Positions 1 to 64,000 of a stretch of DNA of 64,000 nt are shown piece by piece. Made by a program: the position numbers and the translations under genes. The notes below the pieces were generated by a model. The model was not told where the DNA came from. It was given only the letters and a program-made list of their open reading frames with translations, and made no database searches. The number at the start of each line of letters is the position of its first letter. Position 1 is the stretch's first letter. This stretch comes from Betaproteobacteria bacterium. GTDB lineage: Bacteria > Pseudomonadota > Gammaproteobacteria > Burkholderiales > Thiobacillaceae. Location of the stretch: NCBI GenBank assembly GCA_020061585.1, contig JAGUXX010000201.1:4575-68574 (forward strand), read 5' to 3'.

Positions 1-45
1 GTGGCAACGAGGCATCTCCTCGTTCAGGGGATGAAATGATCCAGC

Positions 46-360
46 TTGCCCTCAGTGAACCTGACAAGGCGGCTGCACGCTGGCAATGGCTCCTTGATAC
101 CGATGGAGGGAAGCATGTCGCACAGGCAGCCTGACCTAAATGAGCGGGATGTCGTGAGACAGATACTGGAGAGGGTGTCGGCTCCGGGAAAGCCTGGAGC
201 AGTATTCTTGAAAGACGAAACACTCATGGATTTCCCTGCCAATGTCATCAATGCCAGTAAATATCTAAACCGTGTTCTACATGATGTTATTGCTCTTGGG
301 GTGTATGACCGCGAAGCGTCAGTGATAAAAGCCATGGAAAACTTAGGCTTAGCCAATTAG
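46..360 (+). CDS. Hypothetical small protein (island cargo)
   Basis: 104-aa ORF co-directional with and immediately upstream of the DUF4224/integrase pair. No motif recognised, and the start is uncertain (internal Met residues). Confidence 0.3.
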   Translation: MPSVNLTRRLHAGNGSLIPMEGSMSHRQPDLNERDVVRQILERVSAPGKPGAVFLKDETLMDFPANVINASKYLNRVLHDVIALGVYDREASVIKAMENLGLAN

Positions 361-365
361 GCTCG

Positions 366-629
366 ATGGTGGAATCAATGGAACTCATCGAAAGCCCCAT
401 CAATTACAACAACTCTAGGGCCACATATGACCAAGCGGAAATCCAGGAAATAACCGGCTTGGGACAGCCAGCAGCACAAGAACGCTTTTTGACCAAGTTA
501 GGCATCAGAGTATTCCGGAACGCAAGCAATCAGGTCGTGTTGGAACGTGAGGTATTTAGGCGCTGGCAACTGGGCATTAAGATGGCCCAAGTCAAGCAAG
601 AACCGAGGCTCAAGACAATAAATGGCTAA
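366..629 (+). CDS. DUF4224-like small protein typically found upstream of phage integrases
   Basis: 87-aa ORF. The segment ITGLGQPAAQERFLTKLGIRVF resembles the DUF4224 core. It overlaps the integrase start by 8 nt. Confidence 0.5.
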   Translation: MVESMELIESPINYNNSRATYDQAEIQEITGLGQPAAQERFLTKLGIRVFRNASNQVVLEREVFRRWQLGIKMAQVKQEPRLKTING

Positions 630-1704
630 GCTACCCCCAGGCGTCACTATCAAGCATGGGAGATATTTCCGTATTCAGAGTCTTCGATCGGAAAACGGCA
701 AACGCAAACAAAAGTGGCACTCCCTGTCACGGGTCGACGAAGGTATGGCCTCGCTTTATCTGGCTCTCGCTGAGCTTGAGAAAAAGCCATCTGCCGACAG
801 AATGCCGGGCAAAATCATTGCGTGGCTGAAAGTCTCCTTGCCAGGCCTGTCCGCATCTGAACAAACGGAAACATCCCGCATGGCAGATGTGGTCAGTAAG
901 GTTTTTGCCGACTTTCTTGCGGAACAAGTCCAAGCAAAACATGTTCATGAGTTCCTGACCACTAACTTTGTAATCCCCGGAAAACTGAGGACGGCCCAAC
1001 GCTACAGAAATGTACTAAATCGTTTTTTTCGGTGGGCTATCGTGCAGGGGATCAGGTCAGACAACCCTGTTGATCCAATTAGCCTGAAAGCTCCACAGAA
1101 GCGAGACAGGTACATAACAGACACTGAATTCCATGCGATACGCGATGCCCTTCTCATCGGTGACGACGGTAGGAAAAACGCCTCTGGACCAATGATCCAA
1201 GTGTATGTTGATTTGCTCTACCTCACTGGTCAGCGAGGACAAGATATTCGCCTACTGCGCTGGCAACAGATTGATGAATCGCTGGGAGTTATCCGATTCA
1301 AGCCGAGCAAAACGCTTAAAAGTAGTGGGGCTAAGGTGGATGTGCCAATAACTCAGCCCATCGCTGATGTTCTTGCTCAAGCAAAGGGTTTCATGCGTGT
1401 CCGCGCAAGGTTGTCACCCTACGTTGTTCACAACCTTGAGGGGAGTGCTTATACGGCTCATGGCGTAGGGACCGCATGGGAGCGTGCCAGGAACCGGGTC
1501 GGCATCGAGGATGCAACCCTGAAAGACCTGCGTGCAAAACATGCAACTGACGCTGAGAAGGCTGGATATGCGATAGAGGACATCCGCAAGGCATTAGCAC
1601 ATGAGGACACCAGCACGACACGCGTCTATTTGAAGCAGCGTGCCAAAGTCCTAAGTACTGTGGAATTGAGCTTCCCTGTGAAGCCCAAAAACAGCGTTTG
1701 TTAG
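622..1704 (+). CDS. Tyrosine-type site-specific recombinase (phage integrase family)
   Basis: 360 aa. The C-terminal catalytic region has LTGQRGQDIRLLRW (Arg box) and HATDAEKAGYAIEDIRKALAHEDTSTTRVYLK (H-x-x-R ... Y). It is adjacent to the tRNA 3' end. Confidence 0.85.
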   Translation: MAKLPPGVTIKHGRYFRIQSLRSENGKRKQKWHSLSRVDEGMASLYLALAELEKKPSADRMPGKIIAWLKVSLPGLSASEQTETSRMADVVSKVFADFLAEQVQAKHVHEFLTTNFVIPGKLRTAQRYRNVLNRFFRWAIVQGIRSDNPVDPISLKAPQKRDRYITDTEFHAIRDALLIGDDGRKNASGPMIQVYVDLLYLTGQRGQDIRLLRWQQIDESLGVIRFKPSKTLKSSGAKVDVPITQPIADVLAQAKGFMRVRARLSPYVVHNLEGSAYTAHGVGTAWERARNRVGIEDATLKDLRAKHATDAEKAGYAIEDIRKALAHEDTSTTRVYLKQRAKVLSTVELSFPVKPKNSVC

Positions 1705-1766
1705 ACAGCTGTTTAGACAACCACCTATTCCACCACTCTAACGGTTTAATAAGTGGTTGATTTTAT

Positions 1767-1843
1767 TGGTCGGGGCGAGAAGACTCGAACTTCCGACCCC
1801 CTGCACCCCATGCAGGTGCGCTACCAGGCTGCGCTACGCCCCG
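1767..1843 (-). tRNA. tRNA-Pro (anticodon GGG)
   Basis: The reverse complement reads CGGGGCG-TA-GCGC-AGCCTGGTA-GCGC-A-CCTGC-ATGGGGT-GCAGG-GGGTC-GGAAG-TTCGAGT-CTTCT-CGCCCCG-A-CCA. This is a full cloverleaf with an encoded CCA and anticodon loop A-U-GGG-G-U. Confidence 0.9.
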
Positions 1844-2046
1844 AACTCGAAAGATTATAAGGGCTCGGCGGGTTGATCGTAAACACCACGATGCAAAAAG
1901 AAATGCGTGACATGGTCAGGAACTGGCACCAAAAAATCACGAAATCCTGGTTGCCGACAGAATCCGGCTGCAAGTAGTTGAAGACGAACGGATTCGGCAA
2001 AGAAAATCTGCGTTCTCGAACCGCGGCGAGACTATCGGATGACCTG

Positions 2047-2430
2047 TCAGATACGCAGCAAAGCGATGATTTCAGCCAGTTCCTGCTTTATTTCAGACTG
2101 GGTGATGCTTGATTCTGTCACTTCTTCAAGGTCAGGCGCGGCGACGACTTCATCGTTCTCGCCTTCCGACAACAGTCGGTTGCGCGCACCGCTGATGGTG
2201 AACCCCTGCTCGTAGAGCAATTCTCGAATGCGCCGAATCAGCATGACTTCGTGATGCTGATAATAACGACGATTGCCGCGCCGCTTGACCGGCTTCAGTT
2301 GGGTGAATTCCTGCTCCCAATAGCGCAGCACATGCGGTTTGACACCGCACAACTCGCCGACTTCGCCGATCGTGAAGTAGCGCTTGGAAGGGATCAGCGG
2401 CAGCTCAGAGCTCGGCGGATGTTCCGACAT
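2047..2430 (-). CDS. MerR-family transcriptional regulator
   Basis: The N-terminal [28 protein letters not shown] ... RRGNRRYY is typical of MerR. It overlaps the end of ihfA by 26 nt. Confidence 0.8.
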
Positions 2431-2713
2431 GTGCTTCTTCCACCATGGTCTTCAACTTCTGGCTGGCGTGAAATGTCACCACGCGGCGCGCGGTAATGGG
2501 CATTTCCTCGCCGGTTTTGGGGTTACGCCCCGGGCGTTGCGGCTTCTCACGCAATTGAAAATTGCCGAACCCGGAAAGCTTGACGCTGTCGCCGCTCTCC
2601 AAAGCGGTTCTGACTTCTTCGAAGAAGGTTTCCACCATGTCCTTGGCTTCACGCTTGTTGAGTCCTACTTTCTCGAACAGCAGGTTGGCCAATTCAGCTT
2701 TGGTAAGGGTCAT
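2405..2713 (-). CDS. ihfA: Integration host factor subunit alpha
   Basis: 102 aa, [34 protein letters not shown]...[34 protein letters not shown], a clear IHF-alpha/HU fold signature downstream of pheT. Confidence 0.95.
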
Positions 2714-2728
2714 GCGGGTAAAGCTCCG

Positions 2729-5098
2729 TCAGCCGCGCAAAATGGCGTTGTAGTTTTTAGCCAAGAGATTGATCACTTCCATTACAGTCGTATCAATTTC
2801 AGAATCTGTAAGCGTTTTCTCAGTATGTTGCAACAACATATTGAAAGCAAGGCTTTTTTTGTCCACATCAACGCCTTGCCCCTGATACACGTCAAAGCAG
2901 TTGATATCAGCCAGCAAGGGCAACCGCGCTGCCTTCACGCTGGCCAACACATCCGCCAGGGCCAGATTTGCATCGACGATCATGGCAATATCGCGCCGAA
3001 CCGCGGGAAAGCGTGGAATCGCCCGATAGACCGGCACGTGCCGCTCAAGCAAGGACGCGAGGTCCACTTCGAGCAGCAGCGGCGAACGCACGAAGCCGTA
3101 TTTCTGGGTCAGCCGCGGGTGCAAAGCCCCGATCCAGCCGCACACTTTACCCGCGACCAGCAGCTCGGCACTTTGACCGGGATGCAGGGTGACCAGATTG
3201 GCGCGGCGGAGTTCGAACGGCAGGGGATGCATCATTGCTTCCAGATCGGCGCGCAAATCATGAAAATCGACATTGCGCGATGTTTCCCCCCATTGCTCGG
3301 CATTCACGCCACCATAGGCCAGCATGGCCAGACGCATCGGCTGGAGCTCGGCGGCGATGCCGTGAAAGACGCGTCCCGCCTCGAAGATCCGCAGCCTCTC
3401 CTGCCCATGATTCAGGTTGTGACGCAAGGTCTGAATCAAGCCACCGACCAGCGAACCGCGCATCACGCCCATCTGGCTGGCGATGGGATTCAGCAAGGGC
3501 AAGCCGGCTCCCGCCGTTCGAAACGTCCGATCCAAATCATCAGATATAAAGCTATAGGTTACAACCTCCTGATAACCCCTTGACACCAATAGATTTTTCA
3601 ATTCATGCACGCTACGCGTCGATTCGCTCAGCGGCAGCATGGCATGCACGCCGCGCGGGCTGGCCGCGGGCAATGATTCGTAACCATGCACTCGCGCGAC
3701 TTCCTCGATCAGATCGACCTCGCGGGTGATATCGAAACGATGGCTGGGGGGCGTGACGCGTATGGTTTCACCGGACGGTTGCAGCCGCATGTCGAGGCGC
3801 TTCAGGATGCCGGACATGGTCGCATCATCCAGATCGAGACCGAGTATCCGCCGCGCGCGCGCCGGACGAAACTCAACCGCATCGAATGCCATGGCACCCT
3901 GCCCCTGTTCCAGCACAGGCCCGCATGCGCCGCCACAGATTTCCAGGATCAAACGCGTGGCGCGCTGCATCGCCCGGGCCGGCAAGTCGGCATCGACGCC
4001 GCGCTCGAAACGGTGCGAGGAATCGGTCGACAAACCGAATCGCCGCGCTTTTCCGATGATCGCGTCCGGCGTGAAGTGCGCCGCTTCGAGAAAAATGTCG
4101 CGGCTGAGCTCGCTTACCGCGCTCGAAGCGCCGCCCATGATGCCGGCCATCGCCAGCGGGCCTTGGTCATCGGCAATCAGCAACACGTCGACATCCGCAT
4201 CGGAGAATGTCACCGTCTGCTCATTCAACAAAGCCAGTTGCTCGCCGGCCCGGGCCATGCGCACCTGGATGGCGCCATGCAATCGGGCAAGGTCAAAACC
4301 ATGCATGGGTTGGCCCAATTCGAGCATCACATAGTTGGTGATATCCACCACCGGGTGAATGGCGCGCAAGCCACAGCGTTCCAGGCGCCGCACCATCCAG
4401 CGCGGCGTTTGCGCTTGCGCATCGATGCCGCGGATAACTCGGCCGCAATAGCTCGGGCAAGCCACGTCGGCGGCGATCAGCAAGGGCTGGACATCAGTCA
4501 GGTTGGGAGCGACCGGCGTGCAATCGACCGCCGTCATCGGCGCGCCGGTCAATGTCGCCACTTCACGCGCAAGACCAGACAGCGACAGGCAATCGCCGCG
4601 ATTCGGGGTCAGCTTGAGCGTCAACAAACGATCATCCAGATCAAGATGGATACGCAAGTCTTCACCGATCGGCGCATCACCCGACAGTTCAAGAATGCCG
4701 TCGACACCAGCGGCATTCGGCAAGCCGAGCTCCTTGGCGGAACACAGCATGCCGAAGGAGGCGACACCGCGTACCTTGGCCTGCTTGATTTCAAGATCCG
4801 GCAATTTCGCGCCGACGCGCGCGCAAGCGGTCAGCAAGCCGGCGCGGGCATTTGGCGCGCCGCAGACGATGGTCAGATTTTCCGCCGCGCCGACATCGAC
4901 CTGGCAGACCCGCAGCCGGTCGGCATCGGGATGTTTCTCGGCACTGACGATGCGCGCCACCACGACTTGCGTGAACGGCGCCGCCGCCGGTTCGATGGCC
5001 TCCACTTCGAGACCGGCCATGGTCAGCAGATGGCCCAGTTGGTGTGTGTCGAGCGCGGGGTTGACGAGGCTGCGTAGCCAGGATTCGGAGAATTGCAT
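2729..5098 (-). CDS. pheT: Phenylalanine--tRNA ligase beta subunit
   Basis: 789 aa. The N-terminus MQFSESWLRSLVNP, the tRNA-binding domain, the B3/4 and B5 domains and the C-terminal FDX-ACB-like region all match, and the gene follows pheS. Confidence 0.95.
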   Translation of the reverse strand: MQFSESWLRSLVNPALDTHQLGHLLTMAGLEVEAIEPAAAPFTQVVVARIVSAEKHPDADRLRVCQVDVGAAENLTIVCGAPNARAGLLTACARVGAKLPDLEIKQAKVRGVASFGMLCSAKELGLPNAAGVDGILELSGDAPIGEDLRIHLDLDDRLLTLKLTPNRGDCLSLSGLAREVATLTGAPMTAVDCTPVAPNLTDVQPLLIAADVACPSYCGRVIRGIDAQAQTPRWMVRRLERCGLRAIHPVVDITNYVMLELGQPMHGFDLARLHGAIQVRMARAGEQLALLNEQTVTFSDADVDVLLIADDQGPLAMAGIMGGASSAVSELSRDIFLEAAHFTPDAIIGKARRFGLSTDSSHRFERGVDADLPARAMQRATRLILEICGGACGPVLEQGQGAMAFDAVEFRPARARRILGLDLDDATMSGILKRLDMRLQPSGETIRVTPPSHRFDITREVDLIEEVARVHGYESLPAASPRGVHAMLPLSESTRSVHELKNLLVSRGYQEVVTYSFISDDLDRTFRTAGAGLPLLNPIASQMGVMRGSLVGGLIQTLRHNLNHGQERLRIFEAGRVFHGIAAELQPMRLAMLAYGGVNAEQWGETSRNVDFHDLRADLEAMMHPLPFELRRANLVTLHPGQSAELLVAGKVCGWIGALHPRLTQKYGFVRSPLLLEVDLASLLERHVPVYRAIPRFPAVRRDIAMIVDANLALADVLASVKAARLPLLADINCFDVYQGQGVDVDKKSLAFNMLLQHTEKTLTDSEIDTTVMEVINLLAKNYNAILRG

Positions 5099-5139
5099 GG
5101 CGCCTGATGAAGTGAGTGGGTTAGAGGTTGCCGATCAAG

Positions 5140-6135
<996 letters not shown>

Positions 6136-6172
6136 CTAACCCATTGGGCGATTAGACAATTTCGCCAGAAAT

Positions 6173-6200
6173 GAAAAAGGGAGGCCTGGACAGGCCTCCC
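6173..6200 (-). terminator. Rho-independent terminator between rplT and pheS
   Basis: On the minus strand, GGGAGGCCT-GTCC-AGGCCTCCC (9-bp GC-rich stem) is followed by TTTTTC. It lies 23 nt after the rplT stop and about 40 nt before the pheS ATG. Confidence 0.6.
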
Positions 6201-6222
6201 TTCAACTTGAACGAGAACGCGC

Positions 6223-6588
6223 TTACGCTCCCAGGCTGGCCTTGGCTTGATCCGCGATCTTGGCAAACGCCGGTTGATCGAAGATGGCCATGTCGGAAAG
6301 CACCTTGCGATCGAGATCGATCGAGGCTTTCTTCAGGCCGCACATGAACTGGCTGTAATTCATGTCGATACCGAGACTGCGCACGGCGGCGTTGATCCGC
6401 GCGATCCACAGTTGACGGAACTGACGTTTTTTCTGACGGCGGTCACGGTAGGCATATTGCCCGGCCTTCATCACCGCTTCATTGGCAATCCGGAATACAT
6501 TCTTGCGGCGACCACGGAAACCCTTGGCGGCGTTGAGAACTTTCTTGTGACTGGCGCGAGCCGTTACACCACGTTTAACGCGAGGCAT
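6223..6588 (-). CDS. rplT: 50S ribosomal protein L20
   Basis: 121 aa, [18 protein letters not shown]...[22 protein letters not shown]. Confidence 0.95.
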
Positions 6589-6603
6589 GTCTGATCTCCT
6601 TGT

Positions 6604-6801
6604 TTAAGCGTAGGGCATCATGTCACGCACGTGACCGATGTCGGAAGGATTCACGTCGGACATACCGCGCAGGTGACGCTTGCGCTTGGTGGTCTTCTTG
6701 GTGAGGATATGGCGCATGTAAGCGGATGAACGCTTGATGCTGCCGCTGCCGCGAACGCGGAAGCGTTTGGCGGCGCCACTCTTGGTCTTCATTTTGGGCA
6801 T
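6604..6801 (-). CDS. rpmI: 50S ribosomal protein L35
   Basis: 65 aa, [24 protein letters not shown]. Confidence 0.95.
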
Positions 6802-6950
6802 GGTTAGCTCCTGGTTTTTCTATGCGCGTGGCGGTTCCCCGCGGGAACACTTGAACAGCCATTTGGCACGTGTTTACAACATACAACATTTGTGTCTACT
6901 ACTTTTTCAGCCTGCACGGAATAGAGGACCGTGCCGCCTTGCAGCAATAT

Positions 6951-7472
6951 TCAAGCCTTTTTCTTGGGGGCAAGCACCATGATCATCTGCCGGCCTTCAA
7001 GCTTGGGGAACTGCTCGACAATACCGTGTTCCGCCAAATCCGCCTCGACGCGGCGGAGCAACTGCATGCCGAACTCCTGGTGGGCCATCTCACGACCGCG
7101 GAAACGCAAGGTGATCTTCGCTTTGTCGCCCTCATCCAGAAAACGAATCAGATTGCGCAGCTTGACCTGATAGTCGTTGTCATCGGTCGCCGGCCGGAAT
7201 TTGACTTCCTTGATCTGGATCTGCTTTTGTTTCAGCTTGGCTTCGTGCTGCTTTTTGCTTTCCTGGTACTTGAATTTGCCGTAATCCATGATCCGACAAA
7301 CCGGCGGCTGCGCTTGCGGCGCAATCTCGACCAGGTCCAGCTCGGCTTCTTCAGCCTTGATCAACGCTTCACGCAAACTGACGATACCCAGTTGCTCGCT
7401 CTCCACACCCACCAGTCGGATCGGCGATACATCAATCTCGCCGTTGATCCGAGGTTCTTTTTCCTGTGCTAT
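6951..7472 (-). CDS. infC: Translation initiation factor IF-3, with an inferred non-canonical AUA start
   Basis: The track ORF (6951..7412) starts inside the conserved N-domain. Extending it in frame gives [33 protein letters not shown], matching the conserved IF-3 N-terminus (M-A-x-x-x-x-x-RIN-x-EI). The codon at 7472-7470 is ATA and total length is 173 aa. Confidence 0.85.
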
Positions 7473-7484
7473 CTCAAGCCCCTT

Positions 7485-7520
7485 GAAAAACGAGGAGCCG
7501 ACCAGTTGCGTCGGCTCCTC
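7485..7520 (-). terminator. Rho-independent terminator/attenuator between thrS and infC
   Basis: On the minus strand, GAGGAGCCGAC-GCAACTG-GTCGGCTCCTC (11-bp stem) is followed by GTTTTTC. It begins 7 nt after the thrS stop. Confidence 0.65.
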
Positions 7521-7526
7521 AGGTTG

Positions 7527-9425
7527 TTAGTCAACATCACGCAGCGTGGTGAGGAAAGTATCAAGATCCATCTGACCCAGATCTTCTCCACCGCGTTTGC
7601 GTACCGCCACCTTGCCATCCTGACGCTCTTTGTCGCCAACAATGATCTGATACGGCACACGCTGCATCGAGTGCTCGCGGATTTTATAGGTGATCTTCTC
7701 GTTCCTCAAGTCTGAAACGACTCGAACACCTTGTTTTTTTAGGCTTTGTGTCACTTCTCGGGCGTAATCCGCCTGGGCGTCGGTAATATTCATCACCACA
7801 GCTTGAACCGGCGCCAACCAGACCGGGAAATTACCCGCGTAATGTTCGATCAGAATACCGACGAAACGCTCCAGGGAGCCGAACAAGGCGCGATGCAACA
7901 TGACTGGCCGATGGCGCGTATTGTCTTCCGCGATGTAATGGATATCGAAGCGCTCCGGCAGATTCATGTCGACTTGCAAGGTGCCGCACTGCCAATCGCG
8001 GCCGATGGCGTCACGCAGCACGAACTCAAGCTTGGGACCGTAGAACGCGCCCTCGCCGGGGAACAGCGTGTAGGGCATGCCCATATGGTCGAGCGCATTG
8101 GACAACGCGCCTTCCAGCTTGTCCCAGATTTCATCCGAACCGATGCGGTTGTCCGGCCGGGTGGACAATTTGATGCGTACGTCTTCGAAGCCGAAGTCCT
8201 TGTAAATATCCAGAATCAGGGCGACGACATCCTTGCACTCCTGTTCCATCTGGGCTTCGGTGCAAAAGATATGTGCATCATCCTGCGTGAAATGGCGCAC
8301 CCGCAACAACCCATGCAGCGCCCCGGAAGGCTCGTAACGATGCACCTTGCCGAACTCGGCCATACGTATCGGCAGATCACGGTAGCTCTTGATGCCTTGC
8401 GCGTACATGGACACGGCGCCCGGGCAGTTCATGGGCTTCAAGGCAAACACACGCTCATCCTCGGTCTGCGTGGTGAACATGTGATCGCGATAATTCATCC
8501 AGTGACCGGACAGTTCCCAGAGGCTGCGATCCATTACGTCCGGCGTATTCACCTCCTCATACCCCGCCTCGTTCTGACGCCGACGCATGTAGTTGATCAG
8601 GTCCTGGAACAGGCTCCAGCCTTTCGCATGCCAGAACACCGCGCCGGGTGCGTTGTCCTGGAAATGGAACAGGTCGAGTTGCTGTCCGAGTTTGCGGTGA
8701 TCGCGCTTCTCAGCCTCTTCCAAGCGATGCAGATAGGCGGCCAGATCGTCCTTGTTCGCCCAGGCGGTGCCGTAGATGCGCTGCAACATCTCGTTCTTCG
8801 AGTTACCGCGCCAATACGCGCCGGCCAGCTTCATCAGCTTGAACACCTTGAGCTTGCCGGTGGACGGCACATGCGGGCCACGGCAAAGATCGATGAAATC
8901 ACCTTCGCGATACAGGGAAATCGTTTGTCCGGCGGGAATGGACGCGATGATCTCGGCCTTGTAGTGCTCGCCGATGGATTTGAAAAACTCGACCGCCTGA
9001 TCACGATCCCATTCTTCGCGCGTCACCGGCAGATCTTTCTTGGCGATTTCCACCATGCGCTTTTCTATTGCGGCCAGATCTTCCGGCGTGAATGGACGCT
9101 TGTACGAGAAATCGTAATAAAAGCCGTCATCAATCACCGGACCGATGGTGACCTGCGCATCCGGGAACAACTGCTTCACCGCGAATGCCAACAGGTGGGC
9201 GGTGGAATGGCGAATCAGATCGAGACCATCGGCATCCTTGTCGGTGACGATCGCCAGATGGGCATCCTGCTCGATACGGAACGAAGTATCGACCAACTGG
9301 CCATCCACCTTGCCGGCCAGCGCCGCGCGGGCCAGGCCGGCGCCGATGCTGGCGGCCACTTCGGCCACCGTCACCGGCGCGTCGAAAACACGTTCGGAAC
9401 CATCGGGAAGTCGGATCACGGGCAT
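7527..9425 (-). CDS. thrS: Threonine--tRNA ligase
   Basis: The sequence matches ThrRS throughout. The track ORF starts at a GTG (9434), but the ATG at 9425 gives the canonical [11 protein letters not shown]-terminus with AAGG 8 nt upstream. Confidence 0.95.
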
Positions 9426-9445
9426 GCCAAACACCTTGGGAAATG

Positions 9446-9470
9446 AAAAAGCCGGAACGCAAGTTCCGGC
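9446..9470 (-). terminator. Hairpin plus U-run immediately downstream of tRNA-Val
   Basis: On the minus strand, GCCGGAAC-TTGC-GTTCCGGC is followed by TTTTTC. The element lies between the tRNA-Val 3' end (9481) and the thrS start. Confidence 0.55.
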
Positions 9471-9480
9471 TTCTTTTAGT

Positions 9481-9557
9481 TGGTAGGCGCGATTGGACTC
9501 GAACCAACGACCCCCACCATGTCAAGGTGGTGCTCTAACCAGCTGAGCTACGCGCCT
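9481..9557 (-). tRNA. tRNA-Val (anticodon GAC)
   Basis: The reverse complement reads AGGCGCG-TA-GCTC-AGCTGGTTA-GAGC-A-CCACC-TTGACAT-GGTGG-GGGTC-GTTGG-TTCGAGT-CCAAT-CGCGCCT-A-CCA. Confidence 0.9.
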
Positions 9558-9718
9558 AAGGTCGGGGCGCATTCTAGTGGGGTTCGTAGACGAATACAAA
9601 CCCGAATCCGGCATTTTTGCAAAAAAGGCGGATTGCGCCTACGCGAGTGATGCATACCACTCGCAGTCGCGGACTCGACGGCTAAAATCACCCGACTCCT
9701 CCAACATGCGAAGACCTC

Positions 9719-11794
9719 ATGCCGCGCAAGATACTTGTCACTTCCGCCCTGCCCTACGCCAACGGCAGCATTCACCTGGGTCATCTGGTCGAATACATCC
9801 AGACCGACATCTGGGTGCGTTTCCAGAAAATGCGCGGCCATGACTGTCATTATGTGTGCGCCGACGACACCCACGGCACACCGATCATGTTGCGCGCGGA
9901 GAAGGAAGGCATTACCCCGGAACAACTGGTGGAACGCACCTGGCACGAGCACAAGCGCGACTTCGACGGTTTCCATGTCGATTTCGACAACTACTATTCC
10001 ACCAACACACCGGAGACCCGGCACTACGCCGACACCATCTATACCCGCCTGAAGGCAGCCGGGCTGATTGAAGTACGGGCCATCGAACAGTTCTACGACC
10101 CGGTCAAGGAAATGTTCCTGCCGGATCGCTTCATCAAGGGCGAATGCCCGAAGTGCCACGCCAAGGATCAATACGGCGACAACTGCGAAGCCTGCGGCGC
10201 GGCCTATCAGCCCACCGACCTGATCGAGCCCTACTCGGCGGTGTCCGGCGCCAAACCGGTACGCAAACAATCCGATCATCACTTCTTCAAGTTGTCCGAC
10301 CCGCGTTGCGCCGATTTCCTCAAGCAATGGACCGCCGATCCGGCGCATGTCCAGGCCGAGGCCGCCAACAAGCTGGGCGAATGGCTGGACGCCGGCTTGT
10401 CCGACTGGGACATCTCGCGCGATGCGCCCTACTTCGGTTTCGAAATCCCCGGCGCGCCTGGTAAATACTATTACGTCTGGCTGGATGCGCCGATCGGCTA
10501 CATGGGCAGCTTCCAGAATCTGTGCGACCGCACCGGCCTTGATTTCAACGAATACTGGAAGCCCGATTCGGAAACCGAGCTGTATCACTTCATCGGCAAG
10601 GACATCCTCTACTTCCACACGCTGTTCTGGCCGGCCGAACTCGCGCATGCCGGTTTCCGCACCCCGACCGGCGTGTTCTGCCACGGCTTCCTGACCGTCA
10701 ACGGCCTGAAGATGTCGAAGTCGCGCGGCACCTTCATCACCGCCGAGAGCTATCTCAACCACCTCAACCCGGAATGGCTGCGCTACTACTACGCCGCCAA
10801 GCTGAACGGTTCGATGGAAGACATCGACCTCAACCTGGAAGACTTCGCCGCCCGCGTCAACAGCGATCTGGTCGGTAAATACGTCAATATCGCCAGCCGT
10901 TGCGCGGGGTTCATCAGCAAGCGCTTCGGCGGCAAACTGGGCGCGGTCGACATGAATGCCTGCGCCGAATTCAGCTCGGCATTTGCCGAAGGCGCGATTG
11001 CCGCCAGCTATGAAGAACGCGACTTCGGCCGCGCCCTGCGCGAGATCATGCGTTTGGCCGACGTGGCCAATCAGTACATCGCTGAAAGAAAGCCCTGGGA
11101 AATGGCCAAGCAGGAAGGCCGCGAGGCGGAATTGCATGAAGTATGCTCGACTGCGCTAACGCTGTTCCGCGACCTGACGTTGTACCTGAAACCAGTGTTG
11201 CCCAAGCTGGCTGAGCAGGTCGAGGTTTTCCTCAACATCGCGCCGCTGGCCTGGAACGATATCTGGTCACCCCTGCCCGCCGGCCACGTCATCAACGACT
11301 ACCAGCACCTGATGACCCGCATCGACCCGAAGAAAATCGAAACCATGGTGGAAGAAAACAAACAAAGCCTGGCGCCGACGCCGGAAGTGGCCGCGCCGGC
11401 GCCAATCAAGCATGCCCAGCATCAACAGAACGAGGCCAAGGCCGAAACCGCGGCCTCGCCCTGGGAACCGTTCATCAGCATCGACGACTTCACCAAGGTC
11501 GACTTGCGCATCGCCCGCATCGCCCATGCCGAACATGTTGAAGGCGCCGACAAGCTGCTCAAGTTGACCCTCGATCTGGGCACGGAAACCCGTACCGTGT
11601 TCGCCGGCATCAAATCGGCTTACGCGCCGGAAACGCTGGTCGGGCGACTCACGGTAATGGTCGCCAACCTGGCGCCGCGCAAAATGAAGTTCGGCATGAG
11701 CGAGGGCATGGTCTGCGCCGCCAGTGACGAACGCGGCGGCCCGTTCCTGCTGTCGCCGGACAGCGGCGCGCAACCCGGCATGCGCATCAAGTAA
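9719..11794 (+). CDS. metG: Methionine--tRNA ligase
   Basis: 691 aa with the HIGH motif (ANGSIHLGH), the zinc knuckle CPKC...CEAC, KMSKS, and a C-terminal tRNA-binding (EMAP-like) domain. Confidence 0.95.
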
Positions 11795-11849
11795 GCGATG
11801 CCTCGAGCCTCGCGCTATCCTTCATCCTGATCCGATACGGGAGCCCATC

Positions 11850-12215
11850 ATGCAAATCACCGTTAGCCAATATGCGCACGCCGCGACCGAGATCAACGTG
11901 GTCGCTCCGCTGGGCCGCATCGACCAGGCCAGCGCCGACGATTTCCTGATGGCGCTGAACCCCATGTTGGCGACCCTGGGACCCGATGCGCCGCCACTGC
12001 TGCTCGACTTCAGCGGTGTCGATTACATCGCCAGCATCGGCTTGCGCGCGCTGATGGTCGCCGCGCGGCAGGCCAAGGCCGGCGGTGGCGGCATCGGCAT
12101 TGCCGCGCTGCAACCGATGGTTCGGGAAGTATTCAGCATCGCCCGGTTCGATCTGGTCATTCCCTGTTTCGACAGCGTCGAATCCGCCGCTCGGGAGTTA
12201 AGCGCATGCAAATAA
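11850..12215 (+). CDS. STAS-domain protein (anti-sigma-factor antagonist, SpoIIAA/RsbV-like)
   Basis: The ATG at 11850 is preceded by ACGGGAG. The sequence MQITVSQ...LLLDFSGVDYIASIGLRALMVAARQAK follows the STAS pattern, with the conserved phosphorylatable Ser context (DYIAS-IGL). Confidence 0.8.
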   Translation: MQITVSQYAHAATEINVVAPLGRIDQASADDFLMALNPMLATLGPDAPPLLLDFSGVDYIASIGLRALMVAARQAKAGGGGIGIAALQPMVREVFSIARFDLVIPCFDSVESAARELSACK

Positions 12216-13177
12216 AATTCTGGGGCACGCGCGGCTCGTTGCCGGTCGCCGCGACCGCCGGCGAAGTCAGGAACAAGATCATCGCGGCGTTGACCGCCGC
12301 CCAGGGTCAGCAATTCGCCGATGCCGCGGCCATCGAGGCGTTTGCCGATCAGTTGCCGTTCGCCGTGCAGGGCAGTTACGGTGGCAATACCGCTTGTGTC
12401 GAACTGACCGGCGCCGCTCAACCTGGCGATCTGGAGCATGTCATCTGCGATCTGGGCAGCGGCTTGCGCCCGCTCGGCCAGTGCAAGATGGCCGAATTCG
12501 GGCCGGGAAAACCGCAGACCTACCATTTTTTCATCTCGCATCTGCACTGGGATCATCTGATGGGCTTGCCATTCTTCGTGCCGATCTACATTCCCGGCAA
12601 TCGCATCGTCATGCACGGCTGCCACCCGAATCTGGAAGCCGCGATCAAGTTGCAGATGTCGGCGCCATGTTTCCCGGTCGAATTCGACCAGATCGGCGCA
12701 ACTGTCGAATTCGATCTGCTTGAACCCGGTCGCGAATACACCATCGCCGGTTTCAAGGTGCGCGCCAAGCTGCAACTGCATGCCGGCGATTCCTATGGTT
12801 ACCGCTTCGAGCAAGCCGGAAAATCGGTGGTCTATTCGACCGATTCGGAACACAAGTTGGACAATCGTGTCGAGCAGAACGCGTTCATCGATTTTTTCCG
12901 GGGCGCCGATCTGGTCATTTTCGACACCATGTACAGCCTGGCCGACGCCATTACGGTCAAAGCGGACTGGGGACATTCGAGCAACATCATCGCGGTCGAA
13001 TTGTGTCAGGAAGCGGGAGTCTGCCGCCTGGCCATGTTCCACCACGAACCCATCCATGACGACGCCAAACTGGCCAGTCTGTACGACGAAACCCGCCGCT
13101 TCGAGGAAATCACCCGCGATGGGCGCGCGCCCTTGCGCATCATTTCTTCCTATGACGGCCTGACCGTGGATTTGTGA
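12206..13177 (+). CDS. MBL-fold metallo-hydrolase (Lactamase_B_2-type; RNase Z / PhnP / class II phosphodiesterase-like)
   Basis: 323 aa with the HxHxDH motif (ISHLHWDHLMG) and downstream His/Asp ligands (DSEH, WGHSS, FHHEP). It overlaps the STAS stop by 10 nt and the phosphatase start by 4 nt. Confidence 0.8.
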   Translation: MQIKFWGTRGSLPVAATAGEVRNKIIAALTAAQGQQFADAAAIEAFADQLPFAVQGSYGGNTACVELTGAAQPGDLEHVICDLGSGLRPLGQCKMAEFGPGKPQTYHFFISHLHWDHLMGLPFFVPIYIPGNRIVMHGCHPNLEAAIKLQMSAPCFPVEFDQIGATVEFDLLEPGREYTIAGFKVRAKLQLHAGDSYGYRFEQAGKSVVYSTDSEHKLDNRVEQNAFIDFFRGADLVIFDTMYSLADAITVKADWGHSSNIIAVELCQEAGVCRLAMFHHEPIHDDAKLASLYDETRRFEEITRDGRAPLRIISSYDGLTVDL

Positions 13178-15339
13178 GCGCGCTGCGGCATCTCCCGCGC
13201 GCCTTGTCGCGCTTCAGCCAGGGACGTCTGGTATCGCTGCTGCTGCTGGTGCTGGCTTGTCTGGCGCTGTATCACATCGAAACCACGCCGTTGGCCAGCC
13301 TGCACGCGGCGCAGTTCGATCGTTACCAGCGACAGATGCCGCGCCAGCGCGACATCCACCCGGTGGTCGTGGTCGGCATCGATAACCTCAGTCTGGCGGA
13401 ATTAGGGCAATGGCCCTGGCCCCGCGATCGCGTCGCCGAACTGATCGAGCGCATCCAGAGCGCCGCGCCGTTGGTGGTCGGGATCGACGTGATGTTCGTC
13501 GAAGCGGATCGGTATAGTCCGGAGGAACTCGGCAAACGCCTGCCGTCGATCGCGCCGGACGTATTGCGAGCCCTGTCCGATCCCGACAGGCGCCTGGCAC
13601 AGGCGCTCGCCGCCGGTCCCAGCGTCATTGCCGTGTCCGGCATCGATCACGCCTTTCCCGGCACCCGGCCACCCGGAAAACCGTTCTATCGGCCGCCGCA
13701 CAACGATCCCAATCTGGCGCATCTGATCCGCTATCCAGCCGGCGTGGCCAGCTTGCCGGTGCTGGAACAGGCCGCCAGCGGCGAAGGCTTCATCAATCCT
13801 TCGCCGGAACGCAAGGATAGCGTTGGCCAACAGCGTGGCGTGTTGCGGCAAGTTCCGGCGGTGGCGATGATCGATCAGGACATGTTCCTGTCATTGCCGT
13901 TGGAAATGGTGCGCGTCGCGTTGGGCGAGGACAACCAGACCGAAGTCGAATTCGGTGCGCACGGCGTATCCCGCATTCATGTCGGTTCCTACAGTCTGCC
14001 GACGCTGCCGAATGGCGAGTTGATGCCGCACTTCGCGGCGATGCGCGACGAGCACTACGTATCCGCCGCCGATGTGCTGGCGGGACGCGTCGATGCGGAT
14101 ATTTTCAACGCCCGTCTGGTGCTGATCGGCTTCAATGTCAGCGGCTTGCAGGATCGCGTGGTCTCGCCATTGGGCGATAGTCTGCCCGGCGCGGAAGTCC
14201 ATGTGCAGGTCATCGAAAGCCTGCTGGCCGGCGCCGCGCTGCAACGACCGCCAGAACTGGCGCAACTGGAAATCGCCGCGCTGGCCTTGAGCGGTCTGCT
14301 GTTGATCGGCGTGATCCCGGCGATGCGACCGCGCTACGCGATCGCCGTGTTCGCCAGTCTGGCCGGATTCTGGATTGTCGGCGGATACGCCGCTTTCCAT
14401 TACGGACGCTGGCTGTTCGACGCCTCGGCCATCGTGCTGTTGTTGACACCGATATTCATCGCCTTGCTGAGCTCAACCTGGATCATCGTCGATGCTCGGC
14501 AACGCGATGCCGAGCGAGCCTTGCAGGCGACGCGCGAGGAAACCGCCCGCTTCAACGGCGAACTGGACGCCGCGCGGCGCATCCAGATGGGCTTATTGCC
14601 CAATCCGACCAGCGACTTCGCCGGCGAAACCCGTTATCAGGTCGCGGCCCTGCTGGAACCGGCGCGCGCGGTGGGCGGCGATTATTACGATTGCTTCGCG
14701 CTCGACACCGCGCGGCTGTGTTTCGCCATTGCCGACGTATCCGGCAAGGGACTGCCGGCCAGTTTGTTCATGGCGGTGGCGAAAACCCTGACCGGCGCGC
14801 TGGCCCGCCGCACCGCTGACCTGGGTCAGGCGATGCGCGAAGTAGAAGCTGAATTGAGTCGGGAAAACCCGGAATGCCTGTTCGTCACCGCGTTTGTCGG
14901 CGTGCTCGACGCCAATACCGGCCAGCTTGATTTTGTCCGCGCCGGCCATGACGCGCCGCTGCTGGCGCGCGCCGGCGAAATCAGCCGGGTTGACGCCGAC
15001 GCCGCCTCGGGTCCGCCGCTGTGCGCGCTGGGCGACTATCCATATCAATCCGGCCGGTTCCAATTGCAAGCGGGCGACACCTTGTGTCTGTTCACCGACG
15101 GCGTCCACGAAGCCAGCAATGGTCGGACACTATTCGGCATGCCACAGCTCATCGAGATATTCGCCGCGCATGCGCCAAAGACGCCGATCGACCAGCAAGT
15201 CATGGCGATACGCGACGCGGTGCGTCGTTTCGAGGACGGTCAACCGGCCGCCGACGACCTGACCCTGCTGCTGCTGCGCTGGAATGGTCCTGAATCAGCG
15301 GCGCTTGATCAACCACCCGCCGCGGTCAGCGCACGCTGA
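13174..15339 (+). CDS. CHASE2 sensor domain / transmembrane / PP2C (SpoIIE-RsbU type) protein phosphatase
   Basis: 721 aa. It has an N-terminal TM helix, a periplasmic region with CHASE2-like motifs (VVVGIDNLSLAELGQWPWPRDRVAELI; GEGFINP), three hydrophobic helices around aa 360-440, and a C-terminal PP2C region (GGDYYDCF, ADVSGKGLPASLFMA, FTDGVHEA, DDLTLLLL). Confidence 0.8.
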   Translation: MSALRHLPRALSRFSQGRLVSLLLLVLACLALYHIETTPLASLHAAQFDRYQRQMPRQRDIHPVVVVGIDNLSLAELGQWPWPRDRVAELIERIQSAAPLVVGIDVMFVEADRYSPEELGKRLPSIAPDVLRALSDPDRRLAQALAAGPSVIAVSGIDHAFPGTRPPGKPFYRPPHNDPNLAHLIRYPAGVASLPVLEQAASGEGFINPSPERKDSVGQQRGVLRQVPAVAMIDQDMFLSLPLEMVRVALGEDNQTEVEFGAHGVSRIHVGSYSLPTLPNGELMPHFAAMRDEHYVSAADVLAGRVDADIFNARLVLIGFNVSGLQDRVVSPLGDSLPGAEVHVQVIESLLAGAALQRPPELAQLEIAALALSGLLLIGVIPAMRPRYAIAVFASLAGFWIVGGYAAFHYGRWLFDASAIVLLLTPIFIALLSSTWIIVDARQRDAERALQATREETARFNGELDAARRIQMGLLPNPTSDFAGETRYQVAALLEPARAVGGDYYDCFALDTARLCFAIADVSGKGLPASLFMAVAKTLTGALARRTADLGQAMREVEAELSRENPECLFVTAFVGVLDANTGQLDFVRAGHDAPLLARAGEISRVDADAASGPPLCALGDYPYQSGRFQLQAGDTLCLFTDGVHEASNGRTLFGMPQLIEIFAAHAPKTPIDQQVMAIRDAVRRFEDGQPAADDLTLLLLRWNGPESAALDQPPAAVSAR

Positions 15340-15922
15340 TTTCCACCCGGCGATTGATCGGATCGGACATGCCATCCGGGGTCGCCACCAGCGGCTCGCG
15401 TTCACCGCGATAGGCGGTCTCGATGACGGCATCCTCGATGCCCTCGGCGAGCAACAGCGCATGCACCGACTCGACGCGGCGCAGCGACAGTGCCTCGTTA
15501 TCCGCGTCGCTGCCGACGCGATCGGTATGGCCGATGATGACAATCTCGGCGGCGGGGCGAATCGCGATTTCCTGTCGCACCTGTTGCAGCAGCGCCAGCG
15601 AATCCGGCAAGGGGATATCGCTCGCGGTATCGAAGTGCAGCATGAAACTGCGCCCGCGCGGCGGTAGCGCGGCCAACGCGGCGGCATAGCGCTGTTTGAC
15701 CTCGGTTTCTAGGGCAGGTTGGGCGCGATGATAGCCACTGCGCTGCACGCTCTCGCCATACGGCCGATCAATCAGCGTCTCGCCCGCGGCATTGCGTATC
15801 ACCACCGCGCTGGGTTTGCCATCCGGTGAAGGCAGCAAAACCACCCGCTCGCTGACGCATCCGGTCAATGCCAGCAGTGCCACGCTCGTCACCAGCCATC
15901 TTAGGCAGGTCACCGGGTGCAT
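15326..15922 (-). CDS. OmpA-family lipoprotein
   Basis: It has a signal peptide with a lipobox (LLALTGC) and a C-terminal OmpA-like peptidoglycan-binding domain (IIGHTDRVGSDADNEALSLRRVESV...NRRVEISV). It is convergent with the phosphatase gene and overlaps it by 14 nt. Confidence 0.8.
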   Translation of the reverse strand: MHPVTCLRWLVTSVALLALTGCVSERVVLLPSPDGKPSAVVIRNAAGETLIDRPYGESVQRSGYHRAQPALETEVKQRYAAALAALPPRGRSFMLHFDTASDIPLPDSLALLQQVRQEIAIRPAAEIVIIGHTDRVGSDADNEALSLRRVESVHALLLAEGIEDAVIETAYRGEREPLVATPDGMSDPINRRVEISVR

Positions 15923-15923
15923 C

Positions 15924-16385
15924 TCAATCCACCTCCACGGTTGGTATCACCTCGATGACGAATTCGGTGCCGCGCACCCCGAGGATCGAGGACGGGGTCA
16001 CGAACTCCACCGATTCCGGCGACTGCTTGGCGATCTTGCCGGTGGCCACTGACAGCGTGCCACGCTTGACACCGACGGATATCGCCCCGGCGTGGGTCTT
16101 GCTGTCGAATTTGAACTTGTCCAGCGTGATCAGGGAATTCGGCCCGGCTGACAACAAGGTGTTGTCCTTCAAGGTGACGCCGACCGAACCATCGGCACCG
16201 GTGCGCAACCGGTCCGCCGCATAGACCCGGGTGCCGGCACGGGCTTCGGTATTGCCCCCGGCCCGCTGAAGGCTTACCTGCCCCTGGCTGATCTTGATCA
16301 TGCCGACGGCATCATTCGCTGTGACGCTGACGCTGACCGCGAAACAGGCGAAAATCCCCATCGTCAACTTTATGGCTGTACGCAT
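15924..16385 (-). CDS. Secreted FecR-domain protein
   Basis: The start is taken at MRTAIKLTMGIFACFAVSVSVTANDA (signal peptide). A FecR-like beta-rich region follows (GQVSLQRAGG...RVYAADRLRTGADGSVGVTLKDNTLLSAGPNSLITLDKF). Confidence 0.7.
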   Translation of the reverse strand: MRTAIKLTMGIFACFAVSVSVTANDAVGMIKISQGQVSLQRAGGNTEARAGTRVYAADRLRTGADGSVGVTLKDNTLLSAGPNSLITLDKFKFDSKTHAGAISVGVKRGTLSVATGKIAKQSPESVEFVTPSSILGVRGTEFVIEVIPTVEVD

Positions 16386-16434
16386 CTTGTCCCCCGCCTC
16401 ATTCATCGATATACCCGATTCTAGGCAAATTTCC

Positions 16435-16836
16435 GTGCCCGCGCGCTTTGCCGCGTTGCCGATGGTCATGGCGTGGATCGAGCGTAGCGCCGGCAACGGT
16501 GGCCTGGATGCCAGCCAGTCAATGCGCATGCAACTGGCCGCCGAGGAATTATTCGTCAACAGCATCCACCATGGCTATGGCGGCGAATCCGATGCCGACA
16601 TCGAACTGGCGTTGGATATCGACAGCGAGCGGGCAACGTTAACCTTCATCGACCACGCCCCGCCATTCAACCTGAATGACGCCGCGCCGCTGTCCGCCAG
16701 CGCGGAACGCATCGGCGGCGTCGGGCTTAATCTGGTGCGCGCGCTGACCAAGGCGATACGCTATCGGCGCGAATTGCACAGCAACGTCACGATGCTGGAT
16801 TTTCCCGCCCCCGCGCAACATCGCCAGACTGAATGA
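16435..16836 (+). CDS. RsbW/SpoIIAB-like anti-sigma serine kinase (HATPase_c)
   Basis: MQLAAEELFVNSIHHGY (N-box-like), LTFIDHAPPFN, and GGVGLNLVRAL (G-box). The start is uncertain: GTG 16435, ATG 16462 or ATG 16372. Confidence 0.65.
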   Translation: MPARFAALPMVMAWIERSAGNGGLDASQSMRMQLAAEELFVNSIHHGYGGESDADIELALDIDSERATLTFIDHAPPFNLNDAAPLSASAERIGGVGLNLVRALTKAIRYRRELHSNVTMLDFPAPAQHRQTE

Positions 16837-16943
16837 AATCATGGTCGGAACCTATTTCCGACAATTTCACTCGGCCTTTACTTTCAGCGTCCGCCCCCCT
16901 ATTCTGACGCAATGCTTTCAGTCTCATTACACTTCTATCAGCT

Positions 16944-17777
16944 ATGTCGATCACCATCAAAAACGCCCAGGAAATCGAAAAAATGCGCATCGCCGGCCGA
17001 TTGGCGTCGGAAGTGCTGGACTACATAACGCCGTTCGTCAAACCCGGCGTCACCACCGGCCAACTCGACAAACTCTGCCACGATTACATGGTCGATGTGC
17101 AAGGCTGCATACCCGCCCCGTTGCACTACGCCCCCCCGGGTCATGCGCCTTACCCCAAGTCGATCTGCACCTCGGTCAACCATCAGGTCTGTCATGGCGT
17201 GCCGGGCGAGAAAAAACTCAAACCCGGCGATGTGGTGAATCTCGACATCACCGTGATCAAGGAAGGCTGGCATGGCGACACCTCGCGCATGTTCTACGTT
17301 GGCGAACCGAATATCCAGGCCCGCCGGCTGACCGAAATCACCTACGAATGCATGTGGAAAGGCATCGCCATGGTGCGCGCCGGCGCGCATCTGGGCGATA
17401 TCGGCGCAGCGATCCAGAAATATGCCGAAATGAATGGCTACACCGTGGTACGCGAATTCTGCGGCCACGGCATCGGCGAAAAATTTCATGAGGAACCGCA
17501 AGTGCTGCACTACGGCAAAGCCGGCAGCGGACCGGTACTGGAAGCCGGGATGATTTTCACCGTCGAACCGATGATCAACGCCGGCCGGAGGGATATCCGC
17601 ATGCTCGGCGACGGCTGGACCGTGGTAACCAAGGATCACGCGTTGTCGGCACAGTGGGAGCATACCGTCCTGGTCACCGAAACCGGCTTCGAGGTACTGA
17701 CGTTGTCCGCCGGATCGCCCGCCATACCGGCGTTCATTACTGCCGCCAACGCCACGCCCGCCGCCGTCATCGCATGA
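16944..17777 (+). CDS. map: Type I methionine aminopeptidase
   Basis: 277 aa, MSITIKNAQEIEKMRIAGRLASEVLD, with metal ligands in DIVNLDITV, GHGIG and FTVEPMI. Confidence 0.95.
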   Translation: MSITIKNAQEIEKMRIAGRLASEVLDYITPFVKPGVTTGQLDKLCHDYMVDVQGCIPAPLHYAPPGHAPYPKSICTSVNHQVCHGVPGEKKLKPGDVVNLDITVIKEGWHGDTSRMFYVGEPNIQARRLTEITYECMWKGIAMVRAGAHLGDIGAAIQKYAEMNGYTVVREFCGHGIGEKFHEEPQVLHYGKAGSGPVLEAGMIFTVEPMINAGRRDIRMLGDGWTVVTKDHALSAQWEHTVLVTETGFEVLTLSAGSPAIPAFITAANATPAAVIA

Positions 17778-20389
17778 CCCCTGATTTCGCCCGCGTGGCG
17801 GTCTGGCGCGATGACTTGGCGCGGGCGCGCGGCCAGATGTTTCAAGCCTATCTTGCGCAGCCAGCCGCGCATACCCTGCTGACCGGTCTGAGCCGCTTGT
17901 GCGACCAGACCCTGAAGCAGATCTGGACCGCCCATGATCTGCCCGAAACCGCCACGCTGGTCGCGGTCGGCGGCTATGGGCGCGGCGAGCTATACCCGCA
18001 GTCCGATGTCGATGTGCTGATTCTGTTCGACAATGATCTTTCGCAGGCCGATCGCGCCCGCTTCGAACCGCTGATCGCCCTGCTCTGGGATGTCGGCCTG
18101 CCGATCGGGCACAGCATGCGCAGCCTGTCCGAATGTCTCGCGGAAGCGGCACAGGATGTCACCATCCAGACCAATCTGCTCGAATCGCGCTGGCTGGCCG
18201 GCGATCGCCAGTTGTTGCGGCGCATGCAAACGCAACTCGACCAGCAAATCGACCCGGCGGCGTTCTTCCAGGCCAAGTTTCTCGAACAAAAGGTCCGGCA
18301 CGGCCGGCATACCGATGTCGCGTTGTTGCTGGAACCCAACCTGAAAGACAGCCCGGGCGGCCTGCGCGATATCCAGACCTTGATCTGGGTGGCACGCGCC
18401 GCCCACCTCGCCGAAAACCTGGCTGGGCTGGCGCGTCAAGGACTGCTGGGCGCCGCGGACGCGCGCAAAGCCAGCGCCGAATTGCGCTTCCTGGCCAACC
18501 TGCGGATCCGCGTGCACCTGATCGCCAATCGCCGCGAGGACCGTCTGCTGTTCGAGTTCCAGGAACGCGTCGCGCAAGGCATGGGCATCGCCCGCGTCAT
18601 CGACACCGGTCCGCACCAGCGACGCGCTTCGGAGCGCCTGATGCAGCGCTACTTCCAGGCCGTCCGCCATATCCGGCTGGTCAATGAACTGGTGCTGGGC
18701 GAATTGCGTTTCCGCTTGCTGCCGCCGGTCGCCGAGCGACCGCTGACGACCAGCACCACCTATGCCAAGGACTTTCAATTGGTCGGCAATTTGCTAGATG
18801 CCAGCGAAAATCTGTTCGAAGCCAAACCGCAACTGCTGCTGGAAACCTTTCTGATCCTGGCCCAAGAGCCTGGCGTCAGCGGCTGCACGCCGCGCCTGCT
18901 ACGCGCCCTGGCGCGCGCCGGACGCGACATCGACTCGGCATTCCGGCGCAATGTGGAAAACCAGCGCCGCTTCATCAGCCTGCTGCGTCAACCGAAAGGT
19001 GTTACCCGCGCCATGCGGCTGATGCATCGACTGGGCATCCTCGGCCGCTACCTGCCGTTGTTCGGCCGCATCACCGGCCAGATGCAGCACGACCAGTTCC
19101 ATATCTATCCGGTCGACGAACATGTGTTGATGGTATTGCGCAATCTGCGCCGCCTGGCGGTCTCGGAGTACGCCCACGAATTCCCGCTGGCGCACCGCCT
19201 GATCAACGAGTTCGAACGTCAGGAAGTGCTGTTGCTGGCCGCCTTGTTCCATGACATCGCCAAGGGCCGCGGCGGCGACCACTCCAGCCTGGGCGCCCTC
19301 GATGCGCGCCGCTTCTGTCGGACGCATGGCCTCAGCCAGACCGACAGCGAATTGATCGTCTGGCTGGTGGCGCAACATCTGACGCTGTCGCAGACCGCGC
19401 AAAAGCAGGATCTTTCCGATCCAGAAGTGATTGCCGCGTTCGCCGCGCGCTGCGGCGACGTGCGCCACCTGACCGCCTTGTATCTGCTGACCATGGCCGA
19501 CATTCGCGGCACCAGTCCGAAAGTCTGGAATGCCTGGAAGGACAAACTCACTCGCGAGTTGTATCTGGCCGCCCGGCAGGTGCTGGAAGGCAACGCGCCG
19601 CGCACCGACGACATCGAGGAAAAGAAGGAACAGGCACGCGCGCAACTGCGCCTGTACGGCTTTGCGCCGGGCAGCGAGACAGCGCTGTGGAATCTGCTCG
19701 ACGACATCTACTTCCTGCGTCAGGACGCGCGCGACATCGGTTGGCAGACTCGCCGCCTGCTACCGCTGCTCAATGCCGGTCTGGCCGATCAGCAGGCCAT
19801 CGTGCGGGCGCGCCTGGCGCCGGTCGGCGAAGGCGTCGAGGTCATGGTGTTCGCGCCGGATAGACAGGCGCTGTTCGCCCGCATCTGCGCGTTTTTCGCG
19901 CGTCTAGGCTACAGCATCCTGGCGGCGCGTATCCACACCACGCGTGACGGTCGGGCGCTGGACACCTTCTACGCGGTCGATCCTGAACATCCGCAAGTGC
20001 CTTACCGCGATTTTCTCAATTACATCGAACATGAACTGGCGGCGGAGCTGATGCGCCAGGAAGCTTTGAGCGCCACCTCCGGCGGACGGCTGCCACGCCG
20101 ACTGAAAGCCTTCCCGCTGGAGCCCGAGGTCAGTCTGGCACCCAGCGACAACCGCCGCGAGGGCGCCCTGCCCGACTATGTTCTGACCCTGACCGCCGGC
20201 GATCGCCCGGGTCTGCTGGCGCAGGTCGCTCTGATCCTGCATCGCCACGGCGCCAGCGTGATTACCGCCCGGATCAACACCCTGGGCAGTCGCGCGGAGG
20301 ATGTGTTCGTGCTCGAAGGCGAAGCCCTGGAACGATCCTCGGTCCGGCTCGAACTGGAACAGGCGCTGTCCGACGTGCTCAGGGTGTAG
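17774..20389 (+). CDS. glnD: [Protein-PII] uridylyltransferase / uridylyl-removing enzyme
   Basis: It carries a nucleotidyltransferase domain (GGYGRGELYPQSDVDVLIL), an HD domain (LFHDIAKG) and two C-terminal ACT domains. The start is taken at ATG 17774, which overlaps the map stop (ATGA). The track ORF's 40-aa Arg-rich extension lies inside map. Confidence 0.93.
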   Translation: MTPDFARVAVWRDDLARARGQMFQAYLAQPAAHTLLTGLSRLCDQTLKQIWTAHDLPETATLVAVGGYGRGELYPQSDVDVLILFDNDLSQADRARFEPLIALLWDVGLPIGHSMRSLSECLAEAAQDVTIQTNLLESRWLAGDRQLLRRMQTQLDQQIDPAAFFQAKFLEQKVRHGRHTDVALLLEPNLKDSPGGLRDIQTLIWVARAAHLAENLAGLARQGLLGAADARKASAELRFLANLRIRVHLIANRREDRLLFEFQERVAQGMGIARVIDTGPHQRRASERLMQRYFQAVRHIRLVNELVLGELRFRLLPPVAERPLTTSTTYAKDFQLVGNLLDASENLFEAKPQLLLETFLILAQEPGVSGCTPRLLRALARAGRDIDSAFRRNVENQRRFISLLRQPKGVTRAMRLMHRLGILGRYLPLFGRITGQMQHDQFHIYPVDEHVLMVLRNLRRLAVSEYAHEFPLAHRLINEFERQEVLLLAALFHDIAKGRGGDHSSLGALDARRFCRTHGLSQTDSELIVWLVAQHLTLSQTAQKQDLSDPEVIAAFAARCGDVRHLTALYLLTMADIRGTSPKVWNAWKDKLTRELYLAARQVLEGNAPRTDDIEEKKEQARAQLRLYGFAPGSETALWNLLDDIYFLRQDARDIGWQTRRLLPLLNAGLADQQAIVRARLAPVGEGVEVMVFAPDRQALFARICAFFARLGYSILAARIHTTRDGRALDTFYAVDPEHPQVPYRDFLNYIEHELAAELMRQEALSATSGGRLPRRLKAFPLEPEVSLAPSDNRREGALPDYVLTLTAGDRPGLLAQVALILHRHGASVITARINTLGSRAEDVFVLEGEALERSSVRLELEQALSDVLRV

Positions 20390-20423
20390 ATCGGGCCGTG
20401 CCGCTGAACAGCGGAATCAAGGT

Positions 20424-23400
20424 TCAAGGCAGCCATGCTCGCGCCCAGACATCCAGATGGTCTTCCAGCATCCAGTTGCGCTCGACATGGTCGCGCAATG
20501 CATCGCCTTGCTTGGCCAGCGCATCCAAATCAGCCACGTGGGAGCGGACGGCATCAATCCAGTCCTTGTAGCGGTTCTTCACCCGAGTTACCGGAAAATC
20601 GCCGCGATACGGGGTTATGTCGGAACAAATCACCGGCCAACCAAGAATGCCGTATTCCAGGAGCCGCAAATGGCTCTTGGCATGGTTGAACGGTACATCT
20701 TCGAGCGGCGCCAGAGCCAGATCGAGATTCAAACTGGCGAGACGAGCCGGGTACGCCTCAACAGTGACCGAAGCCATGAATTCGACGTGTTGACGCACCC
20801 CTTGCGGGCAAAGTCCCATGAACACCCATTCAATTTCATCCCTGGTCGCCAGCACCACATCGCGGATCAGGGCCAGATCACCATCATGCGAGACACTGCC
20901 GGCCCAGCCAACGCGCGGTTTTCGCCCTTGACCGCGCTTCGAGGTGATATCGCCCCAGACGGCCCGCTCCAGATAGTTCGGGACGACCCGGATATCCGGG
21001 TTGAAGCCGCGATACTGCTCGGCGAGGTAATCGGTGGCGACGACAAACCGGTCGCACAGGCCGAGCGCCTTGCGTAAACGCTTGTTGAGACCTTTGACAT
21101 CGACGTTCTTGCGCAATTGATTGTTCAGTTGCACATTGGTGATCAGATCATCGAGCTCATAGACGCGCAGAGCCTGGGTATGGCGGGAATATTCCTCCAT
21201 CACCTCGATCTGCGACCAACTGATCTGTCGTTGCATGATCAAGGTATCCGGCGACAGGCGCTCAAGCTCCGGAATACTCAGATGCACCAGGGTGTCCCAG
21301 CCCTGGACCAGTCCGGCGCTTGTCAACGCGCGCAGCGGAGCGATGATGCGGTATTCGCCGCAGCCGTTGCGGTCTCCCGGGTGCGCCAGGACTCGCGGCA
21401 AGGGACGTACCTCCGGGTCCTGAAGCAGCCAAGGGGCGATCTCGATATCGAATGGATCGCCCGACAATGTCAGATTGCGGTTATAGGCCGGATCAAAGGC
21501 GATGCGCCTGCCCCAGCGTGAGAACATGACGCGCTCGGCCGGGGTCGATTTGTGCAATGCGTTGCTGTTGACGGCCAAAGCCTTGCCCTGGTCGTCGGGC
21601 TCGGCCGGCGGTGGCGTCATATGTTCCTGCAGCAAAACCGCATAGGGCGTCCATACGACACGTCTTTCCGCCCGCCATGCCTTGAGGCAGTAGTCGACAT
21701 CGCTGTAGCCGCCGGCGAGGTCGGTTTCATCGAAACCGCCTAGCTCATCGAACAGTTCTTTCTCCGTCAGCATGCAAGTTGCCGACACAGCGGATGGATT
21801 GTTCGGCGCCTGGAGTTGACCAAAGTAGCCCAGAGCATCATGCGGCGCATGCAAATCATGCAGCCCGGCTGGGCTGCCGCCCAACCCCAGGATGTAGCCG
21901 GCGAAGGAAATCTTGCCGTCAAGGCCGACGGTCTTGGCCCCGACCACGCCAACATCGGCCTGTACAACGTAGCCCAGCATCTCGTCTAGCCAGTCTCGAC
22001 GAAACGGGGCGATGGCGTCGGACAGGAACAGCAGATATTGTCCGCGCGCCGCTCTGGCGCCGGCGTTGATCAAGGCCGGCAGATTCGCGCCTCGCGGCTG
22101 AGTGATCACTTGTATGGCATCGTTATTCATGCCTCGCAGGCTGCCGAGGAAGGACCGGGTATCCGCATCGTCGCTGTCCTGATCCACAACGATAATCTGC
22201 CATTTCTTGTGATCGGTATTTTCGACGATGGCGCCGACGCAGCGTTGCAAGTAGGAACCGCCGTTCAGGGTGGGGATGATTATCGAGACGGTTTCTTCAC
22301 CGCTTACCCGATAACGGACGTGGAAGGTGCCGACGGGGAAATCGTTTGCCTCGATGTCGACCGCCAGCTTCAGGCGGTCGCAGTGAGCGGCCAACGCAGT
22401 TTTCCGGAGATCGATGATTTCCTCGTCGGACAACTGGTTTTGACCACTATCCGCCGTCCGGTGATAGAGCACGTCGGCTATATGGCCGAACCCCCGAGCG
22501 CCGACGGCTTCGAAAGCACGCAAGGTCAGGTCGTACAGCTCGATGCCCTCGAAAGCTTGGTTCATCCCGGCCAGACGCTCCAGCAAGTCACGCCGAAACA
22601 GGAGACCGGCGCCCAGTGCGTATGGCGCCGAACGAAGCATTTCGATCGAGAAATCCAGCTTGAAATAGGGATGCTCGGTTTCGCCTGTCCCGCTCAGATT
22701 ATCCTCATCCGGGTAGACCACTTCCCATTCAGGATGCCTGCCGATACTTTCCGCCAAGGTGCGCAGGGCGTGGGGCGCCAGGCAATCGCCAGCGGCCATG
22801 ATCGCGAACCAGTCGAAATTTCCGTCCCGAATGACACGATTGAGGGAGTCGCAGAAACCCTTGCTGGTCAAGGTCAGCCAGCGCAACTCTTCGGTATCGA
22901 TGAATCCAGGCGGCGCCGGAGTGCGCGACAGTATGCTGACCGTCCAGCGAGAGTATGTCTGCCCAGCGATCGATTCCAGCGTCCGCGCCAAGGTATCGAC
23001 TTGGTCATCCGGCAAGGAAATGACCAGGTGGAATTTCGGATGGGGTTGCCGCCATTCCGGATTTTCATCAAGCGGAGCGGACGCATCCCGCTCGGAAGCA
23101 CGGGAGGACTTCCACAGTTGGTAGCGGACATCGGCTGGCGACGTTACCGACTGCGTCGACTTCAGTTTGCTGGCCATGACCTCTCGGACGTGGCTGGGCA
23201 AGCGCGCAGCGGTTACTTCCAGGAAGCCCTTGACAAAATCGAAGCCATGTTGATCTCCACGAGCCCAAACTTCGCGACATCTGGCCTGGGTATGATCAAT
23301 CAATGCCTCGATGTGCTGCCAGGAATATTGCTGCTGCTGATCGATTCTCGCCACGGCGTCGCCCAGACTGGAGCGCGCCTTGATCAACGCGTCCGGCTCG

Positions 23401-24155
23401 TGCGCCAACGCGATCCCCCCCTCGGCCAGATGCGGATCATCCGCCTTGGGATACCAATAATCGGTAGCAACCAGCAAGACCGGGCAACCGCAGGCAAGCG
23501 CCTCGGTGATGATGGCCGATGGCTCGTAACAATACAGCGCCTCGGCGCCGCGCAGGATGGACGCGATTTCTTCCGGCGGCCTGGGAATGTCTTGGCAAAG
23601 GCTGGTCTGCGACGCATGCTCCGGCCGCACCTTGCCACCAAAAGCAAGGTATTTGTGGGCATAGAAGCATCCACCATGACGCTTGCCATCATCGGGGTTG
23701 TCGAGGTTATTGAATATTCGAGTATCGACGCTCGGGATATTCAACGCACTGCCCTGCATGCCTTCCGGCAGGCACCAGATGTTGTAATAGTAGATCAGGT
23801 CATCTTTTGGGAACGTCGTATCGCCGCCAAGATGACCGGGACGGTTGAGCAACCAGCGCGCGGTCACCGGGGTCGCAAGCGGGCTTCCGGAAATCACCTC
23901 CGGATACAGAGCAATCGGGAGGCGTCCAGTCTGATAATGATTGCTGACGATTTCCTGCGTCAGACGCGGCGTTCGAAGGTATCCAGAGACAACTTTGGCG
24001 TTGACCAAATAGGCTTCCATGCCGAGTTCGTTCAGCGCGTGGCACAGGTAATGCAGGCATCGAATCCCGGCGGAGGTATGCCGGTAATCCGCCGAATAAA
24101 TATAATAGGGCGATCGGGTCGCCCGAAACAGACTGAGTTTATGTCCTGGATTCAA
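20424..24155 (-). CDS. Multi-domain glycosyltransferase (1243 aa): N-terminal GT-like domain, two GT2 domains, C-terminal GT-B (GT1/GT4-like) domain
   Basis: First GT2 signature: FHLVISLPDDQ...SIAGQTYSRWTV...AAGDCL. Second GT2 signature: VSIIIPTLNGGSYLQRCVGAIVENT...VVDQDSDD...LFLSDAI. The C-terminus has the GT-B motif KSHLRLLEYGILGWPVICSD. The start codon is TTG (the only candidate). Confidence 0.8.
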   Translation of the reverse strand: MNPGHKLSLFRATRSPYYIYSADYRHTSAGIRCLHYLCHALNELGMEAYLVNAKVVSGYLRTPRLTQEIVSNHYQTGRLPIALYPEVISGSPLATPVTARWLLNRPGHLGGDTTFPKDDLIYYYNIWCLPEGMQGSALNIPSVDTRIFNNLDNPDDGKRHGGCFYAHKYLAFGGKVRPEHASQTSLCQDIPRPPEEIASILRGAEALYCYEPSAIITEALACGCPVLLVATDYWYPKADDPHLAEGGIALAHEPDALIKARSSLGDAVARIDQQQQYSWQHIEALIDHTQARCREVWARGDQHGFDFVKGFLEVTAARLPSHVREVMASKLKSTQSVTSPADVRYQLWKSSRASERDASAPLDENPEWRQPHPKFHLVISLPDDQVDTLARTLESIAGQTYSRWTVSILSRTPAPPGFIDTEELRWLTLTSKGFCDSLNRVIRDGNFDWFAIMAAGDCLAPHALRTLAESIGRHPEWEVVYPDEDNLSGTGETEHPYFKLDFSIEMLRSAPYALGAGLLFRRDLLERLAGMNQAFEGIELYDLTLRAFEAVGARGFGHIADVLYHRTADSGQNQLSDEEIIDLRKTALAAHCDRLKLAVDIEANDFPVGTFHVRYRVSGEETVSIIIPTLNGGSYLQRCVGAIVENTDHKKWQIIVVDQDSDDADTRSFLGSLRGMNNDAIQVITQPRGANLPALINAGARAARGQYLLFLSDAIAPFRRDWLDEMLGYVVQADVGVVGAKTVGLDGKISFAGYILGLGGSPAGLHDLHAPHDALGYFGQLQAPNNPSAVSATCMLTEKELFDELGGFDETDLAGGYSDVDYCLKAWRAERRVVWTPYAVLLQEHMTPPPAEPDDQGKALAVNSNALHKSTPAERVMFSRWGRRIAFDPAYNRNLTLSGDPFDIEIAPWLLQDPEVRPLPRVLAHPGDRNGCGEYRIIAPLRALTSAGLVQGWDTLVHLSIPELERLSPDTLIMQRQISWSQIEVMEEYSRHTQALRVYELDDLITNVQLNNQLRKNVDVKGLNKRLRKALGLCDRFVVATDYLAEQYRGFNPDIRVVPNYLERAVWGDITSKRGQGRKPRVGWAGSVSHDGDLALIRDVVLATRDEIEWVFMGLCPQGVRQHVEFMASVTVEAYPARLASLNLDLALAPLEDVPFNHAKSHLRLLEYGILGWPVICSDITPYRGDFPVTRVKNRYKDWIDAVRSHVADLDALAKQGDALRDHVERNWMLEDHLDVWARAWLP

Positions 24156-24209
24156 ACTTGGTTCAACCCGAAATCAATGGGAGATTTTCGCCTCAAGGAG
24201 ATTCGCGCC

Positions 24210-25670
24210 TCAACCGACATACACCAAAACTTGCGTTTTGGCATCGGCATATTTTGCGATCTCGTTCACAATATCGTTCTTGTGAAATACCGACGTCACC
24301 AAAATAACATCCGGAGCAAGTTCGGAAATCATCTTGTAGGAATAAACCTGATGGCCGGATACCGATTTTCCTTGAACCGAGCCACTGCGATCGAGAAAAC
24401 CGATCATGGTGCCCCTGCCGACATCCGGATCGGAGAGGATCTCGACAGAAAGCGGTGTCGCCGGGGCGATCATGACACGCTTGCCGGCCAGTGACCAGGC
24501 GCTATCGCCCTCCATGGTCCCCGCTTTGACTCTCAGCGGCCCGGTCGCAAATAACGTGTGCTCGCTCGCCGCTGGCTCGTCACCGTTGCGGAAATCTTGC
24601 AGGTGCAAGAGCGGATCGCCGACTTTGTACTCCGGTTCCAGCAACTTGATTCTGTCCAGAACCTGTTGCATCAGATTGCGGCCATTCTGAATCACGACCG
24701 AAAGGAAAGATTCCGTGAAATGAACAGCAGTCAGGCCATGTCTTTTCAACAAAAGATAGGTCTTGGCATACGCATCGATATGTTCGGAATAATCGTAAAC
24801 ACCGCGCTCAAACTGATGTTTATACTTGTCGGCCAGCGGAAAAAAATCGAATCCTAGATAAATTTTCTGCGGACGGATTGCCAGCATCGAATAGACAAAA
24901 CCAGCCACATCGTCCTCGCCGCAGTTGCCGTCGGAAAATATGTATTTCACCGCAAGCATGCCGCGACCCTGGCTGCCCGCCACTGAATAACGGGCCAAAT
25001 TTTCGATCACTTTCAAAAACTTGTCGCTTTTCTTGATTTTCCGGTATGTGGAGGGCGTACCGGCATCAAGCGAAACAATCAGCCATGAAATGGTGCCGTC
25101 AGCCAAGGCATCGAAGATCGATTGCCGGTACCTGAGGCCATTCGAATAGAGGCGCACACGGATGGCGCGCGACTTGAAATAATCAAGATATCGATCCAGA
25201 TCCTTGAGCAGGCTCGGCTCGCCACCGTTGAAATCGACGCAGGAATCCCAATCCACCACCTCCGGGGCAAAACGCTCAAGAATCGACAAGGCATCATATC
25301 GTGCATTCTTGAAATTATCCGCCTGAGTAAATCCACAGAAGCTGCAGCGCAAATTGCATGTACTGAAGTGAGCCAGGTCGATGAAGCCAAGGTTTTCAAA
25401 ACCAACATCCTTGAATTTTTTGTGTTCGACTTTCAGGCACTTCTTGCAACTGATATCGCTATGGTCATCGTTGAGTTTCTGGAACAGTTCCTTGCGTTTG
25501 TCGACGATCATTTCCCGGGTAATTTCCAGGCCTTCGGCCTCATCCACGGTCCAATAGAACGGTGAAACCATCACACTGAAACAACATGCACGGATGCCAT
25601 CCGGCCCCAGCCTCAGGCCGCTTTCGATTCGAGAGCATGTCTTCACGACATCGTCGGCAGCGAATTTCAT
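24210..25670 (-). CDS. Radical SAM enzyme with a C-terminal Rossmann-like (putative NDP-sugar-binding) module
   Basis: CX3CX2C motif (STCNLRCSFCGF) and GGEPSL. The C-terminal segment GKRVMIAPA...IGFLDRSGSVQGKSVSGHQVYS...PDVILVTSVFHKNDIVNEI resembles the C-terminal domain of NDP-hexose C-methyltransferases. The gene is visibly richer in AT than its neighbours. Confidence 0.8.
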   Translation of the reverse strand: MKFAADDVVKTCSRIESGLRLGPDGIRACCFSVMVSPFYWTVDEAEGLEITREMIVDKRKELFQKLNDDHSDISCKKCLKVEHKKFKDVGFENLGFIDLAHFSTCNLRCSFCGFTQADNFKNARYDALSILERFAPEVVDWDSCVDFNGGEPSLLKDLDRYLDYFKSRAIRVRLYSNGLRYRQSIFDALADGTISWLIVSLDAGTPSTYRKIKKSDKFLKVIENLARYSVAGSQGRGMLAVKYIFSDGNCGEDDVAGFVYSMLAIRPQKIYLGFDFFPLADKYKHQFERGVYDYSEHIDAYAKTYLLLKRHGLTAVHFTESFLSVVIQNGRNLMQQVLDRIKLLEPEYKVGDPLLHLQDFRNGDEPAASEHTLFATGPLRVKAGTMEGDSAWSLAGKRVMIAPATPLSVEILSDPDVGRGTMIGFLDRSGSVQGKSVSGHQVYSYKMISELAPDVILVTSVFHKNDIVNEIAKYADAKTQVLVYVG

Positions 25671-25704
25671 GGCGCCATCATCTCCTCAATGGACAATATT
25701 TCTA

Positions 25705-27183
25705 TTAATGAATCGCGCATGTATCGTTGCTTTCGGTAACTGTCGAACCAGGCTGACAATCTTCGACGAACATGTCCGACGACCCATGCAGGTCAGCCAA
25801 CTCCTTCCACGAGATCATCGGCATGGCGGTCGAGTCGAGACGTAACGAAATCATTTTCTTGATACCGTCTTCATGATCCCGCTCGCTGCTCAGGATAATC
25901 GCATCGATCGATTTCTCAAGCGCTCCAAGTTGTGCGTGGGGCAAGACCGGCACGCCGAAAACACAGGCGCCGATCCGAGCCGGGCTGGAATCGACACACG
26001 CCACGACTTCGACACCGGACCGCAAGGCATCCAGCACCAGCAGATAGGCCGTAAACATGCTGCCGACGATCACCACCCGTTCAAGGCCTTCATTGCGCGA
26101 GAAAAGCGTCCGTCCCTGGTGGATGGCGCGCAGCCAGGCCCGGTAAGCACGTCGCGCCCCACCCCTGGCCTCGACCAGATCCAGCCCGACCAAAGTCTCC
26201 GCGGAAAGCGTTGTGTCCAATCCCAACCCTGCCAGCAATATCTCGAAAGGCAGCGCCGCATCGACCGCTCTGGATTCCACCTGAACAGACCTGACCCAGC
26301 TCGATCTGAGGCTGCTTACTGCGTCCAGCAATATCTTGTCGGAAGGCTGCCGGGGATTTTTGAACAGGAAATCCTGGGCTTTGAAGCGTGCCGAGAAACC
26401 ATGGATCGATGCGGCGTATCGCTGCAGATTGGCATCGCGGCGACTCTTCTTGAGCAAATGTTGCGCGACCTCGACCAATTCGACCAAAGGAGCGCTCTGG
26501 TCGACATTCCTGGACTCCTGTCCGACATGTTGCCGATATTTGAGCAAGGGATCACCCAGCATGGCGACGGGGTGTCGCATATTGAGCAGGAACAGCACGC
26601 CGATGTCGCCACTCGAAACATATCTCGGTTGCGCTGCCCTGACGATCGGGCCGCTGCGCTTTACCAGCGCATCACGCCTGAACATGCAGGTCGGGGTCGG
26701 GAACCACAGCTTTTCGTCCAGATAGGTCGGGATATAGTCGCCTGCGCTAAAAACCCGATCTTCTTCAAAGTCATATAGTTTCGGCTGTATGGTCTGCCCG
26801 ATATCGTCTATCAGACCAACATTGGTTGCGACGCAAGCCAGTTCGGGATGCGCGGCAAAAAAATGCATCTGGCGCTCGACCATCGTCGGCTCCAGAACAT
26901 CGTCATCGTGCGTTGCCAGAAAATACTCTCCCCGGCTCATCCACAGCCCACGATTGAAATTGAAGCTCGCATTGCATCCCGGGGGCTGCCTGACGTAAGT
27001 CAATCTCGAATCCTTATAGCCAAGGACCAGATCCGCCGTCTGGTCCTGGCTATGGTTATCAAGAACCAATAGCTCGAAATCGGAATAGGTTTGCGACAGG
27101 ATGGAATCCAGAGTTTCGCGCAGATAGCCGCTATTTCCTCTGTTATAAGTCAGCAAGGCGATTGTGAGCTTGACGTGTGCCAT
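25705..27183 (-). CDS. GT2-family glycosyltransferase fused to a C-terminal Rossmann-like module (paralog B)
   Basis: The start is taken at MAHVKLTIALLTYNRGNSGYLRETLDSILSQTYSDFELLVLDNHS (GT2), with THDDD. C-terminal module: [45 protein letters not shown]...[13 protein letters not shown]. Confidence 0.8.
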   Translation of the reverse strand: MAHVKLTIALLTYNRGNSGYLRETLDSILSQTYSDFELLVLDNHSQDQTADLVLGYKDSRLTYVRQPPGCNASFNFNRGLWMSRGEYFLATHDDDVLEPTMVERQMHFFAAHPELACVATNVGLIDDIGQTIQPKLYDFEEDRVFSAGDYIPTYLDEKLWFPTPTCMFRRDALVKRSGPIVRAAQPRYVSSGDIGVLFLLNMRHPVAMLGDPLLKYRQHVGQESRNVDQSAPLVELVEVAQHLLKKSRRDANLQRYAASIHGFSARFKAQDFLFKNPRQPSDKILLDAVSSLRSSWVRSVQVESRAVDAALPFEILLAGLGLDTTLSAETLVGLDLVEARGGARRAYRAWLRAIHQGRTLFSRNEGLERVVIVGSMFTAYLLVLDALRSGVEVVACVDSSPARIGACVFGVPVLPHAQLGALEKSIDAIILSSERDHEDGIKKMISLRLDSTAMPMISWKELADLHGSSDMFVEDCQPGSTVTESNDTCAIH

Positions 27184-27220
27184 GTGTATCGTGACCCGAA
27201 GTTTGACGCCTGCCACACCT

Positions 27221-28606
27221 TCATGGTGCGGCAACCAAGGACTTCCAAGATAAAACATTGAGATACGCCTTGGTCTGCTCGCGCAACACCCTTCGCAGAC
27301 TTTCCTCGTGATCCCGTTCGCTGCTCAACACCACGGCATCAATACCGACGGCACATTCGTCGAACCGGGCAATGTCGACAACCGGCACACCGAACACCTC
27401 ATGCCCGACCCGCGCCGGACTCGAATCCAGGCAACAGATCACCTCGACGCCGCACCGTTGCGCCGCGAGGACAATGAGGTAGGCGGTGAACATGCTGCCC
27501 ATGATCGCGATCCGCCGCAGTCCCGGAGCATCAAAGAACAGCGACCGACCACATTGCAGCATTCGCACCCATTGCCGGTAGGCGGCCTGGCTGCCACCGC
27601 GCGGCGGGATGATACATAGTCCTTCCATGGCTGTGGCCGGAATCGTCATCCCGTAACCCATCTCGGCCATCAGGACCTCAAACGGCAGCACCACATCCAT
27701 GCCCCGCCGTTCCGGTGGAACCGCCTTCTCCCAACGCCGCTTCAGTGCGCGCAAGCGCCTGGCAAGCGCCACGCCCGACATGCGGAAAAGACTATCCTGG
27801 GACTGGTAACGCACTGTGAAGGCAGCCACCAGGGGTAGCAGCGACAGGAGTTGCCGATTCTCCCGCCGCGCGCGCAGCAGCTTGCCCGCGTAATCCGCGA
27901 GGGCTACAAGTGGAGCGCTCTGATCGACGTTGCGAGACTCCTGGCCGCCATGCTGGCGATAACGCAGCAAGGGCTCGGCCAATATGGCGACGTCGCCCCT
28001 GACATTCAGCCTGAACAGCCCGGCAATATCTCCGCTTGGGAAATAGGTGGCCCCTGTTTTTTCAGTGAATCCGCGCCGCCTGGAAACAACAGCATCGCGC
28101 CTGAACAGCAGTGTCGGCGTCGGGAACCACAGTTTTTCCTCAAAATAAGACTTGATATATTCGCCGGGATAGAAATAGCGGATGTCCTCCATTTCATACA
28201 AGCGCTGCTGCTGCCGCAGACCCCGGGTGTCGATGAGGCTGACATTGGTCGCCAGGCAAAGCAAGTCGGGATGAGCCGCGACGCAGGCCATCTGCCGCTC
28301 CAGCATGCGAGGCTCCATCACATCGTCATCGTGCGTGGTCAGCAAGTATCTGCCCCGACTCATCCGGAACGCCGCCCTGATACTGTCGGCCGGGGTTCCG
28401 CCCGGGGGCAGGCGGACATAAGTCAACCGCGCGTCCTTATAGGAGAGCACAAGTCTGGCCGTTTCGTCGGTGCTATGGTTGTCGATGACGAGCAGTTCGA
28501 AATCCGTATAGGTCTGAGCCAGGATGGCGTCCAGGGCAGTGCGCAAATAACCGCTCGCGGCACGGTTGTAGGTCTGTAGCGAGATGCTGACCAGCGGCGG
28601 CGTCAT
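27221..28606 (-). CDS. GT2-family glycosyltransferase fused to a C-terminal Rossmann-like module (paralog A)
   Basis: [40 protein letters not shown], with THDDD. C-terminal module: [45 protein letters not shown]...[13 protein letters not shown]. It is collinear with the downstream paralog (roughly half of positions identical by eye). Confidence 0.8.
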
Positions 28607-29742
28607 CGGGCGAACGCACGGATAGCCGCAATGACATGATCTTGAGCGGCATCATCGAGGTGCGGCCACATGGGCAAGCTGAGCACCTCATCCGCCAAGC
28701 TTTCCGCGACGGGGAAAGCGCCGCGCTGGTGCCCCAGATCAAGGTAGGCTGCCTGCAGGTGGGGCGGAATCGGGTAGTGCGTCTGCGTCTGGACCCCTCG
28801 GTTCGCCAACCACTCGGTCAGTGTCGCCCTTTGAGTCGTTCGAATAACGTAGAGATGCCAGACATGGTCATTGCCCGCCGGCACTTCCGGCAGGACAAGA
28901 GCGGTGTCCGCCAGCCCCTGTCTGTAGCGGTCCGCCAGCCTTTTTCTACTTGCATTCCAGCCATCCAGATAGCGCAGTTTCACCCCAAGCACGGCGGCCT
29001 GGATCGGATCCAGGCGACTGTTGAAACCGCGCTCCTCATGGACATATTTCCGGCACGAACCATAGTTGCGCAAACGTCGCAGCCGTTCCGCCAGCTCGGG
29101 GTCGTTACAGGTCACCGCGCCGCCGTCGCCCATTGCGCCCAGATTCTTGGTCGGGTAGAAACTCCAAGCGACCGCATCGCCATGCGCGCCAATCCGGCGG
29201 TCTCCGTAATACGCCCCATGGCACTGGGCGGCATCCTCAAGCACCTTCAAGCCATGACGCTTTGCCAAGGCGATGATCGCATCCATATCGGCGGGCATAC
29301 CGTAGAGATGCACAGCTAATATTGCCTTGGTCCGCTCCGTCAACGCGGCTTCAATCCGCAGCGGATCGATCAGAAAGCCGGGCAGTGATGGTTCGACAGG
29401 TACCGGGATAGCGCCACAGTGACTGACGGCCAACCAGGTCGCGATAAAGGTGTGGGATGGAACGATCACCTCATCGCCGGGCCCGATTCCCATTGCCCGC
29501 AAAGCCAGATGCAGCGCATCGAGACCGCTGCCCACGCCGATGCAGTGGGTCGCCCCGGTATAGACGGCAAACTCACGTTCGAATGTCTCCACTTCCTCGC
29601 CGAGGATGAAGCGCGCGGATTCGACTACACGCCTGATGGCGTTGTCGACGGCTCCGACCAGCTCCGAATCGGCACAAGCCAAATTGACAAAGGGCACGTC
29701 CAGGCAGCATCCAGACTTCATGTCGTCAGGCCCGATAACCAT
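28603..29742 (-). CDS. DegT/DnrJ/EryC1/StrS-family PLP-dependent sugar aminotransferase
   Basis: [44 protein letters not shown], and [16 protein letters not shown] (the PLP Lys). The start could be 29742 or 29721. Confidence 0.88.
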
Positions 29743-30490
29743 ACTGCTGCATCAGGGGTGCGCAAATTTCATGGACGATCGATTTGTAAACCTGGTCCAG
29801 ATCAGTCAGTCTCCTTGTCAAATCGACCGGACGCCCATACTTGGGCGAATACCAAGGATCGTTCACCTCGAAGTCATCAACGGTCAATCCAGCCTCGGAA
29901 AAACCGGACACGGACAGGAACGCGGCGAGCCCCCCCATTTCAGCCGGGTCCGACAGGTTTTCATATTTTACCCAGTACAGTCTTCCCGAACGGTAGAGCG
30001 CATCCAAACCTTCGTATGTATCAGCGTATTCGCGCGCAATTGCCCTCGCCTTGTCGGGTCCGAACCTCTCGTTCGGGCATTCACGCTCGAAGACCTGCTG
30101 CCGTGATCTGACGACGTCGAAAGGATGGCGCAGGACCACGACATAACGCGCCTGTCCGCTCAACAGCTCGTCCACGAGAGGTAAAACCGGCGTCAACAAT
30201 GGGTCTTTGAGGGCCAGCACCGAGGGTCGACCGAGATGGTCGTACAGGTGCGCCAACGACGTCGACACCAATGAACGCATGTGTTCACGAAACGCATCTC
30301 GGGATGGAAAGAGAAATTGCGTATGGACTTCCCATTTGATCAGACCAACCCGATACACCTTGAGAAGCGCCGTCAGGTAGCTTGACTCACCGGCATAATC
30401 GTTGATGTCCCGGGAAGTGCACATCAGCGAATAAACCAGGGTTGTCCCTGACCGGGGTGCCCCGCCGACGAAAACAATAGGAATATTCAA
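29726..30490 (-). CDS. Sulfotransferase-family protein (PAPS-dependent)
   Basis: 5'-PSB loop [15 protein letters not shown] at the N-terminus and a 3'-PB-like motif [13 protein letters not shown]. It is soluble, 254 aa. Confidence 0.75.
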
Positions 30491-30535
30491 AATAATCCGC
30501 GCTCAATGAATAATTCGAAACCGAACACAAACCGA

Positions 30536-32059
30536 CTAACCGACTTCACCAAAAGCATCTACAACCAACAAATCATCCGAAACCGACATGACATGACTTC
30601 TAATCTCGTCGAAATGCCGACTGGCCGTAACCAAAACCACTTTGGCAGCAACATCTGAAATCATGGCTGGGCTTGAAATCACATAACCCCAAAAGGATTG
30701 GCCTTGCTTGGACACATCACCATCGACAAGCAATGCAATATCGCAGTTTGACAGAGTCGTAAATCTGAACAGCCAATTCAATTCATTCCCTGCCCCGTAG
30801 ACAATGATCCGCGCGCCTAATTGATGCAACTTGAGCAGCACTCTATTAGCTTGGGCACATTTGGATAATTTTTCTTCAGAATCATCAAAATATTCTGTCT
30901 TTAGGACCGACTGTGCCCGGGCATGAAGGTGATCTTTGACATGGTTTTTCAAATATCTGTCTGGCAACTCATCCAGCCAATCGAAGAAGCCCTGTTCCTT
31001 GAAATCCAGATCGCATTCCATGGACCTGGATTCGTAAGGAATGTCCCACCCGTAAATTTTTGAATCGTAAAGATGCTCTGACTTACGCTGTAGAAATCGG
31101 CATTCGGCGCAAGGCGCATGCGGGGTTCCGTTTCTGATCGACTCCTTAAGTCGCCTGACCTCCTGGCCCTCTAGAATATTGGACAACTTCGTCTCAAAGA
31201 CATTACCGACCACCAGTTTGGCGCCGCAACACGGCCTCACGTCACCGTTTGCATTGATGATCAAAGGCCCGTGTTTTTCGAGTTGCGGGCATTCGAACGC
31301 AGCACCCATGCTTTCCGGCACGCTGTCGCCCACGAAAAAGTCTGGGGGACGGTTGAATGGGACACTTAATTTATCAGCCAATGTCATTGCCTTGGCGAGA
31401 ATCATGTTCGCCAACTTTGGGTAGTGAAACAGGGACTGCTTGCTCATCCCCTGTACTCCGGCGAATTCCATGTGATCACAAAAAACTGCGGCCCCAATTT
31501 TATGTGCGAATCGCACCACATCGAGCAAGGAAAAAATATTCGATTTCATCAACACCACACCCAACGATATGTTGATGTGCTTTACACCGATTTCTTGCAG
31601 GCCATGGCGCAAATTCTCAATATTTTCCATCACACTGGAAAGGAAACCAGGCCTTCTTATATACGCATATTCGATATGATTTGTCGTGTCTATGGAAATC
31701 GTGATATCTACCCTGGACACATTTTCCAGAAAAGAGAGACTACCCCCATCCAGCAACGAGCCATTCGTGACCTGTGAAAAACCAATGTTACTGTTCCTTC
31801 TCAGGAAGTTGCCCATTAATTTCGTCTTGCCTGCCACTTCCGGGTCAGCCAGAAACTCGCCGAACCCGGTCAAGCTGACTGCAGAAGCAAAATCGGTCAC
31901 CTCCTCCAGCATTCTGGAAAACAATGCGTCCGACATGCATTCCCTATTTGCAAGATAAGCCTTTGCGGATTCCTTGTTGCTCCAAGAACACATTACACAG
32001 CGGTAATTACACCGTTCGCTTGTCTGAAATACAACGACCGGCCTGTAAGTTTCGTTCAT
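30536..32059 (-). CDS. Radical SAM enzyme with a partial SPASM/twitch motif and a C-terminal Rossmann-like module
   Basis: CX3CX2C (SERCNYRCVMCSW). Auxiliary-cluster-like motifs CPQLEKHGPLIINANGDVRPCC (CX14GX4C) and CAEC. C-terminal module: GARIIVYGAGNELNWL...IALLVDGDVSKQGQSFWGYVISSP...KVVLVTASRHFDEI. The gene is AT-rich relative to the window. Confidence 0.8.
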   Translation of the reverse strand: MNETYRPVVVFQTSERCNYRCVMCSWSNKESAKAYLANRECMSDALFSRMLEEVTDFASAVSLTGFGEFLADPEVAGKTKLMGNFLRRNSNIGFSQVTNGSLLDGGSLSFLENVSRVDITISIDTTNHIEYAYIRRPGFLSSVMENIENLRHGLQEIGVKHINISLGVVLMKSNIFSLLDVVRFAHKIGAAVFCDHMEFAGVQGMSKQSLFHYPKLANMILAKAMTLADKLSVPFNRPPDFFVGDSVPESMGAAFECPQLEKHGPLIINANGDVRPCCGAKLVVGNVFETKLSNILEGQEVRRLKESIRNGTPHAPCAECRFLQRKSEHLYDSKIYGWDIPYESRSMECDLDFKEQGFFDWLDELPDRYLKNHVKDHLHARAQSVLKTEYFDDSEEKLSKCAQANRVLLKLHQLGARIIVYGAGNELNWLFRFTTLSNCDIALLVDGDVSKQGQSFWGYVISSPAMISDVAAKVVLVTASRHFDEIRSHVMSVSDDLLVVDAFGEVG

Positions 32060-32147
32060 CCTGCCACCTGAATAGTAATTCCCCCATCCTGGTCACAGAT
32101 CGGGAATAAAAAAGAGCGGAATCATGGAAGTGTCAAACACCATGACA

Positions 32148-32837
32148 TCAGATTTTCACCGCAACCATGATTATCCAATTATTGGCCTGCCCGAAAAAAT
32201 CATTATTCATTGTCGCAAACCTGAAATCACGATAGGTGCCGGCAAACTCACCGATCAGGTCATCCTTGTCCACAAAACACCGCATGACCGTATCGTTTCT
32301 GATCCCGTATGGATCATCAAGGATAAGCCGATAGCCTGGTGCCAATTCCGCGGAAGCTTTGAATATGAAATTATCGGGCGTAGGAATCGACATAATGATC
32401 AATGCGCCAGACTTCGATACTCTGGCGAACTCTACGACATGCGCCGAATATTCGATGGAATTGTTCTTCTCCCCCATGTAATAAGAGGAATTCCACGACA
32501 TCAGGATGTCGACTTCATCATCATCAAAAGGCAGCTGCCCGCAAACCCCTTTGCGCATCGTGACATTTAAACCGTAGCGTGCCATCTTTCTCGTTGTCGA
32601 CAGGCAGATTTCCTCAGTCAACTCGGTACCGAATAGCTTGAGCCCGAGATCGTGCATGGCCAGAAAATTCATGCCATCACCACAGCCGACGTCCAAAAGC
32701 GTTTTACCGCTCAGGCCATAGTCCCGCAAATTAAGATTCGGATAGCGCCCCCGAAAAATCCTCACCACGGCCTCGTTGGGAAAAACGCTGCCTTTCTCGC
32801 GCTCAAGATAGAACCTTGTATATGAATCTTGAATCAT
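32148..32837 (-). CDS. Class I SAM-dependent methyltransferase
   Basis: Motif I KTLLDVGCGDGMNFL, 229 aa, AT-rich. Confidence 0.8.
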   Translation of the reverse strand: MIQDSYTRFYLEREKGSVFPNEAVVRIFRGRYPNLNLRDYGLSGKTLLDVGCGDGMNFLAMHDLGLKLFGTELTEEICLSTTRKMARYGLNVTMRKGVCGQLPFDDDEVDILMSWNSSYYMGEKNNSIEYSAHVVEFARVSKSGALIIMSIPTPDNFIFKASAELAPGYRLILDDPYGIRNDTVMRCFVDKDDLIGEFAGTYRDFRFATMNNDFFGQANNWIIMVAVKI

Positions 32838-32878
32838 GGTTGCCGAATCATGTTCGTGTGGTCATGCCGAGCGACGAT

Positions 32879-33289
32879 TCACGCGCGATTCACTGTGGCG
32901 GTGAACTCGCCGTAATCTCTGATGTAGTCACTTTCGTCATAATGGCGGGAGGCCAGAACCATGCAGACGGAACCTGACGAGAAATTATCCAGTTCGCGCC
33001 AAGTCATGGGGCATAGATACAGGCCATTGTACGAACGGTTGAGGTGGACGCGCTTTCGCTCCAGACCGTCGTCTATCACCACATCGAAGCTCCCCGACAT
33101 GGCAATGATGAATTGATGCAATTGCTTGTGTGCGTGACCGCCACGTTCCGCACCGCCCGGTACATCGTACAGATAGTAGACACGCTCGATCTGAAAGGGC
33201 ACATGCCGCCCCCCCTCGATGAACGTCAGATTGCCGCGGTGATCCGCGATCTTGGGCAAGCCCAACAGCCTGCAATCGGCCAAAGCCAT
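32879..33289 (-). CDS. fdtA: FdtA/WxcM-type NDP-4-keto-6-deoxyhexose 3,4-ketoisomerase (cupin)
   Basis: LPKIADHRGNLTFIEGGRHVPFQIERVYYLYDVPGGAERGGHAHKQLHQFIIAMSGSFDVVIDDG, the hallmark FdtA sequence pattern, 136 aa. Confidence 0.85.
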   Translation of the reverse strand: MALADCRLLGLPKIADHRGNLTFIEGGRHVPFQIERVYYLYDVPGGAERGGHAHKQLHQFIIAMSGSFDVVIDDGLERKRVHLNRSYNGLYLCPMTWRELDNFSSGSVCMVLASRHYDESDYIRDYGEFTATVNRA

Positions 33290-33299
33290 ATTTTCTCCT

Positions 33300-34331
33300 T
33301 TAACCGCTCAACCGTGACAGCACGGAAACATTTCGGCACGACTGACCAGAGGCGAGACCCAGCTCTGAAGATTGTCCCAAGCAGAGCAGCGCTTCCTGGA
33401 AATTCAGTTGATAGCCGTCGTAGCACGCGACGCTTGCGGCAAAACCTTCCTTTTGCGCCATCAAGGTCGTGTTGAGGAATATCCCGTTCTCTTGGCTGGA
33501 TATGCCGAAATCCAGGTAACGGCAGCCCCCCTTGTAACGTTCGACCAGATTCGTGACGAGGACATCCATTCCTCGCCGGGGGCGTCCCTGGTCATTCACC
33601 ACCATGTACTGGACGTGGGCAACCACCGCGGACAGATAAACAATGGCGCCACCAAGCAAATGGCCTTCGCCATCCTCAAGTTGCATAGTCTCGATCTGCT
33701 TCGGGAAAGCCGCTGCCAGGCGGCGCATCTCGGCGGTCGTGTGAACGGCCGGCACGCCGTAACGCGCGCGCAGATTCCGGTCGATCTCGCCCATCAGCAC
33801 AGCCGGATCGTCGACCTTTCGGACGACTAGTCCGAGACCGATGCCTCTTTTGGCGCCGTTCCGTTTCTTTCCAGGTATGTCCGTGCTCGCCATATCGATG
33901 GCGGCGGAAGGTCCCCGAGCAACCAGTTTCGCGCCACATCGAAACAGCGCGTACAAGTCTTCTTCGGCGGGTCGGGCATGGTAGATGTGGGGCACCGGCT
34001 TGTAGAGCAAACCGGTAAAGCCCTCCGCTGCGTAGTGTCGGCACATGACGAAAAAGCAGCCCAGCATCAGCTCCGCCCCCATCCGATGGTCTGAGATGAT
34101 CCCCCCATAAGTCAGACCGCCATGCGAGCGAACCTCGGCCCCATGAACCGATGCGGGCATGACGGCCAACAACTGCTCGTCGACAAAGAACAGCAGTGAA
34201 TGGTCTTCGAAGCGGTCCGCGTGATAGTCCATATAGTCCCGGTCAAACAAGAACGTGGCATTGCGGGACATCCTGACCTGGCGATTCCAAGCCTTCAAAT
34301 CCGATAGTCGGTAACGGCGCGCCGTCAGCAT
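33300..34331 (-). CDS. GNAT/FemAB-fold acyltransferase-like protein
   Basis: 343 aa. The pattern FLFDRDYMDYHADRFEDHSLLFF...GGLTYGGII recalls large GNAT-type proteins found next to fdtA-type genes in glycan loci. This assignment is from memory only. Confidence 0.45.
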   Translation of the reverse strand: MLTARRYRLSDLKAWNRQVRMSRNATFLFDRDYMDYHADRFEDHSLLFFVDEQLLAVMPASVHGAEVRSHGGLTYGGIISDHRMGAELMLGCFFVMCRHYAAEGFTGLLYKPVPHIYHARPAEEDLYALFRCGAKLVARGPSAAIDMASTDIPGKKRNGAKRGIGLGLVVRKVDDPAVLMGEIDRNLRARYGVPAVHTTAEMRRLAAAFPKQIETMQLEDGEGHLLGGAIVYLSAVVAHVQYMVVNDQGRPRRGMDVLVTNLVERYKGGCRYLDFGISSQENGIFLNTTLMAQKEGFAASVACYDGYQLNFQEALLCLGQSSELGLASGQSCRNVSVLSRLSG

Positions 34332-35260
34332 CAGCCCGTCACTCTTTCAGCGACCCCAAGTCCGCCATGGCCGAATCCGTTGCCGCTGTAGAACAGGAAA
34401 ACCCGACCGGTCACCGGAACTTGAATGACGGACGGAAAATAGATCATGTCCGAGTCGAAGCCCCGCTCGGAATGGATGAGGTCGATTTCATCGTCACAGC
34501 GTTGCCATCCCGGTCCATCCGACTCGCGAGCACAACCGAGAAAATACTTCATTCCCAGAATCCGTCGCGTATAGAAAACGTAGCGCCGACCATCGAGGCG
34601 AACCAGTTGGGGCCGCCCAAGACCATGCTCCACGGCTGGATCGTGCCTGACTATGCAGCTTCCACGCGGCTGATAGCTAAGACCGTCGCGGGACTCCTGA
34701 TAATAAACGTCGTAGCAGGGTCTCAGCTTGCCACCGGTCTCGATCCATTCGCTGCCCGCTGAATAGACCGTCGGAAAAATTCCATGTTCCGGAAGGATCG
34801 ACTGACCAGCCCGGACGTAAAGCCCTTCGTCTGCCCGGTCCAGCACCGGAGCTTCGCTGACCCGTTCGAATGTGTCGCCATCCCGGCTCACCGCAAGGCC
34901 GCCGAAATTGTAATGTCGGACCTTGTGGCCGAGTTGGAAGCCCGTGTAGTAAAGCCGGATATCTTCCCCCATGCGACAGGCATGGGCAGGGAACACGCCA
35001 TTTTCATCGAAACAGCCGGGCCGGCCGATGTCCAGCGCGGGACGCTCGGAGCGACCGAGCATGCGCAACGGATCATGCGCATCGACATCGATCCAGGCGA
35101 TCCTCGAGATGCCTGTCCTGTCCCAACCGCCGAGGTATACCCTCAGGCGTCCGCTATCGATCTGGACTGCGGTGGGCGCCATCATGTGCGTAGCCCACCA
35201 GTGTCCGGGATCCTCCGCAAGCCGTTGGTAGACAAGGCCGAGTTTTTTCCAGTGCGCCAT
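34331..35260 (-). CDS. Beta-propeller protein of the GH32/43/68/130 type (glycosidase/phosphorylase-like)
   Basis: 309 aa with repeated blade-like segments (RLRVYLGGWD, IRLYYTGF, VYSAGSEW, VYYQESRDG, YVFYTRR, FLFYSGNG). No signal peptide is present. Confidence 0.4.
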   Translation of the reverse strand: MAHWKKLGLVYQRLAEDPGHWWATHMMAPTAVQIDSGRLRVYLGGWDRTGISRIAWIDVDAHDPLRMLGRSERPALDIGRPGCFDENGVFPAHACRMGEDIRLYYTGFQLGHKVRHYNFGGLAVSRDGDTFERVSEAPVLDRADEGLYVRAGQSILPEHGIFPTVYSAGSEWIETGGKLRPCYDVYYQESRDGLSYQPRGSCIVRHDPAVEHGLGRPQLVRLDGRRYVFYTRRILGMKYFLGCARESDGPGWQRCDDEIDLIHSERGFDSDMIYFPSVIQVPVTGRVFLFYSGNGFGHGGLGVAERVTG

Positions 35261-35262
35261 TT

Positions 35263-36561
35263 TCAGATTCTTTCGTCCAGCAGCAGCTCGACCATGCTTG
35301 GATCGAAAGTGGGAATACCCAATCGCGCTTCCGCTTCCATGCGTTGGGAGAAACTGTCATCAATGAAGATACCTCGCCCTGGGAGCATGTAATCCACCTT
35401 GGATTCCGATTCCCGCAGCCAATGGACCGTGTCGAACAATGACGCAATCCGCCATTGATCGAGGCAGGCGGACGGATCCGCCGCCACGGATTTGGAGACC
35501 AGAACCAGCCGGATACCCTTGTTGACGCACTGATAGAGGAACCGTATCAGGACAAGATTGAGTTGCCCGTTGACGATGATCGTATCGTCGAGATCCACAT
35601 ACACCGTGTCATATTCCAGCGAGTGCGCGTATCGGTTCGTCAACGCACGATCGATCACCACATCAGCCGCGGGCAGCGAATGAACCCGGACATCGAGATC
35701 GAATGCATCCAGGATACTCAGCAATGCGAAGTTCACGCCCTGTACCCGATGCATGGCCATCGTCCCGGCAATCCTGGATTCAACTTCCAACAACACAAGA
35801 CGACCGTGTTTCCCGACTTTCGCCTGAAAGAACCAGGCGCCGCGCATCGGAATACATTGCTGGATTTTCGCCGCCATCTCGCGCAACTCGCCGCCCACCT
35901 CGGAGGATGGGGTCTCGCTATGCATCGAGGTCCCCATGCGGATGCGTTCGCGGGTTCTCGGCCCGGCAAAGAGAATTTCGCCATGCCGATCGGAAAAACA
36001 GTCCACGGTGAACTCCTCGCCGGGCAGGTATTCGCAGACGATATCGCCTGACCCGGGAGGACGCGCCAGGAACTCGGCGTGGCTTTCGACGATGCGCGCG
36101 CCCTGGGCGCCATACATCGCATCGGGTTTGATGAACAGAGGGAAAGCGCTGTTCTCGTCAACATCGACATGCAATTCGGGCACGGCAAACACGTGGCGCA
36201 ACGTGTCATAGGTCGCGGTCTTGGAACGCGTCAGCGCCAACACCTCGGACGGCGCGGCAATCAACTTGCATGGCAAATCGTCACGATAGCGATCGAGAAA
36301 ATCGATCACAAGGGCGTTGGCTGGAAAGATGCAGTCAATTGCCCATTCCGCTATCAGCCCCCGCAGCGCGCCCAGGCAGGTCCGGTCGGCGATGGGCGGA
36401 ATTTCCCGGTGCCTGGCATAAACGAACGGGGCATGTTGCTTTACCCCGCTGGCAGCGGAAAACAACTTGACCTCTTTGCAGTGGCGTAGCGATCTCCAGA
36501 TTTCCAGCCCAACCTCGGTTCCTCCGGGAAAGACAAGAACTCGCTTCTGGAATTTAGGCAT
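35263..36561 (-). CDS. ATP-grasp enzyme fused to a C-terminal HAD-like domain
   Basis: ATP-grasp core: FPLFIKPDAMYGAQGARIV...IVCEYLPGEEFTVDCF...LLEVESRIAGT. HAD motifs: VYVDLDDTII (DxDxT), LVSKS, and FIDDS. Confidence 0.7.
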   Translation of the reverse strand: MPKFQKRVLVFPGGTEVGLEIWRSLRHCKEVKLFSAASGVKQHAPFVYARHREIPPIADRTCLGALRGLIAEWAIDCIFPANALVIDFLDRYRDDLPCKLIAAPSEVLALTRSKTATYDTLRHVFAVPELHVDVDENSAFPLFIKPDAMYGAQGARIVESHAEFLARPPGSGDIVCEYLPGEEFTVDCFSDRHGEILFAGPRTRERIRMGTSMHSETPSSEVGGELREMAAKIQQCIPMRGAWFFQAKVGKHGRLVLLEVESRIAGTMAMHRVQGVNFALLSILDAFDLDVRVHSLPAADVVIDRALTNRYAHSLEYDTVYVDLDDTIIVNGQLNLVLIRFLYQCVNKGIRLVLVSKSVAADPSACLDQWRIASLFDTVHWLRESESKVDYMLPGRGIFIDDSFSQRMEAEARLGIPTFDPSMVELLLDERI

Positions 36562-36603
36562 CCTGAAACCTGATCAGAAACCGGTGCCCGAACAACCCGC
36601 CGC

Positions 36604-37437
36604 TCATTTCACCGGCAAACGCGCCGGCCACTGGCCGCGGTTCGTCCGAAAGGGCAAGCGTCGCACCCAAAGCAGAATATTGAGCAAACCCACCGCCTCC
36701 TGATGAATCCGCCGCTCGATATCATGAAAATCCTTGCGTGCCTGGTTGCAGTTGATCGCGGGATGGGCGGCCAGCCCCCGGTAACGGTAGCGGTACACGA
36801 CATCGTGCAAATAGCCATAACGGCCTGTATTCAGGATTTTCAGGGCGCTCCAGCGATCCTCGATCATGTGCTCCTGGATGAACTTGCCAAATTTCAGGAA
36901 TGCGCTACGTCTGGCGAATATCCGAGCCCAGACGATGCTCCAGTTGAACATGGCATTCAGCATGATGATCCCAGGCAATTTCATCGGCAGCGAGTACGCA
37001 TCCGAAATGACCTTCGACTTGAGCGTGTTGCCCTCCAGATCGACGATTTCGCAATTCGAAAAGACGAAATCAAGCTTGCGGCGGGTTTCGAGGAATTCCC
37101 TCTGCAAATCAACGCCACGCGCCTCGAGCATATCGTCGGACGCCGTGAACATGATGAACTCGCCGGTGGCCTCCTCGGCAAGACGATTCAGATTCGTGGT
37201 TACTCCCCGATTCACCGGGTTGGAAAGTAGCCGGGTGCCATGAAACCGTCCCGCATTCTTTTCAAGCCAAGCCTTGGCAACGTCGTACGAACCATCCGGG
37301 GAGGCATCGTCACAAATGATCAACTCGATCTTGCCGCAGTCGGAAAGCAACAGGCTGTCCAAAGCTTGTCCCACCAGCGCTTCATGGTTGTATAGCGGAA
37401 TCAGCACGGAGGTGATGCCTGATTGTTCGCGTATCAC
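36604..37437 (-). CDS. GT2-family glycosyltransferase
   Basis: ITSVLIPLYNHEALVGQALDSLL...ELIICDDASPDGS, with FTASDDML. The start is taken at GTG 37437, which overlaps the upstream TGA (GTGA). The track ORF's longer N-terminus overlaps the SDR gene. Confidence 0.8.
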   Translation of the reverse strand: MIREQSGITSVLIPLYNHEALVGQALDSLLLSDCGKIELIICDDASPDGSYDVAKAWLEKNAGRFHGTRLLSNPVNRGVTTNLNRLAEEATGEFIMFTASDDMLEARGVDLQREFLETRRKLDFVFSNCEIVDLEGNTLKSKVISDAYSLPMKLPGIIMLNAMFNWSIVWARIFARRSAFLKFGKFIQEHMIEDRWSALKILNTGRYGYLHDVVYRYRYRGLAAHPAINCNQARKDFHDIERRIHQEAVGLLNILLWVRRLPFRTNRGQWPARLPVK

Positions 37438-38510
37438 TTCCCGACTCCTGTCGGCATGTCCGAAAAAGATGAAGCATGCGCCGCCGAGCGGCGTATGGCA
37501 TCGGGGAGCGCGGTCCATACGTCCAGGCCAAGTTCTTCCCGGGCTCGTCCAATGTCCGGTACATAGCGGTCTCTCGGCGTATTGCCGATACTGAGATTTG
37601 TCTGCCCGAGCACCCGTACTGTTTTATCCGGGCAGACGATGTCGCGAACCAGATTTGCGAGATCGCCGATGCTGATCGCCCGATCCGAGCCGATGTTGTA
37701 GATCCGGCCATTGCCCCCGGCGAGCAGCGCTGCCAGCAGCCAGACGACCAAGTCGGCCAGATAGAGATAGGAGCGCTCCGGACGGCCGTCGCCGTTGACC
37801 GTGATCGCTTCGGCGCCCAATGCCTGGCCGATGAAATTGCCTATCGCATAGTGAATGTCGAGCGGCAGAAACGGCCCGACGAAGGAAAAGCAACGTGCAA
37901 TGCAGCACGCCCAGTCATGCCGATGGGCGTAATAGGCGCAAAGGAATTCGGCGCTGCGCTTGGCTTGGCCAAGCGCCGAATTGACGTCCGTGGTATCCGG
38001 CGCACCGGAATAGGTTTCCGGAATGCGATCGATCCGCGTCGGCTGCACGCCATACGCGACGCCGGAACTCAGAAACAGAAAGCGCTCAACCCCGCATTGG
38101 GTGCAAAAATCCAGAATCCTGCGAGTCCCGTCAACCAAGGTGTCGAACTTGGACAGTGGCGTTGCGCCCTGGTAAGTTTCGCGCGCCGAAGTGGTGGCGG
38201 CATGAATGACGTGGCTGAATTCGCCTTTCGGAAAGACGAAGTCGCGCACGTCACCGACATGGAAACGCATCGCCGGATCGGCGACCAGATGCGGCGCCGC
38301 CCTGGCCAGTGCCGACGGATCGCGGCTCAGCACGGTGACTCGAATGCCGGCGTCGAGTTGCATATTGGCATGCCGGATCGACTCCAGCAGCCAACGTCCG
38401 AACCACCCGGTACCGCCTGTGAGGAATATCGAACGACCGCGCAGGCCATCCCAAATCTCGGGCTTGCGACCGAGAATGGCGTCGAGATCGGCGCGAATGG
38501 CGTCGTGCAT
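37434..38510 (-). CDS. Extended SDR (NAD-dependent epimerase/dehydratase family)
   Basis: Rossmann motif IFLTGGTGWFGRWLL and LSSGVAYG. The expected YxxxK position reads LGQAK. Confidence 0.8.
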   Translation of the reverse strand: MHDAIRADLDAILGRKPEIWDGLRGRSIFLTGGTGWFGRWLLESIRHANMQLDAGIRVTVLSRDPSALARAAPHLVADPAMRFHVGDVRDFVFPKGEFSHVIHAATTSARETYQGATPLSKFDTLVDGTRRILDFCTQCGVERFLFLSSGVAYGVQPTRIDRIPETYSGAPDTTDVNSALGQAKRSAEFLCAYYAHRHDWACCIARCFSFVGPFLPLDIHYAIGNFIGQALGAEAITVNGDGRPERSYLYLADLVVWLLAALLAGGNGRIYNIGSDRAISIGDLANLVRDIVCPDKTVRVLGQTNLSIGNTPRDRYVPDIGRAREELGLDVWTALPDAIRRSAAHASSFSDMPTGVGK

Positions 38511-38527
38511 GCGTGCGCTGTTACGGG

Positions 38528-40420
38528 TCAGCCGAGGACCACAAGACCGCTGGTCCAGTATTCGGCCGGCTGGCCGAAATGGACCCGGTGATTGAAGGTG
38601 AGATCGGGCCCGTAAGCCTCGAAGTGCAGCCCGGCGTCGACCCGGTCACCGGCCAGAGCCGCCAGCCACAGCAACGGCGGATAGCCGTTCTCGCGCAGCA
38701 GCAGGCCGGGGTTGCCGACCAGGGCGGCGCAGGTATCGTAAGCGCCGGCGAGCAGAAAATCATCGGGCAAGCTGGCGATCCGCGCCAACGCGGCCGGGAT
38801 GGAATATTCGTTCAGGCAGGGGAAGTAGTAGCCGACCACGGCATCCCGCGCCATGGCCTCGATCAAGCGCTCATGGCGCGAGCCTGGCGCCACCGAGAGC
38901 GTGCCGGCCAGACTGGCCTTGACGTGGTTGACGAAATCGTAATCCGGCAGACTGGCTTCGAAGGCGCCGCGCACGGCGCCGAGGTAGTGGGTTTCCAGCG
39001 CCTCGCCGATATCCTGGTGGTCCGCCTTCGGCAGCAGGAAGGGCACACCGACGCCGCGCACGATGTCTGCGGTTTCCGGACGCCCGCCAAGGCGCGCCAG
39101 AATGGCCTGGGCGCGTCGGGCGAACTCGTCCGCCGATGGCAAGCCTGCGCGACCCAGGTGGGTCTCGGCGCGGGCATGTATGCCGGCATAGTCGATCTCG
39201 GGCTGCTCGACCACGAACCAGCGTCGAGTGATCGCCGGCACCGCGCCGCTCCCGGTTTCCGGAACGCAGCGACCATATTCGTCAAACAGCGCCGCGGGTG
39301 CCCTGGCCGGGGCGGCCAGGTCGGCGACCACGCTGTCGGCCTCGGAAAAGCCCTTGCCCCAGGGCACCGGCAGAAACGATACGCCGTGCGTTTTTTCGGC
39401 ATGGATGGCGATGAACTTGGGATCCTCGCCGATCAGACAATCCGGGCGGTACGGACCCAGCCAGGGATTGCGCATGCCCCGCGCCAGGACTTCCTTGAGC
39501 GGGGTCTCGCGCAGATTGCCGATGGAGAAGTCGATGTAGGGACAGGGCGTGACCTCCATGGTCGAAGTCACGGTGATGATGCCCTTGACCGTGATGCAGC
39601 CCTTGAACGAGCCGTAGGACGGCGTCATGTGGGTGAAGACGCTGAACTCCTTCTCCAGCGCGCGCACGGCGTCGGCGTCGGCCTTGTCGATCACCAGTTC
39701 CGGGTGGTCCGAACAGGCGCCGGACGGCTTGGCATAGGAAACGTAGAGGCCGATGCCGCGGTTCTCCACGAACTGGCACAGGTCGCGGAATTCCTGTGTG
39801 CGCGCCCGGCCCTTGACCAAGACCGTGGCCAGGATCAGGTTGAGGCCGGCATCCAGGCTGGCGTCGATGGCGCGCATCACGCGCTTGTAGGAGCCTGGCT
39901 TGTTGCGGAAGGTGTCATGGTCCTGCTCGATGTAACTGTCGAGCGAGAGTTGCACCTTGTCGACGCCGATGGCTTTCAGGTGACGCGCCTGCTCGGCATC
40001 CAGAAACCAGCCGTTGGTGTCGGTAACGATGTAGTGCATATCGGGGTCGATGGCCGCCACGACCGCGTCGAAATCCTTCATCACCAAAGGTTCGCCGCCG
40101 GTGATCACAAAGCGTGCCAGGCCCAGTTCGTCAGCCTCGCGAGACAGGCGACGCACGTCATCCATGTCCATCTTGCGGCGGGTGTCGACCACCTTGAGCA
40201 CCTTGTCCAGGTGGCGGTCCATGTAATACTCGGCCGAGCAGTGGGTACAGTGGAAATTGCACAGGTAGCTCTTTTCCAGGCGGATGATCGGACTGATCTC
40301 GCCCCGCGCCTCCATCTCGGCGATAAGCGCGAGCTTGGCCGCGACGCGCGGCTTGGTCTGCTTCAGGCCGTTGCGCTTGGCCAGTTCCTCGGCGGTCAAC
40401 AACAGTTCGGGTGCGTTCAT
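38528..40420 (-). CDS. Radical SAM enzyme with an uncharacterised C-terminal domain of roughly 270 aa
   Basis: CX3CX2C (YLCNFHCTHCSAE), GGEPLV, and a twitch-like segment VTPCPYIDFSIGNLRETPLKEVL. I could not assign the C-terminal half (from about aa 360). The antisense mirror ORF was rejected. Confidence 0.75.
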   Translation of the reverse strand: MNAPELLLTAEELAKRNGLKQTKPRVAAKLALIAEMEARGEISPIIRLEKSYLCNFHCTHCSAEYYMDRHLDKVLKVVDTRRKMDMDDVRRLSREADELGLARFVITGGEPLVMKDFDAVVAAIDPDMHYIVTDTNGWFLDAEQARHLKAIGVDKVQLSLDSYIEQDHDTFRNKPGSYKRVMRAIDASLDAGLNLILATVLVKGRARTQEFRDLCQFVENRGIGLYVSYAKPSGACSDHPELVIDKADADAVRALEKEFSVFTHMTPSYGSFKGCITVKGIITVTSTMEVTPCPYIDFSIGNLRETPLKEVLARGMRNPWLGPYRPDCLIGEDPKFIAIHAEKTHGVSFLPVPWGKGFSEADSVVADLAAPARAPAALFDEYGRCVPETGSGAVPAITRRWFVVEQPEIDYAGIHARAETHLGRAGLPSADEFARRAQAILARLGGRPETADIVRGVGVPFLLPKADHQDIGEALETHYLGAVRGAFEASLPDYDFVNHVKASLAGTLSVAPGSRHERLIEAMARDAVVGYYFPCLNEYSIPAALARIASLPDDFLLAGAYDTCAALVGNPGLLLRENGYPPLLWLAALAGDRVDAGLHFEAYGPDLTFNHRVHFGQPAEYWTSGLVVLG

Positions 40421-40439
40421 GGGCGTAGCTTCCGGTAAA

Positions 40440-41003
40440 TCAATGGTCTATCGGTCGATCAGGCATCCGCCCATCGATACAGGGGCGGTATATCTCGTGA
40501 ACGGCGATCAGGTCTGGCGGGCAACGGTCGTGCCATTGCCATTGGCCGTTTAACGGCATCCCGCCGGAATACTTGAGCAATTCGCTCGGCTGACTTGACA
40601 GGCGGCAGTTGAACAACAACGAAATGAAATGACCGCGCACATCCCGGTGCGGGGCCATGATCTCGCGCAGTTCCGCGGGCGCCGCATCGTGCTCGACGAT
40701 GCAGCCCAGTTCGTTCCAGGCCACGGCGGCGATCCGCTCGGCGAAAGTCTCCTTGAACCGAACAATACCACCCGGAATGTGCCAACCCGCTCCGTAGAAT
40801 TCGTCCTGGCGCCAAGTCAGCAGCGTTGCGCCGCTGTCGTTGCGGATAAGCAGATCCACATTCACCAGCGGCGTAAGCCGACTGACCAGGAAGAACACCT
40901 CCTGGGGCAGGCCATCGCGGGCCGACCCCAGCGCGGCGTCGAGGCCGGCAACGTGGTCGGCCACCGCCCTGCCCGGCCGTTCACTATCACGAAACCCGCT
41001 CAA
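40440..41003 (-). CDS. Nudix hydrolase (GDP-mannose mannosyl hydrolase-like, degenerate Nudix box)
   Basis: WHIPGGIVRFKETFAERIAAVAWNELG resembles the modified Nudix box of NudD/Gmm-type sugar-nucleotide hydrolases. Confidence 0.65.
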   Translation of the reverse strand: MSGFRDSERPGRAVADHVAGLDAALGSARDGLPQEVFFLVSRLTPLVNVDLLIRNDSGATLLTWRQDEFYGAGWHIPGGIVRFKETFAERIAAVAWNELGCIVEHDAAPAELREIMAPHRDVRGHFISLLFNCRLSSQPSELLKYSGGMPLNGQWQWHDRCPPDLIAVHEIYRPCIDGRMPDRPIDH

Positions 41004-42126
41004 GACCGTGGTCCCTCAGGATAGCGACATGCTCGACTTGTCTGAAGCGGTTGCAAACGATCTTTGCCACTTCATCCGAATAACTCGCCGCCATGACGAT
41101 GACGGCGCCGACCGGGTCTTCCAGCAGGCGCTCCGGCGCGACGATGGGAATATGGCTGGCGGCGGTGTAACGATTCTGCTTGAACGGCGCGGAGTCCACC
41201 ACGTAGCGCACCCGGCCGCCAAGGTCGAGCAGGGCGAGGGTAGCCAGGGCCTGATGCCCGGCGCCCCAGATCGCCACGCCGCCGGAACTGTGGCGTTCGA
41301 GAAAGGTATCCAGCTCATCTTGCAGGCGGCTGCGACGCGACACGAAGGCGGACACGTCACAGGGCGCGCGCTTGCGCACCACGGCGGAGAGGATGTAGTC
41401 GTACCAGACCTCGGTGCATGCGAGCACCTCGAAACCGGCCAGACGCAGGGTGGTTTCCAGCGTTTCGCGCGTGAAATAACTCAGATGATCGGAAATGAAC
41501 TCGGTGAACAGGCCGCGCGCCAGAATCATGTCGAAATTCGGCACCTCGACCAGGCCGATTCCGTCGGCGTCGAGATTGCCGGCGATGCCACGCAGGCCGC
41601 CGACGGGGTCGGGCCAGTGTTCCAGGAAGTTGAGCGCCACGAAGGCATCGAACGGCCCGCCGTCGATCACCGCGGCCGGGTCGTCGACAAAGCCTTGCGT
41701 GGCCGGCAGACCCTGCTCCAGACAATGCCTTACCGCCAGCGCGTCGTGTTCCAGTCCGTGCGCCGCGAGGCCCGCCTCTCGCAGCAGGGCGAGATACTCG
41801 CCCCGACCGCAGCCGATCTCGAGCGTTTTCCTGCCCGACAGGCCGTATCGGCCGGCAAAGTCCGCGAACTGCTGGCGCCGGAAGTCCTTCATCTCGTCGG
41901 AAAAACCGGCCGCCCGAATCACGTCTCGGTAGTACGGCACCGGGCCGTTGCCGGTCTGCACCAAACCGCAGGCCGGACATTGCAGGATGTCCAGGTCCAC
42001 ACCCTGGTCAGTGTCCAGGCCGGCGGCATCGGGCAGATACTGGGCAGCGGCGGGCATGTTTTCCAGGCGGATCAGAGGCACATCAGGCATGACCGCCTGG
42101 CAAAGCCGGCACGTCCGCTTATCCAT
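40987..42126 (-). CDS. NDP-hexose C-methyltransferase (TylCIII/TcaB9-like three-domain architecture)
   Basis: N-terminal Zn-ribbon CRLC...CPACGLVQ, SAM motif TLEIGCGRGEYL, and C-terminal domain VAIWGAGHQALATLALL...VRYVVDSAPFKQNRYTAASHIPIVAPE...AVIVMAASYSDEV. Confidence 0.8.
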   Translation of the reverse strand: MDKRTCRLCQAVMPDVPLIRLENMPAAAQYLPDAAGLDTDQGVDLDILQCPACGLVQTGNGPVPYYRDVIRAAGFSDEMKDFRRQQFADFAGRYGLSGRKTLEIGCGRGEYLALLREAGLAAHGLEHDALAVRHCLEQGLPATQGFVDDPAAVIDGGPFDAFVALNFLEHWPDPVGGLRGIAGNLDADGIGLVEVPNFDMILARGLFTEFISDHLSYFTRETLETTLRLAGFEVLACTEVWYDYILSAVVRKRAPCDVSAFVSRRSRLQDELDTFLERHSSGGVAIWGAGHQALATLALLDLGGRVRYVVDSAPFKQNRYTAASHIPIVAPERLLEDPVGAVIVMAASYSDEVAKIVCNRFRQVEHVAILRDHGLERVS

Positions 42127-43960
42127 CCAAAGAGGCCCTTGCCCGGATGGACTGTTCCGACAAGTCCACGATCATTTCCTGACGCAACACGTCCAGCGGC
42201 AGGAGCGGAGTCATATCCTCCAACGGCATCGACAACATTGAGCCGTCCGGTTGCGGCAGCGCGGCGGCTTTGGGCCAGAGCGTCTCATCGCTGATCAAGC
42301 GCACATCGCAGATCAACGGCCCGGGATGCGCCATGGCTTGACGCAATCCGGCCGCCAAGCCAGCCGCGTCCATGATGCGTATCACCGGCAAGCCGAACGA
42401 CTCGGCCACCTTACCCAGATCGGGGAAATCAAGTCCACCCTCGGCGCCGGTGGCGATGAAACGCCCCTGAAAGTAATTGCGCTGGGTATTGCGGATCGAG
42501 GCATACCCGCCATTGTTCAGGACGAACAAACGAATCGGCAGATTACGGCCCTTGAGGATGGCCAGTTCTTGCAGATTCAGCATCAGGCTGCCGTCACTCT
42601 CCACCGCCACCATGGGTTTGTTGCCGTGGCCGATGCAGGCGCCGATGGCGGCTGGCAGGCCGTAACCCATGGCGCCCAGGCCGGATGTCAGGAACACGCG
42701 CTGGCCGGGCTTGTTGCGAAACACGCTGTAGAAGGCCTCAATGCCGAGACCGGAGCTGCCGGTGGCGATGGGGATATCGGGCGGTAACGCTTCGGACAGC
42801 GCATCGACAAACTGGTAATGACTGATCGGCCCGGCGGCGGAAAATGGCAGGCCATCGTTGACCGGATAACGCGCCTTCCAGTCCTGACAACGCGTCCGCC
42901 AAGCCGAAAAATCCCTGATCGTGATGGATTCGCCCGCCGCCAACAGGGCTGTGATGGCGGTTTTGGCATCGGCAGCCATCGGCTCGTCGATAGACATGCC
43001 GGCTTTTACAAGCTCGTTGGGATCTATGTCTATCACCACCTTGCGGGCCCCGCGACCATAACCGGCTGGGTTATAGGCGGTCACGACGGGGTCAAGACGA
43101 CAGCCGATGACAATCAACAGATCGCAGTTCTGTACGGCGAAGTTGGGCGCGCGCAAGGCCACCACACCCGGACGACCGACACACAATGGATGGTCGTATG
43201 GAATCAGATCTAGTGCGTTCCAGGTGGTCACCACCGGGATTTTCCAGGTTTCATACAACTCGCGAAAAGCCTCGGCGGCACCCGCCAGGCGCACACCGTG
43301 CCCAGCCAGCAGCAGCGGTCGCTCGGCCTGGCTCAGCAGCGCCATGATCCGTTCAATCTGGTCTGGCGCCGGCCTGGTCATGCTGGCCGCATCCGCGACT
43401 GCCGGCCCCAAAAGTGCGGCGGGGTCGATGACCACGGCCTGGATATCGAGCGGCACATCCAACCAAACCGGACCGGGTCGGCCTTCGAGCATCAAGCGTA
43501 AAGCCGTATCGAGATGGCGTTTGACTTGCGCGGGGTCATCCAGCGTAACGGCATACTTCGTGATGCCCCGCACCATGGGCACAATGTCCACCTCCTGCAC
43601 GCCGCCTTGGCGCAACGGCCTGCCGGCCAGGCGATCAGCGCGCTTGACCTGGCCGGAGATCACCAGCATGGGCAGCGAATCGATCCAGGCTCCGGCCACC
43701 GGAGTGATGGCGTTGGTGGCGCCCGGCCCGGTGGTCACCATGACGACACCGAAGCCGGGATTTCCGGGCGCGCCGGTCCGACCATAGGCCTCGGCGGCAA
43801 TGGCGGCGGCCTGTTCATGATGGCAGGGCACCGCGGTCAGTCGCTTTTCGCACGCCAGGGCATCGTTCAGGTGCATGGCGCCGCCGCCCGGCAGCAGGAA
43901 GACATGACGCAACCCGGCGTCGGCCAGGCGGGACATCAGGTAATCGGCAACGCGCATCAC
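42119..43960 (-). CDS. Thiamine-diphosphate enzyme of the acetolactate-synthase large-subunit family (YerE-like candidate)
   Basis: 613 aa. N-terminal Pyr domain (VTTGPGATNA) and ThDP-binding motif GLGAMGYGLPAAIGA...ESDGSLMLNLQELA...NNGGYASI. There is no small regulatory subunit, and it is embedded in CDP-sugar genes. Confidence 0.85.
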   Translation of the reverse strand: MMRVADYLMSRLADAGLRHVFLLPGGGAMHLNDALACEKRLTAVPCHHEQAAAIAAEAYGRTGAPGNPGFGVVMVTTGPGATNAITPVAGAWIDSLPMLVISGQVKRADRLAGRPLRQGGVQEVDIVPMVRGITKYAVTLDDPAQVKRHLDTALRLMLEGRPGPVWLDVPLDIQAVVIDPAALLGPAVADAASMTRPAPDQIERIMALLSQAERPLLLAGHGVRLAGAAEAFRELYETWKIPVVTTWNALDLIPYDHPLCVGRPGVVALRAPNFAVQNCDLLIVIGCRLDPVVTAYNPAGYGRGARKVVIDIDPNELVKAGMSIDEPMAADAKTAITALLAAGESITIRDFSAWRTRCQDWKARYPVNDGLPFSAAGPISHYQFVDALSEALPPDIPIATGSSGLGIEAFYSVFRNKPGQRVFLTSGLGAMGYGLPAAIGACIGHGNKPMVAVESDGSLMLNLQELAILKGRNLPIRLFVLNNGGYASIRNTQRNYFQGRFIATGAEGGLDFPDLGKVAESFGLPVIRIMDAAGLAAGLRQAMAHPGPLICDVRLISDETLWPKAAALPQPDGSMLSMPLEDMTPLLPLDVLRQEMIVDLSEQSIRARASLDG

Positions 43961-45462
43961 ACCATCCAGTAAGTCAGGAGTGTCTTGCGATCCTTGTTCT
44001 GATTGATTCGGTCATCGACATAGAAGGAATCTTTCGGATCGTGGGTGGTGGAAATCTCTTCGATGATCGACCCGGTGGGCGATACGAAGGAATGCCGCAC
44101 GCCGGGTTCCACGGTCTGAACGTCGCCCGCCTTCAACACGCGTGGTTGGCCGTCCAACAGCATGTTCACCTCGCCGCGCAGGACGTGGAAGGTTTCTTCC
44201 TTGATGTGGTGGTATTGCTCGGGGTGCGTCTGGCCCGGCAGACTGACCAGCAGCTTCTTGCAATAGCCCCGGTTGACCACGGTAATCAGAACCAGACCCG
44301 TACGCTCGAACTCGTCGAGTCCGTAATGGTGCGAAATCTCCAGATCGGCGCTGCCTGGAACGATGATGCGGGCTTCCTCCAGCATCGACTTGACGCGCTG
44401 AGCAATCTCCCAGATCTTGGCCCGACGGTCTTCGCGTGTCGTGTTGTCCGGCGCTATCGGCGCATTCGCCTGGATATCGACCGCGGCGGTATAGACAGCA
44501 TATTTTGACCAGTCGTTGGCGGTGTACTGACCTTCCGCCGGCGGAAAGGCGAAATAGGTGTCATCCGGCTTTACAACGGTACCGGCGGCGATTGGACGGC
44601 GCGCAAACACGCCTCGACGCAAAGAGCGCAGGCTGGCCGCTTCGCGAGGGTTGACCGGCGGACGCGCATCCGCGGCGCCACACATGCGCAGTGCGCGCGT
44701 CGCTTCGGTCAGCCAGGCGAACATCTGCTCGGGGCTGACTGAATAGTTGTTCAGCGGATAGGCCGCAGTGGGCAATCCGACGTGCTTCTCGAACAGATTC
44801 GCGCCCTTGGCCACAGCCAGTTTGATGATATCGGTATTGCCCGGGTCTTCATGGCTGGACAAACCAATGCGCACGCCTGGATAGCGTTGCTTCAGGAAAT
44901 CAATCTGGGACAGGTGCATGTCCTGTTCGGAAGTCGGATATTCACCCACGCAATGCAGGATGGCGAATTCCTTGTCACGGTGCATCAGAAAGCTGACCAC
45001 CCGGTCCATGTCCTCGACGCGGGCACCCGCCGTGGAGGCGATGATGGGTTGCTGGCAGCGTACGACACGTTCCAGCAATGGCCAATCGGTGAAGGAACAA
45101 CTGGCGATCTTGATGATGTCCAGCCCCTGATCTTCGATCACGTCCACGGAAGGCTCATCGAAGGGAGTTGCCATGGCCAGAAAGCCGTTGGCTCGCATTT
45201 CGGCGACCAGACGGTCGAAATCGGCACGGCTCAGGCGGGTTTCGGAAAATCGCTTGACGTACTTGATGTCGTCCCGACCTTGCGCATCGGGATGGATAAA
45301 GCTGTCCAGATCGCGATACTGCAACTTGAAAGCGAAGCGAAACTGACCAAACGCGCGGCAAACTTCGCCAAAGCGCTGGATGATGTCAAGGCCGTGCCGC
45401 ACATCCCCCATATGGTTGTTGGCCATTTCAAGGACAACAAGATTTTCCGGGATTAGCTTCAT
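43957..45462 (-). CDS. NeuB-family (sialic-acid-synthase-like) PEP-condensing enzyme with a SAF domain and a C-terminal cupin domain
   Basis: The N-terminus VLEMANNHMGD...IIKIASCSFTDWPLLE is typical of NeuB/SpsE. A SAF-like segment RRPIAAGTVVKPDD follows. The C-terminal cupin segment is GQTHPEQYHHIKEETFHVLRGEVNMLLDGQ...VEPGVRHSF. Confidence 0.75.
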   Translation of the reverse strand: MKLIPENLVVLEMANNHMGDVRHGLDIIQRFGEVCRAFGQFRFAFKLQYRDLDSFIHPDAQGRDDIKYVKRFSETRLSRADFDRLVAEMRANGFLAMATPFDEPSVDVIEDQGLDIIKIASCSFTDWPLLERVVRCQQPIIASTAGARVEDMDRVVSFLMHRDKEFAILHCVGEYPTSEQDMHLSQIDFLKQRYPGVRIGLSSHEDPGNTDIIKLAVAKGANLFEKHVGLPTAAYPLNNYSVSPEQMFAWLTEATRALRMCGAADARPPVNPREAASLRSLRRGVFARRPIAAGTVVKPDDTYFAFPPAEGQYTANDWSKYAVYTAAVDIQANAPIAPDNTTREDRRAKIWEIAQRVKSMLEEARIIVPGSADLEISHHYGLDEFERTGLVLITVVNRGYCKKLLVSLPGQTHPEQYHHIKEETFHVLRGEVNMLLDGQPRVLKAGDVQTVEPGVRHSFVSPTGSIIEEISTTHDPKDSFYVDDRINQNKDRKTLLTYWMV

Positions 45463-45547
45463 GTAGGTTTCTCATTCATGGTCACGTTCCTGCCCATGGT
45501 CTGACAGGGGCTCAATCTATCGAGTTGAATCCGGCCCGAGTTTAGGT

Positions 45548-46234
45548 TCATCCCGCGCTCGCGTCAGCGAAAAAATCCCCCAGGTTCTTGAGATCGTCCG
45601 GCAAGGCAATCTTGTGCCAAGGCAGAGCCAGACCCCAGGCATCCGTATCGCCGCCATAACCCCAGGTCACCGCGACGAAGCTCATGCCATTGGCCTGCGC
45701 GGCCACGCCATCCTCACGGGTATCGCCGATATAGACCGTTCTTTCCGGATCGATCGATTGCTCCTGAAGCAGGCGTTGCAGCATGTCCGCCTTGCTCGCG
45801 TATCCCACCGGAATGCCGTCCTGACTGTAAACCGACTTGAAATAGCGCTCCCAGCCTTGGGCCTGGAGTATTTTACGAGTCGGCAGTAAGCGTTTGTTCG
45901 TTGCCAGATGCAAGCTTTGGCGATTCTCGTACAACTGCGCCAGCACGTCCGATACGCCCGGAAAGGGATGCGTGATCAAAGCCACCTCGGCGTCATAGCG
46001 ATGTTTGAAATCTTTCGCCAGAGCATCGAGCGCGACGACATCGTCAACTCCGGCGATCCTGGCCAGGGTCGCTTTCAACGGGGGACCGATCAGGTGGGGG
46101 CCGATGCTGACCACCGGCGCAAAACCAGCCTCCACCACCACCGCCTCAAGACATGCAAGTATCGCCGGCGCGGAGTCCACCAAGGTGCCGTCCAGGTCAA
46201 ACACCAACGCGTCGCAACGCCCCCCCGCCCTCAA
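45548..46234 (-). CDS. HAD-superfamily phosphatase (phosphoglycolate-phosphatase-like)
   Basis: [10 protein letters not shown] (DxDxT), LATNK, and [12 protein letters not shown]. The start is uncertain. TTG 46234 overlaps the rfbH stop (TTGA), and the track ORF's longer N-terminus overlaps rfbH. Confidence 0.75.
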
Positions 46235-47544
46235 AACCGCACCCCGAGAAATGTCTCGATCTTCTCGGCGACGAAATCGAGCATGGTAGCGCTCAAACCC
46301 GGATAAACGCCCAACCAGAAGGTATTCGCCATAACCGTATCGGTATTGTTCAACGAACCCGCGCAACGATAGGTCTTGTCCCGCATGTATGGTTGTCGGA
46401 GCAAATTTCCGGCGAACAGCAAGCGTGTGCCGATCTTGTATTGATCCAGGTATTTGAGCAGATCAACCCGATCAAAACCGACATCCTGTCTCAATGTAAC
46501 GGGAAACCCGAACCAGGAAGGCTCGGCGTGCTGCGTCGCCCCAGGCAAGATCAGGTGCTCCTGACAAGACGACAGGCGTTCGGACAACCCGTTGAAGTTC
46601 ATCCGGCGCGCGCTGACGAAGCCATCGAGCTTGTCCATCTGCGCCAAGCCGCAAGCCGCCTGCATATCGGTGATCTTCAGGTTGAAGCCCAAATGCGAAT
46701 AGATGTATTTGTGGTCATAACCTTCCGGCAGCTCCCCCAGCTTCCAGCAGAAACGCTGGCCGCAGGTATTGTCACGACCCGGCGCGCACCAGCAATCCCG
46801 CCCCCAGTCGCGAATCGATTCGATGGCGCGAACCAGCGTGTCATCGCTGGTGAACACCGCCCCGCCCTCGCCCATGGTGATGTGATGCGCCGGATAGAAA
46901 CTCAATGTCCCGATGTGCCCGAAGGTGCCGACATGCTGGCCGCGATAGGTCGAACCCAGGGCATCGCAACAATCCTCGATCACCCACAGGTTGTGCTTGC
47001 GCGCCAACGCCATGACGGCATCGAGATCAAACGGATTGCCCAGCGTGTGCGCCAGCATGATGGCGCGGGTACGCGGCGACACGGCGGCTTCAAGTTGCTC
47101 GGCGTCGATGTTGTAGGTGCCCAGGCGGACATCGACAAATACCGGCGTCATGCCATAGAGCAGAATCGGATTGACGGTGGTCGGAAAGCCGGCGGCCACG
47201 CTGATGACCTCATCGCCTGGGCGCAGCGCCCGGTCACCGAGCAGCGGCGAAGTGAGCGCGGCAAATGCAACCAGATTGGCCGACGAGCCGGAATTGACCG
47301 TACGGGCGTGGCGGCAGCCGATGAATTCGGCCAGACGCGTCTCCAGAGCGGCATTGAAACGCCCGGTCGTCAACCAACCATCCAGACTGGCGTCGACCAT
47401 ATTGACGAGTTCCTCCGCGCCGATCACCTTGCCGGACACGGGCACCGCGTCCTGGCCGGGCCGAAACGGCGTCGCATCAGCCTTGTCCAGCGCATATTCG
47501 CGGACCTGATCGAGTATCGCCAAACGTCGTTCTTCGAGGTTCAT
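46231..47544 (-). CDS. rfbH: CDP-6-deoxy-D-xylo-4-hexulose-3-dehydrase (RfbH/DdhC, E1-type)
   Basis: The start is taken at [17 protein letters not shown], which overlaps the rfbG stop (ATGA). It is DegT-fold with RfbH-specific features ([26 protein letters not shown]; [15 protein letters not shown], the Cys-rich Fe-S region). Confidence 0.88.
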
Positions 47545-48605
47545 GCTGAAAGCGCCATATAGTCTTCGATCTGGGTTTGGGTATAAGCGCGCATATCCGC
47601 GCCGGTCAGCCAGGCACGCTGCCAGTCGACGGTTTTTTCTAGCGCGGCCTGGATCCCGTATCGCGGTCTCCAGCCTAGTAGCGCGCGCGCCTGGCTGCTG
47701 TCCAGGGTCAGCAGACGCGCCTCGTGCGGCTGCTCGCCGGCCTCGGCCCGCCAGGTCGCGGTTTCGCCCCACGCTGACGCCAGTCGATCGAGCAATCCAG
47801 CGACCGACAACATCTCGGCGGCATCCGGCCCGAAGTTCCAGGCGCCGGCATGTTCACCGCGCAGCAGCCCCTCGGCGAGTCGCAGATACCCCGCCAGGGG
47901 TTCCAGAACATGTTGCCAGGGCCGCACGGCGGCGGGATTCCTGACGTTCAGCGCGCGCCCCGCCTGCCAGGCGCGCAAGGCATCCGGCACCAACCGGTCC
48001 GCCGCCCAATCGCCGCCGCCGATGACATTGCCGGCGCGCGCGGTGGCCACCTGGACTCGCCCGGCGAGGAAGGAATCGCGCCACGCAGAGGTAATGATCT
48101 CGGCGCAGGCCTTGCTGGCCGAGTACGGATCGCGGCCGCCCAGCGCGTCGGATTCCCGGTAGGGCCAGAGCCATTCCTGATTGCGGTAACACTTGTCGCT
48201 GGTGATCACCAGCAGCGCGCGAACCGAGTCGCAACCCCGCACGGCTTCCAGCAGGTTCATCGTGCCGACGACATTGCTGGTCAGAGTGCCGACCGGATCG
48301 CGATATCCTTCGCGCACCAGAGCCTGCGCCGCAAGATGCAACACCACTTCGGGTCGGGTTTGTTTTATGAACGAGGTCAAACAGGCCATATCGCGAAGAT
48401 CGCCGAGTTGCTGTTCGACCCCCTCGGCGACCCTGGCCGCGTCGAAAAGCGATGGCATGCTGGGCGGCGGCAAGGCAAAGCCGAACACCTTGGCGCCCAG
48501 TCGCTCCAGCCAGAGCGATAGCCAGCCGCCCTTGAAGCCGGTATGCCCGGTGACCAGTACCCGGCGCCCCCGCCAGATGTCCGGACTCACGCCCAGCAAC
48601 GCCAT
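47541..48605 (-). CDS. rfbG: CDP-glucose 4,6-dehydratase
   Basis: [28 protein letters not shown] (YxxxK), 354 aa, positioned between rfbF and rfbH. Confidence 0.9.
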
Positions 48606-49357
48606 GGCGCCTTGTTCTTCTGCCAGAGATCTTCCAACAGAACCTTGTCGCGCAGGGTATCCATGGCCTGCCAGAAACCGGTATGCGTAAAGGCGTTGAG
48701 CTCACCTTGCGCCGCCAGGGCGCGCATCGGCTCTTGTTCCCAGATGATGCCATCGTGCTCGATGTAGTCGAAGACCCCCGGTTCGAGGACAAAAAAGCCG
48801 CCGTTGATCCAGCCGCCGTCACCCAGCGGTTTTTCCTGGAATGAGAGTACTTTGCTGGCGCCGATTTCCAGTGCGCCATAACGCCCCGGCGGCTGCACGG
48901 CGGTCACCGTGGCCAGGCGTTGGTTCCGGCGATGGTGTTCAATCAGCGCTTGCAGATCGACATCGGAGACGCCATCACCGTAGGTGAAACAGAAGGTTTC
49001 GTCGCCCACATAATCTCGGATGCGCTTAAGACGCCCTCCCGTCATGGTGTCGTCACCCGTATCGACCAGGGTGACCTGCCAAGGCTCCGCATGCTGATGG
49101 TGGACATGCATGCGGTTGTTGCGCATGTCGAAGGTCACGTCTGACATATGCAGGAAGTAGTTGGCGTAATACTCTTTGATGACATAGCCTTTGTAGCCAA
49201 GGCAGACAACGAAATCATGTATTCCCTGGGCGGAGAAGATTTTCATGATATGCCAGATAATCGGCCGACCACCGATTTCGATCATCGGCTTGGGCTTGAG
49301 ATGAGACTCCTCGCTGATGCGTGAACCCATCCCCCCGGCAAGAATGACGCATTTCAT
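48587..49357 (-). CDS. rfbF: Glucose-1-phosphate cytidylyltransferase
   Basis: The start is taken at [39 protein letters not shown]. The hallmark RfbF/DdhA sequence runs throughout, 256 aa. Confidence 0.92.
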
Positions 49358-49493
49358 AGAACTGCCCTGTGATCGAGGTATGGAATCTTGGCTAGCAGTC
49401 CACCTGGTGCTACGTTCGACATGCGTCCGCACGGCACAGGTCTGCGCACACGAAGATATTCGACGACATTGGCGCCGTCGGAGTAGCCGACTT

Positions 49494-49865
49494 TCAGTTG
49501 CCGCTCAACCCGGAAGAAACATTCCGGTTGATGGAAATCAGGACATCGAGTTTTTCAGGCGAGGGGAAAGCCATGAGGTCATAGGTTCGCCTGTCGATGA
49601 ACAAGGACAGCGACAACAGATTTTTCTTGATCTCGACCGGCAAGGGATTCTCCGGGTCGGATATTTCAGTCTGGAAAAACGTCCAGACCCGTTGATTGAA
49701 GCGCAGCACGTCGTCAAGACGCTGTTCGAGTTCTGGCGAATTCCAGTTTGCCCTGACGTCGGCCAACAGGTTAGCGGATCTGGTCAACACTGACGCCTCC
49801 AACTCGCGACCGGCCAAGGTTGATTTCTCTACGGCCTGATAGGCATCAAGCGGGTTGACGGACAT
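49494..49865 (-). CDS. flaF: Flagellar biosynthesis regulator FlaF
   Basis: 123 aa, [27 protein letters not shown]...[38 protein letters not shown], matching alphaproteobacterial FlaF. Confidence 0.85.
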
Positions 49866-50244
49866 GATTGATAAGCTCCTGTTCGTATTGCATCAATTTC
49901 CGGGCAATCTTCAGCGCCTGATAGTATTTGCCGCAGGCGAGCTCGGCATTCAACTCGGCAAGCATTGACCGAGTGCTTGGCGCCGCATGCAGCACTTCGG
50001 TCATCAGCCCGGCATAACTGTTCTGGTAGTTCATCAGGTTCATCGGGTCCATGTACATAAGCTGGACGCACAGATAAATCCGTCCGCAGACCGTAGTCAC
50101 CTCGGCCTCGGTGAGCACATCCTTTTCGCGCAGCACGGGCACATCGTTGAGTATGCTGAATTCGACGTACCCCTCAACATTTTGCACCACCGCCCCCCCG
50201 ATAAAGACTTTCTCGTGAGGCTTCAGCGAAATTTTGAGGGGCAT
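49846..50244 (-). CDS. flbT: Flagellin translational repressor FlbT
   Basis: MPLKISLKPHEKVFIGGAVVQN...PVLREKDVLTE...YYQALKIARKLMQYE closely parallels Caulobacter FlbT. The ATG at 50244 is preferred over the TTG at 50250. Confidence 0.85.
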   Translation of the reverse strand: MPLKISLKPHEKVFIGGAVVQNVEGYVEFSILNDVPVLREKDVLTEAEVTTVCGRIYLCVQLMYMDPMNLMNYQNSYAGLMTEVLHAAPSTRSMLAELNAELACGKYYQALKIARKLMQYEQELINHVRQPA

Positions 50245-50246
50245 GG

Positions 50247-50948
50247 TCAAACTCCAACTCGCGACAAGCCGGATTGTCCCATCACCAGCGCCCGCGAGGA
50301 ATCGGCAAGACGCGCGGAAACTTCATTGATCAACTGCCCAACAGCCTCTTCCGTCGCCGGTAAAAGTGGCAAATCTGCATTGATTTTCTCCGGCAAAGCC
50401 TGCGCCCGCTTGTGCAGCGCAACGACGCCGGCATCCAGTTTCTCTTGCAGTTGCGTCAGTGCCGAGCCGAAAGCCAGAACGTCATCATCCGTGGCGGACA
50501 AGGCATCCAGCGACGGCAAAGCGGCTTCGCGCGGATAGAAAACCGCCTCGCTATCGCCTTTGACCGGCGGCACAACCATGGCCTCCAACTGCTGACGCAA
50601 GCCATTGATGCCATTGATATATTGCATACGCCCATCGTTGCCGGGCGGAAACGGCGGATAGTTTTTGATCAAGGCCACCGCCTCGCCAATGTCCTTGACG
50701 ATTTCTTTGACATCATCAAGCGCCTGGTCGGCTGCGCGGATGGATCGAGCATATTGCATCGCCTCATCCTTCTCCGACGCCAGGGCGACAAACTCGGTAA
50801 ATTTGGCCGTCGACTCAACCAAGTCCTTGTCAGCGCCGACAACTGATTGCGCACTGCTTTTGACAGCACCCGCTTGAGGCTCACTGACGCGGCCAAGCCC
50901 TTGGCTATATGCCAGATTGATGCTCGAGATTTCTTGCATCGTAGTCAT
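50247..50948 (-). CDS. Hypothetical protein (233 aa) between flagellin and flbT
   Basis: A clean ORF with codon usage consistent with its neighbours. It is acidic, looks helical, and has no TM segment or signal peptide. It carries the distinctive motif KNYPPFPPGNDGR. No family recognised. Confidence 0.5.
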   Translation of the reverse strand: MTTMQEISSINLAYSQGLGRVSEPQAGAVKSSAQSVVGADKDLVESTAKFTEFVALASEKDEAMQYARSIRAADQALDDVKEIVKDIGEAVALIKNYPPFPPGNDGRMQYINGINGLRQQLEAMVVPPVKGDSEAVFYPREAALPSLDALSATDDDVLAFGSALTQLQEKLDAGVVALHKRAQALPEKINADLPLLPATEEAVGQLINEVSARLADSSRALVMGQSGLSRVGV

Positions 50949-50964
50949 GACTACCCCCTATGGC

Positions 50965-50996
50965 AAAAACCCCGAGGCGAGAATCTCGCCCCGGGG
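50965..50996 (-). terminator. Strong rho-independent terminator after the flagellin gene
   Basis: The minus-strand RNA CCCCGGGGCGAG-AUU-CUCGCCUCGGGG forms a 12-bp stem with one G-U pair, followed by UUUUUG. It starts 28 nt after the flagellin stop and ends 17 nt before the next ATG. Confidence 0.75.
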
Positions 50997-51024
50997 CACA
51001 CCTTCAGACCTCAAGGACGAGCGT

Positions 51025-51843
51025 TTAGAACAACCGCAGCACGCCTTGGGCCGCCTGGGAGGCAAGTGACAACGACGTGGTACCCAATTGCTGGCGCGTT
51101 TGCAGCATCAGCATATTGGCGCCTTCCTCATTGATATCCGCGAGTGTCAACTTGTCGGCGCCTTCCTTCAAAGTATTCACCATATCGGTGGTGAAATCGA
51201 TACGGGTCTGGATGATCGCCAGGTTGGAAGCCAAGGTGGCCGAGTTTTCGCGCAAGGTGGTCAACGCGGTATTCAGCGTATCTTCAAGCGTATCCAGAGT
51301 TGTGCCAGTATCGCCCGCACCAAGCGTGCCAATGGAAAGATCTGTCGTGGTTGCGCCACTGCCAGAGACGGTCAGCGAATTGGTTCCATCCTCATTGAAG
51401 CTGACTTTCAGCGTAGTGCCATCCTGAAGGAAATTGACACCCTTGTAGCTTGCATCCGCCACCAAGGTATCCATTTGCGCCACAAGCGTATCAAACTGAG
51501 CCACTTGTTCGGCAGTGGCACCGGTCCCGGAAGTCTCGGCGCGCGCCTGGGTAATCACGCCTCGCAGATTCTCGATGAGGCTGGTAATCGCCGTCACACC
51601 CTTGTCAGCGGCCTTGATGGTCTGAACCGCTTCGTTCATCGCATCCTTGCGACCTTCCAGTTGGCCGGCACGGTCGGTATGACCTTTGGCGGCGAAAAAG
51701 TTGGCGGGGTTGTCGAGTGCCGAATTGATTTTCTTGCCGGTACTGAGGCGCTCTTGCGTCCGGTTCATGCTATTGGTGGTTTCTTGCAGGGAAACCAGCG
51801 TGGAACGCATTGATGCGGTCAGGGAGATGTCGTTCATTGCCAT
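51025..51843 (-). CDS. Flagellin (short, alphaproteobacterial LafA/Fla-like type)
   Basis: 272 aa. The N-terminus is LSTGKKINSALDNPANFFAAKG and the C-terminus is LMLQTRQQLGTTSLSLASQAAQGVLRLF. There is no large variable D2/D3 insert. Confidence 0.9.
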   Translation of the reverse strand: MAMNDISLTASMRSTLVSLQETTNSMNRTQERLSTGKKINSALDNPANFFAAKGHTDRAGQLEGRKDAMNEAVQTIKAADKGVTAITSLIENLRGVITQARAETSGTGATAEQVAQFDTLVAQMDTLVADASYKGVNFLQDGTTLKVSFNEDGTNSLTVSGSGATTTDLSIGTLGAGDTGTTLDTLEDTLNTALTTLRENSATLASNLAIIQTRIDFTTDMVNTLKEGADKLTLADINEEGANMLMLQTRQQLGTTSLSLASQAAQGVLRLF

Positions 51844-51924
51844 GATAAAACTCCTGTTCTAGGTTGATGTCCGGAAGGGATTCTCCCCTCCGTTGCCGCA
51901 ACTTGAATTGCCGCGGTTGAACCA

Positions 51925-51951
51925 CTTACGGCAGCATGAAAAAAAACTTTA
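51925..51951 (-). promoter_or_regulatory. Sigma-28 (FliA)-type promoter upstream of the flagellin gene
   Basis: The minus strand reads TAAAGTTT-N11-GCCGTAAG, against the consensus TAAAGTTT-N11-GCCGATAA. The -10 element ends about 80 nt upstream of the flagellin ATG. Confidence 0.7.
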
Positions 51952-52074
51952 GGGTTTTTTCCATAAAAATTTTCGGGGCTGATCGCATGTCCTCGCCAAA
52001 GGTCGCTCTGCCTTGACCTACAAGTGTTGAACAGACGCTATATACTGAAAGAGAACCTGCATGAGGTCCATGGC

Positions 52075-53271
52075 ATGAGCATATTCGATGTAACCAATGA
52101 CAGCGTCTTCGCGGCCACCTTGTACCAGAGCGGTCAGATCGAGGATATCGCCAAACGCGTCCTCAACAAGGGCTTGCAGTCATTTGTCGACAACAACTAC
52201 GCGGATGCGGTGACCGCCTTCAAACAATCGGCGGCGCTCGCGCCGAATACGTCGACTGGCATCAATGCGCTTGACTATCTGGCCCGCGCCTATCTCGGCC
52301 AGGGCGATACCGAGGCCGCCATCAAAGCCTACAAGCAGGTCCTTCGCGTTGCCCCGACGCGCGATGACTTGCACTCCGCTCTAGGCAACCTGTATTACTC
52401 CGAGGAACGTTTTGCGGAGGCCACCGCGTCCTACGAACTCGCGGTCAGGGCGAACCCAAGCGCGGTCAATCGATACTCGCTGGGCCAGGGCTATCTGGCC
52501 GAAGGGCGATTCAGCGACGCGGAAGCCCAGTTCAATCTAGTGCGGCGGTTTTCACCAAGCGAACCGCATGGCGATTTTGGCTTGGGTCAAGTCTACGCAA
52601 AGCAAGGTCGGTACGACGAGGCCTTGAATGCCCTCCAGCGCGCGACCAGCATTCAGGCAGATTACTGGAACGCCTACGCGGAAATGGGCTACGTGCTTGC
52701 CGACCAGGGCGAAATTGAAAAGGCCGAGTCTATGGTCGATTTCCTTTCTACCCGTGACGAGACCCTTTCGAGCACCCTGGATGCCTACGTCTATGACAAA
52801 TCCCCGCCGCAAATGACCAGCACCTCCAGTGGCGGTTTTGCCAACATGTTCCTCGACATACTCGGCCCAAAAACCAGTGTCTCGATACTGGGCGAAAATC
52901 TGGCCAATGCTGGCGGCCAGCAAACGCTGTCCATCGTCTTCCAGTTCAGCAAAGCCATGGACCCGGATTCGATCGAGAACGTCATGAACTGGAGCATTCA
53001 GCGTGAGCCGTCGACCCGGACCAGCGCTGGCTACAATTTCGGCAGCCCAGTACCGTCTACCGAGGTTGCATTACCCAACACCCCCCTGGCCGTGTACTAC
53101 GACAGCACTTACATGACGGCTACCGTTCTGTTCAAGGTTCAGCAGAACGACACGGCGGATGGCACCATTGACCCGTCCCACATTCAATTCACCTTCAAAG
53201 GCACAGATGCTGTGGGGCAGTCCATGGATCCGAATGCTGATCAGTACAGCGGGTTTTCCGGCTTTGCCTGA
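52075..53271 (+). CDS. TPR-repeat protein with a C-terminal Ig-like (SbsA-type) domain
   Basis: The start is taken at MSIFDV (ATG 52075; the track starts at an upstream GTG). It has multiple TPR units (AVTAFKQSAALAPN, AIKAYKQVLRVAPT, ATASYELAVRANPS, AEAQFNLVRRFSPS, ALNALQRATSIQAD). The C-terminal beta-rich region is LSIVFQFSKAMDPDSIENVMNWSI. It is divergent from the flagellin gene. Confidence 0.75.
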   Translation: MSIFDVTNDSVFAATLYQSGQIEDIAKRVLNKGLQSFVDNNYADAVTAFKQSAALAPNTSTGINALDYLARAYLGQGDTEAAIKAYKQVLRVAPTRDDLHSALGNLYYSEERFAEATASYELAVRANPSAVNRYSLGQGYLAEGRFSDAEAQFNLVRRFSPSEPHGDFGLGQVYAKQGRYDEALNALQRATSIQADYWNAYAEMGYVLADQGEIEKAESMVDFLSTRDETLSSTLDAYVYDKSPPQMTSTSSGGFANMFLDILGPKTSVSILGENLANAGGQQTLSIVFQFSKAMDPDSIENVMNWSIQREPSTRTSAGYNFGSPVPSTEVALPNTPLAVYYDSTYMTATVLFKVQQNDTADGTIDPSHIQFTFKGTDAVGQSMDPNADQYSGFSGFA

Positions 53272-53368
53272 TCTCATTTGCTGAATTCTCCCGCGCAACG
53301 GACCGCGCTGAAGCGTATGAGTGATCGAGCAAAGGGCCGTGGTGGATGGCCGCATGACACCACACTCA

Positions 53369-54775
53369 TCACAAATCGTAACTCGCCTCCAGTTGCGGAA
53401 CCTCCACATTCCATCCCATGCCTACGCGCAACAGTTCACCGAACCCCCGCGCGGTTTCCGCTTCGCCATGCACAACAAAGGTTGTTCCTGGCGGACGTTT
53501 GAAATTCGACAGCCATAGCAGCAAGGCGTCCCGGTCGGCGTGGGCGGACAGTCCACCCAGGGTGTAAAGATCGGCCCGCACCGGTACGGTTTCACGGAAC
53601 AATCGCACGCTACGCGCGCCATCCACCAGCCGCCGACCCAGCGTGCCTTCAGCCTGAAAACCGGCAATGATCACGGAGCATTCCGCGCGCGGCAGATTGA
53701 ACTTGAGATGGTGCTTGATGCGTCCGGCGTCGCACATGCCCGAAGCCGAGATGATTACCGCGCCCTGGCGTATCTTGTTCAGCGCCATCGACTCCCGCAC
53801 ATCTTCGGTCACACGCAAATAGGGCGCTTCCGGACTGCTGCGAAACCATTGCAGCAACTCCTGTGATTCCGCGTCCATCAGGTTGCTGTGGCTCAACGTG
53901 ATCGCGGTCGCCGCGCCGGCCATCGGAGAATCGACGAAGATCGCCAGATTGCGCGGCAAACGCCCCTGACGCACCAGGTCCATCAGCAGATAAAGCAGAT
54001 CCTGGGTACGACCAACCGCGAAGGCCGGGATGATGACATTGCCTTTCTTGCGTGCCAGCGTATCGGTAAGCGCATGCGCCAGTTCATCGATCGTCTCGGA
54101 CAATGACTTGTGCAATCGATTGCCGTAAGTCGACTCAACCACCAAAAAGTCCGCTTCCTGAATCGGCGCGGGATCCATCAGAATCGGTCGGCCAGACATG
54201 CCAAGGTCACCGGAAAAAACCAGCTTGCGGCTGACGCCGCCCTCCTCCACCCAGACTTCGATGATCGCGGAACCGAGAATATGACCGGCATCCTGAAACC
54301 TTGCGCGTACCCGGGGATGCGGTCGGATTTCCTTGTCGTAGCGTACGCCGCGCAAGGTCTTCAGCAAGTCACTCGCCTGCGTCACGGTGTAAAGCGGCGC
54401 CAGATCAGCGCTGCGCCGGCGCCGGTTTTTGCGATTGGCATAGTTCGCCCACTCCGCCTCTTTCTCCTGGATGTGCGCCGAATCCGGCAACAACACGCTC
54501 AGCAGATCAGAAGTGGCATGCGTGCAATGCACCGGTCCGCGATAGCCCATGGCGGCCAAGCGCGGCAACAAACCGGAATGATCGATGTGGGCATGCGTAA
54601 GCAGCACGAAATCGAGCGATTCCGGATCGAAGCCGGGGAAATGTCGATTTCGAGCATCCGCCGTTCGTCCGCCCTGGAACATGCCGCAATCGACTATGAA
54701 CCGCAGATTGCCGCTCTCCACCAGATAGCAGGAACCGGTTACTTCACGCGCCGCGCCATGAAAAGTCAGTTTCAT
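53369..54775 (-). CDS. MBL-fold / beta-CASP ribonuclease (RNase J / CPSF-like)
   Basis: The start is taken at MKLTFHGAAREVTGSCYLVE, followed by LLTHAHIDHSG, beta-CASP motifs and an RNA-specificity C-terminus. The upstream 312 codons of the 780-aa track ORF overlap the opposite-strand DUF58 gene and were rejected. Confidence 0.85.
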   Translation of the reverse strand: MKLTFHGAAREVTGSCYLVESGNLRFIVDCGMFQGGRTADARNRHFPGFDPESLDFVLLTHAHIDHSGLLPRLAAMGYRGPVHCTHATSDLLSVLLPDSAHIQEKEAEWANYANRKNRRRRSADLAPLYTVTQASDLLKTLRGVRYDKEIRPHPRVRARFQDAGHILGSAIIEVWVEEGGVSRKLVFSGDLGMSGRPILMDPAPIQEADFLVVESTYGNRLHKSLSETIDELAHALTDTLARKKGNVIIPAFAVGRTQDLLYLLMDLVRQGRLPRNLAIFVDSPMAGAATAITLSHSNLMDAESQELLQWFRSSPEAPYLRVTEDVRESMALNKIRQGAVIISASGMCDAGRIKHHLKFNLPRAECSVIIAGFQAEGTLGRRLVDGARSVRLFRETVPVRADLYTLGGLSAHADRDALLLWLSNFKRPPGTTFVVHGEAETARGFGELLRVGMGWNVEVPQLEASYDL

Positions 54776-54862
54776 GTATCCATCATAGGATTCTCGGCTG
54801 AATTGGCATACGCAAAATGGCGTAGCCGTGACACAGTTCGGACTTGAACTCGCCTGCCAAGA

Positions 54863-55837
54863 ATGAAACTTCGCGCCCTGCCCTACCTGCCCTGGCGACC
54901 GCCACGACTTGAACGCGGTCCGGTCCAGCTCAATGCGCGCCGGCTTTACATCCTGCCGACCCGATCCGGGCTGGTATTTGCGCTGTTGTTGCTGGGCCTG
55001 TTGATCGGCGCGATCAATTACGGTCTCAGCCTGGCATATCTGTTCACCTTCTGGTTTGCCGGCACGGCGGTGGTCGCCATGCTGCACACCCAGCGCAACT
55101 TGTCCGGCTTGCGGCTCGCCGCCAAGACCGCGGTGCCGGTTTTTGCCGGGGAAAGCGCCCGCCTGCTGCTGGAAACCGAAAATCCGAGCGGATTGAAACG
55201 TTTCCGTGTCGGCCTGACCCATCCAGACGGCGTCAACGAAGAATATGACATCCCGGCTGGCGGCAAGACCGATCTGGTATTGAACCTGACGGTTGCGCAA
55301 CGCGGCTGGCATGCGCTTGGACGTTTCGGCATTTATTCCACCTATCCGCTCGGTTTGTTTCGTTGCTGGAGCGTGCTCGAACTGTCCGATGCGAACGCGA
55401 TGCCTTTTGGCGTGTTGATCTACCCGAAACCGGCGCGGGATGCGCTGCCGTTGCCGGCATCGACAGGCGCCGATCCGGACGCGCCGACACGCTTGATCGA
55501 TGGCGATGACTTTACCGGTCTGCGTGCCTATCAGGCCGGCGACACGCCGCGCCGCATCGCCTGGAAATCCGCCGCGCGCAGCCAGCATCTGCTGACCAAG
55601 CAATTCAGCGGTCAGCAAGGTTCGACCCTGCATCTGAATTGGTCTCAAACACCCGAGAAAGACACCGAAGCGCGCCTGTCGCGCCTGACGCGTTGGGTGC
55701 TCGACGCCCACGCCGCCAATCTGCCGTTCGCACTGACGCTACCCGGCCGCAATATCGGCATGGGGGTGGGCGAGGCGCATTTGCGAACCTGCCTGGAAGC
55801 GTTGGCGCGCTTTGGAAAGTCCGATGCGACGAATTGA
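54863..55837 (+). CDS. DUF58-domain protein
   Basis: It has two N-terminal TM helices and the core DFTGLRAYQAGDTPRRIAWKSAAR, typical of DUF58. It lies upstream of a transglutaminase gene. Confidence 0.85.
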   Translation: MKLRALPYLPWRPPRLERGPVQLNARRLYILPTRSGLVFALLLLGLLIGAINYGLSLAYLFTFWFAGTAVVAMLHTQRNLSGLRLAAKTAVPVFAGESARLLLETENPSGLKRFRVGLTHPDGVNEEYDIPAGGKTDLVLNLTVAQRGWHALGRFGIYSTYPLGLFRCWSVLELSDANAMPFGVLIYPKPARDALPLPASTGADPDAPTRLIDGDDFTGLRAYQAGDTPRRIAWKSAARSQHLLTKQFSGQQGSTLHLNWSQTPEKDTEARLSRLTRWVLDAHAANLPFALTLPGRNIGMGVGEAHLRTCLEALARFGKSDATN

Positions 55838-57761
55838 CCTGCCCCTGCTCTGGTTGATCCTGCCCTTGGCGCTGGTGCTGGCGCCGCATGCGCTGGCCTT
55901 GCCGCTGTGGATCAGTCTGAGCTGGCTGGTTTTCGCGCTGGTCAGTTTGCATTCAGGCAAAAAAACCTGGCCTGCCTGGCTCAAATTGTTGTTTTCCCTG
56001 GCAGGCGTCGCCGGCGTGCTGCTGCAATTCGGCACCGTCATCGGGCCGCAGGGCGGCGTGGCGCTGCTGGTGTTTCTGTCGGGGGCCAAATTGCTGGAAA
56101 CCCGCACCGCGCGTGACCGGCTGGGCCTGCTGTTCGTCGGCTGCTTTTTGTTGGTCGCCTATTTTCTGACTTCGCAAAGCCTGGCCATGGCCGGCTACAT
56201 GGTCATCGCCGCCGGCGGGCTGATTGCGGCGATGATCGCCAATACCCAACCCAAGCCCGACCTGCGCGCCACGCTCGGCACAACCGGACGTTTATTGCTG
56301 CAAGCGCTGCCGCTGGCATTGTTGCTGTTCGTGCTGTTTCCACGTCTGCAAGGTCCGCTGTGGGGCTTGCCGCAACAGAGCGCCGCTCAATCCGGATTGT
56401 CAGACCGCATGAGTCCGGGAGATTTCAGCCAGCTCAGCCTGTCCGACGAGATCGCCTTCCGGGTCGAATTCGCCACGCCTCCTCCAAGTCCAAGTCGGCT
56501 GTACTGGCGTGGCCCGGTGCTCTGGGATTTCGATGGACGCACCTGGCAAACCCGACTGGCCGTGCCGCCCAACCCGATCCGTGCCGAAAGCGTTCGCCAG
56601 CCGTTGCGTTACACCATCACGCTGGAGCCGCATCGGCAGCGTTGGCTGTTTCTGTTGGGATTGCCGCGCGAACGCCCGCCCAGCCTGCCCGGACTGCGAT
56701 CGACCCTGGGGCCGGACCTGCAGTGGCTGAGCAATAACCCGCTCAACCAGCGCTTGCGTTATCAGGTTGAGGCCGACCTCGACTATCGACTCGACCCGGA
56801 CGAGCTCGGCGCGACGACCCGCGTCAGAACCCTGGCATTACCTGATGGCAACCCGCAAGCTCGCGCATTGGCCGCGCAATGGGCAAGCCAGCATCGCGAC
56901 GGTCTAGCCATCGTCAACCAGGCTCTAAGCCTGTTTCGCAGTGAAGCCTTTTTCTACAGTCTCAAGCCACCACTGCTGGGGGAAAACAGCGTCGATGATT
57001 TCCTGTTTGTCAGTCGACGGGGTTTCTGTGAACACTACGCCAGCGCCTTCGTGGTACTGATGCGCGCCGCCGGCATACCGGCGCGAGTGGTCACCGGCTA
57101 TCAGGGCGGCGAGCGCAATCCGTTGGGCGATTACTGGATCGTGCGCCAGCGCGACGCGCACGCCTGGGCCGAGGTCTGGCTGCCGAATCAGGGCTGGACA
57201 CATGTCGATCCAACAGCCGCCGTCGCGCCGGAACGGGTCGAACGCGGGCTCGACGCCGCGCTGCCGGCGGGTGAACGTCCCACCGGTCTGATGACCCTGA
57301 ACGCCAACTGGCTGATGCCACTGCGCTTGGGCTGGGACTTGATCAACAACCAATGGAATCAATGGGTGCTGGGCTACAACCAGGATCGTCAACGGCAGTT
57401 TCTGGCGCGTCTGAATCCGTTTCTGGCGACTTGGCAAGGCATGGCCTGGGGGCTGGCGGCGGCCGGCGGCGTGCTGCTGCTGGTGCTGGCGGCGCTGGCG
57501 ATTCCGCGTCTGAGCGGCAAGCCAGCCGATCCGGCCAGCCGGTTCTACGCCCGCTTCTGTCGACGCTTGCGACGCGCCGGCATGGCGCGCGGCGAGGCCG
57601 AAGGCCCGGCCGATTTCGCCCGCCGCGCCACAGTGCTGCGCCCCGATCTGGCCGACTCGATCCAGCGCATTACCCAGCTTTATCTGGGTTTGCGCTATGG
57701 CGACTTAGACCGGGCAGATCTGCTCGAACTGAAACGGCTGGTCGGCCGGTTCCGCTGCTGA
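55812..57761 (+). CDS. Transglutaminase-like membrane protein (TgpA-type, DUF3488 plus transglutaminase core)
   Basis: It has a multi-TM N-terminus. The catalytic core is GFCEHYASAFVVLMRAAGIPARVVTGY...DAHAWAEVWLPNQGWTHVDPT (Cys-His-Asp). Confidence 0.85.
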   Translation: MESPMRRIDLPLLWLILPLALVLAPHALALPLWISLSWLVFALVSLHSGKKTWPAWLKLLFSLAGVAGVLLQFGTVIGPQGGVALLVFLSGAKLLETRTARDRLGLLFVGCFLLVAYFLTSQSLAMAGYMVIAAGGLIAAMIANTQPKPDLRATLGTTGRLLLQALPLALLLFVLFPRLQGPLWGLPQQSAAQSGLSDRMSPGDFSQLSLSDEIAFRVEFATPPPSPSRLYWRGPVLWDFDGRTWQTRLAVPPNPIRAESVRQPLRYTITLEPHRQRWLFLLGLPRERPPSLPGLRSTLGPDLQWLSNNPLNQRLRYQVEADLDYRLDPDELGATTRVRTLALPDGNPQARALAAQWASQHRDGLAIVNQALSLFRSEAFFYSLKPPLLGENSVDDFLFVSRRGFCEHYASAFVVLMRAAGIPARVVTGYQGGERNPLGDYWIVRQRDAHAWAEVWLPNQGWTHVDPTAAVAPERVERGLDAALPAGERPTGLMTLNANWLMPLRLGWDLINNQWNQWVLGYNQDRQRQFLARLNPFLATWQGMAWGLAAAGGVLLLVLAALAIPRLSGKPADPASRFYARFCRRLRRAGMARGEAEGPADFARRATVLRPDLADSIQRITQLYLGLRYGDLDRADLLELKRLVGRFRC

Positions 57762-57782
57762 CAGGCAACGCCAAACTTGCCG

Positions 57783-58799
57783 CTACTGTCGCTCGCCCTT
57801 GTTGTTCAATCGACGTCGATACGGATGCCCGACCTTGCCGGGGGCCGCCTCCGGGCGCTTGGGCTCGGAACGCTCGGACTCGCCTCGTTCGTCGGAACGA
57901 CGCTGATCCGTAGCGGTCTTGACCATGCCGCACCAACGCAGCAGCGCTTCGACTTCTTCTTCCGGCAGTTCTTCCTTCATGCCGCGTTTCAGGCGCGACG
58001 GCATGGCGACCGGGCCGAATCTGACGCGGATCAGCCGGCTGACGGTCAATCCGAGATGCTCCATCAGACGCCGCACCTCGCGGTTGCGGCCTTCCTTGAT
58101 GATCAGGTGATACCACTGATTGACCCCCTCGCCGCCGGCCGGAACGATCTTGTCGACCTTGGCGATGCCGTCATCGAGTTCCACACCGTTGAGCAGAGAA
58201 TTCATCTGCACGGCATCCAGCGCGCCGATCAGCCGCACCGCGTATTCACGCTCGACTTCATAGCGCGGATGCGTCAGGTGATTGGCCAGCTCGCCGTCGG
58301 TGGTAAAAATCAGCAGACCTTCGGTATTGAAATCCAGCCGGCCGATGCTGATCCAGCGACCGCTGCGCACCGGCGGCAGATTGTCGAATACCGACCGCCG
58401 GCCTTCCGGATCGTCGCGCGACACGATCTCGCCTTCCTGCTTGTGGTAGATCAACACCCGCGGTATCTGTTTCTTCCAGCCCAGACGAATCACCTTGCCG
58501 TTGACCTTGACCAGATCGCCCGGCTTGACCCGATCCGCCACCTTGGCGATCTGGCCGTTGAGGCTGACCCGACCATCGGCGATCAGTTGTTCCATTTCGC
58601 GGCGCGAGCCCATGCCGGCCGCCGCCAGGGCTTTGTGCAGCTTCTCGCTGTGGTCTTCGAGTTCTTCCGGACGTGCTTTCAAAGGTCGCCCCATGTAGGA
58701 ATAGCGTGGCATGTTGTTGTCTCTATGGTTGTTGCTGGTCTCGCCGGCATTATCGCGGAATCCGCGCAATTTTTTATTCTGTCGGCGGGGGTTGTTCAA
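57783..58799 (-). CDS. rluB: 23S rRNA pseudouridine synthase RluB
   Basis: S4 domain ([30 protein letters not shown]), RsuA/RluB catalytic motif ([11 protein letters not shown]), and a basic C-terminal tail. The start is either 58799 or the ATG at 58712. Confidence 0.88.
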
Positions 58800-59376
58800 A
58801 CAAAGCCGAGGCCTGCATATCCTTTGCCAGTTCAGGCAGCGGCGGCAGTGCGGACAAGGCGCGCAAGCCGAGATCGGATAAAAACTGTTTGGTGGTGCTG
58901 AACAGGGCTGGCCGACCCGGCACTTCCTTGTGCCCGACTACCTCGATCCAGCCGCGCTCCTCCAGCGTTCTGACGATCTGGGTGTTGACCGCGACACCGC
59001 GGATTTCCTCGACATCGCCGCGCGTCACCGGCTGACGATAGGCGATCACCGCCAAGGTTTCCAGGGTAGCGCGTGAATATCGCGGCGGCTTCTCCGGATT
59101 CAGGCGATCGAGATAGCGCTGGAATTCGGCCTTGGTCTGAAACCGCCAGCCTTCCGCCAACTGCACCAGTTCCACACCGCTGTCCCGCCAATCGGCACGC
59201 AATTCATCCAGCGCCCGGCGCAGGAAATCGTTGGACAGTTCCACCTCGAACACCCGCTTCAGTTCGGCCAGGGTCATCGGGCCGGAGCCGGCCAGCAACA
59301 CGGTTTCCAGGATGCGTTTGATTTCATCCAGTTGGGTCGCTTCGGCTTGTTCGGCCTTGGTAGGTTTACGTGCCAT
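58774..59376 (-). CDS. scpB: Segregation and condensation protein B
   Basis: The start is taken at [10 protein letters not shown] (ATG 59376, 4 nt after the scpA stop). ScpB pattern: [22 protein letters not shown]...[24 protein letters not shown]. Confidence 0.88.
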
Positions 59377-59380
59377 GACG

Positions 59381-60214
59381 TCAGACAGGTTCGGATTGAT
59401 CGGCGGCGGCGACTTGCGCATGAATCGGCGCAAACGGTTCGTTCTGTACGATATCGACCAACCTTTCCCGCACCAGTTCGAGCAGCGCGAGAAAAGTGAC
59501 GACCAGCGCCGAACGGCCATCGGCCGGGTCGAATAGCTCGCTAAACAACGTGCGGCCAGCACTTTGCAGATGCTTCAGGATGCGGCTCATGTGTTCACGC
59601 ACCGAGAGTTCCTGGCGGCCTATGCGGTGGTGCTTGTGCATCGAGGCGCGCTTGAGTATGGCGCGCCAGGCATCGAGCAGGTCTTCGCCGCCGACCAGCG
59701 GCAAACGCTTGACCGCCAACTGCGAGACATAGACATCGACCGCCAGGAAATCGCGGCCCAATTGCGGCACGCCATCGAGATTGCGCGCGGCGATCTTCAT
59801 TTGTTCGTATTCCAGCAGGCGACGCACCAGTTCGGCGCGCGGGTCGAGTTCGACGCCCTCTTCCAGCTTTTCCGGACGCGGCAGCAGCATGCGCGATTTG
59901 ATCTCGATCAGCATCGCCGCCATCACCAGGTATTCCGCCGCCAGTTCCAGTCTTTTGCGCCGCATCACATCGACATAAGCCATGTACTGCGCTGTCAGCG
60001 CCGCCATGTTGATGTTGAGCACATCCAGGTTGTTGCGGCGGATCAGCCACAGCAGCAGATCGAGCGGTCCCTCGAAGGCTTCCAGAATCACTTCCAGCGC
60101 ATCCGGCGGGATATACAGATCGGTCGGCAGATCGGTCCACAACTCGCCCTGGACCTTGGCGAGGTGGCGGATTTCGACTTCGGCGGCTTCGGCGGTGTCG
60201 AGGACTTCGGTCAT
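59381..60214 (-). CDS. scpA: Segregation and condensation protein A
   Basis: The start is taken at MTEVLDT (ATG 60214). ScpA core: [35 protein letters not shown]. Confidence 0.88.
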
Positions 60215-60233
60215 TGGTGTGATTGAGTGGCAA

Positions 60234-60593
60234 TCAAGCAGCGCGACACATGTGCATATCCATATGGATATCCGCATAAGGACAAATCAGCCCGCCACGC
60301 TCGGTACGCTCAATCAGGCCAAGATTAACCAGTTCGGCGGCATCTTCATGCACCCGCTTCACATCACGCTTCAAACGCCTGGCGAGTTCGCGCACCGGCA
60401 CCTCACCTGCCCCCTGCAAGGCATTGAGCAATGCCCAACGGCGGCTGGTGAGCCTGGAAAAGAAGGCTTCGGGTGACTCGAAATTCAGCTTTTCGCCTTG
60501 ATAGGTATTAGCCGTGAAAGCTGCGCGTGCGCTGCTACGCAGTGCGCTTTGCCAATCGGCGTCTATGGTGATGGTCAACCTGCGTTCTTCCAC
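60234..60593 (-). CDS. HTH DNA-binding protein, putative antitoxin
   Basis: 119 aa with a winged-helix-like segment RRWALLNALQGAGEVPVRELARRLKRDVKRVHEDAAELVNLGLIER. It overlaps the upstream small ORF by 19 nt. Confidence 0.6.
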   Translation of the reverse strand: MEERRLTITIDADWQSALRSSARAAFTANTYQGEKLNFESPEAFFSRLTSRRWALLNALQGAGEVPVRELARRLKRDVKRVHEDAAELVNLGLIERTERGGLICPYADIHMDMHMCRAA

Positions 60594-60898
60594 TTTTCCA
60601 CCTCCGCGATGAAGTCTGCAATCAGCGTATCAACATCGACAAATCGATAGGGCAATTCAACATCGCCCAAATGCAGATGATCGCCTTTGCCGCGCTCATT
60701 ATCGAAGCCCACGACGCGAACGCCGCCGGTCAGAAATACCAGACGGCATTTGTAGTCATGATCCGAAGGAGGCACCGACTCCGGCACTTTCCAGACCACC
60801 ATTTCGATGCCTGTACCATTGGCTGCAATATCCCGAAATCGGGTGATCAGCTCAGCATTCATGTTGGCAAATATGACAACACAGAAAGCCTTTGTCAA
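60575..60898 (-). CDS. DUF6516-like small protein, putative toxin (TumE-like in database nomenclature, from memory)
   Basis: 107 aa. The pattern VVWKVPESVPPSDHDYKCRLVFL...VGFDNERGKGDHLHLGD matches the DUF6516 pattern (kYrl.y....rvlrYDN..g.gdHkH). Confidence 0.55.
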   Translation of the reverse strand: MTKAFCVVIFANMNAELITRFRDIAANGTGIEMVVWKVPESVPPSDHDYKCRLVFLTGGVRVVGFDNERGKGDHLHLGDVELPYRFVDVDTLIADFIAEVEKWKNAG

Positions 60899-60910
60899 TC
60901 ACGCCAACCA

Positions 60911-63900
60911 TCACGCCGCCGCCCGCTCCCGGTCTCGACTGCTCTTCAACACCACCGAATAACCCACATTGAAGGTGCCGAACTCAGCGAGGGAGACAAA
61001 CAGCTCTTCGCTCAGGCGCAGCTTCCAGGCCGGGCCGAGTTGTACATCGCACTCCGCCAGCGGGTTGCGGTAATGCAGGCTGACCGCGCAACCGTTGGGA
61101 TCCTTGTAGCCGGTCAGCAGATCGATCAGGCGGCGCACATCGACAGCTTCCTTCAAGTCCAGTTTCAGGCCGGTGGCGAAGCGGGTACGCGCGGTGTCGA
61201 GGTCCATCACTTCTTCGGCGGTGACGCGCATGCCGCCGGAATAGCTGTCATCCCGCGCATTGCCGGCGACGATCAGCAGCGCGTCTTCTTTCAGCAGTGG
61301 CTTGTTGGCATCGAACAACTCGCCAAACACAGCGATTTCGAGCTGCGCGCCGCGGTCGTCCAGCACGATGCTGGCCATCTTGCCGCGCCGGGTCATCTGG
61401 ATGCGCATGCTGGCGATAGTGCCGGCCATCAGTTGCAGTTCGCGCTGCGGCTTGACGTCTTTCAGAGGGCGGTCGACCAGGCCCTTCAGCGCGGCGCGGT
61501 CGGCGTCGAACGGATGGCCGGACAGATACAACCCGAGCGCGGCTTTCTCCTGAATCAGGCGTTCCTTCAGCCCCCATTCCGCCGCCTTGACCAGATCCGG
61601 CGGCGTTTGCGCTTCGACATCGCCGAACAGCGAGTCCTGCGCGGCATTGGCATGCTGATTTTCCGCCCATTCCATGGCCAGGCCGACACTCATCAGCGCG
61701 GCATTGCGGTTGGCATGCAGCGTATCGAAGCCACCGGAACGGATCAGCGCTTCGATCACGCGCCGATTGACGATGCGCTTGTCGACGCGACGACAGAAAT
61801 CGAACAGCGAGTTGAACGCGCCACCCGATTCGCGCGCGGCCAGGATGCAGTTGATCGCCCCCTCGCCGGTGCCCTTCACCGCGCCCAGGCCGTAGCGCAC
61901 CTGCTTGCGGTCCACCGGCACGAAGCGGAAGCCGGACTGGTTGACATCCGGCGGCAGGATGGCGATGCCGTTCTTGATCGCGTCGTCGACGAAAATCTTG
62001 ACGCTGTCGGTGTCGTCCATATCGGCCGACAAGGTGCCGGCCATGTAGGCGGCGGTGTGGTGCGCCTTCAACCAGGCGGTCTGGTAGGACACCACGGCAT
62101 AGGCGGCGGTGTGCGATTTGTTGAAGCCGTATTCGGCGAACTTTTCCATCAGATCGAACAGCTTCATCGCCAGTGCCGGGTCGTAACCCTTCTTTGCCGC
62201 GCCCTCGGCCATGATACTGCGGTGCTTGGCCATTTCCTCGGCCTTTTTCTTGCCCATCGCGCGGCGCAGCAAGTCGGCGCCGCCCAGCGTGTAGCCGCCG
62301 ATGATCTGCGAAATCTGCATCACCTGTTCCTGATAGACGATGACGCCGTAGGTCGGCTCCAGACATTCCTTCAGGTCGGGGTGGAAGTAGTCGATGCTCT
62401 GCTTGCCCTTCTTGCGCAGGATGAAGTCATCCACCATGCCGGAACCCAGCGGACCCGGCCGGTACAGCGCCAGCACGGCGATGATGTCCTCGAAACGGTC
62501 TGGTTCCAGCTTGGTCAGCAGCTTCTTCATGCCGTCCGACTCGAGCTGGAAGATCGCCGTGGTGTTGGCCTTCTTCAGGATGTCGTAGGCCGCCTTGTCG
62601 TCCAAAGGCAGCGTCTCCAGATTCACGTCCCAGTTCGGGTCGAGCTGTTTGATGAAGCGCACCGCCCAGTCGATGATGGTCAGGTTGCGCAGGCCGAGGA
62701 AGTCGAACTTGACCAGGCCGACCTTCTCCACATCGTCCTTGTCGAACTGCGACACCACCGAATCCGAACCTTCGACGTTGTACAGCGGACAGAAATCGGT
62801 CAGCTTGCCCGGCGCGATCAGCACGCCGCCGGCATGGGTGCCGATGTTGCGCGACAAGCCTTCCAGTTTGCGCGCCAGATCGAACAACTCCTTGACCTCC
62901 TCCTCCTGCTCGTAGCGCGCCTTCAGTTCCGGCACCTGTTCCAGCGCCTCGTCCAGCGACACGTTCTTGCCCGGCTGGTTGGGAATCAACTTGGAAATCT
63001 GATCGCAGAAGGTGTAGCTGAGGTCGAGCACGCGGCCGACGTCGCGCACCACCGCGCGCGCCGCCATGGTGCCGAAGGTGGCGATCTGCGACACCGCGTC
63101 GGCGCCGTATTTGTCGCGCACGTATTCGATGACCCGACCGCGTCCGTCCTGGCAGAAGTCGACGTCAAAGTCGGGCATGGACACCCGCTCCGGGTTAAGA
63201 AATCGCTCGAACAACAGCGCGTAAGCCAATGGATCCAAATCGGTAATTCCGATCGAGAACGCCACCAGCGAACCCGCGCCGGAACCCCGTCCCGGCCCCA
63301 CCGGCACGCCGTTGTGCTTACCCCAGTTGATGAAGTCCGCCACGATCAGGAAGTAGCCGGGGAAGCCCATCTGGATGATGGTGTTCAGCTCCAACTCCAG
63401 CCGCGCTTCATATTCTTCGAGACGCGATGCCCGCACCTTCTCGTCCGGGAACAGCACCCGCATGCGTTTGACCAGGCCCTCGCGGGCGAACTGGCGCAGG
63501 TATTCCTCCAGCGGCATGCCGCCCGGCGTCGGGAAATCCGGCAGCTTGCTCTTGCCCAGTTCCAGCGTCAGGTTGCAACGCCGCGCAATCTCGACGCTGT
63601 TTTCCAGCGCTTCCGGCAGATCGGCGAACAGCTCGGCCATTTCGGCCTGGGTCTTGAAGAAATCCTCTTCGGTAAAGGTCTTCGGCCGGCGCTGATCGGA
63701 CAGCACGTAGCCTTCAGAGATGCACACCCGCGCCTCGTGCGCCATGTAATCGTCGCGCGTCATGAACTCGACCGGATGCGTCGCCACCACCGGCAGCCCG
63801 AGTTCCTCCGCCAACGCCACCGCATGCACCACATGCGGCTCGCATTCCGGCCGGCCGTCGCGTTGCAATTCCAGGTAATAGCGATCCGGGAAGCGCGCCG

Positions 63901-64000
63901 CCCAATCGGCCGCCAGCCGCCGCGCGGTATCGTGCGCATCGTTGAGCAGCGCCACGCCGACATCGCCCAGATGGCCGCCGGACAATGCGATCAAGCCCGC
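60911..64000 (-). CDS. dnaE: DNA polymerase III alpha subunit (partial; the N-terminus lies beyond the window end)
   Basis: PHP remnant, polymerase core (GRGSGAGSLVAFSIGITDLDP; PDFDVDF), HhH, and a C-terminal OB fold. The reading frame remains open to position 64000. Confidence 0.95.
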   Translation of the reverse strand, partial: AGLIALSGGHLGDVGVALLNDAHDTARRLAADWAARFPDRYYLELQRDGRPECEPHVVHAVALAEELGLPVVATHPVEFMTRDDYMAHEARVCISEGYVLSDQRRPKTFTEEDFFKTQAEMAELFADLPEALENSVEIARRCNLTLELGKSKLPDFPTPGGMPLEEYLRQFAREGLVKRMRVLFPDEKVRASRLEEYEARLELELNTIIQMGFPGYFLIVADFINWGKHNGVPVGPGRGSGAGSLVAFSIGITDLDPLAYALLFERFLNPERVSMPDFDVDFCQDGRGRVIEYVRDKYGADAVSQIATFGTMAARAVVRDVGRVLDLSYTFCDQISKLIPNQPGKNVSLDEALEQVPELKARYEQEEEVKELFDLARKLEGLSRNIGTHAGGVLIAPGKLTDFCPLYNVEGSDSVVSQFDKDDVEKVGLVKFDFLGLRNLTIIDWAVRFIKQLDPNWDVNLETLPLDDKAAYDILKKANTTAIFQLESDGMKKLLTKLEPDRFEDIIAVLALYRPGPLGSGMVDDFILRKKGKQSIDYFHPDLKECLEPTYGVIVYQEQVMQISQIIGGYTLGGADLLRRAMGKKKAEEMAKHRSIMAEGAAKKGYDPALAMKLFDLMEKFAEYGFNKSHTAAYAVVSYQTAWLKAHHTAAYMAGTLSADMDDTDSVKIFVDDAIKNGIAILPPDVNQSGFRFVPVDRKQVRYGLGAVKGTGEGAINCILAARESGGAFNSLFDFCRRVDKRIVNRRVIEALIRSGGFDTLHANRNAALMSVGLAMEWAENQHANAAQDSLFGDVEAQTPPDLVKAAEWGLKERLIQEKAALGLYLSGHPFDADRAALKGLVDRPLKDVKPQRELQLMAGTIASMRIQMTRRGKMASIVLDDRGAQLEIAVFGELFDANKPLLKEDALLIVAGNARDDSYSGGMRVTAEEVMDLDTARTRFATGLKLDLKEAVDVRRLIDLLTGYKDPNGCAVSLHYRNPLAECDVQLGPAWKLRLSEELFVSLAEFGTFNVGYSVVLKSSRDRERAAA

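Follow-up and report, generated by a model that had tools for sequence, protein, structure and literature searches.

The 27 minus-strand genes that extend from a flagellin gene to a 1243-aa glycosyltransferase, within the 64,000 nucleotides of DNA analyzed here (the window), very probably form a large mosaic flagellin glycosylation island. The island lies downstream of flagellin-orf233-flbT-flaF. Flagellin glycosylation islands are an already known kind of system; the sugars with which this one appears to decorate the flagellar filament are rare ones, branched and radical-modified. The same reading had been put forward in the original prediction, and every check that might have overturned it turned out in its support: homology of the last gene to FgtA, linkage to flagellar genes in other genomes and an insertion site after flaF that is shared by relatives.

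The layout of the block was found as predicted: 27 consecutive co-directional ORFs (checked at their coordinates) run from 51843 to 20424 over about 31 kb, about a dozen junctions overlap, the largest gap lies between flaF and rfbF, and the single convincing terminator follows the flagellin gene. If the most likely start codons are used, 12 junctions overlap, including the five predicted four-nucleotide overlaps (ATGA at 47541-44 and 28603-06, TTGA at 46231-34, GTGA at 43957-60 and 37434-37). The spacing between flaF and rfbF is 136 nt provided that rfbF starts at ATG 49357, from which its product matches TIGR02623 end to end; downstream of rfbF the intergenic gaps are at most 88 nt and many genes overlap. 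Other terminator-like matches in the block are weak, intragenic and fewer than in shuffled sequences (14 vs 16.7; 12 vs 18.4). The promoter pattern was modelled on what we take to be the sigma-28 consensus, and with up to three mismatches allowed it has one further match in the whole window, which is intragenic and has three mismatches. GC content is mosaic, with 0.48-0.52 at 24-26 kb and 30-33 kb vs 0.62-0.66 at 38-44 kb, as was likewise reported for enterobacterial islands (PMC4875605).

Table 1. Features of the block and its upstream flank, in the reading direction of the block.
Coordinates	Strand	Feature	Basis
52024..53271	+	TPR protein, divergent neighbor of flagellin gene	Pfam TPR families
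51926..51951	-	Sigma-28-type promoter match TAAAGTTT-N11-GCCGTAA, 5' of flagellin gene	Perfect pattern match
51025..51843	-	Flagellin, 272 aa, short type	Pfam Flagellin_N + Flagellin_C
50965..50996	-	Intrinsic terminator, 12-13 bp GC-rich hairpin then TTTTT, just past flagellin stop	Read from sequence
50247..50948	-	Conserved ORF, 233 aa, function not assigned, between flagellin gene and flbT	Family searches (see text)
49846..50250	-	FlbT, flagellin synthesis regulator	PF07378, E 1e-39
49494..49865	-	FlaF, flagellin synthesis regulator	PF07309, E 1.5e-31; NF009435 above cut-off
48587..49357	-	RfbF, glucose-1-phosphate cytidylyltransferase	TIGR02623, 462 bits vs cut-off 300
47541..48605	-	RfbG, CDP-glucose 4,6-dehydratase	TIGR02622, 477 bits vs cut-off 278
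46231..47544	-	RfbH (E1), CDP-6-deoxy-4-hexulose 3-dehydrase	NF011936, 731 bits vs cut-off 423
45548..46234	-	HAD-family phosphatase	Pfam HAD_2
43957..45462	-	NeuB-like 2-ulosonic acid synthase + SAF + cupin fusion	Pfam NeuB, SAF, Cupin_2; PDB 3g8r, E 1e-131
42119..43960	-	YerE/JanthE-like ThDP-dependent carboligase, SDG ThDP motif	Best PDB match JanthE 8RPH
40987..42126	-	NDP-hexose C-methyltransferase	Pfam Methyltransf_13 (below cut-off), Methyltransf_23, Methyltransf_14
40440..41003	-	Nudix hydrolase, start codon uncertain	PF00293; weak GDP-mannose mannosyl hydrolase match
38528..40420	-	Radical SAM/SPASM-like enzyme, 630 aa	Pfam
37434..38510	-	SDR epimerase/reductase, candidate YerF-like side-chain reductase	Pfam Epimerase
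36604..37437	-	GT2 glycosyltransferase, 277 aa	PF00535
35263..36561	-	ATP-grasp ligase ('carbamoyl phosphate synthase-like')	Pfam ATPgrasp_Ter; PRK12767 below cut-off; PDB PylC, Ddl
34331..35260	-	309-aa protein, function not assigned, faintly GH130/GH32-like	Sub-threshold matches only
33300..34331	-	FemAB/GNAT-like acyl or aminoacyl transferase	PF13480; weak TIGR03019
32879..33289	-	FdtA-type NDP-4-keto-6-deoxyhexose 3,4-ketoisomerase	PF05523, E 2e-58
32148..32837	-	SAM-dependent methyltransferase, 229 aa	Pfam Methyltransf_25, Methyltransf_11
30536..32059	-	Radical SAM/SPASM enzyme, 507 aa, Methyltransf_14-like C-terminal module	Pfam; C-terminal module alignment
29726..30490	-	Sulfotransferase	PF13469, PF00685
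28603..29742	-	DegT-family sugar aminotransferase, second DegT of block	PF01041, E 2e-120
27221..28606	-	GT2 glycosyltransferase, 461 aa, Rossmann-like C-terminal module	PF00535
25705..27183	-	GT2 glycosyltransferase, 492 aa, paralog of 461-aa GT2	PF00535
24210..25670	-	Radical SAM enzyme, 486 aa	PF04055
20424..24155	-	FgtA-family multi-module GT, 1243 aa, last gene of block	Pfam, AF2/Foldseek, FgtA alignment

The 1243-aa glycosyltransferase comprises an N-terminal GT-B-like module (1-296), a degenerate GT-A module (about 375-600), a GT2 module (620-845) and, from about 900 to 1243, a C-terminal domain that FgtA has as well. Residues 378-1243 align with P. aeruginosa FgtA (PA1091-type, WP_010793909.1) at 41% identity (E 6e-164), and the alignment is colinear and reaches the very C-terminus of FgtA, whose gene is flanked by flgL and a B-type fliC. 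A P. aeruginosa pa1091 mutant has unglycosylated flagellin (PMC11833859). The AF2 entry of the 1243-aa protein has a mean pLDDT of 90, and the 50 Foldseek matches listed are without exception sugar enzymes of the GT-B type, glycosyltransferases in nearly every case. The block contains four GT2-containing proteins, and those of 461 and 492 aa share 51% identity.

The original prediction had proposed a search for synteny of the block with flagellin genes. Among 80 GTDB species-representative loci holding a homolog of this glycosyltransferase (full-length and N-terminal-domain homologs were both counted), 50 carry flagellar genes within 10 kb, scored as fliC, flaG, fliD, fliS, fliK or a small FlhB-like gene; among the 54 loci whose 10-kb flanks are complete, 38 do so. 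Many of the 30 loci without such a gene within 10 kb are short contigs or islands running past the locus edge. The order in P. peradeniyensis is the glycosyltransferase, an ACP synthase III, fliC, flaG, fliD and fliS. Flagellar-linked loci repeatedly carry RfbFGH, the NeuB-like, ThDP and SDR enzymes, the Nudix-rSAM630 genes and the 461/492-aa GT2 pair.

For a comparison of the insertion site, related loci were sampled from public assemblies. In five of them dissimilar sets of sugar genes follow flaF at once, and a sixth has no such insert. Differing glycan cassettes start straight after flaF in L082, L087, L088 and L093, and the cassettes of L085 and L086 finish at a glycosyltransferase of the 1243-aa family. 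L094 represents the empty site, where flaF, DUF2802 and fliK are followed by GlnD on the opposite strand. The closest relative, L082, is about 80% identical in nucleotides over window positions 53269-46110 and not beyond; the break falls inside the HAD gene. By these comparisons island content is apparently exchanged cassette-wise among close relatives.

The steps of the route up to tailoring are derived from enzyme families, and the flagellin target from homology and gene linkage. Several nucleotide sugars would be made in the cytoplasm by soluble enzymes. RfbF, RfbG and RfbH, all three above their NCBIfam equivalog cut-offs, would convert glucose-1-phosphate to CDP-4-keto-3,6-dideoxyglucose. 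RfbH carries the CxCx7C motif in its translation, and its reductase partner RfbI/E3 is absent from the block; the electron donor would be supplied from elsewhere. YerE-like enzymes join 2-oxo acids to CDP-4-keto-3,6-dideoxyglucose (PMC12247030). The ThDP enzyme of the block is 36% identical to JanthE and scores 411 bits with it (8RPH) vs 261 bits with the best acetolactate synthase in the PDB, and it may add a carbon branch at C4 from a 2-oxo acid donor. The neighboring NeuB-like synthase probably supplies this donor, a 4-hydroxy-2-oxo acid, and the HAD phosphatase may remove its phosphate. Since no CMP-ulosonic acid synthetase stands alongside the NeuB-like gene, we infer its role only from linkage to the ThDP enzyme, a homolog of which occurs in 27 of the 27 related loci that carry a NeuB-like homolog. 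Together these enzymes are predicted to make a 4-C-branched 3,6-dideoxyhexose, a sugar for which we found no literature report on flagellin. Its side chain would then be reduced by the SDR, the commonest co-occurring gene of the glycosyltransferase loci (43 of 80).

In a parallel branch, FdtA and the DegT aminotransferase could form a 3-amino-3,6-dideoxy sugar, to be acylated by the Fem-like transferase and the ATP-grasp ligase, the latter resembling Fcs of A. avenae K1 in enzyme type (PMC4622738). The C-methyltransferase, the O/N-methyltransferase, the sulfotransferase and the three radical SAM enzymes may introduce further changes. Sulfotransferases are also present in the relatives L087 (a faint match) and L088. 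The 630-aa radical SAM enzyme belongs to an uncharacterized family with 60-86% identity between genomes; its AF2 model (mean pLDDT 82) has a confidently folded C-terminal domain of a type that was not recognized, and the Foldseek matches MoaA, PqqE, SkfB and BlsE cover the N-terminal half only. The C-terminal 157 aa of the 486-aa radical SAM enzyme are weakly Methyltransf_14-like (PF08484, E 0.0045). In Pfam and NCBIfam the domain content agrees with the list of enzymes predicted earlier, while the statement that it is "far richer" than that of Campylobacter is a judgement and not an observation. Finally, the FgtA-like enzyme with its four modules would act with three GT2 enzymes to assemble the glycan directly on Ser/Thr residues in the central segment of flagellin (131-205), which is 32% Ser/Thr. 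Assembly would precede export of flagellin via the flagellar type III apparatus, with neither a lipid carrier nor a polysaccharide exporter.

Glycan proteins with transmembrane segments, an exporter, an initiating transferase and a ligase had been predicted to be lacking, and three scans of the block agree with this. In a crude hydropathy scan, windows of 19 residues that reach 1.6 occur at most once per protein, and where they do occur they fall inside soluble folds; Pfam and NCBIfam gave no match to Wzx, Wzy, Wzz, ABC exporter, WecA/WbaP or ligase domains; and the ORF scan revealed neither an ABC-ATPase motif nor any protein predicted to have at least six membrane segments. Homologous clusters are not consistently tied to exporters either, as an ORF with at least six predicted membrane segments occurs in 10 of 90 glycosyltransferase-homolog loci and an ABC-ATPase-like ORF in 2 of 90.

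Large multi-module glycosyltransferases are typical of ABC-transporter-dependent O-antigen synthesis, and the 23 glycan genes might make an O-antigen or capsule by that route, with exporter and initiating transferase encoded elsewhere and the flagellin adjacency incidental. We regard this as unlikely. Partial homologs do occur in such surroundings: on Azospirillum plasmid p5 one adjoins Wzm/Wzt-like genes in an ABC-transporter O-antigen cluster and aligns with the two middle GT-A modules only (residues 370-892), and on an E. coli plasmid a GT-A-module homolog, split over two proteins and lacking the N-terminal domain, lies in a capsule-like cluster with rfbBDAC, so that the catalytic core is not specific for flagellin. 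In one JGI source, moreover, a member of the 90% cluster is named "O-antigen biosynthesis protein", and a review knows YerE-like-branched sugars from LPS or LOS only (PMC12247030). The polysaccharide-cluster homologs are, however, only 28-34% identical, compared to the closer and C-terminally complete FgtA match. Proteins with the N-terminal domain show the flagellar linkage given above and almost never stand beside multi-membrane-segment or ABC proteins, and the junction of flaF with glycan genes is kept in relatives with unrelated cargo. Against the flagellin reading itself we count the distance of 27 kb between the 1243-aa enzyme and the flagellin gene and the strong terminator that separates the latter from the downstream genes, in addition to the partial GT-A homologs, the 30 unlinked loci and the missing RfbI/E3 and CMP-ulosonic acid synthetase.

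It is quite improbable that the block serves two targets, with for example the front end (rfbFGH and neighbors) and the FgtA-like enzyme acting on flagellin, and the low-GC cassettes (rSAM507-MeT229, rSAM486) and extra GT2 enzymes acting on another protein or a small molecule. The GC mosaic and the fact that L082 has only the front end in common would suit such a division, as would the seven GT-like modules, which exceed the need of the mono- to trisaccharides described as flagellin glycans (PMC3927599, PMC11833859). Co-directionality, the short gaps after rfbF and the many overlaps speak against it, and so do homologs of the 461/492-aa GT2 pair, the 507- and 486-aa radical SAM enzymes, FdtA and DegT379, which adjoin this glycosyltransferase family in L046, L059-L061, L072 and L040. 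Natural-product sugar pathways commonly hold radical SAM, ThDP, ATP-grasp and C-methyltransferase enzymes as found here. A glycosylated secondary metabolite without any tie to surface structures nevertheless seems very remote, given the strong flagellar linkage across orders and a block that has no PKS, NRPS or terpene scaffold enzyme, transporter or resistance gene.

At the flagellar end of the island, flagellin, flbT and flaF were present beside the glycan genes as predicted, and a fourth conserved non-glycan ORF had been omitted, namely that of 233 aa, for which Pfam and NCBIfam gave zero matches. Unannotated ORFs of 210-244 aa, likewise without family match, hold the same position in L082, L087, L088, L093 and L094. 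The TPR protein is 78% identical in L082 and 46-49% in L022, L048, L085 and L086, always at the flagellin/GlnD locus, and L093 and L094 also have a Pfam-annotated TPR protein upstream of flagellin. The flagellin is 62% identical to that of Parasulfuritortus cantonensis, a cultured relative that has an island at the corresponding site. The host, an uncultured organism represented only by a metagenome contig, belongs to the betaproteobacteria near Gallionellaceae/Thiobacillaceae, and FlbT and FlaF are carried despite this affiliation.

The block of genes running from the flagellin gene to a multi-module glycosyltransferase of 1243 aa (window GT) is, judged from its sequence, very probably a flagellin glycosylation island. 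This interpretation, already put forward in the original prediction, is supported by three independent arguments: the homology of the window GT to FgtA (PA1091), the flagellin glycosyltransferase of Pseudomonas aeruginosa, the linkage of GT homologs to flagellar genes across genomes, and a fixed site with variable cargo. It belongs to a known kind of system, the flagellin glycosylation islands built on an FgtA-family glycosyltransferase, and is set apart by its host lineage, its linkage to FlbT/FlaF, its size, the head of its glycosyltransferase, a predicted branched-chain sugar and three radical SAM enzymes.

The homology to FgtA was found by a tblastn search of plasmid records, which matched a P. 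aeruginosa replicon bearing a flagellar region. The matched protein (1694 aa, annotated as “CDP-glycerol glycerophosphotransferase family protein”) is encoded between flgL and a B-type fliC, and genes for a methyltransferase, a HAD phosphatase and an NTP transferase are located upstream of it, which is the arrangement of PA1088-PA1091. Residues 378-1243 of the window GT are colinear with residues 854-1693 of the FgtA-type protein WP_010793909.1 (41% identity over 866 residues, E 6e-164), up to the terminal AWLP. PA1091 unites a GT2 glycosyltransferase and a phosphotransferase, and flagellin from its mutant is unglycosylated (PMC11833859), so that the window GT has a homolog whose role in flagellin glycosylation is validated by experiment. 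The GT-A, GT2 and C-terminal core regions follow each other without rearrangement. The N-terminal phosphotransferase region of the FgtA family (a CD0244 homolog) is missing from the window GT, which has no similarity to residues 1-850 of FgtA. As a side aspect, the matched replicon (L090, NZ_CP131792.1, 846,886 bp) is filed as a conjugative plasmid of P. aeruginosa and contains the core flagellar region flgJ-fleR including fliC; it may represent a megaplasmid that took up DNA from the chromosome, or else a replicon that was assigned wrongly.

Residues 1-296 of the window GT form the signature of its family, and their structural model is of high confidence (mean pLDDT 90, pTM 0.86). The 50 Foldseek matches listed for this part are without exception sugar enzymes of the GT-B type, and nearly all are glycosyltransferases, such as WaaG, PimA, MshA and a bacterial OGT homolog. 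In the model this part folds as a GT-B-like domain of 296 aa, which would replace the phosphotransferase head of FgtA, a region of about 850 aa resembling CDP-glycerol glycerophosphotransferase. It is followed by a region with sub-threshold GT2 matches only (residues ~375-600), a clear GT2 domain (620-845), and the last ~340 residues, which are common to FgtA. Homologs of the window GT are annotated with Glyco_trans_1_4 and Glyco_trans_1_2, presumably in this last region, and the assignment of a GT-B fold to the last ~340 residues of the window GT itself is suggestive. A sequence search of the PDB with the whole GT and with its C-terminal 344 aa retrieved generic GT-A matches or nothing, Pfam searches with the unassigned segments at relaxed thresholds yielded sub-threshold matches only, and the window GT has no curated NCBIfam family. 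Together with three further GT2 proteins in the block, two of which are paralogs with 51% identity, the island may contain up to seven transferase modules.

To assess the genomic context of the family, one genome per GTDB species was scanned with two motifs of the N-terminal GT domain, which yielded 80 loci. A gene for fliC, flaG, fliD, fliS, fliK or a small FlhB-like protein was found within 10 kb of the GT homolog in 50 of the 80 loci, and in 38 of the 54 with full flanks. By our own rough estimate, a random stretch of 20-25 kb in a genome of 4-5 Mb would include the fliC region well below 1% of the time. The count of 50 is a lower bound, since the window GT itself scores negative at a distance of 27 kb from the flagellin gene.

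The competing interpretation is a locus for a polysaccharide that depends on Wzx/Wzy or on an ABC transporter. Partial homologs of the window GT do occur in such surroundings. In Azospirillum brasilense plasmid p5 (L091) a protein matches the two middle GT-A modules only (34% identity) and adjoins ABC-transporter genes in an O-antigen-type cluster, and in Escherichia coli plasmid pYLMB20b (L092) a split GT2 and GT1 pair (28% identity) belongs to a rhamnose cluster of capsule-like type. The catalytic core of GT-A modules is therefore common to protein and polysaccharide glycosylation, and the flagellar association follows the full GT architecture and not the catalytic core alone. The absence of carrier and export genes claimed for the block was borne out: Pfam and NCBIfam searches with its 27 proteins gave no match to an exporter, flippase, polymerase, chain-length regulator, ligase or initiating phosphoglycosyltransferase, and a crude hydropathy and motif scan of the block found no ORF with multiple membrane segments and no ABC-like ORF. 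The flippase, polymerase or ABC exporter and the initiating transferase that define a polysaccharide locus are thus absent from the block, and the remaining window contains housekeeping genes. The picture of a cytoplasmic pathway without lipid carrier or export is in agreement with a flagellin glycosylation island, keeping in mind that the hydropathy method is crude. Consistent linkage to exporters instead of flagellin had been set beforehand as the observation that would speak against flagellin as the target, and it was not seen; an ORF with at least six predicted membrane segments was seen in 10 of 90 loci and an ABC-ATPase-like ORF in two of 90, set against the flagellar linkage of 50 of 80.

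The layout of the block agrees with its earlier description. All 27 consecutive ORFs were located on the minus strand, 12 junctions overlap if the most likely starts are used (including the five overlaps of four nucleotides that had been listed), and each of the claimed enzyme classes was confirmed by Pfam and NCBIfam. The block is located beside the filament genes, with the order flagellin-orf233-flbT-flaF (orf233 being a conserved ORF of 233 aa), and its glycan genes begin with rfbF after the widest gap in the block, 136 nt behind flaF, as had been claimed. The predicted terminator, a GC-rich hairpin of 12-13 bp followed by TTTTT, was recovered directly 3' of the flagellin stop. Other terminator-like matches in the block are weak, intragenic and rarer than in shuffled sequence. 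As the promoter and terminator scans both returned fewer sites than shuffled sequence, they provide no operon map. A sigma-28-type pattern, TAAAGTTT-N11-GCCGTAA, was matched perfectly once, and the pattern search gave no credible second site. We also observed a GC-rich hairpin, GGGCGACCCGATCGCCC, with a moderately T-rich tail about 30 nt within the predicted 5' end of the window GT gene. It is placed within the coding sequence because residues 9-45 are conserved among GT homologs, which argues for an upstream TTG start. Coordinates are compiled in the table.

Positions of the features discussed, in window coordinates (nt)
Feature	Position	Strand	Remark
Block of 27 ORFs	51843-20424	-	flagellin gene to window GT
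Sigma-28-type pattern	51951-51926		perfect match
Terminator hairpin	50996-50965		directly 3' of flagellin stop
orf233, flbT and flaF genes	49494-50948		
NeuB-like/ThDP gene pair	42119-45462		directly adjacent
C-terminal domain of 630-aa radical SAM protein	38528-39283		residues about 380-630
Rossmann-like C-terminal module	24213-24683, 25705-26300, 27221-27860, 30536-31040, 40987-41400		five proteins
Window GT gene	20424-24155	-	last gene of block
Hairpin in window GT gene	24108-24124		T-rich tail
Site compared for DUF2802, fliK and flhB-like gene	20389-20424		

A further argument comes from the position of the glycan genes, which is directly after flaF in four related loci as well (L082, L087, L088, L093). 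The closest relative, L082, has a flagellin within the same 90%-identity cluster and shares the order TPR-flagellin-orf233-flbT-flaF-rfbF-rfbG-rfbH with the window at about 80% nucleotide identity; the homology ends within the HAD gene, and the genes beyond differ. In Parasulfuritortus cantonensis (GCA_004337445.1), with the order flagellin-FlbT-FlaF, flaF is followed by genes for a methyltransferase, a GT2 protein of 877 aa and a protein of 1839 aa with methyltransferase, RgpF and faint sulfotransferase domain matches. L088 has a Fem-like gene, three sulfotransferases, DegT and a GT2 protein of 1218 aa at this position, and L093 an NTP-transferase, a dehydratase, DegT, an RmlC-like protein, a reductase, a methyltransferase, two radical SAM enzymes and a GT1. 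In two other related loci, L085 and L086, the island terminates with a GT of 62% identity, followed by DUF2802-fliK-flhB-like-TPR and then GlnD. The related locus L094 (10001-17275) represents the empty site, where flaF is followed by DUF2802-fliK-flhB-like and then by GlnD on the opposite strand, which indicates that the island inserts directly after flaF. DUF2802, fliK and the flhB-like gene are absent from the window altogether, and from the comparison of gene orders the window appears to have lost or relocated them. Compared to L093 and L094, its TPR gene has the opposite orientation. Inside the block the GC content alternates between 0.48-0.52 and 0.62-0.66; this mosaic and the variable cargo fit a cassette-wise assembly, as in enterobacterial islands (PMC4875605).

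The cargo of the window allows some prediction of the glycan. RfbF, RfbG and RfbH all score above their NCBIfam equivalog cut-offs, RfbH contains the CxCx7C motif, and together they would lead to CDP-4-keto-3,6-dideoxyglucose. No ferredoxin-reductase-type protein that could serve as RfbI/DdhD (E3) reductase occurs among the 27 ORFs. In the Pseudomonas putida locus L017 no reductase gene fits either, since by tblastn coordinates the GT is less than 200 nt away from the rfbH match. The ThDP enzyme of the block matches JanthE (PDB 8RPH) of Janthinobacterium sp. HH01 over its full length with 411 bits and 36% identity, compared to 261 bits for the best acetolactate synthase, and scores below the cut-off of all NCBIfam acetolactate synthase models. 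By sequence it is nearer to the characterised YerE-like carboligases than to the acetolactate synthases. Its ThDP motif is SDG, compared to CDG in JanthE and the canonical GDG.

Among the 80 GT loci (L002-L081) the NeuB-like gene is accompanied by a ThDP gene in 27 of 27 cases, in 22 of them directly adjacent. In the four loci with a ThDP gene only, this gene is close to the edge of the retrieved sequence, ~0.9 kb or less from its start. RfbFGH-type genes and a ThDP gene occur together in 13 of the 80 loci, and an SDR is the most frequent neighbor (43 of 80). A NeuB-type reaction converts PEP and an aldehyde to a 4-hydroxy-2-oxo acid. From the strict pairing and the nature of this product we propose that the NeuB-like enzyme would make a 4-hydroxy-2-oxo acid donor, that the JanthE-like ThDP enzyme would couple this donor to CDP-4-keto-3,6-dideoxyglucose, the pathway to which is encoded alongside, and thereby branch the sugar, and that the SDR, as a candidate for the role of YerF, might reduce the side chain. 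According to a review on YerE-like enzymes, YerE, ErwE and MMAR_2332 attach branches derived from 2-oxo acids to CDP-4-keto-3,6-dideoxyglucose, and ErwE and MMAR_2332 prefer hydroxy-functionalised 2-oxo-acid donors (PMC12247030). JanthE is described as a YerE-like carboligase without known natural substrates (PMC12188165). The available text of neither source mentions the strict pairing of NeuB-like and ThDP genes. A Maf-type nonulosonic-acid pathway was considered for the NeuB-like gene as well and rejected for want of a CMP-synthetase or Maf gene: a Pfam search of the block gave no NeuA-type cytidylyltransferase and no Maf domain, and the NeuB-like gene scores below both the NeuB and the PseI cut-offs.

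Further enzymes of the block (FdtA, DegT, a Fem-like protein, ATP-grasp, methyltransferases, a sulfotransferase) suggest a 3-amino-3,6-dideoxy sugar that would be N-acylated, methylated and sulfated, which is reminiscent of the Fmt/Fcs/Fst set of Acidovorax avenae K1 (PMC4622738). The radical SAM protein of 630 aa represents a well-conserved family without a name, which occurs fused or split with 60-86% identity across genera and recurs with Nudix and SDR genes beside GT homologs. Many genomes have the split form, in which the radical SAM half (~370 aa) stands on its own. The C-terminal domain of the fused form (~230 aa) is modelled confidently (pLDDT mostly >90); it has no Pfam match and lies outside every top Foldseek match, these being dominated by the radical SAM half. 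We further report a Rossmann-like C-terminal module of ~110 residues that occurs in five proteins of the block: the sugar C-methyltransferase, both GT2 paralogs and two of the radical SAM enzymes. It corresponds to Pfam Methyltransf_14 in two of the five, among them the sugar C-methyltransferase, and weakly in a third, and its recurrence suggests that it may be a common handle for binding nucleotide sugars.

Taken jointly, a bolder and distinctly tentative reading, which we consider possible though rather unlikely, is that FgtA-linked islands put long-chain 4-C-branched 3,6-dideoxyhexoses of the erwiniose/caryophyllose type on flagellin by means of a conserved NeuB-like donor synthase and a JanthE-like ThDP enzyme, and that nucleotide sugars are modified by the three radical SAM enzymes in radical reactions not yet described. 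Our literature search gave no paper that connects flagellin glycosylation with ThDP, CDP-glucose or radical SAM enzymes, none on the island type of P. putida, and none placing the predicted branched-chain sugar on flagellin; the term “flagell” is absent from the YerE-like review (PMC12247030).

Among the described systems, the b-type island of P. aeruginosa (PA1088-PA1091) also has a soluble methyltransferase, a HAD phosphatase and an NTP transferase within the filament region, and FgtA, whose loss abolishes glycosylation (PMC11833859), shares homology with the window GT in the GT core and the C-terminal domain. It contains four genes in PAO1 compared to 23 here, and its glycan is a deoxyhexose-phospho-dimethylthreonine, a structure that no gene here predicts. 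The viosamine island of P. syringae (fgt1/fgt2) and the a-type island of strain PAK (VioT/OrfN, 1,173 aa) are likewise linked to flagellin and have GTs of ~1,170 aa, compared here by description, and tailored 6-deoxy amino sugars with N-acyl and methyl groups (PMC3927599). The order GT, ACP synthase III, fliC is seen for a homolog of the window GT in Pseudomonas. These systems use dTDP sugars (rhamnose, viosamine), whereas the island here starts from CDP-glucose. The island of Acidovorax avenae K1 (Fgt, Fmt, Fcs, Fst) shares a methyltransferase, a “carbamoyl-phosphate-synthase-like” ATP-grasp protein and a sugar aminotransferase (PMC4622738), and window-GT homologs occur in Acidovorax genomes (L007, L051). 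In contrast, it comprises four genes and is devoid of CDP-sugar, ThDP or radical SAM enzymes.

The pathways to yersiniose, erwiniose and caryophyllose (DdhA-D with YerE, ErwE or MMAR_2332; YerF) resemble the block in that RfbF/G/H equal DdhA/B/C and the ThDP enzyme is YerE-like. However, these sugars were described from LPS or LOS and not from protein, and DdhD/E3 is absent here. Caulobacter controls its flagellins by the regulators FlbT and FlaF and glycosylates them by the pseudaminic acid transferase FlmG. The short flagellin (~270 aa), FlbT/FlaF and the TPR protein at the flagellin locus here are reminiscent of this alphaproteobacterial system, from which the block differs by its betaproteobacterial host and by the absence of a Maf/FlmG-type transferase and of a CMP-nonulosonate synthetase. 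The flagellin locus of Campylobacter is larger in gene number, and the earlier claim that the enzymology of the block is far richer than that of Campylobacter was therefore overstated. Enterobacterial islands are mosaic, horizontally exchanged and variable between strains as well, some of them with CDP-4-keto-6-deoxyglucose genes, and range from 2.4 to 23 kb with 1-18 proteins (PMC4875605), compared to ~29 kb and 23 genes here. In Pantoea (L029, L080) window-GT homologs adjoin fliC.

If the branched-sugar reading is true, these would be the first tertiary-alcohol branched sugars on a protein, as far as the literature found shows, and orphan JanthE-type enzymes would gain a physiological role. 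Glycans on flagellin influence the assembly of the filament, surface properties and recognition by the immune system, and probably also attack by phages. Systems of the FgtA type extend well beyond Pseudomonas to iron and sulfur oxidisers among the Betaproteobacteria. An island of this type can reach 23 genes, and close relatives exchange its cargo at a constant position behind flaF. More than in one further glycosylation island, we see the main value in the conserved, flagella-linked RfbFGH/NeuB-like/YerE-like module and its cultured carriers. The tie of a CDP-3,6-dideoxyhexose pathway, a YerE/JanthE-like brancher and a NeuB-like synthase to the flagellum marks a place to seek the natural substrates of JanthE-type enzymes, and the island is also a place to seek new radical SAM sugar chemistry. 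As the core module is present in cultured carriers (the P. putida group, Curvibacter, Azonexus, Rhodocyclus), the prediction is testable without the uncultured source. In P. putida NBRC 14671 and strain 31303 (L056, L017) the gene order is rfbFGH, FgtA-like GT, NeuB-like, ThDP enzyme, SDR, fliC.

To our knowledge, FlbT and FlaF are regarded as alphaproteobacterial regulators. An alphaproteobacterial host, which had been assumed from their presence, was rejected, as the flagellin, MetRS and GlnD matches are betaproteobacterial. The closest named flagellins are from P. cantonensis (62% identity) and Thiobacillaceae, and compared to one Gallionellaceae MAG, MetRS is 80% and GlnD 60% identical with conserved gene order. 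The order GT...GlnD-orf216 is common to the window, this MAG and Parasulfuritortus MAGs, and MetRS is also found in the Gallionellaceae stretch. The block is flanked by housekeeping genes, with GlnD convergent to the GT and the TPR-protein gene divergent from the flagellin gene; tRNA synthetases, a beta-CASP nuclease, ScpAB and DnaE follow farther out in the window. In the papers found by our literature search, FlbT, FlaF and Betaproteobacteria are never mentioned together. Here, in Betaproteobacteria near Thiobacillaceae/Gallionellaceae, FlbT and FlaF accompany a short flagellin, together with a conserved ORF (210-244 aa) of no assigned function. The same set is present in L087, L088, L093 and L094, and the cultured P. 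cantonensis is among its carriers.

What the first reader, a model, noticed from the sequence alone, without database searches (positions are those of the whole stretch)
24210..32059. One Rossmann-like (putative NDP-sugar-binding) module is fused to three different catalytic chassis: two radical SAM enzymes, two GT2 transferases and a C-methyltransferase
Five proteins of the island end with the same module of about 90-100 aa, with the pattern [R/K]-h-h-I-x-G-[A/S]-x ... h-x-x-h-h-D-x-x-x-x-[K/R]-x-G ... G-x-x-V ... D-x-h-I-L-x-S ... E/D-I. The rSAM at 24210..25670 reads GKRVMIAPA...IGFLDRSGSVQGKSVSGHQVYS...DVILVTSVFHKNDI. The rSAM at 30536..32059 reads GARIIVYGAGNE...IALLVDGDVSKQGQSFWGYVISS...KVVLVTASRHFDEI. 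The GT2 at 25705..27183 reads RVVIVGSMF...VVACVDSSPARIGACVFGVPV...[12 protein letters not shown]. The GT2 at 27221..28606 reads RIAIMGSMF...[21 protein letters not shown]...[12 protein letters not shown]. The canonical TylCIII/TcaB9-type C-methyltransferase at 40987..42126 reads VAIWGAGHQ...VRYVVDSAPFKQNRYTAASHIPIV...AVIVMAASYSDEV. In the C-methyltransferase family, and in the NeuD/PglD N-terminal domain it resembles, this domain contacts the nucleotide-sugar. Radical SAM cores carrying such a domain would therefore be predicted to act directly on NDP-sugars. I do not recognise this architecture from characterised sugar-modifying rSAM enzymes (DesII, BtrN, AprD4, GenK). A GT2 carrying an extra NDP-sugar-binding domain is also unusual.
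Basis: partly seen in the sequence, partly recalled or inferred. Interest (0 to 1): 0.8.

Follow-up and report, generated by a model that had tools for sequence, protein, structure and literature searches.

The report
Shared nucleotide-binding tail on five sugar-pathway enzymes
Five enzymes in a sugar-decorating gene island next to a flagellin gene (two radical SAM enzymes, two glycosyltransferases and a sugar C-methyltransferase) really do end in the same ancient ~95-residue Rossmann-like domain, which probably grips the nucleotide part of a CDP-linked sugar; this gives large uncharacterised enzyme families a testable substrate, but that role is inferred, not shown.

Summary
All five ORFs exist as described, and their last ~95 residues are homologous. 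Family profile comparisons give 91-98% probability for five of the six family pairs and 63% for rSAM1-CMT. Unrelated regions, SDR NAD-Rossmann, TPP-M and B12-binding domains score <=5%, apart from one 11-column 17.7% match.

The domain is the C-terminal half of Pfam PF08484 (sugar C-methyltransferase C-terminal domain). The CMT and rSAM2 pass the Pfam cutoff, and 24 of 31 rSAM1-family tails hit it. The GT2 tails are a divergent branch closer to the Rex/CoA_binding type, linked to PF08484 through bridging sequences. AlphaFold models (pLDDT 90-95) are five-stranded Rossmann-like folds. Their nearest PDB neighbours are Rex, a CapD-like N-domain, PglD-type N-domains and the WbaP accessory domain. 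TcaB9 is not in the top 50.

The module is portable. In related islands it is also fused to B12-radical SAM, FkbM and Fer4_12-type radical SAM enzymes, at either terminus.

The island starts from CDP-glucose (RfbF/G/H equivalogs), so the predicted ligand is a CDP handle. Nucleotide-sugar binding is plausible but unproven; dimerisation or allosteric nucleotide sensing, as in WbaP, is the main rival. The architectures are not one-offs: the rSAM1 type has >=271 clusters, the tailed GT2 >=152, and the two are a conserved adjacent pair. I found no characterised member.

The parts
24210..25670 (-). rSAM1: 486-aa radical SAM enzyme. It has an N-terminal Cys-rich region (C12, C29, C30, C75, C78), a CX3CX2C core at C105/109/112 and a C-terminal module.
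   Evidence: - ORF.
- Radical_SAM 60.3 bits.
- Family of >=271 full-length clusters.
- Conserved Cys.
- Nearest PDB sequence is BlsE 7VOB, E 5e-6, over the core only.
24213..24491 (-). Tail module of rSAM1 (residues 394-486)
   Evidence: - PF08484 18.3 bits for the tail alone; 24 of 31 family tails hit PF08484.
- hhalign 98% to the rSAM2 tail, 96.5% to the GT2 tail and 62.7% to the CMT tail.
- AF2 pLDDT 90.1, five-strand Rossmann-like fold.
25705..27183 (-). GT2a: family-2 glycosyltransferase (492 aa from the second ATG) with a DDD motif and a C-terminal module
   Evidence: - Glycos_transf_2 76.8 bits.
- 51% identical to GT2b.
- The longest ORF starts at 27258, but homologues align from M at 27183.
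25789..26085 (-). Tail module of GT2a (residues 367-465)
   Evidence: - GT2-tail HMM 172 bits.
- Hit by the rSAM1-tail HMM at E 5e-4.
27221..28606 (-). GT2b: family-2 glycosyltransferase (461 aa) with a C-terminal module
   Evidence: - Glycos_transf_2 78.7 bits.
- >=152 full-length relatives of 455-500 aa.
27224..27520 (-). Tail module of GT2b (residues 363-461)
   Evidence: - AF2 pLDDT 94.7.
- Foldseek neighbours Rex, 3NKL, VioB, PerB, WbaP and FkbM 2PY6.
- hhalign 94.9% to the CMT tail profile.
- Profile hits B. subtilis Rex at E 4e-4.
30536..32059 (-). rSAM2: 507-aa radical SAM/SPASM enzyme with a C-terminal module
   Evidence: - SPASM 38.1 bits, Radical_SAM 26.9 bits, PF08484 28.4 bits.
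- Rare family.
30539..30820 (-). Tail module of rSAM2 (residues 414-507)
   Evidence: - PF08484 above the gathering cutoff.
- hhalign 90.8% to the CMT tail, 98% to the rSAM1 tail and 95.5% to the GT2 tail.
40987..42126 (-). CMT: TcaB9-type sugar C-methyltransferase. It has a Zn-ribbon (C6, C9, C50, C53), a class I methyltransferase domain and a PF08484 domain.
   Evidence: - TcaB9 E 2.5e-16 over residues 6-353.
- Pfam Methyltransf_13, Methyltransf_23 and Methyltransf_14.
- 80 relatives at 48-66% identity.
41005..41283 (-). Tail module of the CMT (residues 282-374)
   Evidence: - PF08484 44.2 bits.
- The most conserved stretch is YVVDSAPFKQxKxTPAxHIPIV.
46231..49432 (-). CDP-sugar entry genes: RfbF (48587-49432), CDP-glucose 4,6-dehydratase (47541-48605) and RfbH (46231-47772)
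   Evidence: NCBIfam equivalogs above cutoff, at 461.6, 476.6 and 731 bits.
38528..45462 (-). Conserved cassette around the CMT: NeuB-cupin, ThDP enzyme, CMT, NUDIX and rSAM3 (which has no module)
   Evidence: - Pfam.
- Neighbour counts in 80 CMT-centred loci: rSAM3-like 55, TPP 48, NUDIX 44, NeuB-cupin 28.
51025..51843 (-). Flagellin gene directly upstream of the island; the presumed glycosylation target
   Evidence: Flagellin_N and Flagellin_C.
20424..24155 (-). 1243-aa protein with a central GT2 domain, last gene of the island. It is a candidate protein glycosyltransferase and carries no module.
   Evidence: - Pfam.
- No tail-HMM hit.

Best explanation
The five proteins carry one ancient, portable, ~95-residue Rossmann-like nucleotide-binding domain. 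Its layout is beta1, a variable Gly/Ala loop, helix, beta2 ending in an invariant Asp, a [KR]-x-G loop, beta3, beta4 followed by an acidic/His loop, then beta5.

It is the same domain that forms the C-terminal half of PF08484 in TcaB9-type sugar C-methyltransferases. It is related to PF22674 of FkbM methyltransferases and, more distantly, to the Rex/CoA_binding, CapD/PglF-N, WbaP-DUF and PglD-N domains.

**Proposed mechanism**
- The island lies directly downstream of a flagellin gene and builds its sugar from CDP-glucose through RfbF, RfbG and RfbH.
- The module most likely binds the nucleotide (CDP) handle of the nucleotide-linked sugar.
- It thereby presents the sugar to whichever catalytic domain it is fused to: the class I methyltransferase, the two radical SAM cores and the GT-A domains.
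- The radical SAM enzymes are therefore predicted to act directly on CDP-sugars.
- The tailed GT2s may hold a second nucleotide-sugar as acceptor or effector.

**Shown**
- Homology of the five tails, their fold, and their portability across at least seven enzyme types and both termini.
- The conserved polar residues sit at the C-terminal strand ends, which is the canonical Rossmann ligand crevice.
- The pathway context is CDP-sugar.

**Inferred**
- That the ligand is the NDP/CDP handle.
- That binding serves substrate presentation rather than regulation.
For: **Homology**
- hhalign gives 91-98% for five of six family pairs. Controls: non-tail regions <=4% except one 11-column 17.7% match; other Rossmann-like domains <=5%.
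- PF08484 hits:
  - CMT and rSAM2 above the cutoff.
  - 24 of 31 rSAM1-family tails.
  - rSAM2-family tails such as P0252 at 30.3 bits.
- P0252 is also hit by the GT2-tail HMM (6e-10), the CMT-tail HMM (1.5e-5) and the rSAM1-tail HMM, so it bridges the families.

**Fold**
- Two independent AF2 models, pLDDT 94.7 and 90.1, have the same strand order.
- They return the same PDB neighbour list, and every neighbour is a nucleotide-binding domain. Several sit in nucleotide-sugar enzymes: 3NKL, VioB, PerB and WbaP.

**Ligand-site signature**
- Invariant residues fall directly after beta1, beta2, beta4 and beta5.
  - GT2: G31/S32, D55/S56, R60/G62, S89/E91, W115/K116.
  - rSAM1: P24, D48/R49, K56, H84.

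**Portability**
- The same module is found on four further enzyme types:
  - B12-binding radical SAM enzymes, at the C-terminus (97% to the rSAM2 tail).
  - Fer4_12/radical SAM enzymes, at the N-terminus.
  - FkbM methyltransferases, at the N-terminus.
  - A Methyltransf_23 enzyme.
- One rSAM2-core relative carries it at the N-terminus, and close relatives lack it.

**Context**
- RfbF, RfbG and RfbH are equivalogs above cutoff.
- The CMT sits in a conserved ThDP-enzyme/CMT/NUDIX/rSAM cassette.
- The rSAM1 core is nearest to BlsE and to viperin-like models, which are enzymes of cytidine-containing substrates.

**From my own recollection, not checked here**
- In the TcaB9 structures (Bruender et al. 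2010) the C-terminal domain carries most of the dTDP contacts.
Against: - No binding data exist for any of these tails.
- TcaB9 is absent from the top 50 Foldseek hits of both models. The rSAM1-tail profile finds no C-methyltransferase among PDB sequences.
- The best structural and sequence match of the GT2 tail is Rex, an NAD(H) sensor.
- The loop after beta1 differs between families (GAG, GS, APA), which would be odd for one shared ligand.
- The related WbaP domain is regulatory and dimerising, not part of the active site.
- A GT-A domain already binds its own nucleotide-sugar donor, so the GT2 tail needs a different rationale.
- I could not retrieve the TcaB9 papers, so the dTDP-contact claim rests on memory.
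- The viperin and BlsE similarity covers only the SAM-binding half of the core.
Confidence: 0.5

Rival explanations
1. The tail is a dimerisation and allosteric nucleotide-sensing domain. It binds a free nucleotide by-product such as CMP or CDP, or a pathway end-product, and tunes the attached enzyme. The WbaP accessory domain does this with UMP, and Rex does it with NADH. On this reading the tail does not position the substrate.
For: - Rex is the top structural hit for both tail models and the top PDB sequence hit for the GT2 tail.
- WbaP 8T53 is a fold neighbour.
- Its domain mediates dimerisation and binds UMP/UDP/UTP, and UMP inhibits WbaP with an IC50 of 4.1 uM (PMC10942596).
- This explains naturally why a GT2, which already has a donor site, carries the domain.
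- It also explains why the domain works at either terminus and on many enzyme types.
Against: - In the one structurally characterised chassis (TcaB9-type CMT), PF08484 is part of the catalytic unit rather than a detachable regulator (my recollection of the TcaB9 papers, not checked here).
- The tail is found in 80 of 80 CMT relatives.
- The radical SAM tails are closer to the CMT type than to Rex.
Confidence: 0.25
2. The tails are protein-protein docking modules. They assemble the pathway enzymes into homo- or hetero-oligomers, for example an rSAM1-GT2 complex, so that labile CDP-keto-sugar intermediates are channelled.
For: - rSAM1-type and tailed GT2 genes are adjacent in the window and in L082 and L083, and share contigs in many hits.
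- Several module-bearing enzymes co-occur in one island. There are five in the window and at least seven in L081.
- Rex and WbaP use this fold as a dimer interface.
Against: - The invariant residues are polar or charged and lie in the canonical ligand crevice, not on a hydrophobic surface patch.
- The TcaB9-type CMT is reported as a monomer (my recollection).
- No co-variation or multimer modelling could be run here.
Confidence: 0.1
3. The tail binds a redox or acyl cofactor (NAD(P)H, CoA or a flavin), as its Pfam neighbours CoA_binding, GFO_IDH_MocA and Rex suggest. It might, for example, feed electrons to the radical SAM cluster.
For: - Weak Pfam hits to CoA_binding (14 of 34 GT2 tails) and to GFO_IDH_MocA.
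- Top fold hits bind NAD(H).
- MtmC, a TcaB9-family enzyme, uses NADPH as well as SAM (PMC10269268).
Against: - The GxGxxG dinucleotide loop is degenerate or absent. GT2 keeps one Gly and rSAM1 has APA.
- Deep SDR NAD-Rossmann profiles do not match the tails (<=4.7%).
- A methyltransferase or a GT2 has no evident need for NAD(P)H.
- All Pfam hits to these families are below their cutoffs.
Confidence: 0.08
4. The resemblance is generic Rossmann-fold convergence, or a chance motif, with no common ancestry or shared role.
For: - Cross-family identity is only about 12-21%, and pairwise BLAST is mostly non-significant.
- The rSAM1-CMT hhalign probability is only 62.7%.
- One tail HMM weakly hit an SDR (L081 8804-9976, E 1e-3).
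Against: - Profile comparisons are specific. They give 91-98% among tails. Three other deep Rossmann-like profiles score <=5%; the class I MT domain of the CMT scores <=2%, apart from one 11-column match at 17.7%.
- Tail HMMs pick out exactly the predicted C-termini among 338 ORFs.
- Bridging sequences are hit by several tail HMMs at 1e-5 to 1e-17.
- The two models return identical neighbour lists.
Confidence: 0.03

Closest known systems
C-terminal domain of TcaB9/KijD1/MtmC-type NDP-sugar C-methyltransferases (Pfam PF08484, Methyltransf_14)
   Same: - The window's CMT is a full member.
- rSAM2 passes the Pfam cutoff, and most rSAM1-family tails hit the model over positions ~45-160.
- All share the motif: beta1 then a G/A loop; an h-h-D at the end of beta2; [KR]-x-G; an acidic loop after beta4.
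   Different: - Here the domain is detached from the Zn-ribbon and class I methyltransferase chassis. It is fused to radical SAM or GT-A cores instead.
- Only the C-terminal ~95-115 of the 160 model positions are present.
- The GT2 tails do not reach the model on their own.
- TcaB9 is not among the top 50 Foldseek hits.
N-terminal domain of FkbM-family methyltransferases (Pfam PF22674 C2185-like_N; PDB 2PY6)
   Same: - PF22674 is flagged on rSAM2 relatives and on some rSAM1 relatives in the precomputed annotations.
- An FkbM enzyme in a related island carries the module at its N-terminus and is hit by three tail HMMs.
- 2PY6 is a fold hit.
   Different: - The position is N-terminal and the catalytic partner differs.
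- My own Pfam scans did not return PF22674 for any window protein at E<=1.
- The function of the domain in FkbM enzymes is unknown to me.
Rex NAD(H)-sensing domain / CoA_binding (PF02629)
   Same: - Best structural neighbour of both tail models (TM on query 0.55-0.65).
- Best PDB sequence hit of the GT2 tail profile (E 4e-4).
- It fits the same sequence motif.
   Different: - Rex has an intact GxGxxG loop, binds NAD(H) and is fused to a winged-helix DNA-binding domain.
- The tails lack the full glycine loop.
- All Pfam hits are below the cutoff.
Accessory domain of large phosphoglycosyl transferases (WbaP DUF, PF13727) and N-domain of PglF/CapD-type dehydratases (3NKL)
   Same: - It is a small Rossmann-like accessory domain attached to glycoconjugate-pathway enzymes.
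- It is a fold neighbour of the tails.
- It is shown to bind uridine nucleotides and UDP-sugar.
   Different: - In WbaP it is internal and membrane-proximal, forms the dimer interface and acts allosterically.
- Sequence similarity to the tails is marginal: 1 of 34 GT2 tails hit PF13727 at E 0.079.
N-terminal domain of PglD/NeuD/PerB/VioB sugar N-acetyltransferases
   Same: - It is a small Rossmann-like domain that helps bind the nucleotide of an NDP-sugar (my own knowledge).
- VioB 7TXP and PerB 4EAA are fold hits at E 3e-3 to 3e-2. PerB is a weak sequence hit.
   Different: - No PglD_N Pfam hit for any tail.
- It is fused to a left-handed beta-helix and is always N-terminal.
RiPP recognition element (RRE), as a functional analogy only
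   Same: It is one small portable binding domain fused to many unrelated tailoring enzymes, including radical SAM enzymes, so that they all recognise a common handle on the substrate (my own knowledge).
   Different: - The fold is unrelated (winged helix) and the handle is a leader peptide, not a nucleotide.
- No homology is implied.

Membership tests
Pfam PF08484 (Methyltransf_14, C-methyltransferase C-terminal domain) | Score at or above the curated gathering cutoff of 23.5 bits: CMT and rSAM2 | tested here: met
   CMT 44.2 bits (residues 260-355). rSAM2 28.4 bits (residues 380-490)..
Pfam PF08484 (Methyltransf_14, C-methyltransferase C-terminal domain) | Score at or above 23.5 bits: rSAM1 | tested here: inconclusive
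   - Full protein 14.2 bits (E 0.038). Tail alone 18.3 bits (E 0.0021).
- 24 of 31 family tails hit the model, best E 5.9e-6.
- hhalign to the CMT tail profile gives 62.7%, but 98% to the rSAM2 tail.
Pfam PF08484 (Methyltransf_14, C-methyltransferase C-terminal domain) | Score at or above 23.5 bits: GT2a and GT2b | tested here: not met
   - No hit at E<=1. Only 3 of 34 family tails hit, best E 0.14.
- Homology is supported only at profile-profile level (94.9% to the CMT tail) and through the bridging sequence P0252.
TcaB9/TylCIII-type NDP-sugar C-methyltransferase (applies to the CMT only) | Three-domain architecture: four-Cys Zn-ribbon, class I SAM methyltransferase domain and PF08484 domain | tested here: met
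   - Methyltransf_13 27.2 bits (below its 31.3 cutoff, but C6, C9, C50 and C53 are present), Methyltransf_23 54 bits, Methyltransf_14 44.2 bits.
- TcaB9 E 2.5e-16 over residues 6-353.
TcaB9/TylCIII-type NDP-sugar C-methyltransferase (applies to the CMT only) | C-methylation of an NDP-4-keto-sugar | not testable with these tools
   This needs an enzyme assay. The context (RfbF/G/H) suggests a CDP-4-keto-3,6-dideoxyhexose substrate.
Radical SAM superfamily (rSAM1, rSAM2) | CX3CX2C cluster motif and a Radical_SAM domain | tested here: met
   - rSAM1: C105/109/112, 60.3 bits.
- rSAM2: C17/21/24, 26.9 bits (just below the 29.5 cutoff), plus SPASM at 38.1 bits.
-.
Characterised sugar or nucleoside radical SAM enzymes (BlsE, viperin, BtrN, DesII, MoaA) | Score above the NCBIfam equivalog cutoff, or full-length similarity to a solved member | tested here: not met
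   - The best NCBIfam scores are far below the cutoffs. rSAM1 scores 44.2 bits against a cutoff of 180 (viperin_w_prok). rSAM2 scores 78.1 against 380.
- PDB hits cover only the SAM-binding half of the core: BlsE E 5e-6 and BtrN E 0.055.
Glycosyltransferase family 2 (GT2a, GT2b) | GT-A domain (PF00535) with a DxD motif | tested here: met
   76.8 and 78.7 bits. DDD at residue 93 in both..
NeuD/PglD N-terminal domain (Pfam PglD_N) | Match to the Pfam model | tested here: not met
   - No hit in any scan.
- Only fold-level similarity to VioB and PerB at E 3e-3 to 3e-2, plus a weak PerB sequence hit at E 0.74.
CoA_binding / Rex-type NAD(H) domain (PF02629) | Score at or above the cutoff of 22.3 bits, and an intact GxGxxG loop | tested here: not met
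   - GT2b tail 13.9 bits. 14 of 34 family tails hit at best E 2.6e-4.
- The glycine loop is reduced to a single Gly in the GT2 tails and is absent in rSAM1.
Nucleotide-sugar-binding function of the module | Direct binding of an NDP/CDP-sugar by the tail | not testable with these tools
   Only indirect evidence is available: conserved polar residues at the strand C-termini and the pathway context.

The most novel reading that the evidence does not exclude
The module is a general nucleotide-handle recognition domain for sugar tailoring, the carbohydrate counterpart of the RiPP recognition element. It recruits at least seven kinds of catalyst onto one CDP/NDP-sugar scaffold:
- three classes of radical SAM enzyme, including cobalamin-dependent ones;
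- FkbM methyltransferases;
- class I methyltransferases;
- TcaB9-type methyltransferases;
- GT2 glycosyltransferases.

On this reading, the widespread adjacent rSAM1/tailed-GT2 pair performs a so far undescribed radical modification coupled to glycosyl transfer on a nucleotide-linked acceptor. That would mean an oligosaccharide or branched sugar is built while still attached to the nucleotide, before transfer to flagellin.
Probability: 0.3. Interest if true: 0.75.

Novelty: new variant of a known kind. Interest (0 to 1): 0.55.

Why it matters
Radical SAM enzymes known to work on nucleotide-linked sugars are few, and their substrates are hard to guess from sequence. A shared, recognisable handle-binding domain would help in three ways.

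- **It gives a concrete substrate class.** CDP/NDP-sugars would be the predicted substrates of several large uncharacterised families:
  - the rSAM1 type, with >=271 clusters;
  - its conserved tailed-GT2 partner, with >=152 clusters;
  - B12-dependent and Fer4_12-type radical SAM enzymes that carry the same module.
- **It gives a simple bioinformatic marker** for sugar-tailoring radical chemistry in the glycosylation islands of mostly uncultured bacteria.
- **It gives a portable domain** that might be used to retarget enzymes to nucleotide-sugars.

If the domain is instead regulatory or a docking unit, it would extend the WbaP-type nucleotide-sensing idea from membrane initiators to soluble tailoring enzymes.

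Tried and rejected
- **Pairwise BLAST of the tails.** It was too insensitive. Only rSAM1-rSAM2 and GT2a-GT2b were detected.
- **Exact-sequence context look-ups.** They failed for the window proteins and for P0004 and P0196. I used relatives instead.
- **TcaB9 as a structural top hit.** The rSAM1-tail profile also found no C-methyltransferase among PDB sequences.
- **NeuD/PglD N-domain membership.** There was no Pfam hit, so I kept it only as a fold neighbour.
- **The TcaB9/KijD1 structure papers.** They could not be retrieved. The claim that the domain contacts dTDP therefore rests on my memory.
- **Literature searches.** Searches for radical SAM in flagellin glycosylation, and for PF08484 and PF22674, returned nothing relevant.
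- **A defence-system reading.** PADLOC gives only partial viperin-like core matches. I rejected this because the context is sugar biosynthesis.
- **Recent intragenomic copying of one tail.** I rejected this because identities are low and each tail has the GC content of its own gene.
- **Generic Rossmann cross-talk.** I tested it with three deep control profiles and rejected it.
- **The organism.** It could not be named. The source is a 70,454-base contig held by NCBI and JGI.

Full report
**1. What is in the sequence**

| Protein | Coordinates | Length |
|---|---|---|
| rSAM1 | 24210-25670 | 486 aa |
| GT2a | 25705-27183 | 492 aa from the ATG that aligns with homologues; the longest ORF starts at 27258 |
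| GT2b | 27221-28606 | 461 aa |
| rSAM2 | 30536-32059 | 507 aa |
| CMT | 40987-42126 | 379 aa |

Pfam confirms the catalytic domains.
- rSAM1 has a Radical_SAM domain (60.3 bits) with CX3CX2C at C105/109/112.
- rSAM2 has Radical_SAM plus SPASM, with C17/21/24.
- Both GT2s have Glycos_transf_2 (77-79 bits) and a DDD motif.
- The CMT has the Zn-ribbon, class I methyltransferase and Methyltransf_14 trio. It aligns with TcaB9 over residues 6-353 (E 2.5e-16).
- A third radical SAM protein, rSAM3 (38528-40420), has no such tail.

**2. Is the shared tail real?**

Pairwise BLAST sees only rSAM1-rSAM2 (E 8e-5 over the tails) and the GT2a/GT2b paralogy (51% identity). I therefore built family profiles from four sets of relatives:
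- 120 GT2 relatives;
- 120 rSAM1 relatives;
- 3 rSAM2 relatives;
- 80 CMT relatives translated from genome loci.

HMM searches against all 338 window ORFs of at least 80 aa gave the following.
- The GT2-tail HMM's best non-self hits are the C-termini of rSAM2 (E 0.0087), CMT (0.14) and rSAM1 (0.15), all in register.
- The rSAM1-tail HMM returns rSAM2 (2.7e-4), GT2a (5.1e-4) and GT2b (0.026).

hhalign between tail profiles:

| Pair | Probability | Detail |
|---|---|---|
| GT2-rSAM1 | 96.5% | E 9e-10, 92 columns |
| GT2-rSAM2 | 95.5% | |
| rSAM1-rSAM2 | 98.0% | E 2e-13 |
| GT2-CMT | 94.9% | 106 columns |
| rSAM2-CMT | 90.8% | |
| rSAM1-CMT | 62.7% | |

Controls:
- Non-tail regions of the same families give <=4% over short stretches. 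The one exception is an 11-column match at 17.7%, between the rSAM1 tail and the methyltransferase domain of the CMT.
- Deep profiles of other Rossmann-like domains from the same loci give <=4.7%. These were the SDR epimerase N-domain, TPP_enzyme_M and the B12-binding domain.

The similarity is therefore specific, not generic Rossmann cross-talk.

Bridging sequences strengthen the case.
- Among rSAM2-core relatives from the exhaustive search, the tail of P0252 is hit by the GT2-tail HMM (6e-10), the CMT-tail HMM (1.5e-5) and the rSAM1-tail HMM (8e-7).
- P0252 scores 30.3 bits on PF08484.
- The tail of P0254 is hit by the rSAM1-tail HMM at 7e-17.

**3. What the module is**

*By sequence*
- It is the C-terminal ~95-115 positions of PF08484.
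- The CMT and rSAM2 pass the curated cutoff.
- rSAM1 itself is sub-threshold, but 24 of 31 family tails hit the model.
- The GT2 tails are a divergent branch. Only 3 of 34 touch PF08484, while 14 of 34 touch CoA_binding. Their profile finds the NAD(H) domain of B. subtilis Rex at E 4e-4 among PDB sequences.
- Precomputed annotations also flag PF22674 (C2185-like_N, the N-domain of FkbM methyltransferases) on rSAM2 relatives and on some rSAM1 relatives.

*By structure*
- AlphaFold models of the GT2b tail (pLDDT 94.7) and the rSAM1 tail (pLDDT 90.1) are five-stranded beta-alpha Rossmann-like domains.
- Both return the same PDB neighbours:
  - Rex NAD(H) domains (E 2-3e-4, TM on query 0.55-0.65);
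  - the CapD-like N-domain 3NKL (TM 0.58-0.66);
  - the VioB N-domain.
- The GT2b tail alone additionally returns the PerB N-domain, WbaP (8T53) and the FkbM protein 2PY6.
- TcaB9 is not in the top 50 for either model. The fold evidence therefore places the module in a broad group of small nucleotide-binding domains, not uniquely with TcaB9.

*Conservation*
- The invariant residues sit immediately after the strands.
  - GT2: G31/S32 after beta1, D55/S56 after beta2, R60/G62, S89/E91 after beta4, W115/K116 after beta5.
  - rSAM1: P24, D48/R49, K56, H84.
- This is the classical ligand crevice of a Rossmann fold, which argues for a bound ligand rather than a purely structural role.
- The loop after beta1 varies between families (GAG in CMT and rSAM2, GS in GT2, APA in rSAM1). 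The Asp at the end of beta2 and the [KR]-x-G loop are common to all, and to Rex.

**4. The module is portable**

Scanning 81 related loci with the tail HMMs, with Pfam confirmation, found the module on further enzyme types.
- At the C-terminus of B12-binding radical SAM enzymes of 615-670 aa (L063, L020, L056 and three in L081). hhalign to the tails gives 70-97%.
- At the N-terminus of a Fer4_12/Radical_SAM family of 410-434 aa (L039, L066, L073, L081).
- At the N-terminus of an FkbM methyltransferase (L081 15330-16595).
- On a Methyltransf_23 enzyme (L068).

Within the rSAM2 core family:
- 10 relatives carry the tail at the C-terminus;
- one, P0251, carries it at the N-terminus;
- close relatives such as P0246 and P0249 (39-40% identity) lack it.

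Each window tail has the GC content of its own gene, and cross-family identities are about 12-21%. These are old, independent fusions of one domain family, not recent copies.

**5. Abundance and context**

- The rSAM1 architecture is a large family, with at least 271 clusters at 90% identity, all about 480-520 aa.
- The tailed GT2 has at least 152 clusters.
- The rSAM2 architecture is rare. About 10 representatives in 1.84 billion carry the tail.
- rSAM1-type and tailed GT2 genes are adjacent in the window, in L082 and in L083. They share an island in L081, and the contig lengths in the two hit lists coincide repeatedly. They are a conserved pair.

The island runs from about 49.4 kb down to 20.4 kb, directly downstream of a lone flagellin gene (51025-51843) and between housekeeping genes.
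- Its entry enzymes are NCBIfam equivalogs above cutoff:
  - glucose-1-phosphate cytidylyltransferase;
  - CDP-glucose 4,6-dehydratase;
  - RfbH.
- The pathway therefore starts from CDP-glucose and passes through CDP-4-keto-(3,)6-deoxyhexoses.
- The CMT sits in a cassette that recurs within 3 kb of it in 80 loci from many phyla: rSAM3-like 55, ThDP enzyme 48, NUDIX 44, NeuB-cupin 28.
- That the glycan ends up on flagellin is inferred from adjacency only.

**6. How it most likely works**

My best explanation, at confidence about 0.5, is that the module binds the nucleotide (here CDP) handle of the nucleotide-linked sugar and presents the sugar to the fused catalytic domain. This predicts that rSAM1, rSAM2 and the B12- and Fer4_12-type relatives act directly on CDP/NDP-sugars.

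Support:
- homology to the C-methyltransferase domain;
- the ligand-crevice conservation;
- neighbours that are nucleotide binders, several of them in nucleotide-sugar enzymes;
- portability across tailoring enzymes that share only the pathway;
- the CDP-sugar context.

A weak additional hint is that the rSAM1 core is nearest to BlsE and to viperin-like models, both enzymes of cytidine-containing substrates. The match covers only the SAM-binding half of the core.

That the PF08484 domain carries the dTDP contacts in TcaB9 is my recollection of Bruender et al. 2010. I could not retrieve the paper.

Against the model:
- there are no binding data;
- TcaB9 is not a top fold hit;
- the beta1 loop varies between families;
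- a GT-A domain already binds its own donor.

The main rival, at about 0.25, is a WbaP/Rex-like role. In WbaP the related accessory domain forms the dimer interface and binds UMP/UDP/UTP, and UMP inhibits the enzyme at 4.1 uM (PMC10942596). This fits the GT2 tails particularly well. Lesser rivals are a docking module for a multi-enzyme complex (0.1), NAD(P)H or CoA binding (0.08) and chance (0.03).

**7. Comparison with known systems, and novelty**

- The CMT is an ordinary TcaB9-type enzyme.
- The domain itself is known (PF08484, and probably PF22674).
- Accessory Rossmann-like nucleotide-binding domains are also known in WbaP, PglF/CapD and PglD-type enzymes.
- What I could not find described is its fusion to radical SAM cores of several classes and to GT2, or the conserved rSAM1/tailed-GT2 pair.
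  - NCBIfam has no equivalog.
  - The best PDB matches cover only the core.
  - The literature searches were empty.
- I rate this a new variant of a known kind: a known domain in new and widespread architectures that give a testable substrate prediction.

Interest: 0.55.

Noticed in passing
window 38528-45462; loci L001-L080: The CMT belongs to a cassette conserved across many phyla, mostly in MAGs. Within +-3 kb of the CMT in 80 loci, an rSAM3-like radical SAM/SPASM gene occurs in 55, a ThDP (acetolactate-synthase-like, possibly YerE-like) enzyme in 48, a NUDIX gene in 44, a NeuB-cupin fusion in 28 and an epimerase in 23. The product of this cassette is unknown.
   Followed up: partly
window 38528-40420 (-): rSAM3 is 630 aa, whereas its relatives in other loci are about 340-370 aa. 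The extra ~300 C-terminal residues have no Pfam match and are not the module.
   Followed up: no
window 24210-25670 (-), residues 1-95: rSAM1 has an N-terminal region with five cysteines conserved across the family (C12, C29, C30, C75, C78), upstream of the CX3CX2C motif. It may be an auxiliary Fe-S or Zn site.
   Followed up: partly
window 24210-25670, 30536-32059, 32148-32837: rSAM1 (GC 0.507), rSAM2 (0.472) and the adjacent methyltransferase (0.478) have a much lower GC content than the rest of the island (0.55-0.67) and the window (0.591). This suggests a mosaic island with separately acquired genes.
   Followed up: partly
window 46231-47772 (-): The RfbH ORF is 513 aa, but the match to the 440-position RfbH model starts at residue 77, and the ORF overlaps the upstream dehydratase gene by 232 bases. 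The real start is probably further downstream.
   Followed up: no
window 43957-45462 (-): This is a NeuB-like synthase fused to SAF and cupin domains. It scores far below the NeuB and PseI equivalog cutoffs and sits in a CDP-hexose rather than a nonulosonic-acid context.
   Followed up: no
window 20424-24155 (-): This 1243-aa protein has only a central GT2 domain annotated (residues 623-843). Its large N- and C-terminal regions have no Pfam match. It is a candidate flagellin glycosyltransferase at the end of the island.
   Followed up: no
window 29726-30490 (-) and 34331-35260 (-): A sulfotransferase-family gene lies inside the island, hinting at a sulfated glycan. A 309-aa protein with no Pfam match has only a faint similarity to a beta-1,2-mannobiose phosphorylase model.
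   Followed up: no
window 51025-51843 (-) and flanks: The flagellin gene (272 aa) stands alone. No other flagellar genes are in the 64-kb window, and the flanks are pheST, metG, glnD, a TPR protein and dnaE.
   Followed up: partly
P0251 (475 aa; relative of the rSAM2 core): This protein has the same radical SAM/SPASM core as rSAM2, but with the module at the N-terminus (residues 34-116) instead of the C-terminus. It is a natural domain-order swap.
   Followed up: partly
L081 (GCA_040960315.1, contig JBFOMO010001022.1): A related island packs at least seven module-bearing enzymes: an rSAM1 homologue, three B12-radical SAM enzymes, an FkbM methyltransferase, an N-terminal-module radical SAM enzyme and a tailed GT2. 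The ThDP enzyme, NUDIX and radical SAM/SPASM genes are alongside them.
   Followed up: partly

Follow-up and report, generated by a model that had tools for sequence, protein, structure and literature searches.

A probable native late flagellin operon of a Thiobacillus-like betaproteobacterium combines flbT and flaF with a sigma-28-type promoter and a candidate regulatory leader RNA

The window (the whole 64-kb stretch of DNA analyzed here) carries a flagellin module on its minus strand. The first gene (51025..51843) encodes a 272-residue flagellin in which both the N- and C-terminal helical domains were detected by Pfam profile matching (Flagellin_N, PF00669, 63.4 bits with a cut-off of 26.6 bits; Flagellin_C, PF00700, 25.9 bits with a cut-off of 23 bits). 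The translation includes NSALDNPANFF, a D2/D3 insert is absent, and the middle region is Ser/Thr-rich. Genetically linked to this gene, which lies 0.8 kb upstream of it, is flbT (49846..50244, with an alternative start at 50250), the product of which matched PF07378 over profile positions 1-125 of 125 (135.8 bits, E = 1e-39, cut-off 27 bits). It is followed by flaF (49494..49865), encoding 123 residues that matched PF07309 over positions 3-113 of 113 (109.1 bits, E = 1.5e-31, cut-off 23.6 bits). Between flagellin and flbT lies ORF233 (50247..50948), which encodes an uncharacterized conserved protein of 233 residues. Given that only 2 nt separate the ORF233 stop codon from the flbT ATG and that flbT shares 20 nt with flaF, the last three genes are tightly coupled. 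Pfam matching and reading of the sequence bear out the original prediction of a 272-residue flagellin with SALDNPANFF, of FlbT and FlaF and of a TAAAGTTT-N11-GCCGTAAG promoter at these places on the minus strand; ORF233, and the divergent TPR gene and 29-kb sugar island described below, had been missed.

A GC-rich hairpin followed by UUUUU (50965..50996, minus strand; -24.3 kcal/mol) lies 3' of the flagellin gene and could be taken for an attenuator or an intrinsic terminator. In a strict test for a hairpin plus T-run, which 8 of 48 loci passed at any position, such a structure directly follows the flagellin stop codon in the window and in the related locus L093 only. A terminator after flagellin was therefore rejected as a general feature of these loci, since it is not conserved across them. 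A scan for sigma-70-type promoters returned one weak match, overlapping the start of ORF233, and the count was below expectation.

Directly downstream of flaF is a 29-kb island of 23 genes for sugar biosynthesis and glycosyl transfer (20424..49432, minus strand). It encodes an NTP-transferase, 4,6-dehydratases, two DegT proteins, a HAD protein, NeuB (profile score 131.6 bits) with a cupin, a TPP enzyme, C-methyltransferases, a NUDIX protein, three radical SAM proteins, an ATP-grasp protein, FdtA, a sulfotransferase and several GT2 proteins, and it ends with a GT2 protein of 1243 residues. Beyond it, the glnD-side flank contains genes for an integrase, MerR, HU/IHF, pheST, L20, IF3, thrS, metG, an MBL hydrolase, a PP2C-like protein, OmpA-like proteins, map and glnD, and the flank on the other side encodes a beta-CASP RNase, TgpA, RluB, ScpB/ScpA, an HTH/TumE pair and DnaE. 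The RNase/tgpA/rluB/scpAB/dnaE side had thus been described correctly, whereas glnD/map, taken previously for the immediate downstream neighbor, gives way to the sugar island. All sizeable ORFs of the 64 kb were scanned and none was a hook, basal-body, export or motor gene, in agreement with what had been claimed.

Sugar-nucleotide synthesis genes and transferases, including a NeuB-type synthase, adjoin the flagellin gene, which is the genomic hallmark of a flagellin glycosylation island, and the island is probably of this kind. As in the islands of Campylobacter, Pseudomonas and Aeromonas and the flm genes of Caulobacter, a NeuB-family nonulosonic-acid-type synthase lies beside flagellin together with aminotransferases, dehydratases, methyltransferases and glycosyltransferases. 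Unlike those islands, that of the window is unusually large, at 29 kb, and a Maf gene is absent from the window, whereas relatives have one at the same place. It also differs in its CDP-hexose-type entry enzymes, three radical SAM proteins, TPP enzyme and sulfotransferase, and the glycan is therefore probably unusual. Genes for NeuB, Maf, DegT and GT2 proteins stand beside the module in relatives, and homologues of the 1243-residue GT2 protein adjoin it in 23 loci, mostly downstream of flaF. On the other side of the module, a divergent gene (52072..53271, plus strand; 398 residues from the ATG at 52072) encodes a protein matching TPR families. Its homologues adjoin the module in 16 loci, with gene calls of 394-398 residues at L090, L093, L095 and L097, and the TPR gene is a recurrent companion of the flagellin module.

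Upstream of the flagellin gene, a sigma-28 (FliA)-type promoter of the form TAAAGTTT-N11-GCCGTAAG was read in the sequence (51925..51951, minus strand), with the -35 element TAAAGTTT at 51951..51944, an 11-nt spacer and the -10 element GCCGTAAG at 51932..51925; transcription is predicted to start near 51918. The pattern TAAAGTTT-N11-GCCGWWA has a single exact match in the window, and three matches were obtained at up to two mismatches, against 0.10 expected by chance. The site is kept in 34 of 43 beta-type loci and in 18 of 28 loci of other lineages, compared with 0.4% of shuffled sequences, and in beta-type loci its position is fixed at 102-111 nt (about 105) upstream of the flagellin ATG. 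Among orthologous loci the -10 element takes the forms GCCGTAAT, GCCGAAAA, CCCGATAT and GTCGAAAA. FliA class III flagellin promoters (TAAAGTTT-N11-GCCGATAA) have the same -35 element and the same spacing of 11 and likewise precede flagellin genes; the -10 element of the window has GCCG and one A in common with their consensus, that is, 5 of 8 positions. Judged by elements, spacing and conservation, the flagellin promoter is of the sigma-28 type, and the earlier FliA assignment is supported. The label “enteric-type” attached to it does not suit it, TAAA-N15-GCCGATAA being the consensus of FliA/SigD in general. A second sigma-28-like site in the 3' end of ORF233 (50325..50300) was considered as a promoter for flbT and is treated as a chance occurrence, given that none of the 80 loci compared has it and that its sequence is degenerate in L090 and L093, two close relatives.

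To place the module among its relatives, FlbT identities and gene order are informative. The closest relatives of the window FlbT (50-92% identity) come from Hydrogenophilaceae, Thiobacillaceae, Parasulfuritortus and Betaproteobacteria, the best match among GTDB representative genomes being 71% identical; proteins of Desulfuromonadales, Desulfobacterales and Nitrospirota are 43-50% identical. About half of the 80 genome loci are betaproteobacterial and the others belong to Geobacter, Desulfuromonadales, Desulfobacterales, Syntrophales and Nitrospirota. The order flagellin-ORF233-flbT-flaF is fixed across about 80 loci, with flagellin upstream of flbT in 76, FlaF downstream in 76 and an ORF233 homologue between flagellin and flbT in 56 of the 80. 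FlbT and FlaF with a short flagellin are normal in Hydrogenophilales, Thiobacillaceae, Methylophilaceae, Rhodocyclaceae, Gallionellaceae, Tepidiphilus and Hydrogenophilus. The chromosomal position of the module is the same in Thiobacillus-like relatives, and at L093 the complete arrangement of the window is found at 92-97% identity. From these comparisons, the FlbT/FlaF modules of this kind appear to form a distinct, widespread non-alphaproteobacterial lineage. The locus is best explained, with good confidence, as a member of this lineage and as the late flagellin operon native to a Thiobacillus-like betaproteobacterium, to which the FlbT/FlaF feedback mechanism set out below would apply.

Compatible with this explanation is the proposal, to which we give slightly less than an even chance, that the module and its glycosylation island constitute a hypervariable cassette swapped between betaproteobacteria through recombination within flanks that are conserved, and that the present copy was acquired within the clade. 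The window flanks are 83-88% identical to those of uncultured Thiobacillus/Burkholderiales MAGs, and the left flank (glnD, metG) is common to L002, L004 and L007. At L029 and L030 the right flank (dnaE-scpAB-rluB-tgpA-RNase) is 73-88% identical to the window at the amino acid level, with the same genes abutting the module, yet the corresponding flagellins are 46-47%, ORF233 28-32%, FlbT 52% and FlaF 54-57% identical; these two loci fall in another beta FlbT subclade and have no TPR gene. Given that flanks 83-88% identical enclose a module only about 50% identical in the same relatives, cassette replacement among betaproteobacteria is suggested. Flagellin identity is 94% for L093, 88% for L090 and 59-66% for L003-L005, and the L090 block, 73-91% identical, nevertheless adjoins sdhCAB. 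Island content varies between relatives, and GC inside the island falls to 0.49-0.53. Against exchange, fast evolution of surface-exposed flagellins and their partners would suffice to explain the divergence, co-divergence of FlbT and FlaF being less expected under it but possible, and the flank-sharing genomes compared are few. The sharp drop in identity from flanks to module marks the locus as a place where cassettes may be exchanged to vary the flagellar surface.

The 5' untranslated region of the flagellin gene contains a hairpin, CGGAGGGG-AGAAU-CCCUUCCG (51872..51892, minus strand), with an 8-bp stem and an AGAA loop at 51884..51881. It is followed by a conserved box, CCUAGAACAGGAG (51851..51863, minus strand), in which a second AGAA lies just upstream of the Shine-Dalgarno sequence GGAG, 7 nt from the ATG. 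Across loci the box has the consensus CCUAGAA-N(0-2)-GGAG, the gap being A, C, U, UU or absent. An AGAA-loop hairpin with a stem of at least 5 bp was found 35-47 nt upstream of the ATG in 67 of 78 leaders, compared with 5% of shuffled sequences, and hairpin and box together are present at about 70 loci. In the seed alignment (n = 25 sequences) the AGAA of the box (columns 34-37) is invariant. Pairing in the seed extends to 87% of cells (shuffles, 55%), with a covariation score of 0.889, where shuffles gave 0.24 and slid controls at most 0.26; with 80 distinct sequences the corresponding values are 84.6% against 50% and 0.75 against 0.19.

A covariance model of the element matched the window once, at 51841-51893 (52.7 bits), and over 1.5 Mb gave essentially one strong match per locus, always just 5' of the flagellin ATG; it had no match in alphaproteobacterial loci. 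Second flagellin copies within the same loci lack the element, and a similar hairpin lies upstream of flbT-adjacent ORF233-family genes at L047, L049, L078 and L069. Lateral flagellin genes of Azospirillum carry a GGCGUC-AGAAA-GGCGCC hairpin 36 nt upstream of the ATG. When the window was searched with the 4227 covariance models of Rfam, two tRNAs were the only matches at the gathering threshold, and the leader matched nothing at E values up to 10 in a search of 49300-52100. FlbT is known to bind the flagellin 5' untranslated region, the RNA motif being described as unresolved (PMC4347634), and a literature search for a defined fljK stem-loop motif returned nothing relevant. The hairpin and box therefore appear, from these searches, to be new, and the element may represent a candidate FlbT operator. 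All leader loci were picked for carrying flbT, so that its co-occurrence with flbT arises partly by construction. As a covarying cross-phylum element placed where FlbT should act, it constitutes a directly testable candidate.

A role unrelated to FlbT is conceivable, if rather doubtful: the element might serve as a binding site for CsrA, a 5' stabilizer against RNases or an extended-Shine-Dalgarno translation enhancer for a very highly expressed gene. AGGA replaces AGAA in the loop or the ribosome-binding site at L031, L044, L050, L065 and L067, and GGA is the CsrA core; AGAAAGGAG can pair with the usual 3' end of 16S rRNA, CCUCCUUUCU; and mRNA stabilization is a common role of leader hairpins. 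Such replacements are rare overall, however, most loci by far having AGAA in the loop, and the variable gap of 0-2 nt between AGAA and GGAG interrupts continuous pairing with 16S rRNA. The constancy of the loop, combined with covariation in the stem, points to sequence-specific recognition. The absence of the element from second flagellin copies of the same loci and the occurrence of a like hairpin 5' of flbT-adjacent ORF233-family genes also speak against a function of this kind.

If the element is instead an FlbT operator, the following model can be drawn. FliA-RNA polymerase would transcribe the flagellin gene after completion of the hook-basal body, yielding a leader of ∼75 nt that would offer two AGAA sites, one in the loop of the hairpin and the other right next to the ribosome-binding site. 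FlbT would bind these sites, its probable co-repressor being either flagellin that has not been exported or the flagellin-like ORF233, and so block translation or destabilize the mRNA, while FlaF would act as a chaperone taking flagellin to the export gate. Export of flagellin would take away the co-repressor and lift repression, such that flagellin synthesis is proposed to track export capacity, in line with the Caulobacter FlaF/FlbT/FljJ model and by analogy with CsrA-FliW-Hag. The downstream island and the TPR protein would most likely glycosylate the Ser/Thr-rich middle of flagellin. Taken as a whole, the proposal that FlbT is a sequence-specific RNA-binding repressor with a bipartite AGAA operator (hairpin loop plus Shine-Dalgarno-abutting site), a CsrA-like solution of other specificity shared by Betaproteobacteria, Desulfuromonadota/Desulfobacterota and Nitrospirota and, in variant form, by some Alphaproteobacteria, with ORF233 as a flagellin-derived, export-competent co-repressor and FljJ counterpart, is a tentative one. 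Given that Brucella FlbT has been reported as an activator, the sign of regulation by FlbT is uncertain.

ORF233 has a weak likeness to flagellins (Foldseek E of at least 0.07; hhalign E = 0.0031), which is only a hint, since confidence in the predicted structure is low (pLDDT 60.8). The protein has a disordered N-terminus, an otherwise helical fold and the core VKNYPPFPPG..R..Y(I/L)N...GLR.Q(L/I)EA...PP. No significant Pfam match and no match among NCBIfam or PDB sequences was obtained, and all homologues, which make up 515 representative clusters, are annotated as hypothetical. The family is uncharacterized and appears to be new, and about 500 clusters hereby gain a clear flagellar context.

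The proposed mechanism resembles the CsrA-FliW-flagellin (Hag/FlaA) switch of Bacillus and Campylobacter (PMC4894983), which also has a bipartite RNA target consisting of a hairpin loop and the flagellin ribosome-binding site, a small regulator gene pair linked to flagellin and a sigma-28/SigD-dependent flagellin promoter. By contrast, the core recognized is GGA there and AGAA in the window leader, and FliW and FlaF are unrelated by family assignment. The notion that FlbT itself is a CsrA-like protein found no support, there being no detectable similarity in sequence or structure: alignment with CsrA by hhalign gave E = 0.11 over 15 columns with a probability of 0.5%, a Foldseek search with the FlbT model returned nothing at E below 0.8, and the FlbT profile matched no PDB sequence. 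FlbT homologues are 132 residues long, and the model (pLDDT 88.9) has four helices and five strands, all of the latter short; this strand pattern is the only trait reminiscent of CsrA.

The closest counterpart is the translational control of flagellin by FlaF, FlbT and FljJ in Caulobacter crescentus (Anderson & Gober 2000; Ardissone et al. 2020), here as summarized in PMC7591256 and PMC3930126. In the published model, FlaF is a secretion chaperone and FlbT acts with a flagellin paralog as translational co-repressor (PMC7591256). The same families (PF07378 and PF07309) and the same type of target, a flagellin gene with a structured 5' untranslated region, are present in the window; the same logic, an export chaperone and a repressor sensing unexported flagellin, would be expected, and in both cases a flagellin glycosylation system, a probable one in the window, is nearby with a TPR-containing partner. 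The two systems differ in several respects. Caulobacter flagellins depend on RpoN and FlbD, that organism having no FliA, whereas the window promoter is of the sigma-28 type; the literature agrees here with the contrast that had been drawn previously (PMC3930126). Caulobacter has flaF followed by flbT, six flagellin paralogs and the TPR-GT-B fusion FlmG, whereas the window has ORF233, flbT and flaF in that order, a single flagellin gene at this locus and GT2 proteins as candidate glycosyltransferases, and its module lies outside flagellar structural clusters.

The original prediction had called the module alphaproteobacterial-type and suggested that it had been acquired horizontally or belonged to a second flagellar system, of alpha type, with its other genes elsewhere. 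In favor of this are the literature found on FlbT, which is mainly on alphaproteobacteria, a short, Caulobacter-like flagellin and the absence of structural genes from the window. The alphaproteobacterial FlbT proteins sampled are, however, only 30-36% identical to that of the window, below the values for the delta/Nitrospirota and beta proteins. Placement of FlbT, proposed with the prediction as a check, put the window within a beta subclade and all nine alpha sequences outside the beta and delta/Nitrospirota group in a neighbor-joining tree calculated without bootstrapping. The alpha loci (L081-L088) have flaF then flbT with flaG/DUF1217, flgD, flgE/K/L, fliI or flhA nearby, an order and structural setting that the window does not share, and no ORF233 homologue was seen among their annotated genes. 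The GC3 of the four module genes (0.63-0.70) is within the range of neighboring genes, at its low end. A recent alpha origin is already contradicted by these sequence comparisons, and import from alphaproteobacteria or a second alpha-type system is highly improbable, given also that betaproteobacterial genomes by the dozen have the module and its sigma-28 promoter, some of them in the same slot.

Isolation from structural genes had been noted as part of this claim; in three other relatives examined the module is likewise away from such genes, and isolation is usual. It had been stipulated that the idea should fall if FlbT/FlaF with such flagellins were the norm in the organism's own clade, and this is what was found. 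As worded, the claim reduces to the ordinary, the locus being most probably the clade's normal late flagellin operon. A literature search for FlbT in Thiobacillus, Geobacter or betaproteobacteria returned nothing relevant, and FlbT/FlaF control, in the literature found mainly alphaproteobacterial, would also exist in a non-alpha lineage, where it is tied to sigma-28 rather than RpoN and comes with another gene order and an extra conserved gene.

The evidence best supports reading the locus as a native late flagellin operon driven by sigma-28. The module lies on the minus strand and consists of a 272-aa flagellin (51843..51025; Flagellin_N, 63.4 bits; Flagellin_C, 25.9 bits), an unannotated 233-aa open reading frame termed ORF233 (50948..50247), flbT (50244..49846; PF07378, E = 1e-39) and flaF (49865..49494; PF07309, E = 1.5e-31). 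The flagellin motif noted previously, NSALDNPANFF, was found in the translation. A GC-rich hairpin and then a U-run follow the flagellin stop codon, 2 nt separate the ORF233 stop codon from the flbT ATG, and flbT and flaF share 20 nt. The structure model of FlbT was confident (pLDDT 88.9), with five short strands and four helices; no similarity to CsrA was demonstrable in sequence and structure comparisons. Divergent from the flagellin is the gene for a TPR protein of ∼395 aa (52072..53271, plus strand), the C-terminal third of which is non-TPR. This gene accompanies the module but swaps sides, being divergent upstream in the window and downstream of flaF in Methylophilaceae and others; it directly follows flaF in loci L006, L008, L010, L095 and L097.

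The locus belongs to a betaproteobacterial clade. Homologues of FlbT at 50-92% identity came, among others, under the names Hydrogenophilaceae, Thiobacillaceae, Parasulfuritortus cantonensis and Betaproteobacteria. A scan for FlbT with one genome per species yielded 80 loci, approximately half of them betaproteobacterial at 44-71% identity (most 50-71%), from Hydrogenophilales, Thiobacillaceae/Thiobacillus, Methylophilaceae/Methylobacillus, Rhodocyclaceae, Gallionellaceae, Tepidiphilus and Hydrogenophilus. The remainder (43-50%) came from Geobacter/Desulfuromonadales, Desulfobacterales, Syntrophales, Nitrospirota and a few others. Given that the scan patterns were taken from a betaproteobacterial alignment, missing alphaproteobacteria prove nothing; therefore, alphaproteobacterial FlbT was sought separately by tblastn in a plasmid and chromid collection. 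The sequences recovered, from Azospirillum, Erythrobacter, Sinorhizobium, Methylobacterium, Phyllobacterium, Rhodovastum and others, were just 30-36% identical. In a neighbor-joining tree of FlbT, calculated without bootstrap and indicative only, the window and two metagenomic relatives fell within one betaproteobacterial subclade; a second such subclade was adjacent, followed by the deltaproteobacterial/Nitrospirota group, and all nine alphaproteobacterial sequences lay outside. Gene order in the window lineage is flagellin-ORF233-flbT-flaF: across the 80 loci, a flagellin was upstream in 76, an ORF233 homologue lay between in 56, and flaF came next in 76. The alphaproteobacterial loci have flaF, flbT and then flaG/DUF1217 or flgD, with flgE/K/L, fliI, flhA and similar genes around them.

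The flanking genes were also compared. The right-hand flank (running from dnaE to the RNase gene; 53369-63994) is 73-88% identical at the protein level to that of two relatives, a Burkholderiales metagenome-assembled genome and an uncultured Thiobacillus (L029/L030), in which the same genes end at a flagellin module. The module itself (49494-51843) is only 28-57% identical to theirs (flagellin, 46-47%; ORF233, 28-32%; FlbT, 52%; FlaF, 54-57%). These two loci were placed in the other betaproteobacterial FlbT subclade, and the TPR gene is absent from them. In a further relative, L090, a block 73-91% identical to that of the window lies beside sdhCAB. The step in identity between flanks and module suggests that the module was replaced as a cassette, and on these sequence comparisons exchange of this kind within the betaproteobacteria is plausible. 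The left flank (glnD, metG) is common to L002, L004 and L007, just after flaF, and the whole arrangement is repeated in L093 at 92-97% identity. Housekeeping and glycosylation genes (Maf, NeuB, DegT, GT2, TPR) also surround the module in three further relatives, where no structural gene occurs within 10 kb on either side. The original prediction was correct that structural genes are lacking nearby, hook, rod, ring, export, motor and chemotaxis genes all being absent from the window, and had suggested a horizontally acquired module or part of a second flagellar system; given the arrangements in L093, L029/L030 and the three further relatives, an isolated flagellin module is instead the rule in the clade, an outcome of the kind that the original prediction itself had named as counting against it. 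Acquisition from an alphaproteobacterium, or membership of a second flagellar system, is not supported, since alphaproteobacterial FlbT falls outside the window's group in the tree, gene order differs and the context is common to relatives.

Expression of the native operon would start from a sigma-28-type site, TAAAGTTT-N11-GCCGTAAG, upstream of the flagellin (51951..51925, minus strand), with a predicted transcription start near 51918. The pattern TAAAGTTT-N11-GCCGWWA matched exactly once in the window and three times with up to two mismatches, against 0.10 expected. A relaxed pattern for orthologous loci, T[AC]AAG[TA]-N13-15-[CT]CG[ATC][ATC]A, was present in 34 of 43 betaproteobacterial-type loci, always 102-111 nt before the flagellin ATG, and, at a distance of 82-195 nt (mostly 116-195), in 18 of the 28 loci of other lineages; it occurred in 0.4% of shuffled leaders. 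This phylogenetic footprinting of orthologous flagellin loci supports the promoter as originally called, and flagellin transcription is predicted to depend on FliA. The label “enteric-type” does not hold, the site being the general FliA/SigD consensus. Caulobacter is without FliA, and its flagellins are driven by RpoN/FlbD (PMC3930126); the contrast drawn with that organism is real, but it sets the whole lineage apart from Caulobacter rather than the locus from its relatives. A second sigma-28-like site, TGAAGTTT-N11-GCCGATT (50300-50325, minus strand), falls within the 3'-terminal part of ORF233, 55-80 nt upstream of flbT. Given that it is conserved neither across the 80 loci nor in the closest relatives, it is probably a chance occurrence.

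Alignment of the flagellin leaders revealed a hairpin with an AGAA loop (plus 0-3 nt) and, after it, the sequence CC(U)AGAA-N(0-2)-GGAG; the loop AGAA is located 35-47 nt upstream of the ATG. The window's copy consists of the hairpin CGGAGGGG-AGAAU-CCCUUCCG (51892..51872) and the box CCUAGAACAGGAG (51863..51851), both on the minus strand; the 93-nt leader gave a folding z-score of -3.6. Hairpins of at least 5 bp were found in 67 of 78 leaders, where no fewer than 27 distinct inner stems occur, and in 5% of shuffled sequences. In a MAFFT seed alignment of 25 sequences, which is biased by having been chosen for the hairpin although 67 of 78 leaders have it, 87.4% of cells were paired (shuffles, 54.8%), double-sided changes numbered 66 (shuffles, 22.5) and the covariation score was 0.889 (shuffles, 0.24; slid controls, at most 0.26). 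A covariance model built from this seed and run over both strands of 1.5 Mb returned essentially one strong match per locus, always ending at the flagellin ATG; its sole match in the window was at 51841-51893 (minus strand, 52.7 bits). The 80 distinct matches, in an alignment fitted to the model, were 84.6% paired versus 50.2%, with covariation of 0.75 versus 0.19. No Rfam family matched the element, and where a locus has a second flagellin copy, that copy lacks it.

The element precedes ∼70 flbT-linked flagellins of Betaproteobacteria, Desulfuromonadales, Desulfobacterales, Syntrophales and Nitrospirota. The covariance model had no match in the alphaproteobacterial loci. Lateral flagellin genes of Azospirillum that adjoin flaF-flbT (L081, about 5216-5240; L084) do carry a hairpin 36 nt upstream of the ATG, GGCGUC-AGAAA-GGCGCC or AGCGUC-AGAAA-GGCGCU, and its stem differs between the two species by a compensatory change. 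Binding of FlbT to the flagellin 5' UTR has been reported, the RNA motif being listed as unresolved (PMC4347634), and the leader element is therefore the obvious candidate for the FlbT operator.

ORF233 had no significant Pfam match and none in NCBIfam or among PDB sequences. Its family comprises 515 representative clusters (E of 1e-3 or better), every homologue being named “hypothetical,” with the conserved core VKNYPPFPPG..R..Y(I/L)N...GLR.Q(L/I)EA...PP. The structure model (pLDDT 60.8) has a disordered N terminus and four long helices. The best Foldseek matches to it were nearly all flagellins or hook-associated proteins, yet with E of 0.07 or higher, and hhalign paired residues 52-126 with the flagellin ND1 region (E = 0.0031, probability 10%). 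These comparisons do no more than hint at a flagellin-derived protein. By analogy with the flagellin paralog FljJ, which plays a co-repressor role in Caulobacter (PMC7591256), ORF233 could be a co-repressor. Hairpins with AGAA loops, e.g. GGGGGGAAGAAUUCCCCCC, also occur 5' of ORF233-family genes just upstream of flbT (L047, 9470-9520; L049, 2543-2590; L078, 750-797; L069, 9195-9268). The genes behind them encode 155-232 aa, with an FPPFFPI motif in the short ones, which suggests that the same post-transcriptional control may act on this gene in some lineages.

In the proposed mechanism, FlbT would bind the bipartite AGAA element in the flagellin mRNA leader and tune translation to export, FlaF would serve as chaperone for flagellin, and ORF233, possibly flagellin-like, would be an additional partner. 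The flagellin may be glycosylated by the neighboring island together with the TPR protein. What makes the locus of interest is mostly its leader RNA, an undescribed element, and the family of ORF233.

The original description of the locus was accurate as an observation but overlooked ORF233, the TPR gene and this island, which comprises 23 sugar-modification genes over 29 kb directly 3' of flaF and on the same strand (49432..20424, minus). The products include a nucleotidyltransferase, 4,6-dehydratases, two DegT aminotransferases, HAD, a NeuB-cupin fusion, a TPP enzyme, C-methyltransferases, NUDIX, three radical SAM enzymes, an ATP-grasp protein, FdtA, a sulfotransferase and several GT2 glycosyltransferases. 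The last is a 1243-aa double-GT2 protein, a large protein also encountered next to the module in 23 loci. Parts of the island have a GC content as low as 0.49-0.53. Beyond it lie glnD, map, metG, thrS-infC-rplT-pheST and an integrase; the other flank encodes a beta-CASP RNase, TgpA, RluB, ScpB/A, an HTH/TumE pair and DnaE. That pair, which lies between scpA and dnaE (60234-60898, minus strand) and encodes a TumE-family toxin (PF20126) and an HVO_A0114/MarR-like HTH protein, probably represents a toxin-antitoxin module. The window's left end (622-1843) holds a gene for a tyrosine recombinase/integrase (622-1704, plus strand) beside a tRNA gene (1770-1843, minus strand), which may mark the border of an integrated element.
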